Source: Leucoraja ocellata (taxonomy: Eukaryota). From it: a stretch of DNA of 64,000 bases. The position numbers and the translations under genes are program-made. The DNA lies in contig JAWMAR010000028.1 of NCBI GenBank assembly GCA_036785375.1, positions 10,044,001 through 10,108,000 on the forward strand, in the 5' to 3' direction. The notes under the pieces were generated by a model. The model did not search any database. It saw nothing but the letters and a program-made list of their open reading frames with translations, and was not told the DNA's origin. Below, in pieces: positions 1 to 64,000 of the stretch (position 1 is the first letter of the stretch; each line of letters opens with the position of its first letter).

Positions 1-600
1 GAATCGATGTAATGTGGTCTTTGAGTAATGGAGTCAGTGGATGACTTTAAACTGAATCAGTTTATACCTGACATTGATCGAACAAGTTTGGATTCTGGTC
101 AGACCTTCATTCCAAGTGTCGTCAGACACCTCGAAATTCAGCTCAGTAGACCAGGCTTCTTTCAGATGGGTAGTGGATACAGAGGTGGTGAATAGACTCA
201 CAAAGCGAGATATTAGATGTTTGGAGTCTGGAGGAAGCTGCAGGAGCTCATGGAGTGGGCAACTGTCAGGCATGGTTTGAAAATTTGCAATTTGATCTTT
301 AACGTAGTGCCTAATTTGGAGATAGCGAAAAAAATGAGTTGGAAAGGTTAAATTTTGATTTCAGCTGATTAAACGAAGCAAACTTTTTGTCAATATATAG
401 ATCTCTGAGGGCCGCAAGGCCCTTGTCCCTCCAGACAGCAAACACCCCATCCGTCTGTGATGGCAAAAAGGAGTGGTTGTGACATATGGGGGTGTAAATA
501 GAGACATTTGACAATGTACTGAAACTTCTTATCTGATTTAAATAAAACGGGTGATCATTGGGCGGCATGGACTCGAAGGGCCAAAGGGCTTGAGTGGATT
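1..600 (-). mobile_element. Degenerate L1/Tx1-clade LINE ORF2 fragment (C-terminal region)
   Basis: ORFs 34-273 and 311-568 (WSTELN...CSINVRYKLIQFKVIH) resemble the C-terminal part of the L1-type ORF at 40060-41965; frameshifted; right boundary approximate. Confidence 0.8.
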
Positions 601-1301
601 AGCTGTCTGATCTGTTCCAACCGGTTCTGGCTGTTGAATAAAACGAAAAACAGCCTTTTGTCTAATTAGAGGAACTGAAATTAATCTTCTGGGATTAGTA
701 GAAATCTTGCAAATTACCCATAGATCGCAGAATTCCCCTTTGTATCTGCTTCAGATTTTACAGTAAATGGCACTCTGGTGCTTTAGAACTCTGGTCTTTA
801 AGGCAGTAACAGTTAGTTTCTATACTAACTTTTCATTCTTCTGAACATAAAATATATAACACTACTCTGCAACACTGATCTGAATGTGGGCTGAATTTAT
901 CATGCAGTAGGAAGCAACCTAGACTTTAATAGAGTCGGGCCAAGTCCATGGACACTTTCACCAGGTCTCTCCTGCTTATTTGCTTGTGTTGAACAAAGGC
1001 CAATAACATTTTACAATGCTGGATTTATCAGCAGTAATCAGTTTGATAGTACAAGAGCTGCTGCATTAATCTGTGCACTGTCCATGAAGGCCCAAAGCTT
1101 TTGCATTTTTCAGCTTAAATTGGGGCAATCTGGTGCAAACTGTGACAAGTCTTTTATCTTAAACTTGAATGCAATATTTATGCTTTAAATTGGATTAGCT
1201 ATAAATAAGATTAGGCTAAATTACATTCCTAATTACATTCCACAGTAGAGCCAGGCTCTGATCAACAGGTGCAGCACATGAATGATCTTAGTGTATTCAT
1301 G

Positions 1302-4240
1302 GAAACATAGAAAATAGGTGCAGGAGTAGGCCATTCGACCCTTCGAGCCTGCACCGCCATTCAATATGATCATGGCTGATCATCCAACTCAGTATCCCAT
1401 CCCTGCCTTCTCTCCATACCCCCTGATCTCTTTAGCCACAAGGGCCACATCTAGCTCCCTCTTAAATATAGCCAATGAACTGGCCTCAACTACCTTCTGT
1501 GGCAGAGAATTCCACAGATTCACCACTCTCTGTGTAAAAAATGATTTTCTCATCTCAGTCCTAAAAGATTTCCCTCTTATCCTTAAACTGTGACCCATAT
1601 TTCTGGACTTCCCCAACATTGGGAATAATCTTCTTGCGTCTAGCCTGTCCAACCCCTTAAGAATTTTGTAAGTTTCTATAAGATCCCCCCTCAATCTTCT
1701 AAATTCTAGCGTGTACAAGCCAAGTCTATCCAGTCTTTCTTCATATGAAAGTCCTGCCATCCCAGGAATCAGTCTGGTGAACCTTCGCTGTCTTTCCTCA
1801 GATTAGGAGACAAAAACTGTATGCTATACTCCAGGTCTGGTCTCACCAAGACCCTGTAGAACTGCAGTGGAACCTCCCTGCTCTTATACTCAAATCCTTT
1901 TGTTATGAATGCTAACATACCATTTGCTTTCTTCACTGCCTGCTGCACCTGCATGCCTACTTTCAATGACTGGTGTACCATGACACCCAGGTCTCGTTGC
2001 ATCTCCCCTTTTCCTAATCGGTCACCATTCAGATAATTTTACTTTCCCGTTTTTGCCACCAAAGTGGATAACCTCACATTTATCCACATTATACTGAATC
2101 TGCCATGCATTTGCCCACTCACCTAACCTATCCAAGTCACCTTGCAGCCTCCTAGCATCCTCCTCACAGCTAACACTGCCCCCCAGCTTCGTGTCAGCCG
2201 CAAACTTGGAGATGTTGCATTCAATTCCCTCATACAGATCATTAATATATATTGTAAATAGCTGGGGTCCCAGCACTGAGCCTTGCAGTCAAGAGCGGAA
2301 CTCGCTATCAAAACATGGAGGGGACGGGGGACACAATTTTTTGGGTGCCACGCGTGCATGCGCACACTCACACACACACGCGCGAGGCTTCGGAGGCTCA
2401 ATCCAGCCCTAAAAGCGGAGATTTTAAAATTGGGATCACAAAAACTTGGGGGCGATGTCCCCCACCTCTCAAAACATGGGGGGGACATGTCCCCCCTGCC
2501 CCCCCCGGGTTTTCTGCCCCTGCTTGCGGTACCCCTCTAGTCACTGCCTGCCATTCTGAAAAGGACCCGTTTACTCCTACTCTTTGCTGCCTGTCTGCCA
2601 GCCAGTTCTCTATCCACATCAATACTGAACCCCCAATGCCGTGTGCTTTAAGTTTGCATACTAATCTCTTATGTGGGACCTTGTCGACAGCCTTCTGAAA
2701 GTCCAGATATAACACATCCACTGGTTCTCCCTTATCCACTCTACTAGTTACATCCTCGAAAAATTCTATAAGATTCGTCAGACATGATTTACCTTTCATA
2801 AATCCATGCTGACTTTGTCCAATGAATTCACCACTTTCCAAATGTGCTGCTATCCCATCTTTAATAACTGACTGCAGAATTTTCCCCACCACCGATGTTA
2901 GACTAACTGGTCTGTAATTCCCCGTTTTCTCTCTCCCTCTCTTTTTAAAAAGTGGGGCTACATTAGCTACCCTCCAGTCCTCAGGAATACTCCAGAATCT
3001 AAAGAGTTTTGAAAAATTATCACTAATGCATCCACTATTTCTGCAGCTACTTCCTTAAGTACTCTGGGTTGCAACGTATCTGGCCCTGGGGATTTATCGG
3101 CCTTTAATCAATTCAATTTACCTAACACCACTTCCTGGCTAACCTGGATTTCACTCAGTTCCTCCATCTCATTTAATCCCCGGTCCCTTGCTATTTCCGG
3201 CAGATTATTTATGTCTTCCTTAGTGAAGACAGACCAAAGTAGTTATTAAATTTGTCTGCCGTGTCCTTGTTCCCCATGATCAATTTGCCTGTTTCTGACT
3301 GCAAGGGACCTACATTTGTTTTAACTAATCTTTTCCTCTTCACATATCTATAAAAACTTTTGCAGTCAGTTTTTATGTTCCCTGCCAGTTTTCTTTCATA
3401 ATCTATTTTCCCTTTCCTAATTAAGCCTTTTGTCCTCCTCTGCTGGACTCTGAATTTCTCCCAGTCCTCTGGTAGGCTGCTTTTTCAGGCTAATTTGTAT
3501 GCTTCATCTTTTGTTTTGATGCTATCCCTGATTTCCCTTGTTATCCATGGATGCACTACCTTCCCTGATTTATTCTTTTGCCAAACTGAACAATTGTTGT
3601 AGTTTATCCATGCAGTTTTTAAATGCCTTCCATTGCATATCCACCGTCAACCCTTTAAGAACCAATTGCCAGTCTATCTTGGCCACGTCTCATACCGTCA
3701 AAGTCACCTTTCTTTAAGTTCAGGTCCCTTGTTTCTGAATTAACAATGTCACTCTCCATCCTAATGAAGAACTCAACCATATTATGGTCACTCTTGCCCA
3801 AGGGGCCACGCACAAAAAGACTGTTAACTAACCCTTCCTCATTACTCAATGCCCAGTCTAGAATAGCCTGCTCTCTCGTTGGTTCCTCTACATGTTGGTT
3901 TAGAAACCTATCCCGCATACATTCCAAGAAATCCTCTTCCTCAGCACCCCAGCCAATTTGATTCACCCAATCTATATGTAGATTGAAGTCACGCATTATA
4001 ACTACTTTTCCTTTGTTGCATGCATTTCTAATTTCCTGTTTAATGCTATCCCCAACTCCACTACTACTGTTAGGTGGCCTGTACACAACTCCCACTAGCA
4101 TTTCTGCCCCTTAGTGTTTCGCAGCTCTATCCATATCGATTCCACATCCTCCAAGCTAATGTCCTTCCTTTCTAATGCGTTATTCTCCTCTCTAACCAGC
4201 AACGCTACCCCACCTCCTTTTCCTTTCTGTCTATCCCTCC
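1302..4240 (-). mobile_element. CR1-clade LINE, 5'-truncated and degenerate (endonuclease + RT + 3' tail)
   Basis: Peptides VGVVYRPPN, GKSDHNMVEF, QHGFMKGKSCLTNL, YLDFQKAVDKVPH, GVPQ, KFAADTKLGG, YEERLDRLGLYTLE; (TTCTATGT)-type tail near 1302. Confidence 0.92.
2290..2522. mobile_element. hAT-like MITE nested in the CR1 RT
   Basis: Interrupts the GVPQ/GSVLGP region; imperfect TIRs (CAAGAGCGG / CAGGGGCAG); 8-bp TSD CTTGCAGT (2282-2289) vs CTTGCGGT (2523-2530). Confidence 0.7.
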
Positions 4241-5344
4241 TCACATATTCATGTATGGAAATCAGATTATAATCAAGCACTTGGCCCATGTTGACCAACC
4301 TGGGTCTCACTGCACACCTGGCACTACTCCTGACCCTGACTGCAGTTGCATGCATTCTCTCATTCCTGACCCTGAGTCCAGCCTTACACCTGGCCCCCTA
4401 TTCTACCCTGATCATAGCTGCTTACCTGCTTAGGTTCCCAGTGCTGAACACTCCCATTGTCCCAGCTTTGACTGCATATCTAGTACTATTCCAGACCTTG
4501 ACTCTGGATGCACATTTGGCCTTGCTCCTATCCCCTCCACACTGACAATATATCTGGCCCACACATAAAGCTCAATTTCTGACCCCCTGGACTTAACCTA
4601 TTACGTTAAAGTCCACAGGTGCTTATCTAATGCAGTTATCTTTTATGAAGCACTTCACGGACCAATTTTTTATAACAAAATTTGCTCCATCCATTGACTT
4701 CCTTGGTATCTAACATGCTAGTTACTTTGTCAAATAAGTCATCAATTGGTTGAACACAATTTCTCATCCATAAAATTATACTCACTCAGCTGTATACGTA
4801 TTCTGTTACCACTTCCTTCATTTTCCTAACAAACTGTCCTGAAATCATTTTCACCCCCAATATTTTCAGTATTTTGCTGTGTTCCTCTCAGCTGGGACCT
4901 TTCCGAAATGCAAAGTCTAATAACTATATATTTAAGCAATAATATTCTATTTAATGTGATCTTAAGAGTACATAATATTTTCTGTGGTATTCATAGCACA
5001 ACAATGATAAAAAGATCTTTGTTTTGAGTGTACCTACCAACATGCGTACATTATTATATTACAGTTAATATGTACTGAGGGCAAATTTTTGTTCCAATTC
5101 TCCCCATTCCCAATTACGTTTACATTGAAGTGATTGAAATCCAACTGAAGTTTAAATGACATCAGAAAATTAAAACCTCCGGATGGATGATATTCATTAC
5201 GTGGTTGGTTGGAGTCAGTATCAGCACAATTACTATATTAAACTTTGAATCATCAGATGTCCTGGTTCAAGCTGAAACTAAAGAGAAATAATAACCACCT
5301 CACATATTCCCCTACAAGTATCTCTGTCATTCCTTTAAAATATG

Positions 5345-5790
5345 CCCCTTCTAAAATAAATTAACTTTTCCCAAATGTCTCACCCATTTGTGATAAATGT
5401 CAGTCACAAGAAGCTACCATAGCGCACTCTTTTGTTTTTTGTATAAAAATCCAAAAATTCTGGAACGAAATATTTGAAATCTTCACAAAATTATTAAAAA
5501 TAAAACTTGTACCAAAAGCAGAATGGATCATTTTTGGAATATCGGAAGGTAACACCGAATTAAATGTGTTTCAAAAGAACTTACTTAATTACGGGCTAAT
5601 AACGGGGAAAAAAGCTTATACTCAAATTTTGGAAAAATGCTCCAATACCAACAATAAAAATGTGGATTTCAAACATGTTCGAAACACTACACTTGGAAGA
5701 GATGAGACTCCTTCTAGCAGGCAAAGCAGACCACTTCCAAAAGACGTGGTCTGCATTTATGGAACTATTACAAGTATAAGGTGCTATAGT
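5345..5790 (+). mobile_element. L1/Tx1 ORF2 3' fragment
   Basis: Translates to FPNVSPICDKC...ATIAHSFVFC...KFWNEIF (CCHC region), homologous to the end of the ORF at 40060-41965. Confidence 0.75.
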
Positions 5791-5792
5791 AA

Positions 5793-6220
5793 TCTATATT
5801 ACTAAAACTCTGTTCTTGACCGGTTTCGGCTTTCTGTGCTGCAGTTTCCGAGAGTACGCCGCCACCTACGGCCGTCATTTTTGGCCACCTCACTCAGAGC
5901 CCCCCTCCGCCGCAGGTGTGCCGAGGATATTTCCCATCGATGAAAATTGACAGAGATATTAATGTTTTTACAACATTCCCCATTCTCTCTGCTGCCCCTG
6001 CTGGAGGGAGGGGGAGTGACTATAAAACCAGGAAGTGGTGTGCCTCAATCAGTCTCTGCAAGTGGTGTGCCTCACTCAGAGCTTTGAATGACACTGACAA
6101 ATGTCTACAGCACTGTGAGTATCCTTAATTTGGTTTGAAAATGAAAATATGGTTAGAGGTTAAAAAGCACTGCCTGCAAATAGTTGTTTGGGTTTGGGTT
6201 GAAGTAAAAAGGCACTCTTT
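5793..6220 (+). mobile_element. 5' fragment of the Helitron-like family found at 21064-27789
   Basis: Starts A|TCTATATTACTAAAACTCT; internal sequence matches about 21900-22330. Confidence 0.7.
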
Positions 6221-6599
6221 ATATAAGGGTTTTAGGCATTTTCTTTCCTTTTTAGTTCTAGAGAACTATATGTTTTTATAGATTATGTGTCTTCTGTGTG
6301 TCTTTTTAACTTGACTTGATTCTGAACAACCGCACAAGAGTTCCTATGTGTGTAAGCACAAATGGCAAATAAAGTTTTTGACCTTGACCTTTGGAGGGGG
6401 GGGGGAGGTTAGAAATAGGCAGTGAAGTAAACAAACATAATAGTTGAGTGGCAAATGACAATAGTGCTACCATCCCAATATTTAACTGAAGGAAATAATG
6501 GGTTGTCGGGGCTGTATGTTGTGACAGACAGCCCGACACATTGCATGTCATTTTAATATTACACTTATTCCAGCTTGCACTGAGGCTGCTCCATAGCTG

Positions 6600-6871
6600 G
6601 AGCTGCAGTGAGAGACTCGCCAATCCGGCAAACACTCACCAGCCCCGGCTCCCCACCTACATCTACCCCCGCCGCTGCTTCTGCTTCCATCCCTCCCTCC
6701 ACCCCGGCTCTCCAACACCCGTGGACCATGCAGTTGATATTAGTTTTGAAATTCTTGTTGATCACAGAATTTCTCGCGACAGAGCGCGAGAAATTTGTTA
6801 CAGCATGAGAGCGTGAGAATTTGGTGAAATGCATGATTCTCACGCTCAATGCGTGAGAGTTGGCAGCCCTG
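6600..6871. mobile_element. End of a hAT-like DNA element
   Basis: Ends GTTGGCAGCCCTG (reverse complement CAGGGCTGCCAAC); the same terminus opens an element at 18370; left boundary uncertain. Confidence 0.5.
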
Positions 6872-8560
6872 GTATATTCAAAGACGACCTCCATGCCTGT
6901 CTAGGGCAGAAAATTCCAAAGATTCACAACATTCTGAGAGCTAAAATCTCTCCTTATCTCACACGTACTTGTCTGACCCACTATTCCTGGCTGGTGATCC
7001 GGGGAATAATCTTCAGTGTGGAAATAAACACTATCCAACTAGTCTAAATAAACACAAAGACCTCAAAACGACTCTACTCCTCAAATGTTTCCACTCTGTT
7101 GTACTTTGTTGTATAATTGCATTATCAAATCATTATTTTATTTTCTGTTTCCTCCTCCCATACTCTTTTTTTAAATCATTGGTGATATCTTATATACATG
7201 GCCTTTGACCTATATGTGTCAGTAACTCATTTTAAATGATAAGAATTTTAAAGACAGTCATTTCGGTCTAATTGATATTCTATATCACAATTTCTTTGGG
7301 ATACCAGGTTCCCAAGAGGTTGTGCAGCTCGTATAGTTTATTTTTGCTGCAGCTCAAAAGTGTTTGTTAAATCAAAGTTGCTCTCCATATATTAAATTTC
7401 ATAAACGTAGAAGATTTAGAAAGCTAAATTCTAAACAAATAAACTTGTCACATTTACAGTAAGTGCTTTGACTGAACCTATAGAGTAACATTACTGTGAT
7501 TATATTTAAATCTCAGACCATCAGGATTCACAGACTATCATGAGAAAGAGCTCAGATAATTATACAGTTTATTAAAACCCGCAACATTAGTCAATATAAT
7601 CAGTAGTACAAGTGTCCACACAAGTTCTCAGATATTCACTCGCTTTTAGAACCAGCCAAATCATTCATTCTAGACATGCAATCTTTCCTGGACTGACAGC
7701 ATTGCAAAATGTACTGGAACTGGACTTTGTTTAAAATGATTGCAAGTGTCACTGAAATTCCTGGTTTTAACGTTGGAAACTTATTATTCTCAAATGTTGA
7801 CAATAGTAAAGTTGACAATATTATATTCTAATTGTGAAAAATCTTTGCTACTATTTTAAATTACTTAATTTGAGAGGTGTATTCAGTCAAAAAATAAATA
7901 CTATTTTAATTAATTTGTTTCGTCTACATTATTGCAGGAAAAATTATTGAAATAACATGTGTGGACAGTAATGCAAATTGAGTTTAACAATAGTTTAGTT
8001 CAATGAGTACAATTCATTTGGTTTGGATTTCCGGTTCCTGCTTCAGAAAACGGAGTCACCGACCAATGGTCCTCAGCTGAGAGTTCAGTACCTAAACCAG
8101 CACACAGTTCCGAGATTCAGCCACAATGGAAGATGTCCCAGTTCAATGTGTTAGGAATTCATTGCAAAAGTGGTTCAAATGTACTGGGAAGAATGCAGAA
8201 CAGTAAGTGTAAAGTGCCTTGCTCCTGGCTCACATATGGCCTCCCATTCCCCACAGGGGAAGGATGGGATCAAGTCCAGCACCATTTTGCATCTGAAAAA
8301 ACTAGATCTGTTTCACTGAAGAATGCTAATAGTTTGAATTGTTCCTGGCACATGGGAGAGAGATATCAAAAATGGATTTGTTTAGGCCAGAGAACTTTTT
8401 GAAGTGAATTGTTTGTGCACTATTTCCTTAGCTAGGTACTATTCCTTGCAGAACGCCAACACATTCAAATTACAGAGTAAAGTGCCCTAAGTTTGTCTAC
8501 TGTACACTTTTTAGATAGCAGCTGTTGGTAATGTTTTGAATCGTGTTATAACCCAACACC

Positions 8561-8566
8561 TTTATT
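8561..8566 (-). terminator. Candidate polyadenylation signal of copy A
   Basis: AATAAA about 90 nt after the stop codon; also present in copy C (49486-49491); more distal signals exist. Confidence 0.4.
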
Positions 8567-8656
8567 TCCCAACTCCCTGCCCCTAGCAGCACAGTCCCAG
8601 AGATTGATCGGTGCTAGAAGTGTGAATGTCCATTCCTTCGATCCTTTGTTTACACT

Positions 8657-8826
8657 TCACAGTATCTCTCCTGCTATTTTGTAAGATTTTATCAAGTTGC
8701 TTCTGCGAAAGGCATAAAACAGAGCAGAACATATCAGTCCTGCTGATACAAGTGCGGCTCCTATACACACTGCTTCCAGAACACCCGCAGGATTCTCGGC
8801 AGGAGTTGCGATATCAGGTATTTTTT
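8657..8826 (-). CDS. VCAM1: VCAM1-like copy A, terminal exon: stalk, transmembrane segment, cytoplasmic tail
   Basis: ttgcAG acceptor, phase 1; EKIPDIATPAENPAGVLEAVCIGAALVSAGLICSALFYAFRRSNLIKSYKIAGEIL*; tail resembles human IYFARKANMKGSYSL; this frame is not in the supplied ORF track. Confidence 0.88.
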
Positions 8827-8906
8827 CTGCAAATAGACAGAAGAATATTTTTTAAAACAATATCAGTAAAATACATTCTCCACACAACAATTCTCAATCT
8901 ATACTT

Positions 8907-9466
8907 TTTTTTTCACTTAAAGTTTTATTGATTTTTCAGTGATATATACAAACCAGTGCAACACCACCATAAATAAAACAAAATAAGAAAAACAGCAATC
9001 AAAATTAAAAAATAAGTAGATAGGGGGAAAAAAAAAGTGAATAAATAAAAAATTGGAATAAGACCGTGTGGTTCACTTACCAAATAAAAAAAGAAAATAC
9101 ATTACATTGATTAGTTATCTGGAGATAATTCAATATTCATACAAACATACCATCTAGTTATATATAACACAATCTTCCCATATCTAGCTCGGCATTTATC
9201 TAATTGGTGTCATGGCTCAAATAAATGGTCCATTTTCCCCAGATCTTCTCTAAAGAATTCTCCTTGACTCTCAAGGAATATGTCAATTTCTCCATATTAA
9301 AGATATCTCGCACAATTTCTAACCACTGTTCCTGTTTTGGACTTTTTTCATTAAGCCACTGCCTGGTAATGGCCTTCTTACTTGCTGCAAGCAAAACTTT
9401 AATCAAATATGTATCTTCTATTTTTTACAATATCTTCAATACGCCCCAGATACTTCACAGGGCAGG
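8907..9466 (-). mobile_element. 5'-truncated L1/Tx1 insertion in the last intron of copy A, sense orientation
   Basis: ORF 9200-9406 is an L1-type C-terminus; AATAAA at 8929-8924 followed by an A-run; 13-bp TSD TCAATCTATACTT (8894-8906, 9467-9479); absent from copy C. Confidence 0.88.
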
Positions 9467-9487
9467 TCAATCTATACTTAAACTTAC

Positions 9488-9743
9488 CGATAACTTGTAT
9501 TTCCACAAATCCTGTCTGTTTCCCAAGTTTATTAATCGCTTTGACCTTACAAAGCCCAGCATCACTTGGTGTATTTTTCATGGATTGTAAAGTTATCGTT
9601 ACTGAAGGACAGCACATTTTCACTTTTGTTCACTAGTTTCTTCCAGGTGAAATTGGCTAAGTGGATGTTATGAATGGTGCAGCCAATGGTGACCTTTTCT
9701 CCTTCATCGACCAGTTTGGAAGGATGAGCCCAAACAGTGAGGT
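9488..9743 (-). pseudogene. Frameshifted extra Ig exon of copy A
   Basis: 256 bp between AG and GTAAGT; DLTVWAHPSKLVDEGEKVTIGC...NFTIHEKYTK* (stop 9564-9562); Ig homology continues in another frame (TPSDAGLCKVKAINKLG); F-strand Cys missing. Confidence 0.8.
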
Positions 9744-10469
9744 CTGGTGATGAGGGGGAAAATACATGTCCATTGACTCTATACATCTACCTGATCTATA
9801 CATATCATTATGTCTATTAATGATTGTTACAATCATAGATTATTGCAATGTATAATAATCACCATGACTTGTCAGCTCAAGTTTCTGTTCAAGGAATTAG
9901 GCACAAAAAGCTAGAAAGTCTCTCCAGTCCTGTGCCAAAGGATGGCAGCAGTTAGTTACACTTTCACATACGTTGTTAAATTAAAACCCCCTCTAGTTGA
10001 CATAAAAGATTTTGTAACACAATTTTAAATTTAAAGTGCCAGAGTTCTGCCCAGTTTATTCCTGCATCCTGGTCAATATTTATCACTAAACCAACATCAG
10101 TCTGAAGAAGGATCCCAACTTGAAACGTTACCCATCCATGTTCTCCAGGGATGTTACCTGACACACTGAGTTACTCCAGAACTTTGTGTCTTGTTGTTGT
10201 TGTAAATCAGCATATACAATTTGTTTTTCTTCATCATTACAACTAATTGGTTTTCCTCACATTGCTCTTTGTGAGAATGTGCTGCACCACATTTCGTTGC
10301 TTCACATGTCAAAGGCACTTTATTGGTGATAAAGTGTTTGCGTAGTCCTGAATGGTATGAATGTTCCCCCATAAATCCACATCATTCTTTCCCCCCCCTC
10401 GTAATAATTCAAGTGAAAATACTTTTCACATTCAGTTCCTGTAAATTTCTCATTAATTTCCTTACAAAC

Positions 10470-10733
10470 CTTGAACCTGGAGTTTGGTGATGTTGATCTG
10501 CTTCCCCAGAGCATTAGTGGCCTCACATTGATACAGCCCTGCATCAGCTGGCTGGACATCACGGATTGTCAATGTCCCATTCTCAGAGTCTAGCTCGCTC
10601 CATCCGCTCGATGACTGCCTCCTCAGTACAAGGTGGGCAGGGGGGTTGGACTGGGTTGTGCAGCTGAACGTGACCCTGTCTCCTTCCTTCACAGTAGAGG
10701 GGGTGATGGAGAGAGTGGTGTCCCTGGGGCTAC
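10470..10733 (-). CDS. VCAM1: VCAM1-like copy A exon 6, Ig domain (D7-like, repeat 2)
   Basis: 264 bp, AG/GT, phase 1-1; VKEGDRVTFSC...DAGLYQCEATNALG resembles human D7 VKEGDTVIISC...DAGVYECESKNKVG. Confidence 0.88.
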
Positions 10734-10938
10734 CTGAAACCAGAGGCGTGAGAAATTAATGAATTGCAAAATGTTTAGACAAATCCGTGCGAAAAAACAG
10801 TCATAAAATGATACAGTGTTGAAACACGTCTTTCGGCTCAACTTGCCCAAACCAGCCATCATGTCCCAGCTACACTAGTCCTGCCCGCCCGTGTTTGGCC
10901 CATGTCCCTCCAAACCTATCCTATCCATGTACCTGTCT

Positions 10939-11766
10939 AAGGTACACAGGAATGCTGGAGAAACTCAGCGGGTGCAGCAGCATCTATGGAGCGAAGGAGA
11001 TAGGCAACGTTTTGGGCCGAAACACTTCTTCAGACTGATAGGGGGTGGGGGAAGGCGGGGAGAAGAAAGGAAAAAGGAGGAGGGGCCCGAGGGCTGAGGG
11101 AGAGATAGGAAGGGGAGGAGACAGCAAGGGTTAACAGAATTGTGAGAATTCAATGTTCATGCCCCCAGGATGCAGACTCCCCAAGGGGAATATGAGGTGC
11201 TGTTCCTCCAATTTCCAGTGTTGCTCACTCTGGCCGTGGAGGAGGCCCAGGTCAGAGAGGTCGGATACGGAATGGGAGGGGGAATTGAAGTGCTGAGCCA
11301 CCGTGAGGTCAGGTTGGTTAGTGCGGACCGAGCGGAGGTCTTCGGCAAAACGATCGCCAAGCCTACGCTTGGTCTCACCAATATAGATCAGCTGACATCT
11401 AGAGCATTTGGAGGAGGTGCAGGTGAACCTCTGTCGCACCTGGAACGACTGCTTGGGTCCTTGAATGGAGTCAAGGGGGGAGGTAAAGCGACCAGTGTGT
11501 CGCATCTCTTGCGGTTGCAAGGGAAAGTACCTGGGGAAGGGGTGGAGCGGGAGGGAAGGGAAGAATTGACAAGGGAGTTACGGAGGGAGCAGTCTTTGTG
11601 GAAGGCAGACGGGGGGGGGGGGGGGGGGGGGAGATGGGAAGATGTGGCGAGTGGTGGGGTCACATTGGAGGTGGCGAAACTGACGGAGGACTATTTGTTG
11701 TATGTGCCAGCTAGTGGGGTGAAAGGTGAGGACCAGGGGGACTCTGCCCTTATTGCGAGTGGGGGG
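10939..11766 (-). mobile_element. Penelope-like element fragment (GIY-YIG region + terminal repeat)
   Basis: CSRCQLIYIGETKRRLGDRF motif; 13-bp flanking duplication CATGTACCTGTCT; same insertion at the equivalent site in copy C. Confidence 0.85.
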
Positions 11767-11934
11767 CATGTACCTGTCTCTTAAATGTTGGGATAGTCCC
11801 AGCCTCAACTACCATGGATGGTATGAATGTTCCCCCATAAATCCAAATCATTCTTGTCCCCCCTCGTAAGAATTTAAGTGAAAATACTTTTCACATTCAG
11901 TTCCTGTAAATTTCTCATTAAGTTCCACACAAAC

Positions 11935-12198
11935 CTTGAACCTGGAGTTTGGTGATGTTGATCTGCTTCCCCAGAGCATTAGTGGCCTCACATTGATACA
12001 GCCCTGCATCAGCTGGCTGGACATCACGGATTGTCAATGTCCCATTCTCAGAGTCTAGCTTGCTCCATCCGCTCGATGACTGCCTCCTCAGTACAAGCTG
12101 GGCAGCGGGGTTGGACTGGGTTGTGCAACTGAACGTGACCCTGTCTCCTTCCTTCACAGCAGAGGGGGTGATGGAGAGAGTGGTGTCCCTGGGGCTAC
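11935..12198 (-). CDS. VCAM1: VCAM1-like copy A exon 5, Ig domain (D7-like, repeat 1)
   Basis: 264 bp, AG/GT, phase 1-1; GSPRDTTLSITPSAVKEGDRVTFSC...KLQVQ. Confidence 0.88.
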
Positions 12199-12792
12199 CT
12201 GAGACCAGAGGCGTGAGAAATTAATAAATTGCAAAATGTTGAGCCAAATCCGTGCAAAGAAACATAATCATAGTCATAAAGTGATATAGTGTGGAAACAG
12301 GCCCTTCGGCCCAACTTGCCCAAACCAGCTACACTCGTCCCACCCGCCCGCATTTGTTCCATGTCCCTCCAAACCTGTCCTATCCATGTACACGTCTGAC
12401 TGTTTCTTAAATGTTGGGATCGTCCCTGCCTCAGCTACCTCCTCTAGCAGCTTGTTCCATACACCCACCAACCTTTGTGTGAAAAAGTTACCCCTCAGAA
12501 TCCTACTAAATCTTTTCCCCTTCACCATAAACCTATGTCTGGTCATTGATGCACCCACTATGGGCAAAAGACTCTGTGCCCAATCTATTTCTCTCCTGAT
12601 TTATACACCTCTATAAGATCATCCCTCACCTGCGTTCCAAGGAATAGAGTCCCAGCCTGCCCAACCTCTCCCTATAGCTCAGACCCTTTAGCCCTAGTGA
12701 CATCCTGGTAAATCTTCTCTCAACCCTTTCCAGCTTGACCACGTCTTTCCTATAACAATGATAGTAAAATTACAATAGTGAAACAAACGCAC

Positions 12793-13059
12793 CTTGAACG
12801 TGGAATTCCACCTCCTTGGTGATTGTCCCCAGTTTATTGCCGGCTTCACAGCGGTACATTCCCGTGTCCCCGAACAGGGCCGGTGACAGGTGCAGAATCG
12901 CTCGGTCCTCGGCCACGACTGACCAGTTGCCGGCAGATAACTTGCTCCACACTATCGTGGCAGCGGGGCTGCTGTCTGCAGCACAGGTTAGTCGAACATC
13001 CTGACCCTCTCTCACTGTGGCAGAGGGCTCTGCAGTAATATCAATCCATGTGGGAGCAT
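12793..13059 (-). CDS. VCAM1: VCAM1-like copy A exon 4, Ig D3
   Basis: 267 bp, phase 1-1; IVWSKLSAGN...DTGMYRCEAGNKLGTITKEVEFHVQ vs human D3 IFWSKKLDNGN...[25 protein letters not shown]. Confidence 0.92.
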
Positions 13060-13177
13060 CTGTAGAAGGAGATGGGATAATTCACTACATTAAAGGCGGG
13101 CGACTTAAACCATTGTCCAGACTACGTCTATGACTGTGATTCCGTTCTCAATGTTATATCTCTGTCTCCATACTTAC

Positions 13178-13480
13178 AGTGAACCTGTAACGTTAGCGAC
13201 CCCTCGGCCTTGCGTGGTTGGTTCTCCGTGAGTAATTGCACTCGGCATGTCAGCTCTTGTCCCGAGTCTCGCAATTCAGCCGTCAGTTCGTAGGTGAAGT
13301 TCATCGCCGTTTCTTCCTCTGTGTAGTCACGGAAGCTGTCGGTCTTCAGCAATGTTGTTCCTTTCAGCCACTCCACCTCCACTTGAGCGGGGTAGACTTT
13401 GGGGACCGTACATCTCACGGAGCCTCTCTGGCCAACTTCCAGACTGCCCACAGTCTCCACGATGAGTGTGTCGGACAGAG
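13178..13480 (-). CDS. VCAM1: VCAM1-like copy A exon 3, Ig D2
   Basis: 303 bp, phase 1-1; GSLEVGQRGSVRCTVPKVYP...WLKGTTLLK...ELTCRVQL...LQVH vs human D2 GPLEAGKPITVKCSVADVYP...LLKGDHLMK. Confidence 0.92.
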
Positions 13481-14295
13481 CTGCAACGACACGTGGATTC
13501 AGGAATCAAACAGGGATTCAGGGTGTAATGTACAGCACCCAAGTTGCCCATCGATTTAGTCAGAGGGTGGTGAATCTGCAGAATTCATTGCCACAGAAGG
13601 CTGTGGAGGCCAAGGCAATGGATATATTTAAGGCAGAGGTAGGCAGATTCTTAATTAGTACGGGTGTCATAGTTTATGGGAGAAGGCAGGAGAATGGGGT
13701 TAAGAGGGAGAGATGGATCAGCCATGAGTGAATGGCGGAGTAGACTCGATGGGCCGAATGGGCAAATTCTGCTCCCATCACTTATGATTTGTTACTAAAC
13801 TCTCGTTCCAATCTGCAAAAGGACAACTTTCATGTCAGAAAACATTCATGAATCTGTTAACTAAAATATTTGTTGAAGACCAAAACAAAGACAATCGTTG
13901 GAAGGCCCTGAATAAAACAGCGTGTGCCGGAAATACTCATCTGGCAGGCAGTATTGGTGGAGAGAAAACAGAGGTGATTCTTGTCGGTTAGAGATCTTTG
14001 CTCTCCCCCGATGCTGCGCTACAACGAGTGAAATCTCCCCAGAACAATGACCTTTCAGTGTTAGGAAAGAACTGCAGATGCCGGTTTAAACCGAAGATAG
14101 ACACAAAAGGCTGGAGTAACTCAGCGGGACAGGCAGCATCTCTGAGAGAGAAGGAACGGGTAAGGTTTCGGGTCGAGATTCTGTTTCTCTCTTCGTGGAG
14201 GTTGCACGAATAATTGAGTATTTCCAGTATTTTTTTAACTTTTATCTGGACGGACAAAGTTGCGACAAGTTTCCAGTCAGGAGATGGGTTAATAC

Positions 14296-16207
14296 TAGGT
14301 ATGTTACAAAAGTTACCTTCTGCGGCGCTGCAGTTCTGCCACTGGCCGTGTGTGTGACTTTGGCTCCTTTGGAGGGGGGGGGGGGGGGGGGGGGGGGCGG
14401 GTTTAAAATGTGTTTTTTCTCCTGCCTGTCCTGGATATATTTTCTAGGAGTGCAAGCTTTTGCTGAAGAATTGTTCCGACGGCCAACAATTTTTTTAATT
14501 TTATTAAATCGCCCAACAATTTCAGCACTGGAGTAATTTAAAAATCAGCTTCTAAAGCCGTCAACGCCGACAATGGGGACGGATTTCAGGTACGGGACAG
14601 GTAAAGGAAAGCCGTTTATTTTACATATAAACGTGCTTCTTAGGATGCCTTTAATCCACATTTTACATTGCGAAACGGTGATTTAGGCCCCATATGAACC
14701 GGCAGTATTTTACCTGCTGATATGGGGTGTAAATTCACCGCAACCGCAACGTTCCAAACGATCGCGTTCCTCACAAATCCACTCGCAAGATGATTAAAAT
14801 GGCCATTAATTTATGGGAATTAAACACTAAATTCCTTCCATTTGGCCTATAAATCCATGACAATGAGATTTAGAAATCATGTTATGGTGTGAATTCTTGT
14901 GTGAATGTTATTTGGACATTTAGGCTATTTAAAAATGCTAATCTTTTCTTAAGAAATGGATAGATGTTTAGATCTAGTAATTGAATTTTGTAATTAACTA
15001 CAATTGGGTAACTAACTAATTATATGCTTTAATTTCAGGTCATCCAAGTAAACTTGTTTTATATTTGTTTCAGAATGCTTCAATCTATAATAACTGAACA
15101 TTTCTCTCAGTTCTCTTAATTTTTAAGAAAGTTATGGGCTTTTGACTGTCCTTGATCACAGCTTTTGTGCTAAGTCAATGGAAAAGCAATAGGCAGTCGG
15201 GTCACGACCCATGACTCTGTTGCTACGCTACTCCAAATGGAGTACACGCGATGTACTACAGGTAGGCACTTACCATTGTTTCCAACGTAGCGGGCCCGTT
15301 AAAACCCGCCGAAAATGGCAATTTTTGCGCTGCAAATAATGATGGAAATCGGGATAAGCGTGTGAGACATTTAGCCTACTTCAGAATTCCAAAAGTGAGG
15401 AGAAATGACGGTAGATGGAAGTGAGAGCTGAAGGGACAACAACAGACAAAGTGCTTAGCGAACATTGGCCGTTTGCTCACTGCATTTCATCAACTAAGGC
15501 ATTATTTGTGTTTTTTCTTGATTTCTTTGGCATCTAAAAAGTTTCAGAAGTGATAAATCTCGTGGGGTTTACATACAAAATGAAAACGCATCTGAAGGAA
15601 AATTTACAGCCAGATTGATCACTTCTGAGACTTTTTAGATACCAAAGGAATCAAGAAAAAACACAAATAATGCCTTACTGTTGATGAAATGCAGTGAGCA
15701 AACGCGATAATTCCAATATTTTCAATTACGATATCTGCACGGCCAATGTTTACCAAGCACTTTAGCTGCTGTTGTCCCTTCAGCTCTCGCTTCTCTTTAC
15801 CTTCATTTCGCTTCACGTTTGGAATTCTAAAGTTGGGTACATGTCTCTCACACTTACACCGATTTCCACAATTTTTTACAGTGCAAAAATTCATCATTTT
15901 GGCGGTTTTTAACAGGTAGGAAAGTACGCGTTTTTTGCATTAATAACATATACTGGAAGTGACGGATGTCCTCCAGATGGATTGAGCGGCTCCATGCGTC
16001 AAGCCCTATGACCCAGTGACCTTACGTGCAACCCCCCTATAGGGAACAAGATGCTAATTTCCGAGTATGAAAATGGCTATAACTTTTTTAATACTGTAGA
16101 TATGAAAGTGAAATATAGGTGTCAAATTAAACTTCTTTTTATGCTTTATCTGATGGGATAAATTGCAGACATGATTTTTTAAATCACAACATTTTGTAAC
16201 ATTGCTA
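14296..16207. mobile_element. Non-autonomous DNA transposon with two inverted THAP-domain remnants
   Basis: TIRs TAGGTATGTTACAAAA / TAGCAATGTTACAAAA; 7-8 bp duplication TTAATAC(T); absent from copies B and C; FCTVKNCG...FRIP...RVCSLHF remnants. Confidence 0.8.
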
Positions 16208-16218
16208 TTAATACTCAC

Positions 16219-16494
16219 AGAATATATTGAGGTTGGCATATTTTCTTTTTTCTTCTGTGCCGCATTTTGCGGAACAAGTGTACTTGTGTTGGTTCTGCGG
16301 GGTCACCGCGGAGATGGTGAACTTGGACACCGAGCCCCGAGTTGTGATTGTTCCGCCCAGGGGGTTATCGGTCCCGATTCTCCACGTGAAGGTCGGAGAC
16401 GAGCAGCTCTTCGCCTCACAGTTCAACTCCAGCGAGTCCCCGATACGAGCCCACACGTTTCTAGACGGGTTTAACTCCAAATTGAAGGCGGATC
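16219..16494 (-). CDS. VCAM1: VCAM1-like copy A exon 2, Ig D1 (integrin-binding domain)
   Basis: 276 bp; ARIGDSLELNCEAKSCSSPTFTWRIGTDNPLGG...YTCSAKC vs human [33 protein letters not shown]...YLCTATC; four-Cys pattern. Confidence 0.95.
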
Positions 16495-16683
16495 CTGCAG
16501 TTTTGAAACAACACACAAGCAATATTATTTTTTAAAAGCTTACAAGTTTAACGCTTTAAATATTCACCTCTTCATTTCTTTAAACAAACAGATACCAAAA
16601 TTGATACTTTGGTGCCTGAGATTTAACACAAAACGAATCGTTAGAAAATGCAGATTAATAGTGATGTAAAATAAATGAGAAAC

Positions 16684-16744
16684 CTGTGGCGAGCATCAAT
16701 GCAAGAGTAATTGTAGTGGCTGGGTCGCATCTGTCTCCAGCCAT
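16684..16744 (-). CDS. VCAM1: VCAM1-like copy A exon 1, signal peptide
   Basis: Kozak ACCATGG; MAGDRCDPATTITLALMLAT(G); phase-1 GT donor fits exon 2 (GSA|F cleavage). Confidence 0.88.
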
Positions 16745-16789
16745 GGTTCAGCGGCACTCGGACACACACACACACACACAAGCCGAGGT

Positions 16790-16962
16790 TGACTTCACTT
16801 CTGCAAGGGGCGTCAGGCTCTGGAGCTGTGAGCCTGGGCTCCGCCGCCCCGCTTTATAACCCCGTCTGGAAGAGCATGGGACTTCCCTTGGCGTCAGGCG
16901 AGCAATCCCCACCACGCACCGTTCACTGGCTCCTGATCTTTCTCTGCTGAAGGGAATTTACC
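16790..16962 (-). promoter_or_regulatory. Copy A promoter: TATA box, NF-kB site(s), GC box, IRF-like motif
   Basis: TATAAA 16858-16853; GGGACTTCCC 16878-16887; kB-like GGGAATTTACC 16952-16962; AGAAGTGAAGT downstream of TATA. Confidence 0.72.
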
Positions 16963-18296
16963 ACAAAGGGCATCACAGTTCAAATAACCACAGGATTTCT
17001 TCACAAGTTTCCCAATTCCATATCTTGCTGATCATAACCAGCCACTTATGGAAGCGCAGAATCACGTAATCTTATTTTAATGCTTTTTACGCACGAACGA
17101 GAGCCACTCGGCCCATTGAGTTCGTGCCAGCACATTCATTTGGGTCCCACTCCCGCCCCTCCCCCATGGTCTTGCAACTCCTTTCCTTCCATTAATGTTC
17201 TTGGAATGCAAACACGGAATGTGTTTCGTTTCTCTCATGTCACTATTCATTATTTGCCAATCGCCTTCATTCTTTTTCACCTCTTTTTTGACGCCAAGAC
17301 CAATTTATTTTCGACTTTCAACCATTTTCACTGACCTGTGCCCACATCAGTTTCCTCCCGTGTTATGTTTCAACGAGACTATAGAAGGACACGTATAGAA
17401 TGTAGCACAGGGTGGGGGTTATAAAGCGGGTCTCTACCAGAGCACCTCATATGTCAGATCATACCCCAAGTACCTCTGCTCATGCACCTCTTTTGGGACA
17501 GGATGCTTCATTCCACATTGTCCTGCCCACCAAACTGCATCACTGTACATTTCTCTGCATGAGGATCAAAGGAAATATTTTAGGAGTGGGTCATTTGTCC
17601 CCTCCAGCTTGCTCTGCTAATCATCATGATCACAGCTTATCTTCTAACTCCATCTCATTTTCTCTGACTATTCATAAATCCCTTCCTTCCCTGAATATCT
17701 GAATATTACTCCTCATCTGAGTCCTAAATTATCTAATGTTGTTCTGGTTCAAATTCCTGAGAAGGAAAACATCCTCCCTGCATCCTCTTATTCTAATCTT
17801 GAGAGAAAAACAGGTCCAGTCTATTCAATATCTCCTCCTAATGAAAACTTTTGCTTCCTAAATTCTGCTCTAACTCCATTTACATGTTTGTAGATGATAC
17901 CAACATAGTGGATCGAATCTCGAACAATGATGAGATGGAGTACAGGAAGTAGAGAGATTAGTAATAGGGTAGACACAAAATGCTGGAGTAACTCAGCGGG
18001 TCAGGCAGCATCTCTGAGATAAGGAAAGGGCGACGTTTCTGGTCGAGACCCTTCTTCAGTTTGAATGTCACAGGAAAGGGAAATGAGAGATATAGGAATC
18101 GTAGAAGCTTATTTATGCAAAGCAAACTACCATAGAAAAGCAAAAGGCATTACCACAATAGTGAGATGATATGCATAGACATTGATTTGGTTCCCACCTG
18201 TACCTCTGTACTATGGCCATAGTTACAAAGCCCTGGACTTTGGAACAATCACCTGCAACATGTAGAGGCAATATTAAGCACAGTTTGTAAGTGCTT

Positions 18297-18369
18297 GGGT
18301 GGCACAGTGGCCCAGTTGGTAGAGTTGCTGCCTCACAGCGCCAGAGTCACAGTTTCGTTCCTGACCTAG
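18297..18369 (+). mobile_element. tRNA-derived SINE 5' end, interrupted by a hAT-like element starting at 18370
   Basis: A-box-like TGGCCCAGTTGG; similar to the SINE at 42178. Confidence 0.6.
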
Positions 18370-18687
18370 CAGGGCTGCCAACATTGGGTGAGAGTTGAGA
18401 GTGAGAAATTGCGAGGGGGCGTAGCGACCGATGGGGGGAAGGTGTGAGGGGGTGTTCCCCTCCCATAGTAGGCTCCGGAGGCGGCACCACTCACCCGCTC
18501 CGCTCCTGGATCCGGGACGGGGTTAAAACTCCATGGGGTGTGGACATAGCGGTCGACGGACATAGAGCCGCCGGAGGTGAGGGTGGGAGGTGTATGCTGT
18601 GCCTCAGGGGGGAATGGGGAGGGGGGTTGGTGCTGGGACCACCGGCGCTGTGTCTCACCTATCACACCATCTGTCCCTTCACATGTT

Positions 18688-19082
18688 CCACACTGTCCCT
18701 GTCCCCACACTGTCCCTGTCCCCACACTGTCCCCACACTGTCCCCACACTGTCCCTGTCCCCACACTGTGCCCACACTGTCCCTGTCCCCACACTGTCCC
18801 TGTCCCCACACTGTCCCTGTCCCCACACTGTCCCTGTCCCCACACTGTCCCCACACTGTCCCTGTCCCCACACTGTCCCCACACTGTCCCTGTCCCCACA
18901 CTGTCCCTGTCCCCACACTGTCCCTGTCCCCACACTGTCCCCACACTGTCCCTGTCCCCACACTGTCCCCACACTGTCCCCACACTGTCCCTGTCCCCAC
19001 ACTGTCCCTGTCCCCACACTGTCCCCACACTGTCCCTGTCTCTCCACTGTCCACACACTGTCCCCACACTGTCCCTACACTG
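18688..19082. repeat. Minisatellite of mixed 11-bp (CCCCACACTGT) and 6-bp (CCCTGT) units
   Basis: Directly visible tandem array of about 395 bp. Confidence 0.97.
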
Positions 19083-20094
19083 TGGGTGCTGTCTGCTTAG
19101 TTTTGTTTATTGTCACCTGTGCTGAGGTACAGTGAAAAGCTTCTCTATTAACATTCTGAGACTCTCTACATAATGGAAGTAATCACATTCGGCCCTTCAA
19201 GCTAGCATTGCCATTCAATATGATCATGGCTGATCATCCAAAATCTGTACCCAGTTTCTGCTTTCTCCCCATATCCCTTAATTCCATAACCCTAAGAAAT
19301 TTAAACATGGGAGGCTTTTTATAGTGAATAAAAACTGCAAGGCACCATTTTTACCATGTGATGATTTTTCCACACGTCGGTAGTTGTTGTTGGCTCAAGA
19401 GTAACTCTGGAGAGGAACTGGGTACATCGCAGAAATGAGAAGTAAACAGCAAACTTAGACATACACGTGGGAACTCATTTAAACTTGTGAACATAAACTT
19501 GGAATCTCATAGAAAACCACGAGTTTGATTTTTTCTTTCACTCGGGGTCACTCGTGGGTGGACACGTACGTGAGACAGGGGCTTAACCAGTCAGCAGAAA
19601 GACAATACATGATAATAATCGAGCCATTTACAGTGTATAGATACATGATAAGGGAATAACGTTTAGTGCAAGGTAAAGCCAGCAAAGTCCAATTAAGGAT
19701 AGTCCGAGGGTGGATAGTCTGAGGGTCACCAATGAGGTAGACAGTAGTTCAGCACTGCTGTGTGGTGTTTGTCTGTGCGCTGTTTGTATTGTCTCTCTGT
19801 GACTGTTTAGGTTTCCTCCTGGTGCTCCAGTTTCCTCACAAATCCCAGACGTTTGCAGGTTATTTGGCCTCTGTAAAATTGTTCCCAATGTGTAGGGAAT
19901 GGCTGGGAAAGTAGGAATAATGAACTAGTTTGAATGGATGATTGATTGCTGGTGTGGACTCGGTGCGCCGAATGGACTAATATATTGCAGATGCTGCAAA
20001 TCTGAAATAAAGCAGAAAATGAGGAAATACTCAACAAATCAGCAACAGCTGATGAAAAAGCCAGAATTGGAATGGGGCAGGTTGCAGCCATTCA

Positions 20095-20987
20095 GGCTTT
20101 ACAGGTGATACTAAACTGGCTGGTATCATAGATACCGAATTTGGTTATCACAAGTGACAGCAGGATTTTTATTAGTGAGGCAAGTGGGCTAAGGAATGGT
20201 TAATTAAATGTAGTGCAGGTAAGTGTTTCATTAGGGGAAGTCAAACCAGGGCAGGACCTTCACTGTGAATGGTGGTCCCTGGAAAGTATTGTAGAGCAAA
20301 GGAATCTATGAGTGCTGGGATATAGTTCCCTGCAAGTGTCGTCACAGGTAGATCGGGTGGTCAAGAAGGCTTTCAGTACAATGGCCTTCATCAGTCACAG
20401 TAATGAGTACAGAAGTTGGGATAGACCTGAAGAAGGCATAGACTATTTTCTAAATGGGGAGAGAATCCAGAAATTGAAGGTGCAAAGGGATGGAGCAGGA
20501 TTCCCAAAAAGTTAAACTGCAAGTTGAATCAGTAGTAAAGAAAGCTAGCATTTATTATAAGAGGGCTTGTATACACAAATAGAGATGTAATGCTGAGGCT
20601 CTATCAGGCGCTGGTAAGGTCGCATTTGGAATATTGTGAGCAATTTTGGGCACCATATGTGAGGAAGGATGTGCTGGCTCTAGAGTAGGACCAGAGGAGG
20701 TTCACAAGAATGATCCCAGTAATGAGTAGGTTAACCTATGATGAGCATTTGACGGCACTGGGCCTGTACTCACTGGAATTTAGATGAGGGGAGGATCTCA
20801 TTGAAACATACAGAATAGTGAAAGGCTTGGATAGAGTGGATGTGGAGAGGATGTTTCCACTAGTGGGAGAGTCTAGGACTAGAGGTCACAGCCTCAGAAT
20901 TAAGGGACGTTCTTTTAGGAAGGAGATGAGGAGAAATCTATTTCGTCAGAGTTTTGTCAATCTGTGGAATTCTTCGCCACAGAAGGC
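20095..20987 (+). mobile_element. Degenerate CR1 3' fragments
   Basis: KGLDRVDVERMFPLVGESRTRGHSLRIKG and related motifs. Confidence 0.8.
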
Positions 20988-22299
20988 ACAACCTTTGAAT
21001 CCACCACTGAATTTTGCTGTTGCTGCACCTACCTCTCCTCCCCACCCCCACCTGCATCAATAATCTCTATACTTATAAAACTCTGATCTTGGGTCTTATT
21101 TGTGTGTGTGTTTGTGTGTAATCACATCTTTGCAAAAAAAATCCAGTAGACATATTTCCCCTGGAGTGCAAAATCGCCTTATCTGCAAATTTCATGCTTT
21201 ATTTGTCGAGTAATTAATGAAAATGTTCAAAAATCTGACAAAACATTTAATTTAAAAATGACTGTCTTTCGCTGATGACGTCATAATGGGTCTGCAAGCC
21301 TTTTTCCTTGCGCTGCAAGTGACGTCACCCCCCCAACATTCCCTCCTCCCCCCCGTCATTCAAAAGACGCAGCCGGAGATGAAGTCGGCCCTGGATTGAA
21401 GATCATAGCTGTAGACAGCGGCAGACCAACTTGTGTTCCTTTGGTCGACGCCTGCCCACCCACCCGCTTCCCCGCCCGCCCCGTCACTGCCTCGCCCCCA
21501 CGCTGCGTCGCTCGGCGCAGGGTAGGGAGGTTGCTGCTATTCTCTGCCTCTGTAGCTGCCCTCTCTCTGCCTCTGCCCTCTGTCTCTGCCCTCTGCCCGC
21601 TAGCTCTGTCCTCTGCCCTCAGTCCTCTACCTCCTTCCCTCTGCCCTTGCCCTCTGCCCCTGGCCTCTGTCTCTGCCCCTGCCCTCTCTACACCCCTCCC
21701 TCTCTCTCTCTCTAGCTGCGCCTGCGAGTTGGGGGCTATGAGTGAGTGGATAGGGTGGGGAATTGGGTAAAAGGAGCGAATTCATAATATTAATATAATA
21801 TCAAGGCAGGCCGCCCACCCACCCCCCTCCCCACCCCTGCAACCGCGGATTGAGGGGACGGGACCCAACGAGTCCCACTTGGTCTAGTCTATCTACTTAT
21901 CTATATTACCAAATCTCTGATCTTGACCGCTTTTGGCCCACTGTGCTGCAATTTCCAACAGAACTCCACCACCTACGGCCATCATTTTTGGCCACCTCGC
22001 TCAGAGCCCCCCTCCGCCTGATGGGTGCGGACGATTTTTCCCATCGATGACAAATCAGAGAGATATTATTATTTTTTTTAAATCACCATTCTCTCTGCTG
22101 CCCCTGTTGGAGGGAGGGGGAGGGACTTTAAAACCAGGAAGTGGTGTGCCTCACTCAGTCTCTGCAAGATTGATGAAGCCAAGGGTCATGTCTCTCTGAG
22201 CTCTGAATAACACCGAACAAATGTCTACACAACTGTGAGTACCCTTAATGTGGTTTGAAAATGAAAATATGGTTTGTTTGAAGTAAAAAGGCACTGCCT

Positions 22300-24225
22300 G
22301 CAAATGGTTGTTTGGGTACTTTGGCTTGAAGTTGAAAGGCACTAATTACTGCAAATGGTGGCGGGTGATTTGGCTTGAAGTTGAAAGGCACTTCTTACTG
22401 CAAATGGTGGCTTGGGTGCTTTGGCTTGAAGTTGAAAGGCACTACTTACTGCAAATGGTGGCATGAAGTTGAAAGGCACTACTTACTGCAAATGGTGGCT
22501 TGGGTGCTTTAGCTTGAAGTTGAAAGGCACTACTTACAGCAAATGGTGGCTTGGGATCTTTGGCTTGAAGTTGAAAGGCACTACTTACTGCAAATGGTGG
22601 CTTGGGAGCATTGGCTTGAAGTTGAAAGGCACTACTTACTGCAAATAGTGGCTTGGGATCTTTGGCTTGAAGTTGAAAGGCACTACTTACTGCAAATGGT
22701 GGCTTGGGTGTTTTGGCTTGAAGTTGAATTACACTATTTACTGCAAATTGTGGCTTGGGAGCTTTGGTTTAAAGTTGAAAGGCACTACTTACTGCAAATG
22801 GTGGCTTGGGAGCTTTGGCTTGAAGTTTAAAAACATCACCATTCTCTCCGCTTCACCTGCTGGAATGGAGGGGGAGGGACTATAAAACCAGGAAGTGGTG
22901 TGCCTCAATCAGTCTCTGCAAGATGGATGAAGCCAATGGTCACGTCTCTATGAGCTCTGAATAACACTGAACAAATGTCTACACAACTGTGAGTACCCTT
23001 AATGTGGTTTGAAAATTAAAATATGGTTTGTTTGAAGTAAAAAGGCACTGCCTGCAAATGGTTGCTTGGGTGTTTGGCTTGAAATTGAAAGGCACTTCTT
23101 ACTGCAAAAGGTGGCTTGGGTGCTTTGGCTTGAAGTTGAATTGCACTATTTACTGCAAATGGTGGCCTGGGAGCTTTGGTTTAAAGTTGAAAGGCACGAC
23201 TTACTGCAAATGGTGGCTTGGGAGCTTTGGCTTGAAGGTGAAAGGCACTACTTACTGCAAATGATGGCTTGGGTGTTTTGGCTTGAAGTTGAAAGGCACA
23301 TCTTACTGCAAATGGTGGCTTGGGTGCTTTGGCTTGAAGTTGAAAGGCACTACTTACTGAAAATGGTGGCATGAAGTTGAAAGGCACTACACTGCAAATG
23401 GTGGCTTGGGTGCTTTGGCTTGAAGTTGAAAGGCACTACTTACTGCAAATGGTGGCTTGGGTGCTTTGGCTTTAAGTTGAAAGGCACTACTTACTGCAAA
23501 TGGTGGCTTGGGAGCTTTGGCTTGAAGTTTAAAAAAATCACCATTCTCTCTGCTGCACCTGCTGGAGGGAGGGTGGGGGGACTATAAAACCAGGAAGTGG
23601 TGTGCCTCACAGTCTCTGCAAGATGGATGAAGCCAAGGGTCATGTCTCTATGAGCTCTGAATAACACCGAACAAATGTCTACACGACTGTGTACCCTTAA
23701 TGTGGTTTGAAAATGAAAATATGGTTTGTTTGAAGTAAAAAGGCACTGCCTGCAAATGGTTGTTTGGGTGCTTTGACTTGAAGTTGAAAGGCACTATTTA
23801 CTGCAAATGATGGCTTGGGTGATTTGGTTTGAAGTTGAAAGGCACTTCTTACTGCAAATGGTGGCTTGGATGCTTTGGCTTGAAGTTGATAGGCCCTACT
23901 TACTGCAAATGGTGGCATGCAGTTGAAATGAACTACTTAATGCAAATGGTGGCTTGGGTGCTTTGGCTTGAAGTTGAAATGCACTATTTACTGCAAATGG
24001 TGGCTTGGGTGCTTTGGCTTGAAGTTGAAAGGCACCACTTACTGCAAATGGTGGCATGAAGTTGAAAGGCACTACTTACTGCAAATGGTGGCATGAAGTT
24101 GAAAGGTACTACTTACTGCAAATGGTGGCTTGGGTGCTTTGGCTTGAAGTTGAAAGGCACTACTTACTGCAAATGGCAGCTTGGGTGCTTTGGCTTGAAG
24201 TTAAAAGGCACGACTGCAAATGCAC
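22300..24225. repeat. 51-bp tandem repeats nested in roughly 700-750-bp higher-order units inside Helitron-like unit 2
   Basis: Unit TTTGGCTTGAAGTTGAAAGGCACTACTTACTGCAAATGGTGGCTTGGGTGC; headers recur at about 22081, 22831 and 23537. Confidence 0.92.
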
Positions 24226-26949
24226 TTACTTCCTGTTTGCACTGTATATTGATTTTAGATAAAACGCTACCACTTATGGCTGTGATTTTTGGCCATCTTA
24301 CTCAGTCCCCCCTCTGCTGTGCAGGTGCAGATAATGCTGCCCATCAATGAAAAATAAAAGTGTTATTGTTTAAAAAATGTTGAGAATCTCTCCCCTGTCA
24401 ATCCCGCCCTGAAAGCCGCACCTTTTCCGGTGGGAGGGGGAGGGGTTATAAAACCCGGAAGTGTAGGTGTGGCTCAGTCTCTGCATGATGGGGGAGGGAG
24501 AGCTCATGACTGTGAATCAACTGAACACTCTGAATGTCTACTGAACTGTGAGTTTGGTGTTTTGTGTGGTTTTATGGTGGTTCACCCTGCATGAAATGGT
24601 ATGAAGCTGCATTTGAATTTGGTGGCCTTCGACCTTGCTTGAAGTGGTTGGAAACTGCACTTGAATTCGGTGGCCTTGCACCCTGCTCATAGTGATAAGA
24701 AACTGCACGAATTTGGTGGCCTTGCACCCTGCTTGAAATGGTAGGAACGTGTATTTGAATTTGGTGGCCTTGTATCCTGCTTGAAATGGAATTTCAAGGA
24801 ATAGTCATGAGTCAACTGCCAGCCCACCAGCCGTGCATGAGCTGCCAGCAGATCAGGCTTGAGGGACTGAGCTGCCACCCCAAGAACCCATACCGGCACT
24901 CCAGAAAGCCCCCCCCCACTGCCACCAATATTGGAATTGGTGGAGAGGTGGAATATTGCGTCGGGGGACCAGCCCTCCCGTGTGAACATGGGTCCCAACG
25001 GGTCCCACTTAGTCTAGTCTATATTACTAAATCTCTGATCTTGACAGCTTTTGGCCGACTGTGCTGCGATTTCCAAGATTCCAATTGTTTGCTTCGCCTT
25101 TAAAAAAAGTTTATGTTCACAAAATGGATATTGGTTGTCAGGTGGCTGCAGCCCAATTGTTTGCCTCGCCTTTTTTTTAACAAGTTTGTGTTCGCTAGGA
25201 TTTTTTCGCCATCTTACTCGCCGTTCTCCCCTGCTCCAAGTGCATCAAGGTTTGGTCCATTTAAGATAGAACTGCAGATGCTGGAAAATCGAAGGTAGAC
25301 AAAATGCTGGAGAAACTCAGCGGGTGAGGCAGCATCTATGGAGAGAAGGAAATAGGCGATCTTGGGTCTCAACACGAAATGTCACCTATTTCCTTCGCTC
25401 CATAGATGCTGCCTCATCCACTGAGTTTCTCCAGTATTTTTGTCCTCCCAAGTTTTGTTCTGATCGGTGGAATATTACAAACTTTAAAAAATCATGAGAT
25501 CAGCAGATTGGTCTTCACGGTTGTCAGTCACCATGAAGGTAACACCCCTACTGGCTCCCCCGTCAATCACCGGCTCCTTCAGGAGCGGAATGTGGGCTGT
25601 GTGTTCTCGGGCGGGGGCTGGCCTGTGTTAGTGGGTGGGGGCTGTGAACACAACAGGCGCTGGGGACAGGAGCTTCTGAGTTAGTCCGAATTCGGGTCCT
25701 GGAGCAGGTGAGTGCAGTCGGAGCCGGGGTAGGGAACCGCTGAGCCCACACCCCCCCTCCTCCACACACCTCTCCCCCACACCCCCCCTCCCCCACACAC
25801 ACCCCATCCCCCACACCCCCCCCCCCACCAGCCCCCAATAGGCCCCGCCTGAAGCTGGCCCCCTCCCCTGGCTACAGGACGCTCCCTGCCTGAAGCCGTC
25901 CCCATCCCCCAGCTACAGAACGCTCCCGCCATTGCATTGAGGGAACAGGTGAGTGGTGGAATATTGCATTGGGGAATGGGTTACGTTGGGGGACCAGGCC
26001 TCCCGTGTGACTGGGACCCAACTGATCTCGCTTAGTCTAGTCTATATTACTAAAAGTCTGACCTTGACCAATACCTGTTATTCTGTATATTGATTTTAGA
26101 AAAAAACGCTGCCACTTACGACTGTGATTTCAGGCCATCTTACTCAGAGTCCCCCTCTGCTGTGCAGGACAAGAGGATTTTCCCCATCAATGAAAAATAA
26201 AAGAGTTATTAGTGTTTAAAAAATGTTGAGATTCTCTCTCCTGAAGGCCAAGCCCCTTCCAGAGGGACTATAAAACCCGGAAGTGTTGAGTGCCTCAGTC
26301 AGTCTCTGCAAGATGGGGGAGCGAGAGGGTCATGTCTCTCAGTCTGAACTGTGAATAACACTGAACACATGTACTATAAACTGTGAGTTTGGTTTTACGG
26401 ACCTTGAGTGCCCTTAATGTGGTTTGAAAATGAAAATGTGGTTGGTTCGAAATAAAGCACTGCAAATGGTTGTTGGTGGTGGTTGGTTCAAAATAATGCA
26501 CTGTAAATGGTTGTTGGTGGTGGTTAGTTCGAAATGGCAAATGATTAAAAGTCTAAACATGACAACTTCCTGTTTGTATTGTATATTGTATTTAAATAAA
26601 ATGCTACACTTACGGCTGTGATTTTTGGCCATCTTACTCAGTCCCCCACTGCTCAGGTGCAGAGGATTCTTCCCATCAATGAAAAATAAAAGTTTTATTA
26701 GTGTTTAAAAAATTTTGAGAATCTCTCTCCTGTCAATCACGACATGAAGGCCATGCCCCTTCCGGTGGGAGCGGGGAGGGATTATAAAACCCAGAAGTGT
26801 GGGTGTGGCACAGTCTCTGCAAGATGGGGGAGGGAGAAGACTTGACTGTCTGAGCTGTGAATCAACTGAACTGTGAGTGTCTACTGAACTGTGAGTGTGG
26901 TTTTTATGTGGTGTTTTGTGTGGTTTAATGGTGGTTTTATGGTGGTTTC

Positions 26950-27575
26950 CCCCTGCTTGAAATGGTGCGAAACTGCATTTAAATTGGGTGGCCTTGCGCT
27001 TTGCATGAAATGGTAGGAAACTGCACTTGAATTTGGTGGCCTTGCACCCTGCTTGAAATTGCATGAAACAGCACTAGCATTTGGTGGCCTTGCACCCTGC
27101 TTGAAGTGGCATGAAACTGCGCTTGAATTTGGTGGCCTTGCGCCCTGCTTGAAGTGGTATGAAACTGCACTTGAATATGGTGGCCTTGCACCCTGCTTGA
27201 AGTGGTCGGAAACTGCACTTGAATTTTTGGCACCCTGCTTGAAATGACATGAAACCGCACTTGAATTTGGTGGCCTTGCACCCTGCTTGAAGTGGTCGGA
27301 AACTACATTTGAATTTGGTGGCCCTGCACCATGCTTGAAGTGGTACGAAATTGCACATGAATTTGGTGGCCTTGCACCCTGCTTGAAGTGGTATTAAACT
27401 ACATTTGAATTTGGTGGCCCTGCACCCTGCTTGAAGTGGTCGGAAACTGCATTTGAATTTGGTGGCCTTGCACCCTGCTTGAAGTGGTATTAAACTGCAT
27501 GAGTTTGGTGGACTTGGACCCTGCATGAAGTGGTATGAAACTGCACTTGAATTTGGTGGCCTTGCACCCTGCTTG
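26950..27575. repeat. 48-bp tandem repeat inside Helitron-like unit 4 (shorter array at about 24585-24790)
   Basis: Unit TTGAATTTGGTGGCCTTGCACCCTGCTTGAAGTGGTATGAAACTGCAC. Confidence 0.92.
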
Positions 27576-28187
27576 GCATGGAATTTCAAGGAATAGCCGT
27601 GAGTCAACTGCCAGCCCACCAGCCGTGAGTGAGCTGCCAGCACATCAGGCTTTAGTGACTGAGCTGCCACACCAATAATCCATTTGGCCCCCAATGTCCC
27701 TACTAGCCCCCTAGAAACCAGTCCCTTCAGCCCACAACACCCATACTAGCATTCCAGAACCCCCCCCAAACGGGTCCAACTTGGGCTAGTACCCTATAAA
27801 GATAGGCCTCATAAAAACTGGAGGTAAATTCCGACTGTGAAAGGTTGCACAATGCCTGTTGCTGCACAGTAACATCAAATCTGGAATTAAAGTCGAACAA
27901 AATGCTTGTATCAAATTCCACACGCAGATTACTTGAATTTGCTTATTAATTCCCATGTGATATTGAGTTCCTCTCATCCACTCACCTCACCAATCTGTTG
28001 TAGAATCTAAATTCGGACCTTACTCAAGTTTTGTACAGAGATGAAATTAAAATATATATTTTACGCTGAGTAATTGTTAACAAAAAAAACCCCTTCAATG
28101 ACAGAAAATAACAGGTATAAATGTAAAATAAAACAACAACTTCATTTATTCCTGAGTCTCCCATAACTCTTTACCTATTTTGACATT

Positions 28188-28690
28188 AAGGGCCTGTCCC
28201 ACTTAGGTGATTTTTTTGGCGTCTGCTAGCAACTGTCATAATCGTAGCTGGTCGCCCGAAAAACCGGCAACTGGACCCCCCTACAACAATGTCTACGACA
28301 AGCTACAATAACCTAGCACCTACTCAACATCAAGCTACCGCAAGCTACCAACAGCGGACGACCCATTAGGATGTCCACCTAAGACCACACCTACGTCCAT
28401 CCGCGACCAGCTATGACAAGCTATGACCCTGTCGGCAACAACTGAAGACAACTTCAGCCAATTCAGTCGCCGCTACCCGTCGCTGGTTGAGGGAGATTGA
28501 CGGAGGTAGTCGCCAATGGAATTCACCGAAGTCAGCACCGGCGACAACCTACGTCACCTGGCAACAATCTACGTCACCTGGCAACAACCCATGTCATCCT
28601 GGCGCCAACCTTGGACAACACCTACGTCGGGAGACGTCAAGCTACGCTCATTGGCATCAAGCTCACTGTCACCGACTGTCGACCGGAAAC
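28188..28690. mobile_element. Harbinger/PIF-like MITE (GGGCCTGTCCCACT terminus), partial; abuts the broken 3' end of copy B
   Basis: TTAAGGGCCTGTCCCACTTAGG start; homologous to 43960-44792; superfamily inferred from the terminus only. Confidence 0.6.
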
Positions 28691-28691
28691 T

Positions 28692-28826
28692 GGTGTATTT
28701 TTCAAGGATTGTAAAGCTGTTGTTACTGAAGGACAGCACATTTTCACTGTTGTTCACTACTTTCTTCCAGGTGAAATTGGCTGAGGGGATGTTATGAATG
28801 GTGCAGCCAATGGTGACCTTTTCTCG
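28692..28826 (-). pseudogene. Remnant of the frameshifted Ig exon in copy B
   Basis: EKVTIGCTIHNIPSANFTWKK...NNSFTILEKYT; homologous to about 9567-9700; both ends lost. Confidence 0.85.
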
Positions 28827-29070
28827 CCATATATAATAATCACCATGACTTGTCAGCTCAAGTTTCTGTTCAAGGAATTAGTCACAAAAAGCTAGAAAGT
28901 CTCTCCAGTCCTGTGCCAAAGGATGGCAGCAGTTAGTTACACTTTCACATACGTTGTTAAATTAAAACCCCCTCTAGTTGACATAAACGATTCTGCAACA
29001 CAATTCTAAATTTAAAGTGCCAGAGTTCTGCCCAGTTTATTCCTGCATCCTGGTCAATATTTATCACTAA

Positions 29071-29928
29071 AGGGAAGGGGGGTTCCCCTCTTCTATTATA
29101 GATGAGGCTCTCACCAGGATCCCTTCTATACCATGCAACTCTGCTCTCACTCCCCATCCCTCCACTCGCAACAAGGGCAGAGTCCATCCACCTTGTCCTC
29201 ACCTTCCACCCAACCAGCCGTCACATACAACAAATAATCTTCCAACATTTTCGCCACCTCCAATGGGATCCCACCACTGCCCATATCTTCCCATCTCCTC
29301 CCCTGTCTGCTTTCCGCAGAGCCCGCTCCCTCCATATCTCCCTGGTCCATTCGTCCCTTCCCCATCCAAACCCCCCCTCTCCTGACACTTTCCCTTGCAA
29401 CCACAGGAAATGCTACACTTGTCGCTTTACCTCCACCCATGACTCCACTCAAGGACCCAAGCAGCCTTTCCAGGAGCGGCAGAGGTTCACCTGCACCTCC
29501 TCCAACCTCATCTATTGCATCCGCTGCTCTAGATGCCAGCTGCTTTACATCGGTGAGACCAAGCGTAGGCTTGGCGATCTCTTCGCCCAACACCTCCGCT
29601 CGGTCCGCATTAACCAACCTGATCTCCCGGTAGCTCAGCACTCCCATTCCAAATCCATCCTTTCTGTCCTGGGCCTCCTCCATGGTCAGAGTGAGGCCCA
29701 TCCCAGTGGTTTGAACATTGACTTCTCCAATTTTAGAAAGGCCCTGCTTTCTCCTCCCCTTCCCAGCTCTTCCTCAGCCCACTGTCTCCGCCTTTTCCTC
29801 AGCCCATTGTCTCAATTTTCTTCCTCCTCCCCCATGTCTGAAGAAGGGTCTCGACCCAAAATGTTGCCTATTTCCTTCGCTCCATGGATGCTGCCTCACC
29901 CACTGAGTTTCTCCAGTATTTTTGTCTA
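29071..29928 (+). mobile_element. Penelope-like element fragment (GIY-YIG)
   Basis: ORF 29102-29935 contains NLIYCIRCSRCQLLYIGETKRRLGD; terminal CTGAAGAAGGGTCTCGACCC motif. Confidence 0.88.
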
Positions 29929-29934
29929 TCTCTG

Positions 29935-30031
29935 ACAGGGGGGTTGGAGTGGTTTGTGCAGCTGAACGTGACACGGGCTCCATCCTTCACTTCGGAGGGG
30001 GTGATGGAGACAACGGTGTCCCTGGGGCTAT
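29935..30031 (-). pseudogene. Truncated, diverged D7-like exon remnant in copy B
   Basis: SPRDTVVSITPSEVKDGARVTFSCTNHSNPP, cut by the Penelope element; acceptor context lost. Confidence 0.85.
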
Positions 30032-30339
30032 CTCCCACGCGAGCGCAGCTACCTCCCAGCCTCAACTACCTCCTCTAGCAGCTTGTTCCATACACCCACC
30101 ACCCTTGCTGTGAAAAAGTTACCCCTCAGATTACTCTTAAATCTTTTCCCCTTCACCTTCAACCTTTGTTCCCTGGTCCTTGATTCACCTACTCTGGGCA
30201 AGAGACTCTGTGCATCTACCCGATCTATACATCCCGTGTTGTCTATTAATGATTGTTACAACCATAGATTATTGCAATTTATAATGATTCAGTTCCTGTT
30301 TATTTCCCATTAATTTCCACACATACTCATATATTCATA

Positions 30340-31020
30340 CTTACTTTATGAGCCAAGTATATATTGTAACATACGAGGAATTTTGATTTGCCATACAGTT
30401 ATACAACTAAAAAGCAATAAAAAACACAAAATACATTTTAGCATAAACATCCAGCACAGTGACTCCTCCACATTCCTCACTGTGATGGAAAGCAAAAAAA
30501 AGTTCGATCTCTTCCCTTCTTTGATCTCCAACAGTCAGGTGTCTTTCACCTTCCGTTGACGGGACGATCTTGACTCCCGTAGCCGGCAGCGGGCCCTATG
30601 TGTTGGGGCGATCAAGCTCCTACGTCGGGAGATGTCAGTTCCCCGCGCCGGGCGATCGGACCCCGGGTCGGGGCTAGTCGAACATCGTGTGGTTTTAGAG
30701 CTTCCCGGCTTGGTCTCTCCCGAGGCTGCAAGCCCTTGATGTTAAAGTCCACAGGCTGTGGATTGGAGCATCGATCCCAGGCAAAGGATCAGCTCCGATG
30801 GCAAGTCCACGCCTCCAGCTCCACGATGTTAGGCCGCAGAGTGACCAGAGATACGACCCGGAAAACAATCGCATCTCCAGCAAGATAAGTGATTTCCCCC
30901 GACCCCACTCCCCACATAAACAAACCAGAGAACATTAACACAAATTTTTAAATAATAATAGAAATAACAAAAAAAAGACAAAAGGGGAGACTGTTGGCGA
31001 AGCTGCCATCGCGGCACCAT
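30340..31020 (-). mobile_element. Unclassified interspersed repeat that supplies the candidate C-terminus of copy B
   Basis: Absent downstream of the D7-like exons in copies A and C; GC-rich body and LINE-like 3' end; family not identified. Confidence 0.5.
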
Positions 31021-31134
31021 CCGATATCGAACATTGAACCTGAAGTTTGTTGCTGTTGATCTGCTGGGTTGTGCAGTTGAATGTGACCCCGTCTCCTTCC
31101 TTCACATCGGAGAGAGTGGTGTCCCTGGGGCTAC
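30935..31134 (-). CDS. VCAM1: VCAM1-like copy B, candidate terminal exon (internally deleted D7-like exon reading into a hydrophobic, GPI-signal-like tail)
   Basis: Intact acceptor ctctgttctcAG; open in phase 1: GSPRDTTLSDVKEGDGVTFNCTTQQINSNKLQVQCSISDGAAMAASPTVSPFVFFLLFLLLFKNLC*; native donor degraded. Confidence 0.45.
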
Positions 31135-31171
31135 CTGAGAACAGAGGCGTGAGAAATTAATTAATTGCTAA

Positions 31172-32640
31172 AATAGAATATAGAATAGAATAGTTTCTTT
31201 ATTGTCATTGTAACATGAACCATGTACAACGAAATTTACAAATGTCAGCCAGTCAGTGCACCATTCAAACATTTCTAAAAGCTAACGATACATACAAGGT
31301 AAAATGTTAAAAAAAAGATAAACTAAAATAAATATCATGAAAATAGCACGCATAAACACCCAACCCTCCATCCTTCTGTCGATTTCACAGTGTACCACAG
31401 TCCCTTAGTATGTATCGCCCCCTGCGTTCCTTGGCAGCTACATTTAGTAGTGGGGTAAAAACTGTTTTTAAGTCTGTTTGTCCTTGTCCTTGTAGATCTG
31501 TACCGTCTGCCTGACGGCAACAGTTCAAACAGGGAGTGTCCGGGGTGGAAAATGTCCTTTATAATACTCTGATGCAGCGGGAACTGTGCAAGTCCTCCAA
31601 GGTAAGGAGAGGGCAGCTGACAATCCTCTGGGCATTGTCAATGGCCCTCTGGAGCGCTTTCCTCTGAGCCGCTGGTGTACCACGCATACACAGTTTGTTA
31701 GGATGCTCTCAATGGAGCACCGATAAAAGGACAGCAGCAGTCTCTGAGTGATGTTATTCTTCCCGAGCACCCTCAGGAAGTGCAGTCTCTGCTGGACCTT
31801 TTTCAGCAGCGCAGAGGTGTTCACGCTCCACGTCAGGTCCTCCTCAATATGAATTCCCAGGAAGCGGAAATCCACCACCCTCGCCACACAGTCCCCTCTG
31901 ATAATCAATGGTACCATGTCCGTTTTATTCTTCCTGAAGTCTATTATTATTTCCTTTGTCTTTAAGGTGTTGAGGAGCAGGTTATTTTCTCCACACCACA
32001 CTGTCAGCTGCTCCGCCTCATCCTGGTAGGCGTACTCGTCCCCCCCGGAGATGAGTCCCACCACCGTAGTGTCATCCGCAAATTTGACAATGTTGTTGCT
32101 GTGGTGGGCTGGGGTGCAGTCATGTGTGTAGATGGTGTAGAGCAGGGGGCTCAGCACGCAGCCCTGTGGAGAGCCGGTACTGAGGCTGAGGGCCGTGGAT
32201 GTATGATGGCCCACTCTGACTCTCTGGCTGCGACCCGACAGGAAGCTATTTATCCACATGCAGGTGGAGTGTGGAAGTCCCAAGTCCCCCAGTTTGTCCA
32301 CCAGTTTGTGGGGAAGGATGGTATTAAAAGCAGAGCTGTAGTCCACAAAGAGCATCCGCACGTAGCTCCCCCGCTGCTCCAGGTGAGACAGTGCAGCATG
32401 GAGAGCTGTGGCTACAGCGTCCTCTGTAGATCTATTTGCTCTGTACGCAAACTGGTGGGGGTCAAAGCTTCGGGGCAGAAGTGATGTGATATGACCCCGG
32501 ACCAGTTTTTCATTACACTTCATCACCACTGGTGTGAGTGCAACTGGCCGGTAGTCGTTGAGGCTGGAAATGTGGGTTTTTTTGGGCAAGGGGACTATGG
32601 TTGCGGACTTCAGACAGGGTGGAACAGGTTTAGCCAAAAC
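31172..32640 (-). mobile_element. Rex1/Babar-type non-LTR retrotransposon, 5'-truncated
   Basis: RT: [46 protein letters not shown]; C-terminus PSGRRYRS...RLKNSFYP; (TTCTA)n tail. Confidence 0.88.
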
Positions 32641-32776
32641 AGTGCGAAGAAACATAGTCATACTCATAAAGTGATACATTGTTGAAACAGGCCCTTCAGT
32701 CCAACCTGCCATCATGTCCCAGCTACACTAGTCCATGTCTCTCCAAATCTGTCCTACCCATGCACCTGTCTAATAA

Positions 32777-33037
32777 AGGGCCTGTCCCACTGATGCGACC
32801 TTTCAGCAACTGTTTTCGACCTTCAAGCTCGAGGGCACTCGCCTGAAAAACCTCGAGCTGGATCGACCGTCAACGATAAAACCGCGAGCTGGATCGACTG
32901 ACCGCACACATACATAAACACATCGCAAAGGTGGGGGCCAGGAAAGCGGGGGAGCGCGGTCTGAAATTCACACCCGTGATGAACAGGAAGGTAAAAGACG
33001 GTTGCACAGTGTACGGTAAGTCTTTTAGGGAGCGCGG

Positions 33038-33068
<31 letters not shown>

Positions 33069-33463
33069 TGGGGGGAGAGAAGTGGGGGGAGAAACTTTTA
33101 AGAATCTAGACAACTTATAATAAAGTTTAACATTACCGTTGGTTTTTTTGGTCCTGAAAACTCCAATAAGCCAATTAAAATGCCCGGTCAGCGAAGGAGA
33201 TTGCCTACGGCTGCCCTCGACTGCCTGTAACTACATAGCAACCCCACTCCACTACGAGTTCAAAAGAATCATGCCGACCAATTTTTACATGCGGAAAATT
33301 TCTCAACATGCTGAAACATTTTCCTCAACCTAATTGAGGCTGCGAGTATGCAGGAACTTCTCTCGAGAATCTCAAGGAGAGTTCCAGTGACATCATAGGA
33401 CCTCCTAGGACAACGTGTCAACCATGCTGCACGTTTGAGTTGAGGGCAAACTCTTCTAGAACT
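32777..33463. mobile_element. Harbinger-like MITE, partial
   Basis: Begins AAGGGCCTGTCCCACT; right end replaced by an L1 fragment. Confidence 0.5.
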
Positions 33464-34570
33464 CAAGTAGAATGGAATTATATGATTAAAGTATTGCAAA
33501 AATTTCAAATGGGAGAGAACTTCATCGCATGGATAAAATTATTATATAACAAACCCACGGCTAGAATATTAACTAATAATATACTATCTACGAAATTCCA
33601 ATTATCAAGGGGCAATAGACAAGGATGTTCATTATCACCGCTGTTATTTGCTCTGGTAATTGAACCTCTAGCTGAAAAAAATCAGAACACACCCGGATAT
33701 TTACGGTTATACTACAAAATATTCAAATAACAAAATATCTTTATACGCAGACGATGTACTACTGTATATCACAAAACCCCAAATGAGTATACCAAACATA
33801 TTAAATCAAATTGAGGACTTTGGATCTTTCTCAGGATACAGAATAAACTGAAACAAAAGTGAAATTATGTCGATAAAACCGAAAGACTCAACGCTGCTCT
33901 TGAAATTCCCCTTTAAAATAGCCACAGAAAAATTCAAATATTTAGGAATTGAAGTTACTAGAAACTATCACGCTATGTTTAACGCCAATTATAGCCCCTT
34001 ACTTAAGAAACTAAATAATCTAATCAAATTCTGGAAAACGCACCTGATGTCTTTAATAGGTCGAATAAATGCTATAAAAATGATCTTTTTACCACAAATC
34101 CTATATTTATTTCAATCAATACCTATATATCTTCCAAAAAAGTTTTTCAAAAAATTAGACTCAGACATTACAAATTTTATATGGGATTATAAATGCCACA
34201 GAATACAAAGAGCACACCTTAGTAAACCAAAAGAGATGGGTGGTCTAGCGATCCCTAACTTCATGTACTATAATTGGGCAGTAAATATTAAAAATATGAT
34301 TCACCTGCTGGACAATTCTGCCCAGCAGGTGGACTGGATTGTAATGGAGAGAGAGGACTGCTCTCTGTGTAATATAGGAGCGACTCTCCTCTCACCAATT
34401 AATCTGAATAACAAAAATTATAATAAAAATCTAATGATACATAGCACAATTAGAACTTGGAAACAAATAAAACAGAATCTAAAATTAAGAAATCTATCTC
34501 TTTTAATGCCAATAGTCAATAACCCATCATTTAAACCTTCAATTATAGATAAATCATTTACACAATGGGT
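33464..34570 (+). mobile_element. L1/Tx1 ORF2 internal fragment
   Basis: LSRGNRQGCSLSPLLFALVIEPLA, SLYADD, RINAIKMIFLPQILYLFQ; frameshift and stop present. Confidence 0.9.
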
Positions 34571-34680
34571 GTAAATGAGCCCTGGTGACATCCTGGTAAA
34601 TCTTCTCTCAACCCTTTCCAGCTTGACCACGTCTTTCCTATAACAATGATAGTAAAATTACAATAGTGAAACAAACACAC

Positions 34681-34947
34681 CTTGAACGTGGATTTCCACC
34701 TCCTTGGTGATTGTCCCCAGTTTATTGCCAGCTTCACAGCGGTACATTCCCGTGTCCCCGAACAGGGCCGGTGACAGGTGCAGAATCGCTCGGTCCTCGG
34801 CCACGACTGACCAGTTGCCGGCGGATAACTTGCTCCACACTATCGTGGCAGCGGGGCTGCTGTCTGCAGCACAGGTTAGCCGAACATCCTGACCCTCTCT
34901 CACTGTGGCAGAGGGCTCTGCAGTAATGTCAATCCCCGTGGGAGCAT
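34681..34947 (-). CDS. VCAM1: VCAM1-like copy B exon 4, Ig D3
   Basis: 267 bp, AG/GT intact, near-identical to copy A. Confidence 0.85.
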
Positions 34948-35065
34948 CTGTAGAAAGAGATGGGATAATTCACTACATTAAAGGCGGGCGACTTAAACCA
35001 TTGTCCAGACTACGTCTATGACTGTGATTCCGTTCTCAATGTTATATCTCTGTCTCCATACTTAC

Positions 35066-35368
35066 AGTGAACCTGTAACGTTAGCGACCCCTCGGCCTTG
35101 CGTGGTTGGTTCCCCGTGAGTAATTGCACTCGGCATGTCAGCTCTTGTCCCGAGTCTCGCAATTCAGCCGTCAGTTCGTAGGTGAAGTTCATCGCCGTTT
35201 CTTCCTCTGTGTAGTCACGGAAGCTGTCGGTCTTCAGCAATGTTGTTCCTTTCAGCCACTCCACCTCCACTTGAGCGGGGTAGACTTTGGGGACCGTACA
35301 TCTCACGGAGCCTCTCTGGCCAACTTCCAGGCTGCCCACAGTCTCCACGATGAGCGTGTCGGACAGAG
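35066..35368 (-). CDS. VCAM1: VCAM1-like copy B exon 3, Ig D2
   Basis: 303 bp, strong polypyrimidine acceptor, GTAAGT donor. Confidence 0.85.
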
Positions 35369-36453
35369 CTGCAACACAGAGAAAACAGAAGGAAAACTGC
35401 TCTCTTCAGACGCTGCGCTATAACGAGTGAAATCCCCCCAGAACAATGACCTTTCAGTGGAACAGCAGATGCTGGTTTAAACCGAAGATAGACACAAAAA
35501 GCTGGAGTAACTCAGCAGGACAGGTAGTATCTCTGAGAAAGAAGGAACGCAGGGCTGGGCTGGGCTGGCCTTAAGCCGATCAGACCGATTGCTGCCAATT
35601 GGGCCGAGCCCCGACGGGGGCAGCGCTGGAATCATCCAAAGCTCCGCTCTATGATCTTTGGAGAAATCTACTCTCGGCTCGGGTAGATCTACCCCGGGTG
35701 GAGGGAGGAGAGAGGGGTGGAGGGAGAGTAGAGGGATGGAGGGGGAAGAAAGGGAGAAGGGGAGGGGGGTGTGAGGGGAATGAAGAAGGGGAGGGTCGTT
35801 CCATCACGGTCCCGGGATAGCACTCCCGCCCCTCCACTCGCCGTGCTTCATGCACACATCCCCGCCTCCACCCCTCTCTCTCCCCGGGGACACGTGGTGA
35901 ACAATACAGGGCCGGGCCGGGGGTTGGAGCAATGTTTACAAACCTCGGCCTCAGCTCACACCCATCCGCCCAGACCCCAGCATCCGCTCATGCCGCCTCC
36001 CTCCCTTCTTTTCTTCGCTTCCTCCCTTCTCTCCTTCCTTCCCTTTCCTTTCTCTCCGCTCCATCCCTTCTTTCTCTCCTTCCCTCCATCCTTTGTCTAC
36101 TTCCCTCCCTGCCTTCTGTCCTTCCTCCCTTCTCTCCTTCCCTCCCACACACACACATAACGCACAGACAACTAACACACACACACACACAACTAAGTTA
36201 GGATGGGGTAGAAGCCCAAAGGGTAGGATGGGGCTGAACCCCACAATTTAATGCCTGGACTGGTTTTTCACGAATTGGTTTTCCAGGATCTATTTAATTA
36301 AATTACTTTTTTTTTTCATTTCACTGCCACTAAAACAAGTGGTATTGTAACGATGTACTTTTCAGAGGTGATCTACACATTTTGTTTGTTACTTGTAGGC
36401 TGGCCGGACAAAGTTGCAACAAGTTTACAGTCGGGAGATGGGTTAATACTCAC

Positions 36454-36729
36454 AGAATATATTGAGGTTGGCATATGTTCGTTTTTCTTCTGTGCCGCAT
36501 TTTGCGGAACAAGTGTACTTGTGTTGGTTCTGCGGGGTAACCGCGGAGATGGTGAATGTGGACACCGAGCCCCGAGTTGTGATTGTTCCGCCCAGGGGGT
36601 TATCGGTCCCGATTCTCCACGTGAAGGTTGGAGACGAGCAGCTCTTCGCCACACAGATCAACTGCAGCGAGTCCCCGATACGAGCCCACACGTTTCTAGA
36701 CGGGTTTAACTCCAACTTGAAGGCGGATC
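36454..36729 (-). CDS. VCAM1: VCAM1-like copy B exon 2, Ig D1
   Basis: 276 bp, open, TDNPL motif and four Cys intact. Confidence 0.87.
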
Positions 36730-36917
36730 CTGCAGTTTTGAAACAACACAAAAACAATATATATTTTTTAAACTTACAAGTTTAACGCTTTAAATATTCA
36801 CCTCTTTGTTTTTTTAAACAAACAGATACCAAAATTGATACTTTGGTGCCTGATATTTAACACAAGACGAATCCGAAGAAAATGCAGATTATTAATGGTG
36901 TAAAATAAATGAGAAAC

Positions 36918-36978
36918 CTGTGGCGAGCATCAATGCAAGAGTAATTGTAGCGGCTGGGTCGCATCTGTCTCCAGCCAT
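36918..36978 (-). CDS. VCAM1: VCAM1-like copy B exon 1, signal peptide
   Basis: MAGDRCDPAATITLALMLAT(G), phase-1 donor. Confidence 0.82.
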
Positions 36979-37019
36979 GGTTCAGCGGCACTCGGACACA
37001 CACACACACACAAGCCGAG

Positions 37020-37195
37020 GTTGACTTCACTTCTTCAAGGGGCGTCAGGCTCTGGAGCTGTGAGCCTGGGCTCCGCCGCCCCGCTTTATAACCCTGTCTG
37101 GAAGAGCAGGGAACTTCCCTTGGCTTCAGGCGAACAATCCCCACCACGCACCGTTCACTGGCTCCTGGTCTTTCTCTGCTGAAGGGAATTTACCA
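37020..37195 (-). promoter_or_regulatory. Copy B promoter (TATA, NF-kB)
   Basis: TATAAA 37090-37085; GGGAACTTCCC 37109-37119; GGGAATTTACC near 37184. Confidence 0.68.
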
Positions 37196-38582
37196 CAAAG
37201 GGCATCGCAGTTTAAATAAACACATATAAAAAACATTTTTCCCAGGTTTGCCAATTCCATATCTTGCAAATCATAACTAGACACTTATGGAAGCGCAGAA
37301 TCACATTTTTTTGTTAAATGCATTTTACGCACGAACGAGAGCCTCTCGGCCCATCGGATTCGTGCCAGCACAAACTAAGGGCCATCCATTTGGATCCCAC
37401 TTGCTCCTCTCCCCATGATCCTGCAAATCCTTCCATTAATGTTTCCAGCTTTCTTGGAATGCAAACACGGAATGTGTTTCGTTTCTCTCATGTCACTATT
37501 AATTATTTGCCAAACGCCTTAATTCTTTTTCACCTCCTTTTTGACGCCAAGACCAATGGGTCCATTTATTTTCCACTTTCAACCATCTTCACTGACCTGT
37601 CCCCTCATCAGTTTCCTCCCGTGTTATGTTTCAACGAGACTATAGAAGGACACGTATAGAATGTAGCACAGGGTGGGGGTTATAAAGCGGGTCTCTACCA
37701 GAGCACCTCATATGTCAGATCATACCCCAAGTACCTCTGCTCATGCACCTCTTTTGGGACAGGATGCTTCATTCCACATTGTCCTGCCCACCAAACTGCA
37801 ACACTGTACATTTCTCTGCTTGAGGATCAAAGGAAATATTTTAGGAGTGGATCATTTGTCCCCTCCAGCTTGCTCTGCTAATCATCAAGATCATAGCCGA
37901 TCTTCGAACTCCATCTCATTTTCTCTGACTGTTCATAAATCCCTTCCTTCCCTGAATATCTGAATATACACAATACACAATACACAATACACTTTATTTG
38001 TCACTTGAACCTCATAGAGGCTCAAATGAAATGTTGTTTCTGCAGTCATACACACGCTCCTCATCTGAGTCCTAAATTATCTAATGTTGTTCTGGTTCAA
38101 ATTCCTGAAAGGGAAAACATCCTCCCTGCATCCTCTCATTCTAATCTAGAGAGAAAAACAGGTCCAGTCTATTCAATATCTCCCAATGAAAACTTACCAT
38201 TCCTGGAAGCAGTCTGCTGATTTTTTTTTTTGCACTCCCTTTATACAAGAACATGTCTTTTGGTTACAGAGAACAAAACTGAACATAATGCCCCACGTGT
38301 AGTCTTCCTAAGGATCTTTATAATTGCAGAAAGACATCCTTATGCCTGGACTCAAATACTCTCATCATAAGGTTACATACTTTTGCTTCCTAAATTCTGC
38401 TCTAACTCCATTTACATGTTTGTCGATGATACCACCATAGTGGATCGAAACTCAAACAATGATGAGATGGAGTACAGGAAGTAGAGAGATTAGTAATAGG
38501 GTAGACACAAAATGCTGGAGTAACTCAGCGGGACAGGCAGCATCTCTGGAGAGAAGGAATGGGCGACGTTTCGGGTCAAGAC

Positions 38583-41500
38583 AGGTAGGTTTGCCACTGC
38601 TACACCGGTGGTTTTAAACTGAATAAGGGGATGGGGTGTCAAATGGGATAGTCGAGGATGGAGTTAAAGGGAAAGCGAGTAAAGGGATGGTTAATGACCT
38701 CAATATTAACAGGAAAGGAAGCTCACAAAGGGATAGGAGAGTATGGACAAGTGTAATAGAGATCGATGTGAAAGGTGAGATGTGTAAGGAATTAAAAGTA
38801 TTGTATATGAATGCGCAAAGTATAAGAAGTAAAGTAGATGAGCTTGAGACTCAGTTAGAAGTTGGTAGATATGACATTATAGAAACATAGAAACATAGAA
38901 ATTGGGTGCAGGAGTAGGCCATTCAGCCCTTCGACGTCTCAGTAATCCCCATTATGGGGATTACTGAGACGTGGTTGCAGGAGAATCAGCCTGGGAACTT
39001 AATATTCAGGGTTATACATCCTATAGAAAGGACAGGCAGGTGGTCAGAGAAGGGGGGGTAGCTCTGCTGGTGAGGGAGGGAATTCAGTCTGTTGCGAGGG
39101 AAGACATAGGGACTGATGAGGTAGGGTCACTGTAGATTGAGTTGAGGAATTGTAAAGGCAAGAAGACACTAATTGGTGTTATTTCAGACCCCCAAATAGT
39201 AGCCCGGATGTAGGGTGTAAGTTGCAGCAGGAGTTAAAACTGGCATGTAACAAAGGTAATGCCACTGTGGTGATGGGGGATTTCAATATGCAGGTACACT
39301 GGGAAAATCAGGTTGGTTCAGGACCCCAAGAAAGAGAGTTTGTCGAATGCCTCCGAGATGGATTCTTCGAGCAGCTTTTAATGCAGCCGACCAGAGAAAA
39401 GGCAATTCGGGATTTAGTGTTGTCCAATGAACCAGATATGATAAGAGAACTCGAGGAAAAGGAACCGCTTGGAGGTAGTGATCATAATATGATTAGTTTT
39501 AATCTGAAATTTGAGAAGGAGAATGTTAAATCGGAAGTGGCAGTGATGCAGTTCAACAAAGGAGACTATGAAGGCATGAGAGGGAAGCTGGCCAAAGTAG
39601 ACTGGAAAGGGATCCTAGCAGGAATGACGGTGGAACAGCAATGGCAGGAATTTCTGGGCATAATCCGGAAGACGCAGGAGCATTTCATTCCATAAAGGAA
39701 GAAAGATTCTTTTTTTTTTTTTTTTTTTTAATTTTTTTATTATTGGAGATAGGTACATAATCTATTACATCATTACTGTCTTACATTTTTAAATTGATAA
39801 TATTGTCAGTTATTATTACATTGTCTCCAATACTTTTTGCATTTTTCTTCGTTTTTTTTATAACTAGATAGAGCTAAAGGGATAGATGAAATAGAGAGAG
39901 GGAAGAAGGAGAAAGAAAACTAAAATTAAAAAAAAAGGAAGAGGAGTGAAAGAGGTAATTGAAGAAGAATGGAAAAATTTGTTAGAGTTTAAAAACATCA
40001 TTCGAGATATGTTCGTACATTTCGAAGTATAGCATTTCATCCAATCTTTAGTCCGGGTGCTAGTCAGGTTCCTGTGCTGAACTATTCTGACCCTTTAAAT
40101 AATCAATAAAAGGAGACCATGTTCCAACGAATAATTCCTGTTTGTCCAACAGGGAAAATCTGATTCTTTCCACGTTTAAGGTCTCCGTCATTTCTATAAT
40201 CCACATTTTGATTGTAGGGCCTTTCCAAAATTTTAGGATTAATTTTTTTCCTGTTATTAAACTGTAATCGATAAAGTTTCTTTGTGTTATTCTAAGTGTT
40301 TGATTTAATTCTAATATTCCGAGTATTATTAATTTTGAGTTTGGTTCCAGTTGTGTGTTGGTTACTTTGGATATTATACTAAAAATATTTACCCAAAAAT
40401 TTTTAATTTTTGTACAGTTTGTAAACATGTGCGATAACGTAGCTTCTAAATGTTGACATTTATCACATATAGGTGAGATATGTTGAAAAATGTTATGTAA
40501 TTTTGTTTTGGCGTAATGTAACCTATGTATTACTTTAAATTGTATTAGAGAGTGTCTTGCGTTTAGTGAACACTGATGTATGTGTTGTAAACTTTCTTCC
40601 CAAGTGTCTTTCGTTATTACCTGATTTAATTCTTTTTCCCATGCTTGTCTGTGAAAGTCCGTCAAAGGAATGTCACTGTCTAATAAGATATTATATATAT
40701 AAGATATTAATTTTTCTGTATTAGGATGCTTATTCCAACATTCATCAAGAATCTCTGGGTTTCTATTTCGAAAATTTTTAGAATTCGATTTAACATAATC
40801 TCTAAGTTGAAGATATCTGAAATAATCATTTCCTCGAAGTCCATAAGTCTGTTGCAACTCCTGAAATGTCAAAAAAGAGCCTTCCTTGTAAAGGTGTCCC
40901 ATATTTTTAATTCCATAATTCTTCCATTGTGTAAAACCCCCGTCTAAACATGAAGGCTTAAACAATGAATTATTCACAATTGGAAGAAAAAGAGATAAGT
41001 TATCTAATTTTAATGTCTTTTTTAATTGTTTCCAAATTTTTATAGCACTAAATATTATAGGGTTTTCCCTGTAAATTTTCTTGTTTAATTTAGACGTAGC
41101 AAATAATATCGAACCAATATCATAAGGCATACAATCTTCCTTTTCCATTTTTAACCAGTCCGGTTGCTGGTCTATTTCTCCCAACCAGAAGTTCATATTT
41201 TTAATATTAACTGCCCAGAAATAAAACAAAAAGTTAGGTAAAACCAAGCCTCCATTATTTTTTGATTTACACAGGTGTCTTTTGCTTATCCTATGATTCT
41301 TATAATCCCAGATAAAATCATTAACAATAGAGTCCAATTTTTTAAAGAAGTTTTTTGCCAGGTATATCGGAATCGTCTGAAAAAGGTATAATATTTGCGG
41401 TAAAAAAATCATTTTTATGGCATTAATTTTGCCAACCATTGAAATAGGTAATGTTTTCCAGTATTGGATATTCTTATGTAATTTATTCAATAATGGGGGG

Positions 41501-42112
41501 AAATTTGCTTTAAATAATGATGTATATATCTTAGTTACATAGATACCTAGATATTTAAATTTTTCATTTACTACTTTAAATGGGAATTGTTGTATTATCT
41601 GTTTGTTATATTCCCTTATTGGCATAATTTCACTTTTATTCCAATTTATTCTGTATCCTGAAAGTGCACCGAATTGGTTTATTAGTTTTAATAGGTTTGG
41701 GATACTAATTTCTGGTTTTGTGATGTAAATTAATACGTCATCTGCGTATAGAGAAATTTTATTCACTGTGTCTTTAGTGTTATACCCATATATTTCTGGA
41801 TGCCCCCTAATTCTTTCTGCAAGTGGCTCAATTGCAAGTGCAAATAGTAATGGAGATAACGGGCATCCTTGTCTACAACCTCTAGATAGACTGAATTTAG
41901 ATGACAGTCTTTGGTTGGTAAGTATTCTAGCCGTAGGATTTGTGTATAGCAGTTTTATCCATGTGCAGGAACAGCAATGGCAGGAATTTCTGGGCATAAT
42001 CCGGAAGACGCAGGAGCATTTCATTCCAAAAAGGAAGAAAGATTCTAAGGGGAGTAGGAGGCAACCGTGGCTGACAAGAGAAGTTAGGGATAGAATAAAA
42101 CAAAAAGAAAAG
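38583..42112 (+). mobile_element. CR1 LINE endonuclease-region fragment, split by an L1 insertion
   Basis: LYMNAQSIRSKVDELE, VVMGDFN, LGGSDHNMISF; resumes at 41968. Confidence 0.85.
39711..41967 (-). mobile_element. Young 5'-truncated L1/Tx1 element with an uninterrupted ORF2 3' part
   Basis: About 635 open codons (RQGCPLSPLLF, LYADD, CDKC...H...C); A-tail (T-run 39710-39729); 79-bp flanking duplication. Confidence 0.93.
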
Positions 42113-42177
42113 GGGCCAAAGATATAAGCAATGTTCCAGGTTTGTTGTTGCACACAGCAGGATTTATTAATAGTTTT

Positions 42178-42356
42178 GGGTGGCACAGTGGCACAGCGGT
42201 AGAGTTACTGCCTGACAACACCCGAGACCCAGGTTCAATTCTGATTACTGGTGCTGTCCGTATGGAGTTTGTACATTCTCCCTGATTTCTGTGTTGGTTT
42301 CTCTGGGTGCTTCAGTTCCCTCCCACACTCCAAAGACGTGCAAGTTTTGTAGCTTA
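42178..42356 (+). mobile_element. tRNA-derived SINE (HE1/V-SINE-like), truncated
   Basis: A box TGGCACAGCGG, B box GGTTCAATTC, core GGAGTTTGTACATTCTCCC. Confidence 0.75.
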
Positions 42357-43360
42357 ATTTTACTTCGGAGTCACGTGAGGGACTCCATGAAAGAAGCCCG
42401 CTACTGCGCATGCGTGACATTGTCAAGTTATTAATGGCAAGAAACAGTAAGATAACTATATTTGGAATGTAAGTGTGGCTTTGATCTTGCTAAGGAATTG
42501 GTCGCCGGCTACAGCATTAAATCTGGATAACTAACTAGAAATGGAATGCTGATAGCGCTAGTCACAGTGCATAAGCTCCAGTTATTGCTAAAAGTAAGAC
42601 TGGATGGCTTCACTATTGCGGCACGAAGATTGAGGTTTGTGATCCAGGACCGTATTATTAAACAAAATAGGCCAGGATTAGCGGGGCAGGTCATAGAATT
42701 GATGGCCTACCCGGAGGACAATGCCTCTGTATAGTAAAGTACGGTTTTGTTATACAGTAAGGAAATAAGGCTATCAGAGGCAAGGAATTGGCGTTTAATC
42801 AGCTATAAGATACTGTACCATAGAGTGTAACTCAGACCATTTCGCGGTGGCTGAAATATGGGATATGATAGGCGGGAGTGGACAATAACATATTTAATTC
42901 TCACCCCACCAGGGCTGCAGCTACATCTGCAGCAAAACGCCTTGATGTATCCATGGACCAAATCCTCAGGATTGCAGGGGTTGTTGGAGAATACGTTTCA
43001 GAAATGTTAACAAACCAGTTAGCAGTATGGGAACGTTTTTTCGGGGAACAATTTTAAGTTCTGTATGATAATTTATCCCTGAAGAATACAGGGTTATGAT
43101 TTGAATTAATTCGATATTATTTATCATTTCCATTAAATAATTGGTATGAATGCTTTGAATATAATTAACAATTTCTCTCTAACTACCAAGGCAGTTGTGA
43201 AGCATGGACTCGTTTCCACGGCATGAGGTCACAGAGCTTTGAAATCTTTCATGGAGTCCCTCACGTGACTCCGAAGTAAAATAGTAAGATTAAACGAGAA
43301 CTTACCAGTTTGAAGTTTGATCTGTATTTTATGAGGAGGAACGTTGAGGGAATACATGCA
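42357..43360 (+). mobile_element. Internally deleted DIRS-like tyrosine-recombinase retroelement
   Basis: 38-bp inverted repeats 42357-42394 / 43245-43282; SHPTRAAATSAAKRLDVSMDQILRIAG (recombinase HxxR box) at 42899-42979. Confidence 0.75.
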
Positions 43361-43959
43361 TCTCTAAACTTAACTAAAACTAAACTATATTTATATTACA
43401 TCCCCTTCAAAATAAAAATTTAACTTACTTTACTTTATTTGACTTTACCTTATTCTGCTGCATCCTGTGTTCATTACATAGTTAGTCTCTGTCCCTGGTT
43501 CAAAATATGCATTGATAGAGAGAGAAATACAATTCTTAGCTCAAGTTGATTCATTTTCTTCAGAATTGAGGAAAGTTAGCAATTTATTGTGACAGTAAAG
43601 ATTTTGCTGTTTTGATTTTCTCATTTATAAACTCAGCCATAAACTCGTCCAAAATGAAAGTGGGCTTGTCCTGTTTAATAGGTACACAAAAATGCTGGAG
43701 AAACTCAGCGGGTGCAGCAGCATCTATGGAGCAAAGGAAATAGGCGACGTTTCGGGCCGAAACCCTTCTTATACTGCTCAGGATGAGAATGTGCAAAAAT
43801 CATTATTTTATTTGGCTTTTGTACAAATTTACAATTATTTTAATGGAAATTAGTCTGATTTGGTGTCAAACTAACCAAACATGGATTCATTCACTTTCTT
43901 GTTTTTACTTGCTCCTCAACTGCCTCTAGAATTCCTTGCAAAATGTTATTCAAAGAAAA

Positions 43960-44792
43960 ACTGCCGACTGGACCCCCCTACGACAATGTCTCCAACACGT
44001 TACAACAACCTACCACCTAGTCGGCATCAAGCTACCGCAAGCCACCGACAACTGGTGACCCTTTAGGAAGTCCATCTACGACCACACCTACGACAACCTA
44101 CGTCCACCCGCGACAAGCTACGACCCTGTCGGCGACAACTGAAGACAACGTCAGCCAATTCAATCACCGGTACCTGTCGCCAGTTGACGAAGGTTGACGT
44201 AGGCAGTCGCCAATGGAATTCACCGAAGTCAGCACCCGGCGACAACCTGCGTCACCTGGCGACAAACTGCGTGATCATGGTGACAACCTACGACAGCACC
44301 TATGTCAGGAGACAACACCTAAGTCAAGCTACGCTCATTGACATCAAGCCCACTGTCGCCCACTGTCGCCGAAAATGTTTGAACATTTCAAAATCCAGCG
44401 GGGACCAGAAAAACTCTACAATTCTTTGGGCGACTGAGGAGACGACTCACGACCGTACAGGCGACACCCCGGCGACCATGTGGCGACAGCCTAGTCCCCT
44501 ATAGTCATGTGAAAAATCGCCTCGGGCCTGTCCCACTTAGGCGATATTTTAGGCGACTACAGTCGACTGCCGAAAAGTTTTTAACATGTTGAAAATTTTT
44601 CAGTGAGAGTGGCGACAATTTGGGCTGTCATAGATTGTCGTAGCTTGTTGTAGGGGCTGTCGTAGGTGCTGCCGTAGGTTGTCGCCAGGTTAACGTAGCT
44701 TGTCGCCAAGTGACTTAGGTTGTCGCCGGGTGCTGACATTGTCCTCGTCACTGGTAGTCGCCTAGAAAAATAACCTAAGTGTGACAGGCCCT
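43960..44792. mobile_element. Harbinger-like MITE pieces (palindromic family)
   Basis: GGGCCTGTCCCACTTAGG at 44525 and its inverse CCTAAGTGTGACAGGCCC at 44774-44791. Confidence 0.6.
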
Positions 44793-44803
44793 TTACTGAA
44801 ATA

Positions 44804-45247
44804 CAGTGGGACAGGCCCAGTGTGACAGGCCCAGTGGGCAGGCCCAGTGTGACAGGCTCAGTGTGACAGGCCCAGTGGGCAGGCCCAGTGTGACAGGCTC
44901 AGTGTGACAGGCCCAGTGTGACAGGCCCAGTGGGCAGGCCCAGTGTGACAGGCCCAGTGTGACAGGCCCAGTGGGCAGGCCCAGTGTGACAGGCTCAGTG
45001 TGACAGGCCCAGTGTGACAGGCCCAGTGGGACAGGCCCAGTGTGACAGGCCCAGTGTGACAGGCTCAGTGTGACAGGCCCAGTGTGACAGGCTCAGTGTG
45101 ACAGGCCCAGTGTGACAGGCCCAGTGGGACAGGCCCAGTGTGACAGGCCCCGTGGGACAGGCCCAGTGTGACAAGCCCAGTGTGACAGGCCCAGTGTGAC
45201 AGGCCCAGTGTGACAGGCCCAGTGTGACAGGCCCAGTGTGACAGGCC
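44804..45247. repeat. 14-bp minisatellite (CAGTGTGACAGGCC)n, about 30 units
   Basis: Directly visible; the unit matches the MITE terminus. Confidence 0.97.
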
Positions 45248-46049
45248 CTTTACTGAAATACAGAGGATTGTTCACTATGAAAGGCTTGGCAGTAACTCTG
45301 CATTCTGCTGCTTCATAGAACAAAATCATTTCCGAAAGAACAGGATGTCTACTTTGCTGTTACAGCTATGTTCCACTTAGCATTCAACTCCCTGTTGCCA
45401 TAATTGTTATTGTGTGATTTGGTTTCAAAGAATCACTTTTTGCAAAAGCTTCTTCGGAAAAGAAAGAAGTAAGGACACCGACTGGTTCGAGGCATACTTA
45501 GATGAAATGTCACTCATCATTGAAGCCATAGGTCCAACCATGTCCAAAATTGCTTCTCTGAAATCTGCAGACCTGACCATCATCACTGGCAAAAACAAGC
45601 AGGTGGATCACTGTGTCGAACATCATTCTCAGCCACATTCATGCTAGGCTGACATCTCCTCTGCAACTCTTGATGCTCTCCCTCAGGTGCCAGCGAACCC
45701 GAGTGCTCAGGTGCCGGAAACAGGCCCTTTGGCCTACTGTTTAATGAAGAGCCTGAACTCTGAATATGCAGACACATACTGCAGCTCACCTACAAATATT
45801 GGGGTGGCATTGGTTCTTGAGTGGAAGTTGTGAAGGTTGATAGTTTTTCATCAGCCCGGTGGATAAGTAACATTCCAGCGGAATGCTTATTGTTTGCCCC
45901 TCTGATTCCATGCCCTCCCATCTGCTTTGGAGACTTGGACTAGCCACAGCCACCATCTCAAAGCACTGGTGAGGGACCACTAAAAATGGCTCACAAAAAT
46001 CTTCCAATGAACAGTTTTGGGCCTCATATCTGATGAAGGATGTGCTGAC

Positions 46050-46550
46050 TTTGGAGAGGGTCCGGAGGAGAACAATCCCATGAATATTTGGGTTAACAGA
46101 GGCGGAGCGTTTGAAGACTCTGGGTCTATTCATGCTGAAGTTTTGATGGATAAGGAGGGATCTCATGGAAACCCACTGGATCGTGAAAGGCCTAGATTGA
46201 GTGGATGTGGAGAGGATGTTTCCAGTAATGGGAGAATCTAGAAGCAGTTGGGGAACAGCCTCAGAATAAAAGGATGGACCTTCTAAATGGAGTTGAGGAG
46301 GAATTTCTTTAGCCAAAGGGTGGTGAATCTGTGGAATTAATTGCCACAGATGGTTGTGGAGGACAAGTCATTGGGTATTTTTAAGGCAGAGATTGATAGG
46401 TTATTGATTAGGGAAGGCGTCAAAGGTTATGGAGAGAACACAGGAGAATGGGGTTCAGAGGGGAAAAAATAGATCAGCCATGATTAAATGGCAGAGGAGA
46501 CTCAATGGGCTGAATGGCCTAATTTTGTCTCTATGGTTTTATGGTTTTCA
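46050..46550 (+). mobile_element. Degenerate CR1 3' fragment
   Basis: Homologous to 20700-20987 and the CR1 3' UTR. Confidence 0.75.
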
Positions 46551-47211
46551 TCTATCGGAAGGTAAAGCCAATTATTGTCTACTCTCAGTATTTTTGGTAT
46601 TGTGGTCCAAGGTACACCTAGTCTGCTCCATCAGATAGACCACATTGTACAGAAGCCTGACAATACACTCTCAAAACAGAATCTCAATTCTAAGCTCCAT
46701 CATAGTAAGAGACACTGAGTTACACAAAGGTTCAGGGATAGTTTTCAAACGTGCTTGAAAGGATGTCACATTTCCACTGATTTCTGGGAATACCTGGTCC
46801 ATTAGTGCTCAAGGTGGAGGGGATTCCAGATGATCATATAATCCTTCAGCCCATGTGTTGGGAGCTTCTAGGAGCCCAACATAAATGATGGATAGAGCAC
46901 ATCACCTCTGACACTACACACTCGCTGGTCCCATTGATCCAGAGTTGCTGCCTGATCCAGGGTTGGTGTCAATTCCTTTAAATGCACTCTGACCCATAGG
47001 TACATTTACGTTAATCTCTCCAACACCCCATTCTATTCTTATCAATATGTCACAGATCGTCACTGTGATCGTTACCATGCTGAAACCTCACTACAGGATA
47101 CTAGACTTGGTTTAGAGGTTTATTATTACTATCCTAATAGCCAGCTCTTCTACCTCCTATAGAGGCCTAAGTTGCCATGAGATTCGACCCACTGTTTCTT
47201 ACTTCGTTTTT

Positions 47212-47490
47212 TTAGTTTAGAGAGATACAGCATGGAAACAGGCACTTCGGCCCACCGAGTCCGTGCTAACCAATGATCATCCATACACCAGTTCTATCCT
47301 CTACGCTAGGGGCAATTAATCTACAAACCTGCACATCCCTAGGACGTGGGAAGAAACTGGAGCACATGGGGAAAACCCGTGCGGTCACAGGGAGAGCGTA
47401 CAATCTCCGCACAGACAGCACCCATAGTGAGGATCGAACCTGGGTCTCATGTGCTGTATGGCAACAACTCTACCGCTGAGCCACTGCATA
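47212..47490 (-). mobile_element. tRNA-derived SINE (HE1-like)
   Basis: Reverse complement has A box TGGCTCAGCGG, B box GGTTCGATCC and an (AAACT)-type tail. Confidence 0.75.
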
Positions 47491-49581
47491 ACGTTGAGCT
47501 TTCCTTTACTAGTGGAGATGGTCACACCATGCATTAATGTTTTCTAGCCATCGTCTCATTAACATTCTACCCTGTCCCAACCTCTTTGTTTCATCTAAGA
47601 ATGAAGGGAGGGGTAGTCCGTGTGTGCCTTGGCTCCACCATCAATTTGATGTTGACCTCAAATGCATTTTACTGCCCATTCCCCATGACTCTTGTATAGT
47701 ACAAAAATATCAACATTAAGCTTGAATATATTCAAAGACGGCCTCCAAAGATTCACAACATTCTGAGAGCTAAAATCCCTCCTTATCTCACACGTACTTG
47801 TCTGACCCACTATTCCTGGCTGGTGATCCGGGGAATAATCTTCAGTGTGGAAATAAACACTATCCAACTAGTCTAAATAAACACAAAGATCTCAAAACGA
47901 CTCTACTCCTCAAATGTTTCCACCCTGTGGTACTTCATAATCTTTGAAATTGCATTATCAAACCATTACTTTATTTTCTGTTTCCTCCTCACATACTCTT
48001 TTTTTAAAATCATTGGTGATATCCTATATACATGGCCTTTGACCTATATGTGTTAGTAACTCATTTTAAATGCTAAGAATTTTAAAGACAGTCATTTTGG
48101 TCTAATATATCACAATTTCTTTGGGATACCAGGTTCCCAAGAGGTTGTGCAGCTCGTATAGTTTATTTTTTCTGCAGCTCAAAAGTGTTTGTTAAATCAA
48201 AGTTGCTCTCCATATATTAAATTTCATAAACGTAGAAGATTTAGAAAGCTAAATTCTAAACAAATAAACGTGTCACATTTACAGTAAGTGCTTTGACTGA
48301 ACCTATAGAGTAACATTACTGTGATTATATTTAAATCTCAGACCATCAGGATTCACAGACTATCATGAGAAAGAGCTCAGATAATTATACAGTTTATTAA
48401 AACCCGCAACATTAGTCAATATAATCAGTAGTACAAGTGTCCACACAAGTTCTCAGATATTCACTCGCTTTTAGAACCAGCCAAATCATTCATTCTAGAC
48501 ATGCAATCTTTCCTGGACTGACAGCATTGCAAAATGTACTGGAACTGGACTTTGTTTAAAATGATTGCAAGTGTCACTGAAATTCCTGGTTTTCACGTTG
48601 GAAACTTATTATTCTCAAATGTTGACAACAGCAAAGTTGACAATATTATATTCTAATTGTGAAAAATCTTTGCTAATATTTTAAATCACTTAATTTGAGA
48701 GGTGTATTCAGTCAAAACATAAATAATATTGTAATTAATTTGTTTAATCTGTTCTTGCAGGCTGTGACATTAGGTGAAAAAATGATTGAAATAACATGTG
48801 GGGACAGTAATTGACTTTAACAATAGTTTAGTTCAATGAGTACAATTCATTTGGTTTGGATTTCCAGTTCCAGCTTCAGAAAACGAAGTCACTGATCAAT
48901 AGTCCTCAGCTGAGAGTTCAGTACCTAAACCAGCACACAGTTCCGAGATTCAGCCACAATGGAAGATGTCCCAGTTCAATGTGTAGGGAATGCATTGCAA
49001 AAGTGGTTCAAACGTTCTAGGAAGAATGCAGCAGCATTTAAAAAATATATATATACAGATAATCACCAGCATCGCCGTAGGAGGTCAAATAATCTTTGAT
49101 CCATAGACAGTAGAACAGTAAGTGTAAAGTGCCTTGCTCCTGGCTCACATATGGCCTCCCATTCCCCACAGGGGAAGGATGGGATCAAGTCCAGCACCAT
49201 TTTGCATCTGAAAAAACTAGATCTGTTTCACTGAAGAATGCTAATAGTTTGAATTGTACTTGGCACATGGGAGAGAGATATCGAAAATGCATTTTAGGCC
49301 AGATAACTTTTTGAAGTGAATTGTTTGTGCACTATTTCCTTAGCACAGTACTATTCCTCACAAGAACACCAGCAAATTCAAATTACAGAGTATTATATAC
49401 AATAAAGTGCCCTAAGTTTGTCTACTGTACACTTTTTAGATAGCAGCTGTTGGTAATATTTTGAATCGTGTTATAACCCAACACCTTTATTTCCCAACTC
49501 CCTGCCCCTAGCAGCACAGTCCCAGAGATTGATCGGTGCTAGAAGTGTGAATGTCCATTCCTTTGATCCTTTGTTTACACT

Positions 49582-49748
49582 TCACAGTATCTCTCCTGCT
49601 ATATTGTAAGATTTTGTCAAGCTTCTGCGAAAGGCATAAAACAGAGCAGAACATATCAGTCCTGCTGATGCAAATGTGGCTCCTGCGCATAATGTTTCCA
49701 GAACACCCGGAGGAATCTCGGCAGGAGTTGTGATATCAGTTATTTTTT
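49582..49748 (-). CDS. VCAM1: VCAM1-like copy C terminal exon (TM + cytoplasmic tail)
   Basis: EKITDITTPAEIPPGVLETLCAGATFASAGLICSALFYAFRRSLTKSYNIAGEIL*; good acceptor. Confidence 0.86.
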
Positions 49749-49831
49749 CTGAAAAAAGACAGAAGAATATTTTTAAAGAACAATATCAGTAAAATACATT
49801 CTCCACACAACAATTCTCAATCTAAACTTAC

Positions 49832-50009
49832 CGATAACTTGTATTTCCACAAATCCTGTCTGTTTCCCTAGTTTATTAATCACTTTGACCTTACAAAGCC
49901 CAGTGTCACTTGCTGTATTTTTCAAGGGTTGTAAAGTTGTCGTTACTGAAGGACAGCACATTTTCACTGTTGTTCACTAGTTTCTTCCAGGTGAAATTGG
50001 CTGAGGGGA
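49832..50009 (-). pseudogene. 3' half of the frameshifted Ig exon in copy C
   Basis: Homologous to about 9488-9665, same A5 frameshift; the 5' half is displaced to 51991-52069. Confidence 0.85.
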
Positions 50010-50915
50010 ACAGGAGGAGGAGCCATCTTGGGGAACAGCTGCTAACCAGCAGCCGTCCGTTGAACTCACTTTTTTTGAGTTTTTAGTAAGTCCTGTCCTT
50101 TGCCTGTTGGAGAATGGACTTTTTAATGAGGGGGGAAGGAGGTAATTATACTTCTAGGTCCCTACCTGGTCGGTGAGGCAGCTTTTTCTCCGGGCTGCCC
50201 CGTCGACCCGTCCTCGTGGCCTACCAGCGGGCGTGGAGCGCTGTTTCCTGGCGGGGACCGCCCAGCACCTCGGCTTCGGTGGCAGCACAGCGCTGGGGCG
50301 CTATCGCGGAGTGGAGCGGGCGATGCCTTGCCTGGGTCGCCGCGCTGGAGCTCCGGTGAGCTGTGACCGCCGAGATCAACACCTCCGGGCTGCGGATCTG
50401 CGGAGCGGAGCGGCGCTGACTCTAACATCGGGAGCCTGGGAGCTCCAAACTGGCGCGGCCTTGTCGGCTTCGGAAGCCGCGGTCCCCAGTCAGGAAGCGG
50501 CCGTTCCAGGTGGCCCAGCCGCTGAGAGGACTCTCCCGACGCCGGGACAACACCACCCGGTGAGAACGGCCAGGAACATAGGGCCTCCGTTGAAGCAATA
50601 GCGGTGGCCTCAATAGGCCTGACTTTGGGTGAACTGGGGATGGGGACTGGACATTTTGCCTTCCACCACAGTGGTAACCATTGTGGGGAGATGATTTTTT
50701 TGTGTGTATGTAAACATGTTAGTCTGTGTCCAAGATGGCTGTCGGAAGGGAGAGTGGTCGCAGGCGCGCTTTAGCTGCCGCTGCTCTCTCTTCACATTGT
50801 GTTTTTGATTTTTTGTCTTTGGAATGAATTCTGTTTTTAATTTGTGTTTTGGTGATGTCTTTATTATTTATTTTATTCCGATTATATGTTTTATTATTCT
50901 TGTTAATCTCTGTAA
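50010..50915. mobile_element. Unclassified GC-rich interspersed repeat(s) at the break in the degenerate exon
   Basis: Absent from copy A at the homologous position; family not identified. Confidence 0.5.
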
Positions 50916-51275
50916 GGATCCCAACTTGAAACGTTACCCATCCATGTTCTCCAGGGATGTTACCCGACACACTGAGTTACTCCAGAACTTTGTGTCTTGT
51001 TGTTGTTGTAAATCAGCATATACAATTTATTTTTCTTCATCATTACAACTAATTGGTTTTCCTCACATTGCTCTTTGTGAGAATGTGCTGCACCACATTT
51101 CATTGCTTCACATGTCAAAGGCACTTTATTGGTGATAAAGTGTTTGCGTAGTCCTGAATGGTATGAATGTTCCCCCATAAATCCACATCATTCTTTCCCC
51201 CCCCTAGTAATAATTCAAGTGAAAATACTTTTTACATTCAGTTCCTGTAAATTTCTCATTAATTTCCACACAAAC

Positions 51276-51539
51276 CTTGAACCTGGAGTTTGGTGATGTT
51301 GATCTGCTTCCCCAGAGCATTAGTGGCCTCACATTGATACAGCCCTGCATCAGCTGGCTGGACATCATGGATTGTCAATGTCCCATTCTCAGAGTCTAGC
51401 TCGCTCCATCCACTCGATGACTGCCTCTTCAGTACAAGGTGGGCAGAGGGGTTGGACTGGGTTGTGCAGCTGAACGTGATATTGTCTCCTTCCTTCACAG
51501 CAGAGGGGGTGATGGAGAGAGTGGTGTCCCTGGGGCTAC
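51276..51539 (-). CDS. VCAM1: VCAM1-like copy C, D7-like exon repeat e
   Basis: 264 bp, AG/GT, open; extra NIT sequon. Confidence 0.8.
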
Positions 51540-51990
51540 CTGAAACCAGAGGCGTGAGAAATTAATAAATTGCAAAATGTTTAGACAAATCCATGCAAAG
51601 AAACATAGTCATAGTCATAAATTGATATAGTGTGGAAACAGGCCCTTCGGCCCAACTTGCCCAAACCAGCCATCATTTCCCAGCTACACTCGTCCCACCT
51701 GCCCGCCTTTATTCCATGTCCCTCCAAACCTGTCCTATCCATGTACCTGTCTAACTGTTTCTTAAATGTTGGGATAGTCCCAGTCTCAACTACCTCCTCT
51801 AGCAGCTTGTTCCATACACCCACCACCCTTGGTGTAAAAAGGTTATCCCTCAGATTCATATTAAGTCTTTTCCCTGACACATTAAACCTATGTTCTCTGG
51901 TCCTGGATTCACCTACTCTGGGCAAGAGATTCTATACATCTTGAGATTTCTGAAAGACGCCCAAAAATAAAATTTAGTGTTATTAATATT

Positions 51991-52069
51991 ATGTTATGAA
52001 TGGTGCAGCCAATGGTGACCTTTTCTCCTTCATCGACCAGTTTGAAAGGGTGAGCCCAAACAGTCAGGT
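51991..52069 (-). pseudogene. 5' half of the frameshifted Ig exon in copy C
   Basis: DLTVWAHPFKLVDEGEKVTIGCTIHNI. Confidence 0.85.
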
Positions 52070-52317
52070 CTGGTGATGAGAGAGAAAATACATGTCCAAT
52101 GACTTTGTGCATCTACCTGATCTATACATCTCATGATGTCTATTAATGATTGTTACAATCATGGATTATTGCAATGTCCAATAATCACCATGACTTGTGA
52201 GCTCAAGTTACTGTTCAAGGAATTAGGCACAAAAAGCTCCAGCTTTGTGTCTTGTTGTTGTTGTAAATCAGCATATACAATTTATTTTTCTACATCATTA
52301 CAACTAATTGGATTTCA

Positions 52318-52544
52318 TCACATTGCTCTTTGGGAGAATTGATACCAACCTGCATCAGCTGGCTGGACATCACGGATTGTCAATGTCCCATTCTCAGAGT
52401 CTAGCTTGCTCCATCCACTCGATGACTGCCTCCTCAGTACAAGCTGGGCAGGGGGGTTGGACTGGGTTGTGCAGCTGATCATGACCCTGTCTCCTTCCTT
52501 CACAGCAGAGGGGGTGATGGAGAGAGTGGTGTCCCTGGGGCTAC
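52318..52544 (-). pseudogene. Copy C D7-like repeat d, 3'-deleted (acceptor intact, donor and second Cys lost, in-frame stop)
   Basis: ...DVQPADAGWYQFSQRAM*; deletion junction near 52340. Confidence 0.82.
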
Positions 52545-53628
52545 CTGAAACCAGAGGCATGAGAAATTAATAAATTGCAAAATGTTTAGACAAATCCGTA
52601 CCAAGAAACATAGTCATAGTCATAAAGTGATATAGTGTGGAAACTGGCCCTTCGGCCCAACTTGCCCACACCAGCCATCATTTCCCAGCTACACTCGTCC
52701 CACCTGCCCGCCTTTATTCAATGTCCCTCCAAACCTGTCCTATCCATGTACCTGTCTAACTGTTTCTTAATTGTTGGGATAGTCCCAGCCTTAACTACCT
52801 CCTCTAGCAGCTTGTTCCATACACCCACCACCCTTGGTGTAAAAAGGTTATCCCTCAGATTCCTATTAAGTCTTTTCCCTGACACATTAAACCTATGTTC
52901 TCTGGTCCTTGATTCACCTACTCTGGGCAAGAGACTCTATACATCTACCTGATCTATTCATATCATATGTCTATTAATGATTGTTACAATCATAGATTAT
53001 TGCAATGTATAATAATCACCATGTCTTGTCAGCTCAAGTTTCTGTTCAAGGAATTAGACACAAAAAGCTAGAAATTCTCTCCACTCCTGTGCCAAAGGAT
53101 GGCAGCAGTTAGTTACACTTTCACATACGTTGTTAAATTAAAACCTCCTCTAGTTGACATAAAAGATTCTGTAACATAATTTTAAATTTAACGTGGCAGA
53201 GTTCTGCCCAGTTTATTCCTGCATCCTGGTCAATATTTATCACTAAACCAACATGTGTCTGAAGAAGGATCCCAACTTGAAACGTTACCCATCCATGTTC
53301 TCCAGGGATGTTACCCGACACACTGAGTTACTCCAGAACTTTGTGTCTTGTTGTTGTTGTAAATCAGCATATACAATTTGTTTTTCTTCATCATTACAAC
53401 TAATTGGTTTTCCTCACATTGCTCTTTGTGAGAATGTGCTGCACCACATTTCGTTGCTTCACATGTCAAAGGCACTTTCTTGGTGATAAAGTGTTTGCGT
53501 AGTCCTGAATGGTATGAATGTTCCCCCATAAATCCACATCATTCTTTCCCCCCCCCCTAGTAATAATTCAAGTGAAAATACTTTTTACATTCAGTTCCTG
53601 TAAATTTCTCATTAATTTCCACACAAAC

Positions 53629-53892
53629 CTTGAACCTGGAGTTTGGTGATGTTGATCTGCTTCCCCAGAGCATTAGTGGCCTCACATTGATACAGCCCTG
53701 CATCAGCTGGCTGGACATCACGGATTGTCAATGTCCCATTCTCAGAGTCTATCTTGATCCATCCGCTCGATGACTGCCTCCTCAGTATAAGGTGGGCAGG
53801 GGGGTTGGACTGGGTTGTGCAGCTGAACGTGACCCTGTCTCCTTCCTTCACAGCAGAGGGAGTGATGGAGAGAGTGGTGTCCCTGGGGCTAC
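53629..53892 (-). CDS. VCAM1: VCAM1-like copy C, D7-like exon repeat c
   Basis: 264 bp, AG/GT, open. Confidence 0.85.
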
Positions 53893-54979
53893 CTGAAACC
53901 AGAGGCGTGAGAAATTAATAAATTGCAAAATGTTTAGACAAATCCATGCAAAGAAACATAGTCATAGTCATAAAGTGATATAGTGTGGAAACAGGCCCTT
54001 CGGCTCAACTTGCCCACACCAGCCATCATTTCCCAGCTACACTCGTCCCACCTGCCCGCCTTTATTCCATGTCCCTCCAAACCTGTCCTATCCATGTACC
54101 TGTCTAACTGTTTCTTAAATGTTGGGATAGTCCCAGTCTCAACTACCTCCTCTAGCAGCTTGTTCCATACACCCACCACCCTTGGTGTAAAAAGGTTATC
54201 CCTCAGATTCCTATTAAGTCTTTTCCCCGACACATTAAACCTGTGTTCTCTGGTCCTTGATTCACCTACTCTGGGCAAGAGACTCTATACATCTACCTGA
54301 TCTATTCATATCATGATGTCTATTAATAATTGTTACAATCATAGATTATTGCAAAGTATAATAATCACCATGACTTGTCAGCTCAAGTTTCTGTTCAAGG
54401 AATTAGGCACAAAAAGCTAGAAAGTCTCTCCACTCCTGTGCCAAAGGATGGCAGCAGTTAGTTACACTTTCACATATGTTGTTAAATTAAAACCCCCTCT
54501 AGTTGACATAAAAGATTTGGTAACACAATTCTAAATTTAAAGTGGCAGAGTTCTGCCCAGTTTATTCCTGCATCCTGGTCAATATTTATCACTAAACCAA
54601 CATCAGTCTGAAGAAGGATCCCAACTTGAAACGTTACCCATCCATGTTCTCCAGGGATGTTACCCGACACACTGAGTTACTCCAGAACTTTGTGTCTTGT
54701 TGTTGTTGTAAATCAACATATACAATTTGTTTTCTTCATCATTACAACTAATTGGTTTTCCTCACATTGCTCTTTGTGAGAATGTGCTGCACCACATTTC
54801 ATTGCTTCACATGTCAAAGGCACTTTCTTGGTGATAAAGTGTTTGCGTAGTCCTGAATGGTATGAATGTTCCCCCATAAATCCACATCATTCTTCCCCCC
54901 CCCCCCCCTAGTAATAATTCAAGTGAAAATACTTTTTACATTCAGTTCCTGTAAATTTCTCATTAATTTCCACACAAAC

Positions 54980-55243
54980 CTTGAACCTGGAGTTTGGTGA
55001 TGTTGATCTGCTTCCCAAGAGCATTAGTGGCCTCACATTGATACAGCCCTGCATCAGCTGGCTGGACATCACGGATTGTCAATGTCCCATTCTCAGACTC
55101 TAGCTCGCTCCATCCGCTCGATGACTGCCTCCTCAGTACAAGGTGGGCAGGGGGGTTGGACTGGGTTGTGCAGCTGAACGTGACCCTGTCTCCTTCCTTC
55201 ACAGCAGAGGGGGTGATGGAGAGAGTGGTGTCCCTGGGGCTAC
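54980..55243 (-). CDS. VCAM1: VCAM1-like copy C, D7-like exon repeat b
   Basis: 264 bp, AG/GT, open. Confidence 0.85.
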
Positions 55244-55447
55244 CTGAAACCAGAGGCGTGAGAAATTAATGAATTGCAAAATGTTTAGACAAACCGTGCG
55301 AAAAAACTGTCATAAAATGATACAGTGTTGAAACACGTCTTTCGGCTCAACTTGCCCGAAGCAGCCATCATGTCCCAGCTACACTAGTCCCGCCCGCCCG
55401 TGTTTGGCCCATGTCCCTCCAAACCTATCCTATCCATGTACCTGTCT

Positions 55448-56263
55448 AAGGTACACAGGAATGCTGGAGAAACTCAGCGGGTGCAGCAGCATCTATGGAG
55501 CGAAGGAGATAGGCAACGTTTCAGGCCGAAACCCTTCTTCAGACTGATAGGGGGTGGGGGAAGGCGGGGAGAAGAAAGGAAAAAGGAGGAGGGGCCCGAG
55601 GGCTGAGGGAGAGATAGGAAGGGGAGGAGACAGCAAGGGTTAACAGAATTGTGAGAATTCAATGTTCATGCCACCAGGATGCAGACTCCCCAAGGGGAAT
55701 ATGAGGTGCTGTTCCTCCAAATTCCAGTGTTGCTCACTCTGGCCGTGGAGGAGGCCCAGGACAGAGAGGTCGGATACAGAATGGGAGGGGGAATTGAAGT
55801 GCTGAGCCACCGTGAGGTCAGGTTGGTTAGTGCGAACCGAGCGGAGGTGTTCGTCAAAACGATCGCCAAGCCTACGCTTGGTCTCACCAATATAGATCAG
55901 CTGACATCTAGAGCATTTGGAGGAGGTGCAGGTGAACCTCTGTCGCACCTGGAACGACTGCTTGGGTCCTTGAATGGAGTCAAGGGGGGAGGTAAAGCGA
56001 CAAGTGTAGCATCTCTTGCGGTTGCAAGGGAAAGTACCTGGGGAATGGGGGGAGTGGGGGGAAGGGAAGAATTGACAAGGGAGTTACGGAGGGAGCAGTC
56101 TTTGCGGAAGGCAGACAGGAGGAGATGGGAAGATGTGGCGAGTGGTGGGGTCACGTTGGAGGTGGCGAAACTGACGGAGGACTATTTGTTGTATGTGCCA
56201 GCTAGTGGGGTGAAAGGTGAGGACCAGGGGGACTCTGCCCTTATTGCGAGTGGGGGGGGGGGG
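55448..56263 (-). mobile_element. Penelope-like fragment (paralogous to 10939-11766)
   Basis: YIGETKRRLGDRF; same flanking duplication CATGTACCTGTC. Confidence 0.85.
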
Positions 56264-56431
56264 CATGTACCTGTCCCTTAAATGTTGGGATAGTCCCAGC
56301 CTCAACTACCATGGATGGTATGAATGTTCCCCCATAAATCCAAATCATTCTTGTCCCCCCTTGTAATAATTTAAGTGAAAATACTTTTCACATTCAGTTC
56401 CTGTAAATTTCTCATTAATTTCCACACAAAC

Positions 56432-56695
56432 CTTGAACCTGGAGTTTGGTGATGTTGATCTGCTTCCCCAGAGCATTAGTGGCCTCACATTGATACAGCC
56501 CTGCATCAGCTGGCTGGACATCACGGATTGTCAATGTCCCATTCTCAGAGTCTAGCTCGCTCCATCCGCTCGATGACTGCCTCCTCATTACAAGGTGGGC
56601 AGAGGGGTTGGACTGGGTTGTGCAGCTGAACGTGACCCTGTCTCCTTCCTTCACAGCAGAGGGGGTGATGGAGAGAGTGGTGTCCCTGGGGCTAC
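56432..56695 (-). CDS. VCAM1: VCAM1-like copy C, D7-like exon repeat a
   Basis: 264 bp, AG/GT, open. Confidence 0.85.
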
Positions 56696-57450
56696 CTGAA
56701 ACCAGAGGCGTGAGAAATTAACGAATTGCAAAAAGTTTAGACAAACCGTGCGAAAAAACAGTCATAAAATGATACAGTGTTGAAACACATCTTTCGGCTC
56801 AACTTGCCCAAACCAGCCATCATGTCCCAGCTACACTAGTCCCGCCAGAGGCGTGAGAAATTAATGAATTGCAAAAAGTTGAGCCAAATCCGTGCAAAGA
56901 AACATAGTCATAATCATAAAGTGATATAGTGTGGAAACAGGCCCTTCGGCCCAAATTGCCCACACCAGCCATCATTTCCCAGCTACACTCGTCCCACCTG
57001 CCCGCATTTGGTCCATACCCCTCCAAACCTGTCCTATCCATGTACCTGTCTAACTGTCTTAAATGTTGGGATCGTCCCTGCCTCAACTACCTCCTCTAGC
57101 AGCTTGTTCCATACACCCACCAACCTTTGTGTGAAAAAGTTACCCCTCAGATTCCTACTAAATCTTTTCCCCTTCACCATAAACCTATGTCTGGTCATCG
57201 ATGCACCCACTATGGTCAAAAGACCCTGTGCATCCGCCCAATCTATTCCTCTCCTGATTTATACACCTCTATAAGATCATCCCTCACCTGCTCTCCAAGG
57301 AATAGAGTCCCAGCCTGCCCAACCTCTCCCTATAGCTCAGACCCTTTAGCTCTAGTGACATCCTGGTAAATCTTCTCTCAACCCTTTCCAGCTTGACCAC
57401 GTCTTTCCTATAACAATGATAGTAAAATTACAATAGTGAAACAAACGCAC

Positions 57451-57717
57451 CTTGAACGTGGAATTCCACCTCCTTGGTGATTGTCCCCAGTTTATTGCCG
57501 GCTTCACAGCGGTACATTCCCGTGTCCCCGAACAGGGCCGGTGACAGGTGCAGAATCGCTCGGTCCTCGGCCACGACTGACCAGTTGCCGGCGGATAACT
57601 TGCTCCACACTATCGTGGCAGCGGGGCTGCTGTCTGCAGCACAGGTTAGCCGAACATCCTGACCCTCTCTCACTGTGGCAGAGGGCTCTGCAGTAATATC
57701 AATCCCCGTGGGAGCAT
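57451..57717 (-). CDS. VCAM1: VCAM1-like copy C exon 4, Ig D3
   Basis: 267 bp, AG/GT, open. Confidence 0.92.
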
Positions 57718-57835
57718 CTGTAGAAGGAGATGGGATAATTCACTACATTAAAGGCGGGCGACTTAAACCATTGTCCAGACTACGTCTATGACTGTGATTC
57801 CGTTCTCAATGTTATATCTCTGTCTCCATACTTAC

Positions 57836-58138
57836 AGCGAACCTGTAACGTTAGCGACCCCTCAGCCTTGCGTGGTTGGTTCCCCGTGAGTAATTGCACT
57901 CGGCATGTCAGCTCTTGTCCCGAGTCTCGCAATTCAGCCGTCAGTTCGTAGGTGAAGTTCATCGCCGTTTCTTCCTCTGTGTAGTCACGGAAGCTGTCAG
58001 TCTTCAGCAATGTTGTTCCTTTCAGCCACTCCACCTCCACTTGAGCGGGGTAGACTTTGGGGACCGTACATCTCACGGAGCCTCTCTGGCCAACTTCCAG
58101 GCTGCCCACAGTCTCCACGATGAGTGTGTCGGACAGAG
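57836..58138 (-). CDS. VCAM1: VCAM1-like copy C exon 3, Ig D2
   Basis: 303 bp, AG/GTAAGT, open. Confidence 0.92.
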
Positions 58139-58668
58139 CTGCAACGACACGTGGATTCAGGAATCAAACAGGGATTCAGGGTGGAATGTACAGCACCCAA
58201 GTTGCCCATCGATTTAGTCAGAGGGTGGTGAATCTGCAGAATTCATTGCCACAGAAGGCTGTGGAGGCCAAGGCAATGGATATATTTAAGGCAGAAATAG
58301 GCAGATTCTTGATTAGTACGGGTGTCAGAGGTTATGGGAGAAGGCAGGAGAATGGGGTTAAGAAGGAGAGATGGATCAGCCATGAGTGAATGGTGGAGTA
58401 GACTCGATGGGCCGTATGGGTGAATTCTGCTCCTGTTATTTATGAACATGATTTGTTACCAAACTCTCATTCGATCAGCAAAAGGACAACTTTCATGTCA
58501 GAAAACATTCATGAATCTGTTAACTAAAATATTTGTTGAAGACCAAAACAAAGACAATCGTTGGAAGGCCCTGAATAAAACAGCGTGTGCCGGAAATACT
58601 CATCTGGCAGGCAGTATTGGTTAAGAAAACAGAGGAAAAACTGCTCTCTGCAGACGCTGTGCTACAAC

Positions 58669-59423
58669 ATAGAAACATAGAAACATAGAAATTAGGTGCA
58701 GGAGTAGGCCATTCGGCCCTTCGAGCCTGCACCGCCATTCAATATGATCATGGCTGATCATCCAACTCAGTATCCCGTACCTGCCTTCTCTCCATACCCC
58801 CTGATCCCCTTAGCCACAAGGGCCACATCTAACTCCCTCTTAAATATAGCCAATGAACTGGCCTCAACTACCCTCTGTGGCAGAGAGTTCCAGAGATTCA
58901 CCACTCTCTGCGTGAAAAAAAGTTCTTCTCATCTCGGTTTTAAAGGATTTCCCCTTTATCCTTAAGCTGTGACCCCTTGTCCTGGACTTCCCCAACATCG
59001 GGAACAATCTTCCTGCATCTAGCCTGTCCAACCCCTTAAGAATTTTGTAAGTTTCTATAAGATCCCCTCTCAATCTTCTAAATTCTAGAGAGTATAAACC
59101 AAGTCTATCCAGTCTTTCTTCATAAGACAGTCCTGACATCCCAGGAATCAGTCTGGTGAACCGTCTCTGCACTCCCTCTATGGCAATAATGTCCTTCCTC
59201 AGATTTGGAGACCAAAACTGTACGCAATACTCCAGGTGTGGTCTCACCAAGACCCTGTACAACTGCAGTAGAACCTCTCTGCTCCTATACTCAAATCCTT
59301 TTGCAATGAAAGCTAACATACCATTCGCTTTCTTTACTGCCTGCTGCACCTGCATGCCTACCTTCAATGACTGGTGTACCATGACACCCAGGTCTCGCTG
59401 CATCTCCCCCTTTCCCAATCAGC
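58669..59423 (-). mobile_element. Young 5'-truncated CR1 insertion specific to copy C intron 2
   Basis: ORF 58864-59418; (TTCTATGT)n tail; empty site GCTACAAC|GAGTG in copy A. Confidence 0.92.
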
Positions 59424-59684
59424 CAACGAGTGAAATCTCCCCAGAACAATGACCTTTCAGTGGAACAGCAGATGCTGGTTTAAACCGAAGATAGACACAA
59501 AAAGCTGGAGTAACTCAGCAGGACAGGCAGCATCTCTGAGAAAGAAGGAACGGTCGAGATTCTGTTTCTCTCTTCGTGGAGGCTGCACGAATAATTGAGT
59601 GTTTCCAGTATTTTTTTTTTTAACTTTTATGTGGCCGGACAAAGTTGCAACAAGTTTACAGTCGGGAGATGGGTTAATACTCAC

Positions 59685-59960
59685 AGAATATATTGAGTTT
59701 GGCATATGTTCGTTTTACATCTGCGCCGCATTTTGCGGAACAAGTGTACTTGTGTTGGTTCTGCGGGGTAACCGCGGAGATGGTGAACTTGGACACCGAG
59801 CCCCGAGTTGTGATTGTTCCGCCCAGGGGGTTATCGGTCCCGATTCTCCACGTGAAGGTCGGAGACGAGCAGCTCTTCGCCTCACAGTTCAACTCCAGCG
59901 AGTCCCCGATACGAGCCCACACGTCTCTAGACGGGTTTAACTCCAAATTGAAGGCGGATC
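59685..59960 (-). CDS. VCAM1: VCAM1-like copy C exon 2, Ig D1
   Basis: 276 bp, TDNPL motif, four Cys. Confidence 0.94.
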
Positions 59961-60149
59961 CTGCAGTTTTGAAACATTACAAAAGCAATATTATTTTTTA
60001 AAAGCTTATAAGTTTAACGCTTTAAATATTCACCTCTTTATTACTATAAACAAACAGATACCGAAATTGATACTTTGGTGCCTGATATTTATCACAAAAC
60101 GAATCCGAAGAAAATGCAGATTATTAGTGGTGTAAAATAAATGAGAAAC

Positions 60150-60210
60150 CTGTGGCGAGCATCAATGCAAGAGTAATTGTAGCGGCTGGGTCGCATCTGT
60201 CTCCAGCCAT
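60150..60210 (-). CDS. VCAM1: VCAM1-like copy C exon 1, signal peptide
   Basis: MAGDRCDPAATITLALMLAT(G), Kozak ACCATGG. Confidence 0.88.
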
Positions 60211-60254
60211 GGTTCAGCGGCACTCGGACACACACACACACACACAAGCCGAGG

Positions 60255-60430
60255 TTGACTTCACTTCTGCAAGGGGCGTCAGGCTCTGGAGCTGTGAGCC
60301 TGGGCTCCGCCGCCCCGCTTTATAACCCTGTCTGGAAGAGCAGGGAACTTCCCTTGGCTTCAGGCGAGCAATCCCCACCACGCACCGTTCACTGGCTCCT
60401 GGTCTTTCTCTGCTGAAGGGAATTTACCAC
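60255..60430 (-). promoter_or_regulatory. Copy C promoter (TATA, NF-kB)
   Basis: TATAAA 60324-60319; GGGAACTTCCC 60343-60353; GGGAATTTACC near 60418. Confidence 0.7.
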
Positions 60431-60603
60431 AAAGGGCATCGCAGTTTAAATAAACACAAGTTTCCCAATTCCATATCTTGCAGATCATAACCAGACACTT
60501 ATGGAAGCGCAGAATCACGTAATCTTTTTAACATGCATTTTACGCACGAACAAGAGCCACTCGGCCCATTGAGTTCGTGCCAGCACATTCATTTGGGCCC
60601 CAC

Positions 60604-62600
60604 TCTAGTGACTCTAATGTTTCTTGAAACGTCACTACTAATGCCTCTACAACCTTTACAGCGATCTTTTTCAGAGCCCTCGGGTGCAATGAATCTTGTC
60701 CAGGTGACTTATCCACCTTCAATCTTTTAGCTTCCCGACACCTTCTCCTCATGAATAGCAACTGCACTCATTTCTGCCCCCTGACTCTCTTGAAATTCTG
60801 GTATGGTGCTGTGTCTTTCACTGTGAAACTGATGCAAAAAAACATTCAGTTCGTCTGCCATCTCTTTGTTTCCAACGACTACTTCTCCAGTATCATTTTC
60901 CAGTTGTCCAATGTCCACTCTTGCGTCTCTTTTACCCCTTATACATCCGGAAAAAAACATGTAATATCCTCTTTTATATCATTGGCATGCTTACCCTCAT
61001 CCCTTTCCCCCCATAATGCGATTTTAGTTGCCTTCTCTTGGTTTTTAAAAGCTTCCTAATCATCTAGCTTTCTTGATAATATTTGCCATATTATATGATT
61101 TCTCGTTAGGTTAATGCTGTCTTTGACTTCCTATGTCAGCAATGGTTGTTTCATTCTCCTTTTGGTATGTTTCTTCTTCTTTGGGGGAAAAAAAGATCCT
61201 GCGTCTTACAAGTCACTCCCAGAAACTCCTGCCATTGCTGCTCCTTCATCATTCCTGCTGGAGTCCCTTTCCAATTAATTTAGCCTGCTCCTCCCTCATG
61301 CTTCTGTTGACACTTTTACTCAACAGTAATACTGATATTTCCAATTTCAGTTTCCCCTTCTCAAACGGTAGCTTGAAACGAATCATATTATGATCACTGC
61401 CTCCTAGGGGTTCCTTCACCTTAAACTCCCTAATCAAATCTGGTTCATTATGTCAAATCCAGAATCGCCTTTTCCCTAGTAGTCTCAACCGCAAGCTGCT
61501 CTAAGTAGCCATCATGCAGGCACTCCACAAATTCCTTCTCTTGGGATCCCGTACCAACCTGATTTTCCCAGTCTACCTGAGTATTGAAATCTCCCACGAG
61601 CACTATGACATTGCCTTTCTTACATGCCGATTGTATCTCCTGATGTCATTTGTACCCCACTTCCTGGCAGCTAGTTTTCGGAGGCCTGTATGTTACTCCC
61701 ATCAGGGTCTTTTTTACCCTTTTTGTAGTTTCTTAGCTGTACCCACAAGGATTCTACATTTCCTAATCCTATGTTACCCCTTGCTAAGGACTGAATTTCA
61801 TTCCTTCGAACAGAGATACCCCACCACCTCTGCCTACCTGTCTGTCTTTTCGATAGGATGTGTAACCTTGTATATTCAGCTCTCATCTCTGATCCTCTTT
61901 CAGCCACGACTGTGATGCCCGCAATGTGGTACCTGCCAAATTCTAGCCACGCTATAAGCTCATCCTTATTTTATGTTCTGCATGAATTCAAATAAAACAT
62001 TTTTAGTTCAGTATTCATTCTTCTCGAATTGGCCCCCATGTTGCCTGACGTTAGACTCTTATCCCCTACTAAACTCCCAGTTCTATTTCTTATTCCTGAG
62101 ACTTCAGTAACCTCTCCTGTGCTCTCCTTCCATTTAACTTTAACCCAAACGTTTCCAATCTGAAATCTGCTGAAACATTCCACCATTTAGTTTAATCCAC
62201 AGCACCAGTTATGTGATTCACCAGAACCCTGGTCCCAATAGTGTTCAGGTGGAGTCTGTCCCATCGGAACAGCTCCCTCCTTCCTCAATACTGATGCCAA
62301 TGTTCCATGACTACTTCCACACTAAACTTTGAGCCAGCCATTCATCTCTTTAATCTTATCCAATGCCTATGCCAATTTGCACATGGCTCAGGTAGCAATC
62401 CATAGCTTAATTCCATTTTGGTTCTGATTTGTAATTTAATCCCTATCTGCTCAAATTCTCCCAGCAGAATCTCTTTCCTTGTTCCACTTCCATCATTGGT
62501 AGCCACAAGGACTCCGACAACTGGATCTTCCCCCTCCCACTGCACATTAATCTGCAGGTCAGAGGAAATGGCCTGAACATTTGAACAAATGTCCTGAACA
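60604..62600 (-). mobile_element. Old degenerate CR1 (ORF1/endonuclease region)
   Basis: LKVDKSPGQD, EPLGGSDHNMIRF, VESLWVQLRN fragments; boundaries approximate. Confidence 0.78.
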
Positions 62601-62619
62601 TCTGTTCTGAAATGTCCTG

Positions 62620-62975
62620 AACAGATGCAGGAAGATTGTTCCCAATGTTGGGGAAGTCCAGGACAAGGGATCACAGTTTAAGGATAAAGGGGAAATCTTT
62701 TAGGACCGAGATGAGAAACATTTTTTTCACACAGAGAGTGGTGAGTCTCTGGAACTCTCTGCCACAGAAGGTAGTTGAGGCCAGTTCATTGGCTATATTT
62801 AAGAGGGAGTTAGATGTGGCCCTTGTGGCTAAAGGGATCAGGAGGTATGGAGAGAAGACGGGTACAGGATACTGAGTTGGATGATCAGCCATGATCATAT
62901 TGAATGGTGGTGCAGGCTCGAAGGGCTGAATGGCCCACTCCTGCACCTATTTTCTATGTTTCTATGTTTCTATGA
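62620..62975 (+). mobile_element. CR1 3' end with (TTCTATGT)n tail
   Basis: FPMLGKSRTRDHSLRIKG...; tail at about 62950-62974. Confidence 0.88.
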
Positions 62976-64000
62976 ACTTGGGCACCAGGCAGGCAACAGC
63001 CTTTTGGGCTCTTGATCCTTGCGAGAATGAAACTAAATGTCATGGCCATCTCCTATATCTATTCCTGTATCTCCCGCTGGCAATTGGGAGGCCTGCAGTA
63101 GAATCCAATCAGGGTGATTGCACTTTTCTGATTTTTGAGCTCTAGTCATATTGCTTTGGTATCCGCCATTAATGCAACGCCACCACCTCCTTCTCCATCA
63201 CATCTTTTTTTATTTTTTTTATTTATTAGAAGTAAGTACAATACAGTGGTACAAAAATTATGCTAATATAATACATTCTCTGTACAACTTCCTTTTTTTT
63301 TAGAAAGAGAAAAGTAAGAAGAGAAAAAGGAGAAATAGGTTGTGGAAAGTGAAGGAATGAAAAACATTTAAAGAAAATAGTGAAAAAAAAGAATAATTGA
63401 AGAAGGAGAGCAGGAGGGAGTTTATTCAATCACCACAAGGAGATGAGTTTTTTATATTCTTTCACATCTGAAATATTAAAACGTGGGAACATTAAACAGC
63501 TAGACCCATCCCTCTCACAACTAAGACTCTGTAATGGTCACCACATCATTGTTCCATGCACTGATGCAGGCTCTATATTCATCTTCTTTACCTACAATAC
63601 TCCTTGCATTTAAATAAACACACTTCAGCGCACCATACTCACCATGTTTATTCATCTGTTCCAGCCTCTCATTCCTTTCAGACTTACTAAACATCTTCTT
63701 GTGACCATGTGTGTTTCCTCAGGGTGCTCCTGATTCTTGCCACATTCCAAAGCTGCGTGCATTGGTAGCTAACTGGCCACTGTAACCTGTCCATGGTATG
63801 TAGATGAACAGCAGAATCTGCAGTGAGCTGTTGGGAATGTGGTTTGAATGAAAAAAAGTATTAATATAGGATTAGTATAAATGGGTACTTGATAGTAAGT
63901 GTGTACTCAAAGATCCTGCTTCCATGTTCCAGATGGAAGTGTCTCAACTTTCCACATTCTTCCACAGATGCTCCATGACCGGCCAAATTCAGCCAGCAGT

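What the first reader, a model, noticed from the sequence alone, without database searches (positions are those of the whole stretch)
6873..60603. Three-gene VCAM1-like cluster whose members differ in Ig number and membrane anchor (5-Ig TM, 3-Ig without TM, 7-Ig TM)
Seen: three same-strand copies share promoter, signal exon and D1-D3 at very high identity but diverge after D3. Known: mammalian VCAM1 is single-copy and gets length and anchor variants from alternative splicing. Inference: here duplication plus exon copy-number change may hard-wire a family of integrin ligands with different reach and anchoring. Copy-specific TE insertions argue that these are true paralogs rather than assembly duplicates.
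Basis: partly seen in the sequence, partly recalled or inferred. Interest (0 to 1): 0.88.

Follow-up and report, generated by a model that had tools for sequence, protein, structure and literature searches.

The report
Three VCAM1 gene copies in skate
A skate-like genome carries three side-by-side copies of the blood-vessel adhesion gene VCAM1 that differ in length and in how they end, and one ends in a greasy tail supplied by inserted DNA.

Summary
The genes lie on the minus strand. Three head-to-tail copies (C 60210-49582, B 36978-30935, A 16744-8657) share a TATA promoter, a signal exon and intact D1-D3 Ig exons, then diverge.

- **Copy A:** D1-D3, two repeat (R) Ig exons and a TM/tail exon, about 534 codons.
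- **Copy C:** D1-D3, four intact R exons, one truncated R exon and a TM exon, about 709 codons.
- **Copy B:** D1-D3, then a deleted R-exon stub whose donor was destroyed by a roughly 700-bp insertion. It reads on to a stop through a short hydrophobic tail (368 codons) and has no TM exon.

D1 and D2 match human VCAM1 D1 and D2 best among solved structures. 25 of the 30 nearest protein clusters I looked up are named VCAM1.

Two unnamed public proteins of 368 and 249 aa, on contigs of 1225 and 999 nt, have exactly the copy-B splice form. Copy B is therefore transcribed in some skate.

Not shown: expression of A and C, the anchor chemistry (a GPI anchor is inferred), integrin binding, and read depth.

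Amblyraja radiata already has an annotated 511-aa VCAM1-like gene and a 17-Ig relative. First-reader notes record VCAM1-like copies on other pieces of this genome; I did not check them. I class this as a new variant of a known kind.

The parts
16853..16887 (-). Copy A core promoter: kB-consensus match (16878-16887) about 20 bp upstream of TATAAA (16853-16858). The same arrangement occurs in B (37110-37119; TATAAA 37085-37090) and C (60344-60353; TATAAA 60319-60324).
   Evidence: The position is conserved by homology. kB matches are not enriched in the window (13 found, 20.8 expected).
16684..16744 (-). Copy A signal-peptide exon (ATG to phase-1 GT donor)
16219..16494 (-). Copy A D1 exon (VCAM1-type, four Cys, Asp-containing C-D loop motif)
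13178..13480 (-). Copy A D2 exon
12793..13059 (-). Copy A D3 exon (I-set)
11935..12198 (-). Copy A repeat Ig exon R1
10470..10733 (-). Copy A repeat Ig exon R2
9488..9743 (-). Copy A membrane-proximal Ig pseudo-exon. It is 256 nt, not a multiple of 3, and has an in-frame TGA. It is homologous to the last Ig domain of shark VCAM1.
8657..8826 (-). Copy A stalk/TM/cytoplasmic exon, including the stop
36918..36978 (-). Copy B signal exon
36454..36729 (-). Copy B D1 exon
35066..35368 (-). Copy B D2 exon
34681..34947 (-). Copy B D3 exon
30935..31134 (-). Copy B terminal exon. It is an R-exon stub with internal deletions that reads into a roughly 700-bp insertion (30327-31029). It gives 65 codons ending in a 12-residue hydrophobic stretch plus 4 residues and a stop.
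   Evidence: (P0176 98.5%, P0178 97% over 66 aa)
28691..28825 (-). Copy B remnant of the membrane-proximal pseudo-exon. The homology to A ends here and no TM exon follows.
60150..60210 (-). Copy C signal exon
59685..59960 (-). Copy C D1 exon
57836..58138 (-). Copy C D2 exon
57451..57717 (-). Copy C D3 exon
56432..56695 (-). Copy C R1 exon
54980..55243 (-). Copy C R2 exon
53629..53892 (-). Copy C R3 exon
52338..52544 (-). Copy C truncated R exon (R4t). It has lost its 3' end. A phase-compatible GT after exon base 52350 would give a 195-nt in-frame partial exon.
   Evidence: A. radiata P0173 ends an R domain at the same point.
51276..51539 (-). Copy C R5 exon. It lies inside a roughly 2-kb insertion (50010-51990) that splits the pseudo-exon into 51991-52069 and 49832-50009.
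49582..49748 (-). Copy C stalk/TM/cytoplasmic exon, including the stop
46734..46793 (-). Possible alternative terminal exon downstream of copy C. The 20 aa are identical to the C-terminus of A. radiata XP_032885016.1 and contain no TM.

Best explanation
This is a tandem, head-to-tail cluster of three true paralogs of the cartilaginous-fish VCAM1 gene, on the minus strand of a skate-like genome.

All three copies keep a TATA promoter, a signal exon and an N-terminal D1-D2-D3 unit with the conserved Asp-containing loop. They differ in what follows.

- **Copy A** is the ordinary ray/skate form: D1-D3, two R Ig exons and a TM/short tail, with the frameshifted membrane-proximal Ig exon skipped.
- **Copy C** grew by local duplication of the 1.35-kb R unit to four intact R exons plus one broken one. 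It keeps a TM exon, although that exon is drifting.
- **Copy B** lost most of its one R exon by deletion. It lost that exon's donor to a roughly 700-bp insertion, and everything downstream to rearrangement. Splicing from D3 into the stub now reads into the insertion and gives a 368-residue protein that ends in a short hydrophobic tail.

I infer that B's tail is more likely a GPI-attachment signal than a membrane span.

Shown: the gene structures, the VCAM1 kinship, gene conversion over D2-D3, and the existence of copy-B-type spliced RNA.

Inferred: expression of A and C, GPI anchoring, integrin binding, and any division of labour between the copies.
For: **Structure.** Three colinear blocks. 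The exons are intact, with AG/GT sites in phase 1-1. TM exons are found only in A and C.

**Paralogy rather than artefact.** Non-exonic identity in the promoter-D1 block is 90.3-94.6%. The whole D2-D3 block, including its intron, is 98.3-98.8% identical in all pairs, which is a gene-conversion tract. Reverse-transcriptase insertions are copy-specific. The window has no N.

**VCAM1 identity.**
- D1 aligns end to end with human VCAM1 D1 (64.8 bits, E 5e-17). No MAdCAM or ICAM chain appears at E<=1.
- D2 is best matched by VCAM1 D2 (E 1.8e-6), against ICAM-5 at 0.0066.
- 25 of the 30 hit clusters I looked up are named VCAM1 or VCAM1-like, and none is named MAdCAM or ICAM.
- The A. radiata proxy P0001 sits in a 7-row chondrichthyan VCAM1 clade with SH-aLRT 95.
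- The four D1 cysteines and the loop Asp are at least 90% conserved across 28 VCAM1 proteins.

**Copy B is used.** P0176 (368 aa, on a 1225-nt contig) and P0178 (249 aa, on a 999-nt contig) join D3 to the stub and tail. They match 31135-30938 at 98.5% and 97%. Contigs that short cannot hold the roughly 6 kb of introns.

**Selection.** D2 and D3 have pN/pS of 0.11-0.22 in all pairs, including those with B.

**Precedent.** Mouse makes a 3-domain GPI-linked VCAM-1 by splicing (PMC2193422, Introduction passage).

**Relatives.** A. radiata has a 511-aa VCAM1-like protein and a 1554-aa protein with 3+14 Ig domains on one 70-Mb record.
Against:
- P0176 and P0178 are not identical to copy B. P0176 differs at 7 of 91 D1 residues. 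They therefore come from another individual or species.
- D1 shows no purifying selection between copies: pN/pS is 0.46, 0.92 and 1.58, on only 8-12 changes.
- R exons differ mostly by non-synonymous changes.
- The TM exons of A and C differ at 13 of 55 aligned positions (12 substitutions and 1 gap) with pN/pS 2.3.
- The A. radiata 17-Ig model ends in a non-TM exon that is also present downstream of C.
- The GPI reading rests only on inspection of the tail; no predictor was available.
- The D1-D2 tree had no MAdCAM or ICAM outgroup.
Confidence: 0.72

Rival explanations
1. Copy B is a decaying partial duplicate. It is still transcribed from its inherited promoter, and its hydrophobic ending is an accident of the inserted DNA. 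It makes no working protein, or only a secreted or degraded one.
For: - The R exon is gutted by deletions, its donor is destroyed, and the TM exon and the rest are lost.
- Copy B's D1 differs from A at 6 of 91 residues and from C at 10 of 91. A and C differ from each other at 6 of 91.
- Conservation of D2-D3 could simply be gene conversion from A or C.
- No NCBI-named protein of 202-644 aa carries the tail.
Against: - A 368-codon frame is open in three different sequences: window copy B, P0176 and P0178. The last 32 residues are identical in all three.
- The promoter, signal exon and all splice sites are kept.
- The transcripts were abundant enough to be assembled: 2+6 member sequences.
Confidence: 0.28
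2. Only copy A is the working membrane VCAM1. Copy C is either a drifting duplicate or mainly a secreted long form that uses the downstream non-TM exon.
For: - pN/pS between the TM exons of C and A is 2.3, on 13 non-synonymous and 2 synonymous differences.
- By inspection of the sequences printed (no tally was computed), A's TM exon looks closer to A. radiata P0173 than C's does. tblastn gave 82% for A's exon, and C's fell under the 75% row filter.
- C carries a broken R exon and a pseudo-exon split by a 2-kb insertion.
- Its promoter homology stops about 390 bp upstream at a C-specific sequence.
- P0001 ends in an exon identical to 46793-46734.
Against: - All 9 coding exons of the 7-Ig TM reading are open and have consensus splice sites.
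- The second half of the TM and the cytoplasmic tail are well kept between A and C.
- The acceptor of the downstream exon has a poor pyrimidine tract.
Confidence: 0.25
3. The three copies are an assembly artefact: haplotypes or collapsed reads laid out in tandem.
For: - Read depth could not be tested.
- First-reader notes record VCAM1-like copies on other pieces of this genome, and some of those could be haplotigs (unchecked).
- D2-D3 is 98-99% identical between the copies.
Against: - Non-coding divergence outside the conversion tract is 5-10%.
- The copies differ in exon content and in insertions.
- The sequence between them is continuous, without N.
- The B-specific exon is seen in independent public RNA assemblies.
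- A. radiata also has at least 2 such genes on one record.
Confidence: 0.04
4. The genes belong to another IgSF family (hemicentin-like, MAdCAM1 or ICAM) and not to VCAM1.
For: - The closest database protein, P0001, is named hemicentin-2-like.
- D3 and R match contactin, titin and other I-set domains best in the PDB.
- D2 also passes the Pfam ICAM1_3_5_D2 cut-off (29.1 bits against 27.5).
Against: - The hemicentin name is an automatic label for a 17-Ig model that starts with the same signal and D1-D3.
- D1 and D2 hit VCAM1 best.
- 25 of 30 looked-up clusters are named VCAM1.
- The PDB holds no VCAM1 D3-D7, so cannot discriminate.
Confidence: 0.04

Closest known systems
Mammalian VCAM1 (human 7-domain and 6-domain forms; mouse 7-domain TM form and 3-domain GPI-linked form)
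   Same: - D1 has four cysteines and an Asp-Pro-Leu-containing C-D loop that aligns with the human motif.
- D2 is of the same type.
- The protein is type I with a short cytoplasmic tail.
- Both long and 3-domain lipid-anchor-type products exist (PMC2193422 Introduction passage; PMC2119261 abstract in the listing).
   Different: - Mammals use one gene and alternative splicing. Here the variants sit in separate genes.
- Mammalian and other bony-vertebrate proteins carry a second D1-D2 unit. The skate genes have a single D1-D3 followed by repeats of one D7-like exon.
- The tail of copy B comes from an insertion, not from a dedicated alternative exon.
Shark and chimaera VCAM1 models (Pristiophorus P0018 709 aa, Rhincodon P0021 524 aa, Stegostoma P0155 527 aa, Callorhinchus P0104 530 aa and P0160 706 aa)
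   Same: The plan is the same: signal, D1, D2, D3, one to three R-type Ig domains, then a TM with a similar tail. They fall in the same clade.
   Different: Sharks keep a membrane-proximal Ig domain. Here it is a frameshifted pseudo-exon. I saw one model per species, so no three-gene cluster is evident from the proteins I looked at.
Amblyraja radiata annotation: XP_032885016.1 'hemicentin-2-like' (1554 aa) and 'VCAM1-like isoform X1' (P0173, 511 aa) on one 70-Mb record
   Same: They have 86-99% identical exons, the same D1-D3 plus R design, variable R number (14, and 1 plus a partial), and the same truncated-R-to-TM junction type as C's R4t.
   Different: - No A. radiata protein of 202-644 aa carries the copy-B tail.
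- The 17-Ig model has no TM.
- The two A. radiata proteins share D2 residues that all three window copies lack. This points to another species or to concerted evolution.
- I could not fetch the locus.
Ray and sawfish VCAM1 models (Pristis P0013 446 aa, Hypanus P0027 580 aa, Narcine P0174 401 aa)
   Same: They lack the membrane-proximal Ig and pass directly from R to TM, as in copy A.
   Different: They have fewer R domains, and no tail of the copy-B kind was seen.

Membership tests
VCAM1 | N-terminal Ig domain with four cysteines (two disulfides) of the VCAM/ICAM/MAdCAM D1 type | tested here: met
   All three D1 exons keep the four Cys. The domain aligns over residues 3-86 with human VCAM1 D1 residues 1-84 at 64.8 bits. 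The four Cys columns are at least 90% conserved in 28 VCAM1 proteins.
VCAM1 | Acidic integrin-binding motif in the C-D loop of D1 | tested here: met
   The Asp and the following Pro-Leu align with the human motif and are identical in A, B and C. The Asp column is at least 90% conserved. The role of the motif is taken from the abstract of PMC2120002. Binding itself was not tested.
VCAM1 | Second domain of the VCAM/ICAM D2 type | tested here: met
   The best PDB match is VCAM1 D2 at E 1.8e-6, with ICAM-5 at 0.0066. Pfam ICAM1_3_5_D2 scores 29.1 bits against a cut-off of 27.5.
VCAM1 | Groups with VCAM1 orthologues rather than MAdCAM1 or ICAMs | tested here: inconclusive
   25 of the 30 clusters I chose from the 150 listed hits are named VCAM1 or VCAM1-like, and none is named MAdCAM or ICAM. 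The proxy P0001 sits in the chondrichthyan VCAM1 clade with SH-aLRT 95. However, the tree had no MAdCAM or ICAM rows, and the window's own exons were not joined for it.
VCAM1 | Type I membrane protein with a single TM and a short cytoplasmic tail | tested here: met
   Met for A (8826-8657) and C (49748-49582). Each has a hydrophobic span followed by a basic, 16- or 15-residue tail like those of shark VCAM1. Not met for B, which has no TM exon.
VCAM1 | Conserved gene neighbourhood of VCAM1 | not testable with these tools
VCAM1 | Binds alpha4 integrins; cytokine-inducible on endothelium | not testable with these tools
   The only hint is a conserved kB-consensus match 20 bp upstream of TATAAA in each copy. 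Such matches are not enriched in the window.
GPI-anchored protein (copy B) | N-terminal signal peptide plus a C-terminal signal: small residues at the cleavage site, a polar spacer, then a 10-20-residue hydrophobic end with no cytoplasmic domain | tested here: inconclusive
   By inspection of the 65-codon terminal exon, a run of small residues (Ser, Asp, Gly, Ala) is followed by a 6-10-residue spacer, 12 hydrophobic residues and 4 final residues. The hydrophobic run is too short for a usual membrane span.
GPI-anchored protein (copy B) | Release from cells by PI-specific phospholipase C | not testable with these tools
   This is a bench test.
Pseudogene (copy B) | Disabling changes in the reading frame, or loss of expression | tested here: not met
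   The signal, D1, D2 and D3 exons are open with intact splice sites. The spliced form is found as RNA-derived contigs. The lost parts (R core, TM exon) change the product but leave an open 368-codon frame.

The most novel reading that the evidence does not exclude
Skates have turned what mouse does by alternative splicing into separate genes. One ancestral VCAM1 became a tandem family in which a transposon-type insertion at an exon's donor site created a new 3-Ig, GPI-anchored adhesion ligand (copy B). Unequal crossing-over of a single Ig exon meanwhile tunes the stalk length of its TM sisters from 5 to 7 Ig, and to 17 Ig in A. radiata. Gene conversion keeps D2-D3 uniform while D1, the integrin-binding domain, is free to diverge. 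This would be a convergent origin, by exonisation, of the short lipid-anchored VCAM1 form.
Probability: 0.3. Interest if true: 0.75.

Novelty: new variant of a known kind. Interest (0 to 1): 0.55.

Why it matters
VCAM1 is a key ligand for leukocyte traffic and for the blood-stem-cell niche. It is treated as a single gene whose forms arise by splicing.

A cartilaginous-fish lineage that fixes short lipid-anchor-like, medium and long forms in separate, separately evolvable genes gives a natural experiment. It could show what stalk length and anchor type do for alpha4-integrin adhesion.

It also shows, step by step in one 54-kb stretch, how IgSF receptors change architecture. The steps are single-exon amplification, an insertion that kills a donor and supplies a new C-terminus, and gene conversion limited to two domains.

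The practical gain is modest. It corrects automatic names such as 'hemicentin-2-like' and points to a transcribed skate gene that carries no source name among the proteins I could see.

Tried and rejected
- **Reads.** I planned to lay polyA RNA reads (X21) and three sets of DNA contigs on copy B (30800-36790). The aim was to test the D3-to-stub junction and the pooled copy number.
- **PDB searches with D3 and R**. These gave only generic I-set relatives (contactin, titin). No VCAM1 D3-D7 structure exists there, so they say nothing on family.
- **My first reading of the pseudo-exon.** I took its missing second Cys as decay. I rejected this because shark VCAM1 proteins also lack that Cys in this domain. 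The frameshift and the stop remain.
- **kB site as evidence of inducibility.** I kept it only as a hint. There are 13 matches in the window against 20.8 expected, and the three promoter matches are one homologous site.
- **Pfam on ten insertion ORFs**. 4 of 10 gave RVT_1. The other 6 gave nothing: 33852-34571, 58867-59418, 11134-11577, 29102-29932, 9203-9424 and 50165-50770. I therefore do not name those elements.
- **Papers.**
  - Full-text searches for VCAM1 with shark and duplication, skate and Leucoraja, cartilaginous fish and paralogs, and vcam1a/vcam1b evolution found no description of a cartilaginous-fish VCAM1 cluster.
  - Subscription papers and all supplements were not seen. Supplements of skate genome papers could list these genes.
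  - PMC46838 is not held.

Full report
**What is in the window.** The 64-kb window has no N. A self-comparison shows three colinear blocks: A about 6915-18049, B about 28258-38582 and C about 47744-60605. Six-frame translation puts every Ig-like open frame of these blocks on the minus strand. The genes therefore run C, B, A, head to tail, in the direction of transcription.

**Shared 5' part.** Each copy has the following.
- A 61-nt signal exon with the same phase-1 GT donor: A 16744-16684, B 36978-36918, C 60210-60150.
- About 390 bp of aligned upstream sequence with TATAAA, and a kB-consensus match 20 bp further upstream. The three kB matches are one homologous site, and such matches are not enriched in the window (13 found, 20.8 expected). 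This is only a hint of inducibility.
- D1 (276 nt), D2 (303 nt) and D3 (267 nt), open in all three with AG/GT sites in phase 1-1.

**Where the copies diverge.**
- **Copy A.**
  - It continues with two intact repeat exons of 264 nt: R1 12198-11935 and R2 10733-10470.
  - Next comes a 256-nt Ig-like exon (9743-9488) with a good acceptor and donor. Its length is not a multiple of three, and it has an in-frame TGA.
  - It ends with a stalk/TM/tail exon (8826-8657).
- **Copy C.**
  - It has four intact R exons: 56695-56432, 55243-54980, 53892-53629 and 51539-51276.
  - It has one R exon cut off at 52338. A phase-compatible GT after base 52350 would make this a 195-nt in-frame partial exon.
  - The same dead Ig exon is split by a roughly 2-kb insertion that itself carries the last R exon.
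  - It ends with a TM exon (49748-49582).
- **Copy B.**
  - The intron after D3 is swollen by reverse-transcriptase-bearing insertions (31528-32727, RVT_1 E 1.7e-28; 33338-33727, E 2.5e-7).
  - Next is an R acceptor at 31134, followed by a stub of the R exon with internal deletions.
  - The last 31 nt of the R exon are recognisable up to 31030. The start of the R intron reappears only at 30326-30302. About 700 bp have therefore been inserted at the donor.
  - Reading from the acceptor gives 65 codons that end in a hydrophobic stretch and a stop at 30935.
  - Further downstream only half of the dead Ig exon remains (28825-28691). No TM exon exists for B anywhere in the window.
- **Lengths.** Summing exon lengths gives 534 codons for A, 709 for C (774 with the partial exon) and 368 for B.

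**Are they real paralogs?**
- Outside a conversion tract the copies are 90.3-94.6% identical in non-exonic sequence (promoter to D1). The 802-bp D2-D3 block is 98.3-98.8% identical in all three pairs, and its non-exonic part is just as similar (97.8-99.6%). That pattern is the signature of gene conversion, not of selection alone.
- The copies carry different insertions. They are separated by satellites and LINE fragments without gaps.
- The B-specific exon is found in independent public data, as described below.
- I could not test read depth.

**What family?**
- Among solved structures, D1 aligns over its whole length with human VCAM1 D1 (64.8 bits, E 5e-17). The higher total for FCRL5 is a sum over several weak domains. 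No MAdCAM or ICAM chain appears at E<=1.
- D2 is best matched by VCAM1 D2 (E 1.8e-6), with ICAM-5 at 0.0066.
- D3 and R are ordinary I-set domains.
- A search of 1.84 billion representatives with D1 alone gave 379 hits at E<=0.001.
- From the 150 hits listed I chose 30 that carry the match in a D1-D2 unit (most of them at the N-terminus) and looked up their clusters. 25 carry VCAM1 or VCAM1-like names. The other 5 comprise 3 hypothetical, 1 'Ig-like domain-containing' and 1 'hemicentin-2-like'. None is named MAdCAM or ICAM.
- I built a quick IQ-TREE tree of 65 D1-D2 units. These were hits covering at least 150 of 193 positions at 40 bits or more. Four near-duplicate proteins were dropped and no outgroup was included. 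The tree puts the skate protein P0001 in a 7-row chondrichthyan VCAM1 clade (SH-aLRT 95), next to the lobe-finned-fish and tetrapod VCAM1 proteins.
- In an alignment of 28 VCAM1 proteins, the four D1 cysteines and the loop Asp are at least 90% conserved. The window's copies have them all, and the loop is identical in A, B and C.

**Relatives.**
- The nearest protein, XP_032885016.1 of Amblyraja radiata (P0001, 92% to D1 of A), is labelled hemicentin-2-like. It is in fact signal, D1-D3 and 14 R domains, with a 20-residue non-TM end. That end is 100% identical to 46793-46734, just downstream of copy C.
- The same 70-Mb record encodes a 511-aa 'VCAM1-like' protein (P0173). It has D1-D3, one R, an R cut at the very point of C's cryptic donor, and a TM exon 82% identical to A's.
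- The two A. radiata proteins share D2 residues that all three window copies lack. The window is therefore from another skate, or the copies evolve in concert within each species.
- Shark and chimaera models keep a membrane-proximal Ig domain that corresponds to the dead exon here. Ray and sawfish models lack it. Skipping that exon is therefore the normal state in this group.

**Copy B is used.**
- Two unnamed proteins from Logan assemblies have signal (P0176 only), D1-D3, the stub and the tail in one frame. P0176 is 368 aa on a 1225-nt contig with 2 member sequences. P0178 is 249 aa on a 999-nt contig with 6 member sequences.
- They match 31135-30938 at 98.5% and 97%. Contigs of that length cannot hold the roughly 6 kb of introns, so they are spliced RNA.
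- They are not identical to the window's B. P0176 differs from it at 7 of 91 D1 residues, but shares its Ile in the 'L-I-C' position. They are therefore another allele or a close species.
- A search limited to the tail found only these two clusters among proteins of 202-644 aa, and no named protein.

**How it most likely works.**
- A and C would be type I membrane ligands whose integrin-binding D1 is held at different distances from the membrane.
- B would present the same D1-D3 on a short unstructured stalk. Its end has a run of small residues, a short polar spacer and 12 hydrophobic residues followed by 4 more. By recalled rules this fits a GPI-attachment signal better than a membrane span. 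That is inference.
- Mouse makes exactly such a 3-domain GPI-linked VCAM-1 by alternative splicing (PMC2193422, Introduction passage). The skate form would be a convergent, gene-encoded version, built from inserted DNA.

**Selection.**
- D2 and D3 show pN/pS of 0.11-0.22 in every pair.
- D1 shows 0.46, 0.92 and 1.58, on only 8-12 changes.
- R exons differ by 3-12 of 264 nt, mostly non-synonymous.
- The TM exons of A and C differ at 13 of 55 aligned positions (12 substitutions and 1 gap), with pN/pS 2.3.
- The binding domain and the stalk/anchor are therefore the parts that diverge. This fits either specialisation or relaxed constraint on one copy.

**Limits.**
- There is no read-level evidence, no locus from another species and no structure model.
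- There is no outgroup in the tree, and no GPI predictor was available.
- I found no paper on a cartilaginous-fish VCAM1 cluster in four full-text searches. Supplements and subscription papers were not seen.
- First-reader notes of this scan mention VCAM1-like copies on other pieces of the same genome and beyond the window's end. I did not check them.

**Verdict.** This is a real VCAM1 paralog cluster with architecture changes. Its most interesting member is the transcribed 3-Ig copy with an insertion-derived hydrophobic end. Public annotation of a related skate already shows multiple VCAM1-like genes with variable R number. I therefore rate it as a new variant of a known kind, with interest 0.55.

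Noticed in passing
window 9488-9743; 28691-28825; 51991-52069 with 49832-50009: A membrane-proximal Ig exon homologous to the last Ig domain of shark VCAM1. Here it is frameshifted with an in-frame TGA in A. It is split by a 2-kb insertion in C and cut off in B. It still has good splice sites in A, so including it would end the frame before the TM exon.
   Followed up: partly
window 52338-52544: The truncated R exon of copy C carries a Leu-to-Trp change that creates CAG|GT in phase. The A. radiata protein P0173 ends an R domain at exactly this point and goes straight to the TM exon. This donor may therefore be used.
   Followed up: partly
window 46734-46793: A short open exon downstream of copy C is 100% identical over 20 aa to the non-TM C-terminus of the 17-Ig A. 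radiata model. It may be an alternative secreted ending or an annotation artefact.
   Followed up: partly
window 12690-13491, 34578-35378, 57348-58149: An 802-bp D2-D3 block is 98.3-98.8% identical among all three copies, intron included. The flanks are 90-95% identical. This is a gene-conversion tract.
   Followed up: yes
window 30327-31029: A roughly 700-bp insertion sits exactly at the donor of copy B's R exon and supplies the new C-terminus and stop. It has no other copy in the window, and I could not name its family.
   Followed up: partly
window 10940-11815, 55449-56312; inverted at 29155-29650: A shared element lies in the R1-R2 intron of A and C, with an inverted, 79-82% identical copy in B. 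Its ORFs gave no Pfam match.
   Followed up: partly
window 18688-19083; 22298-24215; 24583-24789 and 26951-27575; 44804-45248: Four satellite arrays lie between the copies. Their periods are about 17-28, 51, 48 and 14 bp.
   Followed up: no
window 1392-4397; 38970-42204; 58676-59420 and 62623-62966: LINE-type reverse-transcriptase ORFs and fragments flank the cluster and lie inside it. Several are related to each other at 89-94% identity.
   Followed up: partly

What the first reader, a model, noticed from the sequence alone, without database searches (positions are those of the whole stretch)
30935..31134. Copy B may be a 3-Ig GPI-anchored VCAM1 with a repeat-derived anchor signal
Seen: B lacks the TM exon. 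Its first D7-like exon keeps a good acceptor, has two frame-preserving deletions (264 to about 102 bp) and a degraded donor, and reads on into the neighbouring repeat as ...QVQCSISDGAAMAASPTVSPFVFFLLFLLLFKNLC*. That is small residues (SDGAA), a polar spacer and a terminal hydrophobic run, the layout of a GPI signal. Known: mouse makes a GPI-anchored VCAM-1 isoform of D1-D3 by alternative splicing. This would be a convergent version made by duplication and exonisation. Caveat: T-rich DNA yields F/L runs by chance, and B may be a pseudogene.
Basis: inference. Interest (0 to 1): 0.82.

Follow-up and report, generated by a model that had tools for sequence, protein, structure and literature searches.

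The report
Expressed three-Ig skate VCAM1 copy, GPI-like tail
One of three tandem VCAM1-like genes in this skate-type genome has lost its membrane-spanning end but is still transcribed and spliced into an mRNA for a 368-residue, three-Ig-domain protein whose new tail, read from inserted DNA, looks like a lipid (GPI) anchor signal, as in a known mouse VCAM-1 isoform.

Summary
Copy B (minus strand) has intact exon 1, D1, D2 and D3. Its next exon is cut from 264 to 102 bp by in-frame deletions of 12 and 150 bp. Its donor is spoiled (AAG|GTTTGT to AAT|GTTCGA), and a ~0.7-kb insertion sits exactly at that boundary. The frame reads 35 codons into the insertion. There is no TM exon.

The predicted mRNA exists. 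One raw RNA read and two spliced contigs show the 34681>31134 junction. Other contigs run unspliced past 31033 and past the stop. Public transcript assemblies hold ORFs that reproduce the model: P0160 is 368 aa, and P0168/P0169 equal the window's B allele over D2, D3 and the tail.

An Amblyraja radiata gene model carries the same deleted exon plus the first five insertion codons, so the structure is old.

The tail fits textbook GPI-signal rules. Anchoring itself is untested. One variant (P0175) has a shortened tail, and some transcripts keep intron sequence upstream of D2. "Repeat-derived" is not shown for the coding part of the insertion.

Verdict: a real, expressed, truncated paralogue. GPI anchoring is plausible, at about even odds. 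It is a new variant of a known kind.

The parts
36918..36978 (-). Copy B exon 1, coding part. The ATG is at 36978. It encodes the signal peptide MAGDRCDPAATITLALMLAT(G). The donor is CAG|GTTTCT.
   Evidence: The same N-terminus is found in Amblyraja and Leucoraja VCAM1-like proteins P0157 and P0173.
36454..36729 (-). Copy B D1 exon (276 nt), the VCAM1 domain 1.
   Evidence: Phmmer against human VCAM-1 D1-D2 structures 1ij9/1vsc/1vca gives E 1.4e-17. Tblastn with Pristis VCAM1 gives E 1.8e-29.
35066..35368 (-). Copy B D2 exon (303 nt).
   Evidence: The joint 34947>35066 (skips 118, CT..AC) is seen in X22 (4 reads), X23 (1 read), an X1 contig and an X16 contig.
34681..34947 (-). Copy B D3 exon (267 nt).
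31033..31134 (-). Remnant of the first D7-like exon (102 nt, from 264 nt, after in-frame deletions of 12 and 150 nt). The acceptor AG is at 31136-31135.
   Evidence: The joint 31132>34679 (cut +2, so 31134/34681; CT..AC is GT..AG on the minus strand) is.
30938..31032 (-). Read-through coding part inside the insertion (the last base of one codon plus 31 codons, ...CSISDGAAMAASPTVSPFVFFLLFLLLFKNLC). This is the GPI-signal-like tail. The stop TAA is at 30935-30937.
   Evidence: X1 record 2 (30849-31136) and X16 record 11 (30918-31136, 0 other letters) run straight through it.
30327..31029 (.). Insertion of about 0.7 kb at the exon/donor boundary, of unknown kind. It supplies the tail and most of the 3' UTR.
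   Evidence: The flanks match the exon end and the intron start of intact copies. No tRNA, Rfam, terminal-repeat or target-duplication signal was found.
31016..31018 (-). Cryptic donor GATG|GTGCCG, 15 nt into the insertion. The Amblyraja radiata model XP_032885015.1 is spliced at the matching place (...CSISD|AEKDQEPVNG).
30299..30304 (-). AATAAA, 631 nt after the stop. All seven intact copies have AATTTA at this spot.
   Evidence: Contigs with non-ORF sequence of at least about 500 nt (P0169: 235 aa on a 1221-nt contig) fit a long 3' UTR.
29850..30041 (-). Second D7-like exon fragment of copy B. The polypyrimidine tract is lost, the fragment is truncated, and a stop follows. It is dead.
28691..28877 (-). 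Partial last-Ig-like exon of copy B. Homology to A and C ends at 28691.

Best explanation
Copy B is a transcribed, correctly spliced, 3'-truncated paralogue in a tandem cluster of VCAM1-like genes of a skate (family Rajidae by its closest proteins). Its mRNA joins exon 1, D1, D2, D3 and a 102-nt remnant of the next Ig exon. A ~0.7-kb insertion separated that remnant from its donor, so the RNA is not spliced there. It runs into the insertion, reaches a stop after 35 more codons, and probably ends near an AATAAA 631 nt further on. The product is a 368-residue protein with four parts. First comes a signal peptide. Then come three Ig domains, including the integrin-binding-type D1. Then comes a stalk of about 40 residues that cannot fold as an Ig domain. 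Last comes a C-terminus with small residues (S-D-G-A-A), a spacer of 8-12 residues, and an 11-14-residue F/L-rich run followed by only KNLC. The most likely fate is cleavage at one of the small residues and attachment of a GPI anchor. That would give a lipid-anchored three-Ig VCAM1-like molecule. What is shown: the gene anatomy, the transcription, the splice junction, the read-through, the ORF, and the age of the exon-plus-insertion structure. What is inferred: translation, GPI processing and function.
For: The joint 31132>34679 (canonical on the minus strand) appears in 1 raw read of X22 with 33 letters on its shorter side. Only the first 26 nt of the exon are shared with A and C, so this read is B-specific. 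The same joint appears in one contig each of X1 and X16, with 21 letters on the shorter side. X1 record 2 (290 nt, depth 30.3) and X16 record 11 (224 nt, depth 256, 0 other letters) cover the exon, the spoiled donor and the stop. Each stops 2 unaligned letters beyond 31136, which is what a k=31 contig of a spliced RNA should do (inference). In the raw runs, depth over 30850-31049 is about 3.1 in X22 and 1.7 in X23. Depth over D3 (34650-34849) is similar, at 2.3 and 2.1. P0160 (368 aa, 1225-nt Logan contig) runs from Met to the tail. P0168 (on 3 contigs) and P0169 are identical to window B over D2, D3 and the tail. P0162 and P0170 are further variants with the identical tail. On age: Amblyraja XP_032885015.1 contains ...TTQQTNSTKLQVQCSISD, which carries the 150-nt deletion and the first 5 insertion codons. 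D1-D3 of B are open, and pN/pS against A and C is 0.26 and 0.56 on 20 and 19 differences. On GPI likeness: the tail passes a rule requiring omega in SNDGAC, omega+2 in GAS, a spacer, and at least 10 uncharged residues of mean Kyte-Doolittle 2.5 or more ending within 5 residues of the C-terminus. 8 of 1029 window ORF tails and 32 of 20000 shuffles pass. The published layout is a spacer of 8-12 residues and a hydrophobic region of 8-20 residues (passage of PMC12410294). AlphaFold2 on the single sequence P0160 gives coil for 342-352 and a helix for 353-367, but the model is poor (mean pLDDT 55).
Against: No protein-level data exist, and no trained GPI predictor was available. My rule is home-made and its sensitivity on real GPI proteins was not tested. 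The hydrophobic run is short (11 strictly hydrophobic residues) and is followed by a lysine. Variant P0175 (360 aa, full length) ends ...SPTVCPFVFLNIF and fails the rule, so the tail is not kept in every copy or species. The T-rich tract gives a rule-passing tail in 2 of its 3 frames, so given the insertion the layout is cheap to get by chance. X1 record 7 runs 52 nt into the B-specific intron upstream of D2 and has 68 more letters beyond the stretch. The P0162, P0168 and P0170 ORFs start at a GTG inside D2. So part of the RNA keeps, or starts in, that intron and lacks a signal peptide. D2 and D3 are 98% identical between copies, so a contig that links exon 1 and D1 to the B tail (P0160, P0175) could be an assembly chimera. 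The identical tail in three variants is not significant: about 3% divergence elsewhere predicts about 1 change in 35 residues. Junction support in raw reads is a single read in about 5% of one run.
Confidence: 0.5

Rival explanations
1. Copy B is an expressed but decaying partial duplicate, a transcribed pseudogene. Its promoter and first exons are kept alike by gene conversion with A and C. The RNA is made, but the protein is either not made or is destroyed in the ER because the tail is not processed. On this reading the GPI-like look is an accident of a T-rich tract.
For: The 3' half of B is wreckage: deletions, a dead second exon fragment, a partial last exon, and insertions. The D2-D3 block is 98.3-98.5% identical to A and C including the intron, which fits gene conversion. 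2 of 3 frames of the T-run give a rule-passing tail. P0175 has a shortened tail. Some transcripts contain intron sequence. Partial deletion of a GPI signal's hydrophobic region leads to ER-associated degradation in PrP (passage of PMC12410294).
Against: The exon-plus-insertion junction is shared with Amblyraja, yet the ORF through D1-D3, the remnant and the tail is still open in 4 distinct variants. Depth over the tail is similar to depth over D3. An AATAAA is present at 30304-30299 only in B.
Confidence: 0.3
2. The product is a soluble or secreted three-Ig VCAM1-like decoy rather than an anchored one. The short hydrophobic end would be too weak to hold the chain for the GPI transamidase, or it would be lost as in the P0175-type variant.
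For: The P0175 tail ...CPFVFLNIF has no adequate hydrophobic run. In the window's tail the strictly hydrophobic run is only 11 residues and is followed by K.
Against: Three of the four distinct tail-bearing variants keep the full F/L run. An 11-14-residue run is within the published range of 8-20. Uncleaved hydrophobic C-termini are usually retained rather than secreted (established knowledge; the PrP example is).
Confidence: 0.1
3. The tail is mostly bypassed. The cryptic donor GATG|GTGCCG (the exon would end at 31018) is spliced to the 27-nt mini-exon upstream of the next copy (16920-16946) and on into copy A. That would give a B-A fusion protein with a TM end, as in the Amblyraja gene model.
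For: Amblyraja XP_032885015.1 reads ...QVQCSISD|AEKDQEPVNG|SAFNLELNP. The donor and the mini-exon, with AG and GT flanks, are present in the window upstream of all 3 copies.
Against: The contigs of X1 and X16 and all 6 Logan ORFs carrying a tail read straight through 31018. No joint from about 31018 is among the 15 joints listed, though 22 more were not shown. The Amblyraja protein is an automatic model that fuses several copies.
Confidence: 0.1

Closest known systems
Mouse GPI-anchored VCAM-1 isoform (Terry et al. 1993 PNAS, cited in PMC2193422; I saw only the introduction passage and reference list of PMC2193422, and PMC46838 itself is not held)
   Same: It has the first three Ig domains of VCAM-1 only, a short non-Ig C-terminal piece, no TM or cytoplasmic part, and membrane attachment by GPI. 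In mouse this is shown; here it is predicted.
   Different: In mouse it is an alternative splice form of the single VCAM1 gene. Here it is the default product of a separate tandem gene copy. That copy's next exon was truncated, and its signal comes from DNA inserted at the donor. The lineage is a cartilaginous fish, so any likeness is convergent.
Batoid VCAM1 with TM anchor: Pristis pectinata XP_051868251.1 (P0007, 446 aa); Leucoraja erinacea VCAM 1b XP_055497216.1 (P0173, 1602 aa); window copies A and C
   Same: They share the signal peptide, D1-D3 (50-70% identity to Pristis; 91-98% DNA identity to A and C) and a D7-like exon of the same origin.
   Different: These end in a TM exon and a cytoplasmic tail. 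B has neither, and only 34 residues of one D7-like domain.
Amblyraja radiata XP_032885015.1 'VCAM1-like' (P0165, 784 aa, automatic model)
   Same: It contains the same exon with the 150-nt deletion and the first five insertion-derived codons (CSISD).
   Different: It keeps the 12 nt (ITPS) that the window's B lacks. The model splices out after CSISD into the next copy and so has no hydrophobic tail. Its genomic DNA could not be read here.

Membership tests
GPI-anchored proteins (C-terminal GPI attachment signal) | N-terminal ER signal peptide | tested here: met
   Exon 1 is intact and encodes MAGDRCDPAATITLALMLATGSA|F. This is the same leader as in the TM-anchored orthologues P0157 and P0173. 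No signal-peptide predictor was run.
GPI-anchored proteins (C-terminal GPI attachment signal) | Small omega, omega+1 and omega+2 residues | tested here: met
   The candidates are S-D-G, D-G-A, G-A-A, A-M-A and S-I-S, found by a home-made rule. The preference table behind the rule is recalled knowledge.
GPI-anchored proteins (C-terminal GPI attachment signal) | Spacer of about 8-12 residues, then a hydrophobic region of 8-20 residues reaching (nearly) the C-terminus, with no cytoplasmic domain | tested here: met
   With omega at A, G or D, the spacer is 10-12 residues up to FVFFLLFLLLF (11 residues, or 14 counting VSP), followed by KNLC. The ranges come from a passage of PMC12410294. The lysine 4 residues from the end is atypical.
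GPI-anchored proteins (C-terminal GPI attachment signal) | Positive call by a trained predictor (NetGPI, PredGPI, big-PI) | not testable with these tools
   No such predictor is on hand.
GPI-anchored proteins (C-terminal GPI attachment signal) | Release by PI-PLC, or a lipid anchor shown chemically | not testable with these tools
   This needs an experiment.
VCAM1 (vascular cell adhesion protein 1) family | D1 of VCAM-1 type with the C-D loop motif (human QIDSPL) | tested here: met
   The match to 1ij9/1vsc/1vca has E 1.4e-17. The aligned motif is GTDNPL against QIDSPL.
VCAM1 (vascular cell adhesion protein 1) family | Closest named proteins are VCAM1 orthologues, with the same domain order D1-D2-D3 | tested here: met
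   18 of the 19 proteins with E<=1e-20 to Pristis VCAM1 either carry a VCAM1 name from a source or are the unnamed Logan B-type ORFs. Tblastn places D1, D2 and D3 in order in all three copies.
VCAM1 (vascular cell adhesion protein 1) family | TM segment and short cytoplasmic tail | tested here: not met
   There is no TM exon in B. So B is a truncated member of the gene family, not a canonical VCAM1.
Mouse-type GPI VCAM-1 (alternative splice isoform) | Made from the same gene as the TM form by use of an alternative exon | tested here: not met
   B is a separate copy with its own promoter region and exon 1, and it has no TM exon to alternate with.

The most novel reading that the evidence does not exclude
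A working GPI-attachment signal was born de novo from non-coding DNA inserted at a splice donor of a duplicated VCAM1 gene. It has been kept in skates since before the Amblyraja-Leucoraja split. This gives cartilaginous fish a constitutively lipid-anchored three-Ig VCAM1, made by a separate gene, that converges on the cytokine-induced GPI isoform which mouse makes by alternative splicing.
Probability: 0.3. Interest if true: 0.75.

Novelty: new variant of a known kind. Interest (0 to 1): 0.6.

Why it matters
If the tail works, this would be a dated and simple example of how a membrane-anchoring signal can arise from inserted non-coding DNA in one step: loss of a donor plus read-through. It would also be a second, independent origin of a three-Ig GPI-anchored VCAM-1. 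That would suggest the short lipid-anchored form has a function of its own, such as a different membrane domain, shedding behaviour or signalling-free adhesion. The function of the mouse isoform has remained unclear. The cDNA already exists in public transcript assemblies, so the test is easy: express it and treat with PI-PLC. If the tail does not work, the locus is still a clean case of an old, expressed, half-destroyed paralogue inside a rapidly expanding VCAM1 cluster.

Tried and rejected
The MAFFT alignment of nine exon copies misplaced the 3' part of B's exon. A pairwise affine-gap alignment and a local blastn resolved it.

My first GPI rule let the hydrophobic run swallow the spacer and returned nothing. 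I tightened it to mean Kyte-Doolittle of at least 2.5. The rule is home-made. No real GPI protein was among the 175 proteins available as a positive control, so only its specificity was checked.

Looking for what the insertion is led nowhere:
- There is no second copy in the window at E<=0.01.
- There is no tRNA-like head.
- The only Rfam matches are two chance ones below their thresholds.
- There are no direct repeats, and only one 12-nt inverted pair.

Searches for more tail-bearing proteins also gave little. P0160 residues 296-368 gave 3 proteins out of 23 candidates, all already known. The 73-aa ORF of the window alone gave 1 candidate, and none scored. Both are limited by the length window of that tool.

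The AlphaFold2 model of P0160 without an alignment is poor (pLDDT 55). I did not run a fold search on it.

pN/pS between copies rests on 17-20 differences and decides nothing. B-specific diagnostic sites in D2 and D3 proved unreliable across individuals, because other B-type variants carry the A/C-type residues. I therefore did not estimate the share of B among all D3-containing RNA.

Literature: no paper in the library holds VCAM, GPI-anchored and exonization together (0 papers). 3 papers hold VCAM and Leucoraja. I read passages in one (PMC10450919), which mentions them in unrelated places; the other two I judged only from their titles. The mixed search ranked by number of terms and is no evidence of absence. 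Subscription papers and supplements were not seen.

Only exon lengths were summed. An exact look-up of the window's own 368-aa model therefore was not done.
Full report
WHAT THE WINDOW IS

The 64-kb window has no N. It holds three tandem copies of a VCAM1-like gene, all on the minus strand.
- Copy C has D1 from 59976 and its TM exon at 49749-49591.
- Copy B has D1 at 36729-36454.
- Copy A has D1 from 16531 and its TM exon at 8827-8666.

The D1 exon of B matches human VCAM-1 D1 in solved structures 1ij9, 1vsc and 1vca at E 1.4e-17.

The closest protein in a 1.84-billion-protein library is Amblyraja radiata XP_032885016.1, at 85% identity over D1. Leucoraja erinacea and Amblyraja VCAM1-like proteins sit in the same 90% clusters as the proteins discussed below. 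So the genome is that of a skate. The run tool codes organism names, and I did not try to decode them.

The simple form is seen in the sawfish Pristis pectinata VCAM1 (P0007, 446 aa): signal peptide, D1, D2, D3, one D7-like domain, TM and tail. Whether that form is ancestral is my inference. Skates have multiplied the D7-like exon: five copies in C and two in A, and 14 in L. erinacea XP_055497216.1.

THE OBSERVATION

B has an intact exon 1 (ATG at 36978, encoding MAGDRCDPAATITLALMLAT, donor CAG|GT). It also has intact D1 (276 nt), D2 (303 nt) and D3 (267 nt), with good splice sites and phase-1 junctions.

The next exon starts at 31134 behind TTCTCAG. It is 102 nt instead of 264. It has lost 12 nt and 150 nt, both multiples of three, and has 8 mismatches in the 102 kept positions.

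The donor AAG|GTTTGT of the intact copies is AAT|GTTCGA in B.

The reading frame goes on for 35 codons to TAA at 30937-30935. The last exon reads SPRDTTLSDVKEGDGVTFNCTTQQINSNKLQVQCSISDGAAMAASPTVSPFVFFLLFLLLFKNLC.

B has no TM exon. The TM part of P0007 hits only copies A and C. The DNA around A's TM exon (8000-9560) matches only copy C. Homology of B to A and C ends at 28691.

Positions 31030-31065 match the last 36 nt of the six intact exons (89% identity). Positions 30287-30326 match the first 40 nt of the intron behind them (85-90% identity). So about 700 bp (30327-31029) was inserted exactly at the exon/donor boundary. The tail is translated from the first ~95 nt of that insertion.

I could not say what the insertion is. 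Only its 30450-30649 part shows the excess depth of a repeat. 'Repeat-derived' is therefore unproven for the part that codes.

IS THE RNA MADE?

Yes. I laid two raw oligo-dT RNA-seq runs (X22 and X23, about 5% of each read) and two contig sets (X1 and X16) on 29450-35420.

The joint 31132>34679 was found. It can be cut two places further on, giving 31134/34681. Its ends CT..AC are GT..AG on the minus strand. It was seen in:
- 1 raw read of X22 and 0 of X23;
- 1 contig of X1 (depth 24.3);
- 1 contig of X16 (depth 602).

The two contigs have only 21 letters on the exon side. The first 26 nt of the exon are the same in A, B and C, so the contigs alone cannot tell the copies apart. The X22 read has 33 letters on its shorter side. 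It must therefore cross B's 12-nt deletion, so it is B-specific.

The read-through evidence is more telling. X1 record 2 (290 nt, depth 30.3, 2 other letters, no gaps) covers 30849-31136. X16 record 11 (224 nt, depth 256, 0 other letters) covers 30918-31136. Both run from the exon straight past the spoiled donor and past the stop.

Both also end with two letters that do not fit the genome just beyond the AG at 31136-31135. A k=31 contig of a spliced RNA should end exactly there, four letters into D3, where it merges with the A and C junction. This last step is my inference, because the letters themselves are not shown.

X1 and X16 hold spliced D2-D3 contigs, so they contain RNA. In the raw runs, depth over 30850-31049 is about 3.1 in X22 and 1.7 in X23. 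Depth over D3 is similar, at 2.3 and 2.1. So B-type RNA is not a trace species there, although the numbers are small.

INDEPENDENT SUPPORT FROM PROTEIN DATABASES

That step was left out. Instead I searched with the sawfish protein P0007 (19 proteins at E<=1e-20 among 8000 scored candidates).

That search brought in unnamed ORFs from public run assemblies (Logan), and the cluster look-up added the rest:
- P0160 is 368 aa on a 1225-nt contig. It runs from MAGDRCDP... through D1, D2, D3 and the shortened exon to ...FVFFLLFLLLFKNLC.
- P0168 (249 aa, seen on 3 contigs) and P0169 (235 aa, on a 1221-nt contig) are identical to the window's B over D2, D3, the remnant and the tail. They share its private residues: G in LLTGNQ, I in VEIHVQ and N in TFNCTT.
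- P0162, and P0170 with P0160, are two further variants with the identical tail.
- P0175 (360 aa) is a full-length variant whose tail is ...SPTVCPFVFLNIF, so most of the hydrophobic run is gone.

That makes four distinct B-type protein variants. All are open through the remnant exon.

AGE

The Amblyraja radiata model XP_032885015.1 (P0165) contains ...GSPRDTTLSITPSDVKEGDGVTFSCTTQQTNSTKLQVQCSISD|AEKDQEPVNG|SAFNLELNP....

It shares the 150-nt deletion. It also shares CSISD, which can only come from the first 15 nt of the insertion, because intact copies read GLCGN* at that place. It still has the 12 nt (ITPS). So the large deletion and the insertion predate the split of the two genera, and the 12-nt deletion is younger.

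The Amblyraja model leaves the exon at a cryptic donor. In the window this donor is GATG|GTGCCG, with the exon ending at 31018. The model then enters a 27-nt mini-exon. That mini-exon lies upstream of exon 1 of all three window copies, with intact AG and GT flanks (60386-60412, 37152-37178 and 16920-16946).

So a B-to-A read-through fusion is structurally possible. In this species, however, both read-through contigs and all six tail-bearing ORFs read through that donor.

WOULD THE TAIL WORK AS A GPI SIGNAL?

By the published layout, a GPI signal has an attachment site, then a spacer of 8-12 residues, then a hydrophobic region of 8-20 residues (passage of PMC12410294).

The tail fits. With omega at D, G or the first A of SDGAA, the spacer is 12, 11 or 10 residues. 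The hydrophobic run is FVFFLLFLLLF (11 residues, or 14 counting VSP). Only KNLC follows.

The tail is too short for a TM helix and there is no cytoplasmic part.

I applied a crude rule of my own, with these results:
- The tail passes.
- 8 of 1029 ORF tails of the window pass. One of these is this tail, and one is a second frame of the same T-run.
- 32 of 20000 shuffles of the downstream DNA pass.

So the layout is uncommon in random sequence, at about 0.2-0.8%. But it is cheap once a T-rich tract lies downstream, since 2 of its 3 frames pass. The rule's sensitivity is untested, and no trained predictor was available.

The lysine near the end and the short run are weak points. The PrP work quoted shows what failure looks like: loss of 7 of 14 hydrophobic residues abolishes anchoring and sends the protein to ER-associated degradation. 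That is the fate I would expect for a P0175-type tail.

The remnant exon keeps only the first cysteine of the Ig domain and cannot fold as one. Together with CSIS it would form a stalk of about 40 residues with two cysteines. The single-sequence AlphaFold2 model is poor (pLDDT 55) and only suggests coil followed by a terminal helix.

POINTS AGAINST A FUNCTIONAL PROTEIN

- X1's B-type D2-D3 contig runs 52 nt into the B-specific intron upstream of D2 and continues for 68 more letters.
- The ORFs of P0162, P0168 and P0170 start at a GTG inside D2, as expected behind an in-frame intron stop. So part of the RNA keeps, or starts in, that intron and has no signal peptide.
- D2-D3 is 98.3-98.5% identical between copies, intron included. 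Gene conversion could therefore keep B's front half open without selection on B. It also means that contigs linking exon 1 and D1 to the tail could be chimeric.
- pN/pS of B against A and C is 0.26 and 0.56, and A against C is 0.36. These rest on 17-20 differences and decide nothing.
- Zero changes in the 35-residue tail among three variants is what about 3% divergence would give in roughly one case out of three.

COMPARISON WITH WHAT IS KNOWN

Mouse makes, by alternative splicing, a cytokine- and LPS-inducible VCAM-1 that has only the first three domains and is held by a GPI anchor. This comes from the introduction of PMC2193422, which cites Terry et al. 1993. The original paper is not held.

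The skate B product would work like that isoform. But it is not made like it. It comes from its own gene copy. It has no TM exon to alternate with. Its signal comes from an insertion at a splice donor.

I found nothing in print on skate VCAM1 copies or on such an origin, within the limits of the library.

VERDICT

GPI anchoring is a reasonable, testable inference at about even odds. The main rival is an old, expressed, decaying paralogue.

I class it as a new variant of a known kind, of moderate to good interest. The cDNA exists, and one simple experiment decides the question.

Noticed in passing
window 37152-37178, 16920-16946, 60386-60412 (minus strand): A 27-nt phase-preserving mini-exon (AEKDQEPVN) with AG and GT flanks lies about 170 nt upstream of the ATG of each of the three copies. 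The Amblyraja model XP_032885015.1 uses it to chain one copy to the next, so read-through fusion transcripts between tandem copies may exist.
   Followed up: partly
window 35369-35420 and upstream (minus strand): B's intron upstream of D2 is rearranged next to the acceptor: homology to A and C breaks at 35376-35378. A spliced B-type RNA contig (X1 record 7) and the ORFs P0162, P0168 and P0170 indicate RNA that keeps, or starts in, this intron. This could be an internal start site or intron retention.
   Followed up: partly
window 30299-30304 (minus strand): B has AATAAA where all seven intact D7-like introns have AATTTA. This may be a gained poly(A) signal, 631 nt after the new stop.
   Followed up: partly
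window 9402-9786 and 8907-9478 (minus strand): In copy A the last Ig-like exon is split over two reading frames, with a stop after ...FTIHEKYTK. A also carries about 570 bp more than C between that exon and the TM exon.
   Followed up: no
window 52321-52566 (minus strand): The fourth D7-like exon of copy C loses homology after ...DAGWYQ and runs into other DNA, so it is a broken repeat unit inside the otherwise regular array.
   Followed up: no
window 22150-24100, 24540-24800 and 26880-27750: Long arrays of short tandem units, open in several frames (for example ...APKPPFAVSSAFQLQAK... and ...GARPPNSSAVS.HFKQ...), fill much of the space between copy B and copy A. Another array lies at 18370-19120 and a similar one at 44580-45360.
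   Followed up: no
window 31528-32727 and 40063-42204 (minus strand): There are long open reading frames that look like reverse transcriptases (400 and 714 aa; no family search was run on them). The first lies inside the D3-to-remnant intron of B. Many RNA reads with 1-5% mismatches land there.
   Followed up: no
P0175 (Logan ORF, 360 aa): This is a full-length B-type variant with A/C-like D1 residues and a shortened tail (...SPTVCPFVFLNIF). Its source species or copy is unknown.
   Followed up: partly

Follow-up and report, generated by a model that had tools for sequence, protein, structure and literature searches.

Serial copies of a D7-like immunoglobulin exon in a VCAM1 gene of the skate Leucoraja ocellata

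VCAM1 is present on the endothelium, where it is inducible by cytokines, and binds alpha-4 integrins; the mammalian seven-domain protein with two integrin sites is usually taken as the form of the molecule. A sequence-only reading of a 64-kb window of the Leucoraja ocellata genome (the whole stretch of DNA analysed here) proposed that a gene had reached seven immunoglobulin (Ig) domains by a route different from that of mammals, the serial amplification of one D7-like exon. The locus raises the question of which domain class was multiplied, how the array was formed and what kind of protein it would give.

VCAM1 genes in the window

Three tandem VCAM1 genes (copies A, B and C), all on the minus strand, were located in the window. 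Domain and structure comparison upheld their identity, as D1 is of the I-set, D2 is of the C2/I2 type and VCAM-1 gave the greatest similarity. With the sawfish orthologue as query, human VCAM-1 was the best match to D1-D2 among solved structures (E 2.6e-33). The integrin loop that follows strand C in D1 retains the Asp, Pro and Leu of the human D40 region, with Ile changed to Thr and Ser to Asn; D40 is the acidic residue of the human loop as described in PMC2119914. Copies A and C, but not copy B, encode a type I membrane protein with a short tail. A hemicentin identity, suggested by an Amblyraja model named hemicentin-2-like, was rejected: that model consists of D1-D2-D3 and 14 repeats, and hemicentin is a very large secreted protein that combines VWA, EGF and fibulin modules with many different Ig modules. 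Domains are named below by class: a (D3/D6), b (D7) and c, a terminal domain lacking the second Cys and absent from the bat protein.

8657..16744, minus strand: copy A, with signal, D1-D3, two repeat exons, frameshifted class c exon and transmembrane exon
28680..36978, minus strand: copy B, with an intact signal exon and D1-D3, followed by a repeat exon with an internal deletion

The two repeat units claimed for copy A were found at 12198-11935 and 10733-10470. Its class c exon is unsplit (9743-9488, 256 nt) and one base out of frame, and the product has 534 aa if this exon is skipped. The internally deleted repeat exon of copy B (31134) reads into a hydrophobic tail, giving 368 aa. Repeat remnants of this copy lie at 31134 and about 30033 and have the same junction as copy C; traces of a second repeat and the class c exon follow downstream, and no transmembrane exon was found in copy B.

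The features of copy C are as follows.

60150..60210, minus strand: signal-peptide exon, with TATA 114 nt upstream of the ATG and a kB-like site about 30 nt beyond it
59685..59960, minus strand: D1 exon (I-set), integrin-loop Asp, Pro and Leu retained
57836..58138, minus strand: D2 exon, ICAM D2 family match (E 5.5e-7)
57451..57717, minus strand: D3 exon, class a, together with mammalian D3/D6 in the domain tree
56845..57400, minus strand: CR1-like LINE remnant (3' part) within the D3-R1 intron; partner of the repeat junction on the upstream side
56432..56695, minus strand: repeat exon R1, intact, class b (D7-like) by sequence and domain tree
55441..56263, minus strand: Penelope-like retroelement piece in the R1-R2 intron, 95.6% match to the A1-A2 intron piece
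54980..55243, minus strand: repeat exon R2, intact
53893..54979, minus strand: hybrid intron R2-R3, flank switch inside the LINE remnant near 54325-54281
53629..53892, minus strand: repeat exon R3, intact
52338..52544, minus strand: repeat exon R4, truncated at the 3' end beyond nt 207; in-frame GT after nt 195 (52350/52349)
51991..52069, minus strand: dead terminal Ig exon (class c), 5' piece
50009..51990, minus strand: 1982-bp insertion splitting the class c exon
51276..51539, minus strand: repeat exon R5, intact, three sequons, inside the 1982-bp insertion
49832..50008, minus strand: dead class c exon, 3' piece, with a one-base gain in an A run at 49922-49918
49582..49748, minus strand: transmembrane and tail exon, phase 1, able to accept splicing from any repeat exon

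The repeat array and its domain class

The five repeat exons proposed for copy C do begin at 56695, 55243, 53892, 52544 and 51539 on the minus strand, with start-to-start distances of 1452, 1351, 1348 and 1005 bp. Four of them are intact, as had been claimed (264 nt, AG/GT ends, phase 1-1), and each carries the expected NGT and NIT sequons, to which R5 adds a third. Conceptual translation of copy C with its intact exons gives 709 aa, seven Ig domains and 11 sequons. The description as five tandem units holds for R1-R4, whereas R5 is no simple head-to-tail copy: it sits in an insertion (51990-50009) that splits an additional Ig exon, of class c, which had not been counted. This insertion is composed of about 50 bp of foreign DNA, a 1030-bp unit copy (97.6% to that of R3) and about 900 bp of further repeat-like sequence. 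R4 has lost its last 57 nt together with the original donor, and the new GT is in frame, so splicing as a half domain may be possible. Against the copy C model, one of the five units is broken and one lies within a dead exon.

The D7-like character of the repeat was supported by a domain-level phylogeny of 67 domains, comprising picks from 19 of the 33 collected proteins plus four domains of the window, and built without Hyla, Rhinoderma, Nanorana, bonefish and the 14-repeat skate models. The repeat joined bat D7 on the b side of the tree (branch 82/77), the dead terminal exon grouped with shark class c (96/92) and the D3 of the window with class a. A derivation of the repeat from the D3/D6 class could draw on the small gap between its identities to bat D3 (36%) and D7 (41%), but we regard it as scarcely credible, since grouping with mammalian D3/D6 was rejected under the model applied (AU p=0.0007) and the window has its own class a D3, whereas grouping with the D7 class was not rejected (AU p 0.49). 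The dead terminal exon as D7 orthologue in place of the repeat was also rejected (AU p 3e-6). Support for the b branch is moderate and the repeat is equally close to a second tetrapod b type, so D7-like denotes a class and not one-to-one orthology.

The proposal that the repeat is a non-binding spacer agrees with the single integrin-type motif of the protein, which is confined to D1. At the position equivalent to D40 the class b repeat has Ser and no Asp, and it is 22–25% similar to bat D1/D4; the b domain would probably lack integrin binding and act as a spacer. An LDS tripeptide of the repeat was discarded as a candidate integrin motif, as it is located after the C' strand and not at the D40 position; it is not kept in four of the seven shark and sawfish species compared. 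The mammalian duplication of D1-3 into D4-6, invoked for comparison, was borne out by the identities between bat D1 and D4 (65%), D2 and D5 (51%) and D3 and D6 (61%). Mammalian VCAM-1 has two integrin sites, in D1 and D4 (PMC2119914, PMC2193422), as a result of this duplication, whereas skate copy C has one; the bivalent form is not matched, for the skate repeat is not a second D1-like domain with an integrin loop. Both proteins (mammalian seven-domain VCAM-1 being CD106) follow the same domain-per-exon plan, keep the D1 Asp and share the class of the last domain. Unlike mammalian VCAM-1, the skate form has 4–14 near-identical b domains and belongs to a multi-gene cluster.

Domain number in other vertebrates

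With 14 repeats each, the gene models of Leucoraja erinacea and Amblyraja radiata reach 17 domains, so seven domains are not special, and with serial b copies also occurring in sharks, lungfish and frogs the idea of a special route to seven did not hold. In database gene models (P0031-P0034, P0045, P0077, P0089, P0092) the same class is serially multiplied behind a single D1-D2, three times in four sharks, six in lungfish and several in frogs. VCAM1 stalk length thus appears far more changeable than the mammalian form suggests. Class c is intact in all seven shark and chimaera species compared and in none of the six batoid species. Sharks retain c and two kinds of b tail, whereas the tail of every skate copy is of the terminal type (58% vs. 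33% identity), which suggests that the array of skates expanded independently and more recently. The bodies of shark b domains are 93–96% alike within species vs. 75–77% between species, while their last strand is position-specific (81% between internal copies of different species; 45% between internal and terminal copies of one species); judged by these identities, the threefold shark arrangement looks old. L. erinacea has an A-type copy with two repeats and a transmembrane exon identical to that of copy A (0/55 differences). In its C-type transmembrane exon 8 of 54 residues are different, and its unit number is 14 vs. 5 in copy C of the window.

History of the array and alternative explanations

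The flanks at junctions R2-R3 and R3-R4, at the R5 insert and in copy B switch in one shared LINE register. In the hybrid R2-R3 intron the 5' 700 bp resembles the intron after the last repeat and the 3' 400 bp the D3-R intron; the R1-R2 intron is 95.7% similar to the A1-A2 intron. Of the suggestion that CR1 sequence seeded unequal crossover, one part stands, as homologous LINE remnants flank the unit and the junction lies inside them; the name CR1 obtained no Pfam hit. No Pfam family was returned for either the LINE or the Penelope-like piece tested, and their labels are tentative, given for the ORF2 end motif and a GIY-YIG-like motif, respectively. The junctions suggest that crossover between LINE remnants caused the duplication.

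With a probability of about 0.7, we propose that copy C arose from an ancestral ground plan by LINE-seeded amplification of b, its likely product being a long, glycosylated VCAM1 with one integrin site. The ground plan of jawed vertebrates would be D1-D2-a-b-c-TM, and c would have been lost in batoids, persisting in skates as a frameshifted pseudo-exon. The b exon would have lain between two homologous LINE remnants, and unequal crossover would have given the first tandem copy before the gene triplication. Later unequal crossover, conversion and one insertion would have changed the count to 2 (A), 5 (C) and 14 (the models of the two other skates). Phase 1-1 and the splice sites are shared by every copy, so a longer, rod-like product is likely, with the integrin site presumably at its tip; the repeats would be spliced jointly.

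An assembly artefact is very improbable. R2-R4 does form a 1.77-kb tandem with 95% identity, but the six intact repeat exons of A and C differ pairwise by 3–12 nt and have structurally distinct introns, with their own insertions and deletions, so they are not identical assembly echoes. Arrays also occur in two other skate assemblies. In run X1, perhaps the source sample, word depth was 106–121 for repeat contigs vs. 31–32 per transmembrane exon type, values that do not represent copy number. If the extra exons were skipped or neutral, the locus would amount to little beyond a neat case of exon turnover driven by recombination. We consider it unlikely that the extra units arose as by-products within a redundant cluster and are mostly skipped, with a protein shorter than the exon count suggests. 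The broken R4, the dead c exon and the decayed copy B favour this, as do a weak-looking GTTTGT donor in every copy and the isoform models that databases list for Amblyraja, Narcine and Heptranchias, which vary by b exons. So does a near-neutral replacement rate: among the repeats, 15 variants are replacements and 4 are silent, vs. 4 and 9 in D2+D3 (Fisher p=0.011). On the side of the amplification history, both Cys and both sequons are present in 37/37 full-length skate repeat copies compared, although their conservation reaches only p=0.057 and gene models favour intact copies. However, six of the seven near-full-length copies in A and C keep the frame and identical splice sites, and the two-repeat copy A of L. 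erinacea also argues against skipping. Read comparison covered 4 of 24 runs and the region 8300-11000, within copy A. In contigs of one run, which we guess to be RNA, the repeat exon (10468 to 10735) was covered in several variants, a further point against skipping, and the intron (10211-10392) was uncovered. Among the joints displayed for the copy A region (23 were undisplayed), no read or contig joined two repeat exons. The raw RNA run X23, about 6% sampled, had almost no depth on exons of that region, and the raw DNA run X22 gave no matches there, so neither carries weight.

As a tentative alternative, ectodomain reach could have been positively selected, skates having re-extended VCAM1 after the loss of c, with about seven domains favoured and attained by several routes. 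Seven-domain models of differing architecture were found in bat, coelacanth, milkfish, caecilian, tailed frog, four sharks, chimaera, stingray and copy C, the old-looking shark arrangement fits with this, and P-selectin requires length for cell capture under flow (PMC2120654). However, one protein search was limited to 245–781 aa, a range favouring seven, and counts of 17 and of 3–5 exist, the latter in Narcine and sawfish (only 3–4 in their models), whale shark, paddlefish and copy A. Moreover, constraint on the sequence of the repeat copies is loose: they vary without visible amino-acid constraint, so an adaptive stalk is conjectural. Similarly speculative is a graded-reach VCAM1 family in skates, with a three-domain B, a five-domain A and a C of 7–17 domains whose length segregates among individuals. 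The hydrophobic tail of B would possibly be of GPI type, paralleling by another route the mouse three-domain GPI isoform, D1 would be diversifying between genes, and across jawed vertebrates selection on reach would have restored a stalk some seven domains long through no fewer than five different duplications.

Under the amplification history that we prefer, VCAM1 would have a five-class ground plan whose stalk was repeatedly lengthened or shortened, with skates as the extreme (up to 17 domains), and its junctions still display the LINE remnants that probably seeded the exon duplication. These genes would offer natural constructs for separating reach from valency in integrin-mediated capture. 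In apolipoprotein(a) kringle IV-2 and the long homologous repeats of complement receptor 1, near-identical exon-intron units also shift in number by unequal crossover; those are polymorphic within species, whereas the skate differences are known between genes and assemblies. The skate array represents tandem exon amplification, a known process, in a variant that is apparently undescribed: among titles and abstract openings, a scope outside which most subscription journals and supplements fall, no description of VCAM1 domain-number variation in cartilaginous or other fishes was found. TGF-beta receptors, as presented in PMC13187141, are another conserved vertebrate receptor with repeated, lineage-independent ectodomain multiplication, but there the ligand-binding domain is multiplied, and in skate VCAM1 the spacer.

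Copies A, B and C and their repeat exons

Three tandem VCAM1-like genes lie in the window, all on the minus strand: C (ATG at 60210), B (36978) and A (16744). The signal exon and those of the N-terminal Ig domains D1, D2 and D3 are intact in each, and the nearest database proteins were skate models (Leucoraja erinacea, Amblyraja radiata) with 94–98% identity over the domains searched. The exons of copy C, spliced together, predict a seven-Ig-domain product of 709 aa that carries 11 sequons; that of copy A would have 534 aa. The following exons are referred to below.

59960–59685, minus strand, D1 exon of copy C
36729–36454, minus strand, D1 exon of copy B
16494–16219, minus strand, D1 exon of copy A
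52069–51991 and 50008–49832, minus strand, dead class c exon of copy C, frameshifted
28825–28691, minus strand, dead class c exon of copy B, frameshifted
9743–9488, minus strand, dead class c exon of copy A, frameshifted

The sequence-only reading had placed five tandem repeat exons (R1–R5) in copy C. Their starts were confirmed, as were the four intact exons: R1, R2, R3 and R5 are 264 nt long, of phase 1-1, with the same acceptors and donors. R4 is truncated after 207 nt and has, after nt 195, a GT that keeps the frame and is absent from the other six copies; in the Amblyraja database gene models one repeat terminates at the matching codon. The tandem arrangement stood for four units only. 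The fifth, R5, belongs to a 1982-bp insertion, where it lies in a 1030-bp copy of a repeat unit that shares 97.6% identity with that of R3, and therefore copy C consists of four head-to-tail units plus one inserted unit. Beside R5, the insertion contains about 900 bp of repeat-like DNA (50913–50010) with no match elsewhere in the window, and no target-site duplication was visible around it.

This insertion splits a further Ig exon, which in copy A lies between the final repeat and the transmembrane exon and had been missed. In copy A it is 256 nt long with good splice sites, so its inclusion would end translation early, ahead of the transmembrane exon, meaning transcript decay or a secreted form. 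A one-base gain in an A run of this exon is common to A, B and C; therefore this class c exon died before the gene triplication.

Contigs of run X15 (from another organism, and RNA by guess) span the repeat exon nearly to its exact borders in several variants. At the single-repeat end of copy A they did not cover the adjoining intron, and no repeat-to-repeat joint was found among the contig joints listed. Contig depth in run X1, possibly the source sample, was 106–121 on the repeat vs. 31–32 on each of two transmembrane types; it is not a copy count, and is in line with several real repeat copies.

In copy B (36978–30940, minus strand) an internally deleted repeat exon after D3 reads into repeat-like DNA, giving 368 aa that end in a short and strongly hydrophobic tail (highest 11-residue hydropathy 3.4). 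An intron-less version of this ORF is present on Logan contigs of ~1.2 kb (P0013, P0012), and it therefore appears to be spliced in skates. In outline, the predicted product recalls the three-domain GPI-anchored VCAM-1 reported in mouse (PMC2193422). A kB-like site was located ~143 nt above each of the three ATGs, ~30 nt above a TATA box (at ~114 nt), and a looser second one farther upstream in all three promoters; functional NF-kB elements are reported for the human VCAM-1 promoter (PMC2119448). Minisatellite-like arrays with units of ~48–51 bp and others lie between the genes (21860–27680, 18670–19080 and 44775–45250). In one such array, Cys/Lys-rich units recur along a long open frame (27745–27077, minus strand), which is probably incidental.

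Class of the repeat domain and the integrin site

A tree of 67 domains was built with classes a (D3/D6), b (D7) and c (terminal Ig domain), which follow D1-D2 in the five-domain models of whale shark, bamboo shark, chimaera and paddlefish. The window D3 grouped with class a, to which D3 and D6 of bat also belong, and the dead exon was placed with shark c (support 96/92). The repeat fell on the b side, as did bat D7 (82/77). Topologies constrained to unite the repeat with mammalian D3/D6 (p-AU 0.0007) or the dead exon with D7 (p 3e-6) were rejected; one uniting cartilaginous-fish b with the D7 group was not (p 0.49). Two types of b occur in tetrapods, and the unconstrained tree sets the repeat closer to the non-D7 one (89/76), so the D7-like identity proposed for the repeat is correct at class level only.

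The integrin site was examined on a sawfish protein structure model (mean pLDDT 85.8). Among solved structures, human VCAM-1 D1-D2 was the top match for the sawfish orthologue. In D1 an Asp lies 17 residues past the first Cys, immediately behind strand C. This is the position of human D40, reported as required for binding (PMC2119914). The equivalent residue is Ala in the b domain of the model and Ser in the skate repeat, from which it is reasonable to infer that the repeat would not bind integrin. Across A, B and C, D1 showed 15 variants, 11 replacement and 4 silent (p=0.056), suggesting a possible diversification of this binding domain. Several of the replacements sit near C-terminal strands; D2 and D3 are conserved.

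Origin and constraint of the skate array

The D3–R intron (D3 to repeat) ends in a LINE 3' remnant, which we take to be CR1-like, whose translation shares 45–50% identity with the ends of four further LINE copies in the window. The intron following the last repeat closes with ~40 nt of this element, in matching register. The R2–R3 and R3–R4 introns start like the latter intron and finish like the D3–R intron, switching within the LINE remnant; copy B shares this junction, and the R5 insert also begins there. The proposal that LINE sequence could seed unequal crossover was thus supported: the pattern is that expected of such an exchange between two LINE remnants flanking the exon, from which we infer the event itself. 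The R1–R2 intron, bearing what is presumably a Penelope-like retroelement, is 95.7% like that between A1 and A2, the copy A repeats; therefore at least two repeats predate the A/C separation. The R1 acceptor flank is closer to those of R2 and A2 than to that of A1, and identical amino-acid variants recur in differing combinations in three skates, both signs of ongoing exchange among repeats.

The six intact repeats of the window had 15 replacement and 4 silent variants, vs. 4 and 9 in D2+D3 of the three genes (Fisher p=0.011). Both Cys and both sequons were retained in 37/37 full-length skate copies; with 32 positions variable, the probability of this by chance is 0.057. Constraint on the repeats is therefore loose, and the data are compatible with selection on stalk length and equally with its absence. 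By analogy with P-selectin, whose full capture under shear is reported to depend on five to six repeats (PMC2120654), a reach effect of a longer VCAM1 stalk would be plausible.

Stalk variation in other vertebrates

Comparative domain and exon counts rest on database gene models, not on reads. In L. erinacea vcam1b (XP_055497216.1), 14 repeats accompany D1-D3 and the transmembrane exon is of the C type; A. radiata XP_032885016.1 has D1-D3 and 14 repeats. The latter (P0008) is a 17-domain skate VCAM1 misnamed as hemicentin-2-like, and model P0009 fuses the B-type and A-type genes of L. erinacea. The A-type gene of this species has two repeats, as copy A does. Models of sawshark, sevengill, white and horn shark have seven domains, with three b followed by c; that of a lungfish has six b, and several frog models have serial b-like domains. 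In stingray models and one chimaera entry it is the a-b pair that is repeated, and in gar, coelacanth, teleost and bat models D1-D2. Class c was intact in 7/7 shark and chimaera species vs. 0/6 batoid species.

In four shark models (P0031–P0034) b bodies are 93–96% identical within species vs. 75–77% between them, and the arrays are mosaics whose last strand depends, in all four species, on whether the domain is internal or terminal. This pattern suggests concerted evolution of an old array. The skate repeats all carry the terminal-type tail (58% vs. 33% identity), which makes the skate array look independent of that of sharks.

The observation of an amplified D7-like exon holds with these corrections, but not as a special route to seven domains: judging from the models, the skate array is one case, the most extreme, of a recurring lability of the VCAM1 stalk. 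A literature search outside subscription journals and supplements found no description of stalk variation of this sort, so it is apparently undescribed; tandem exon amplification itself is a known process. Gecko and snake models (P0040, P0041, P0065) have a Ser/Thr-rich mucin-like stalk instead of more Ig domains, an alternative way to add length.
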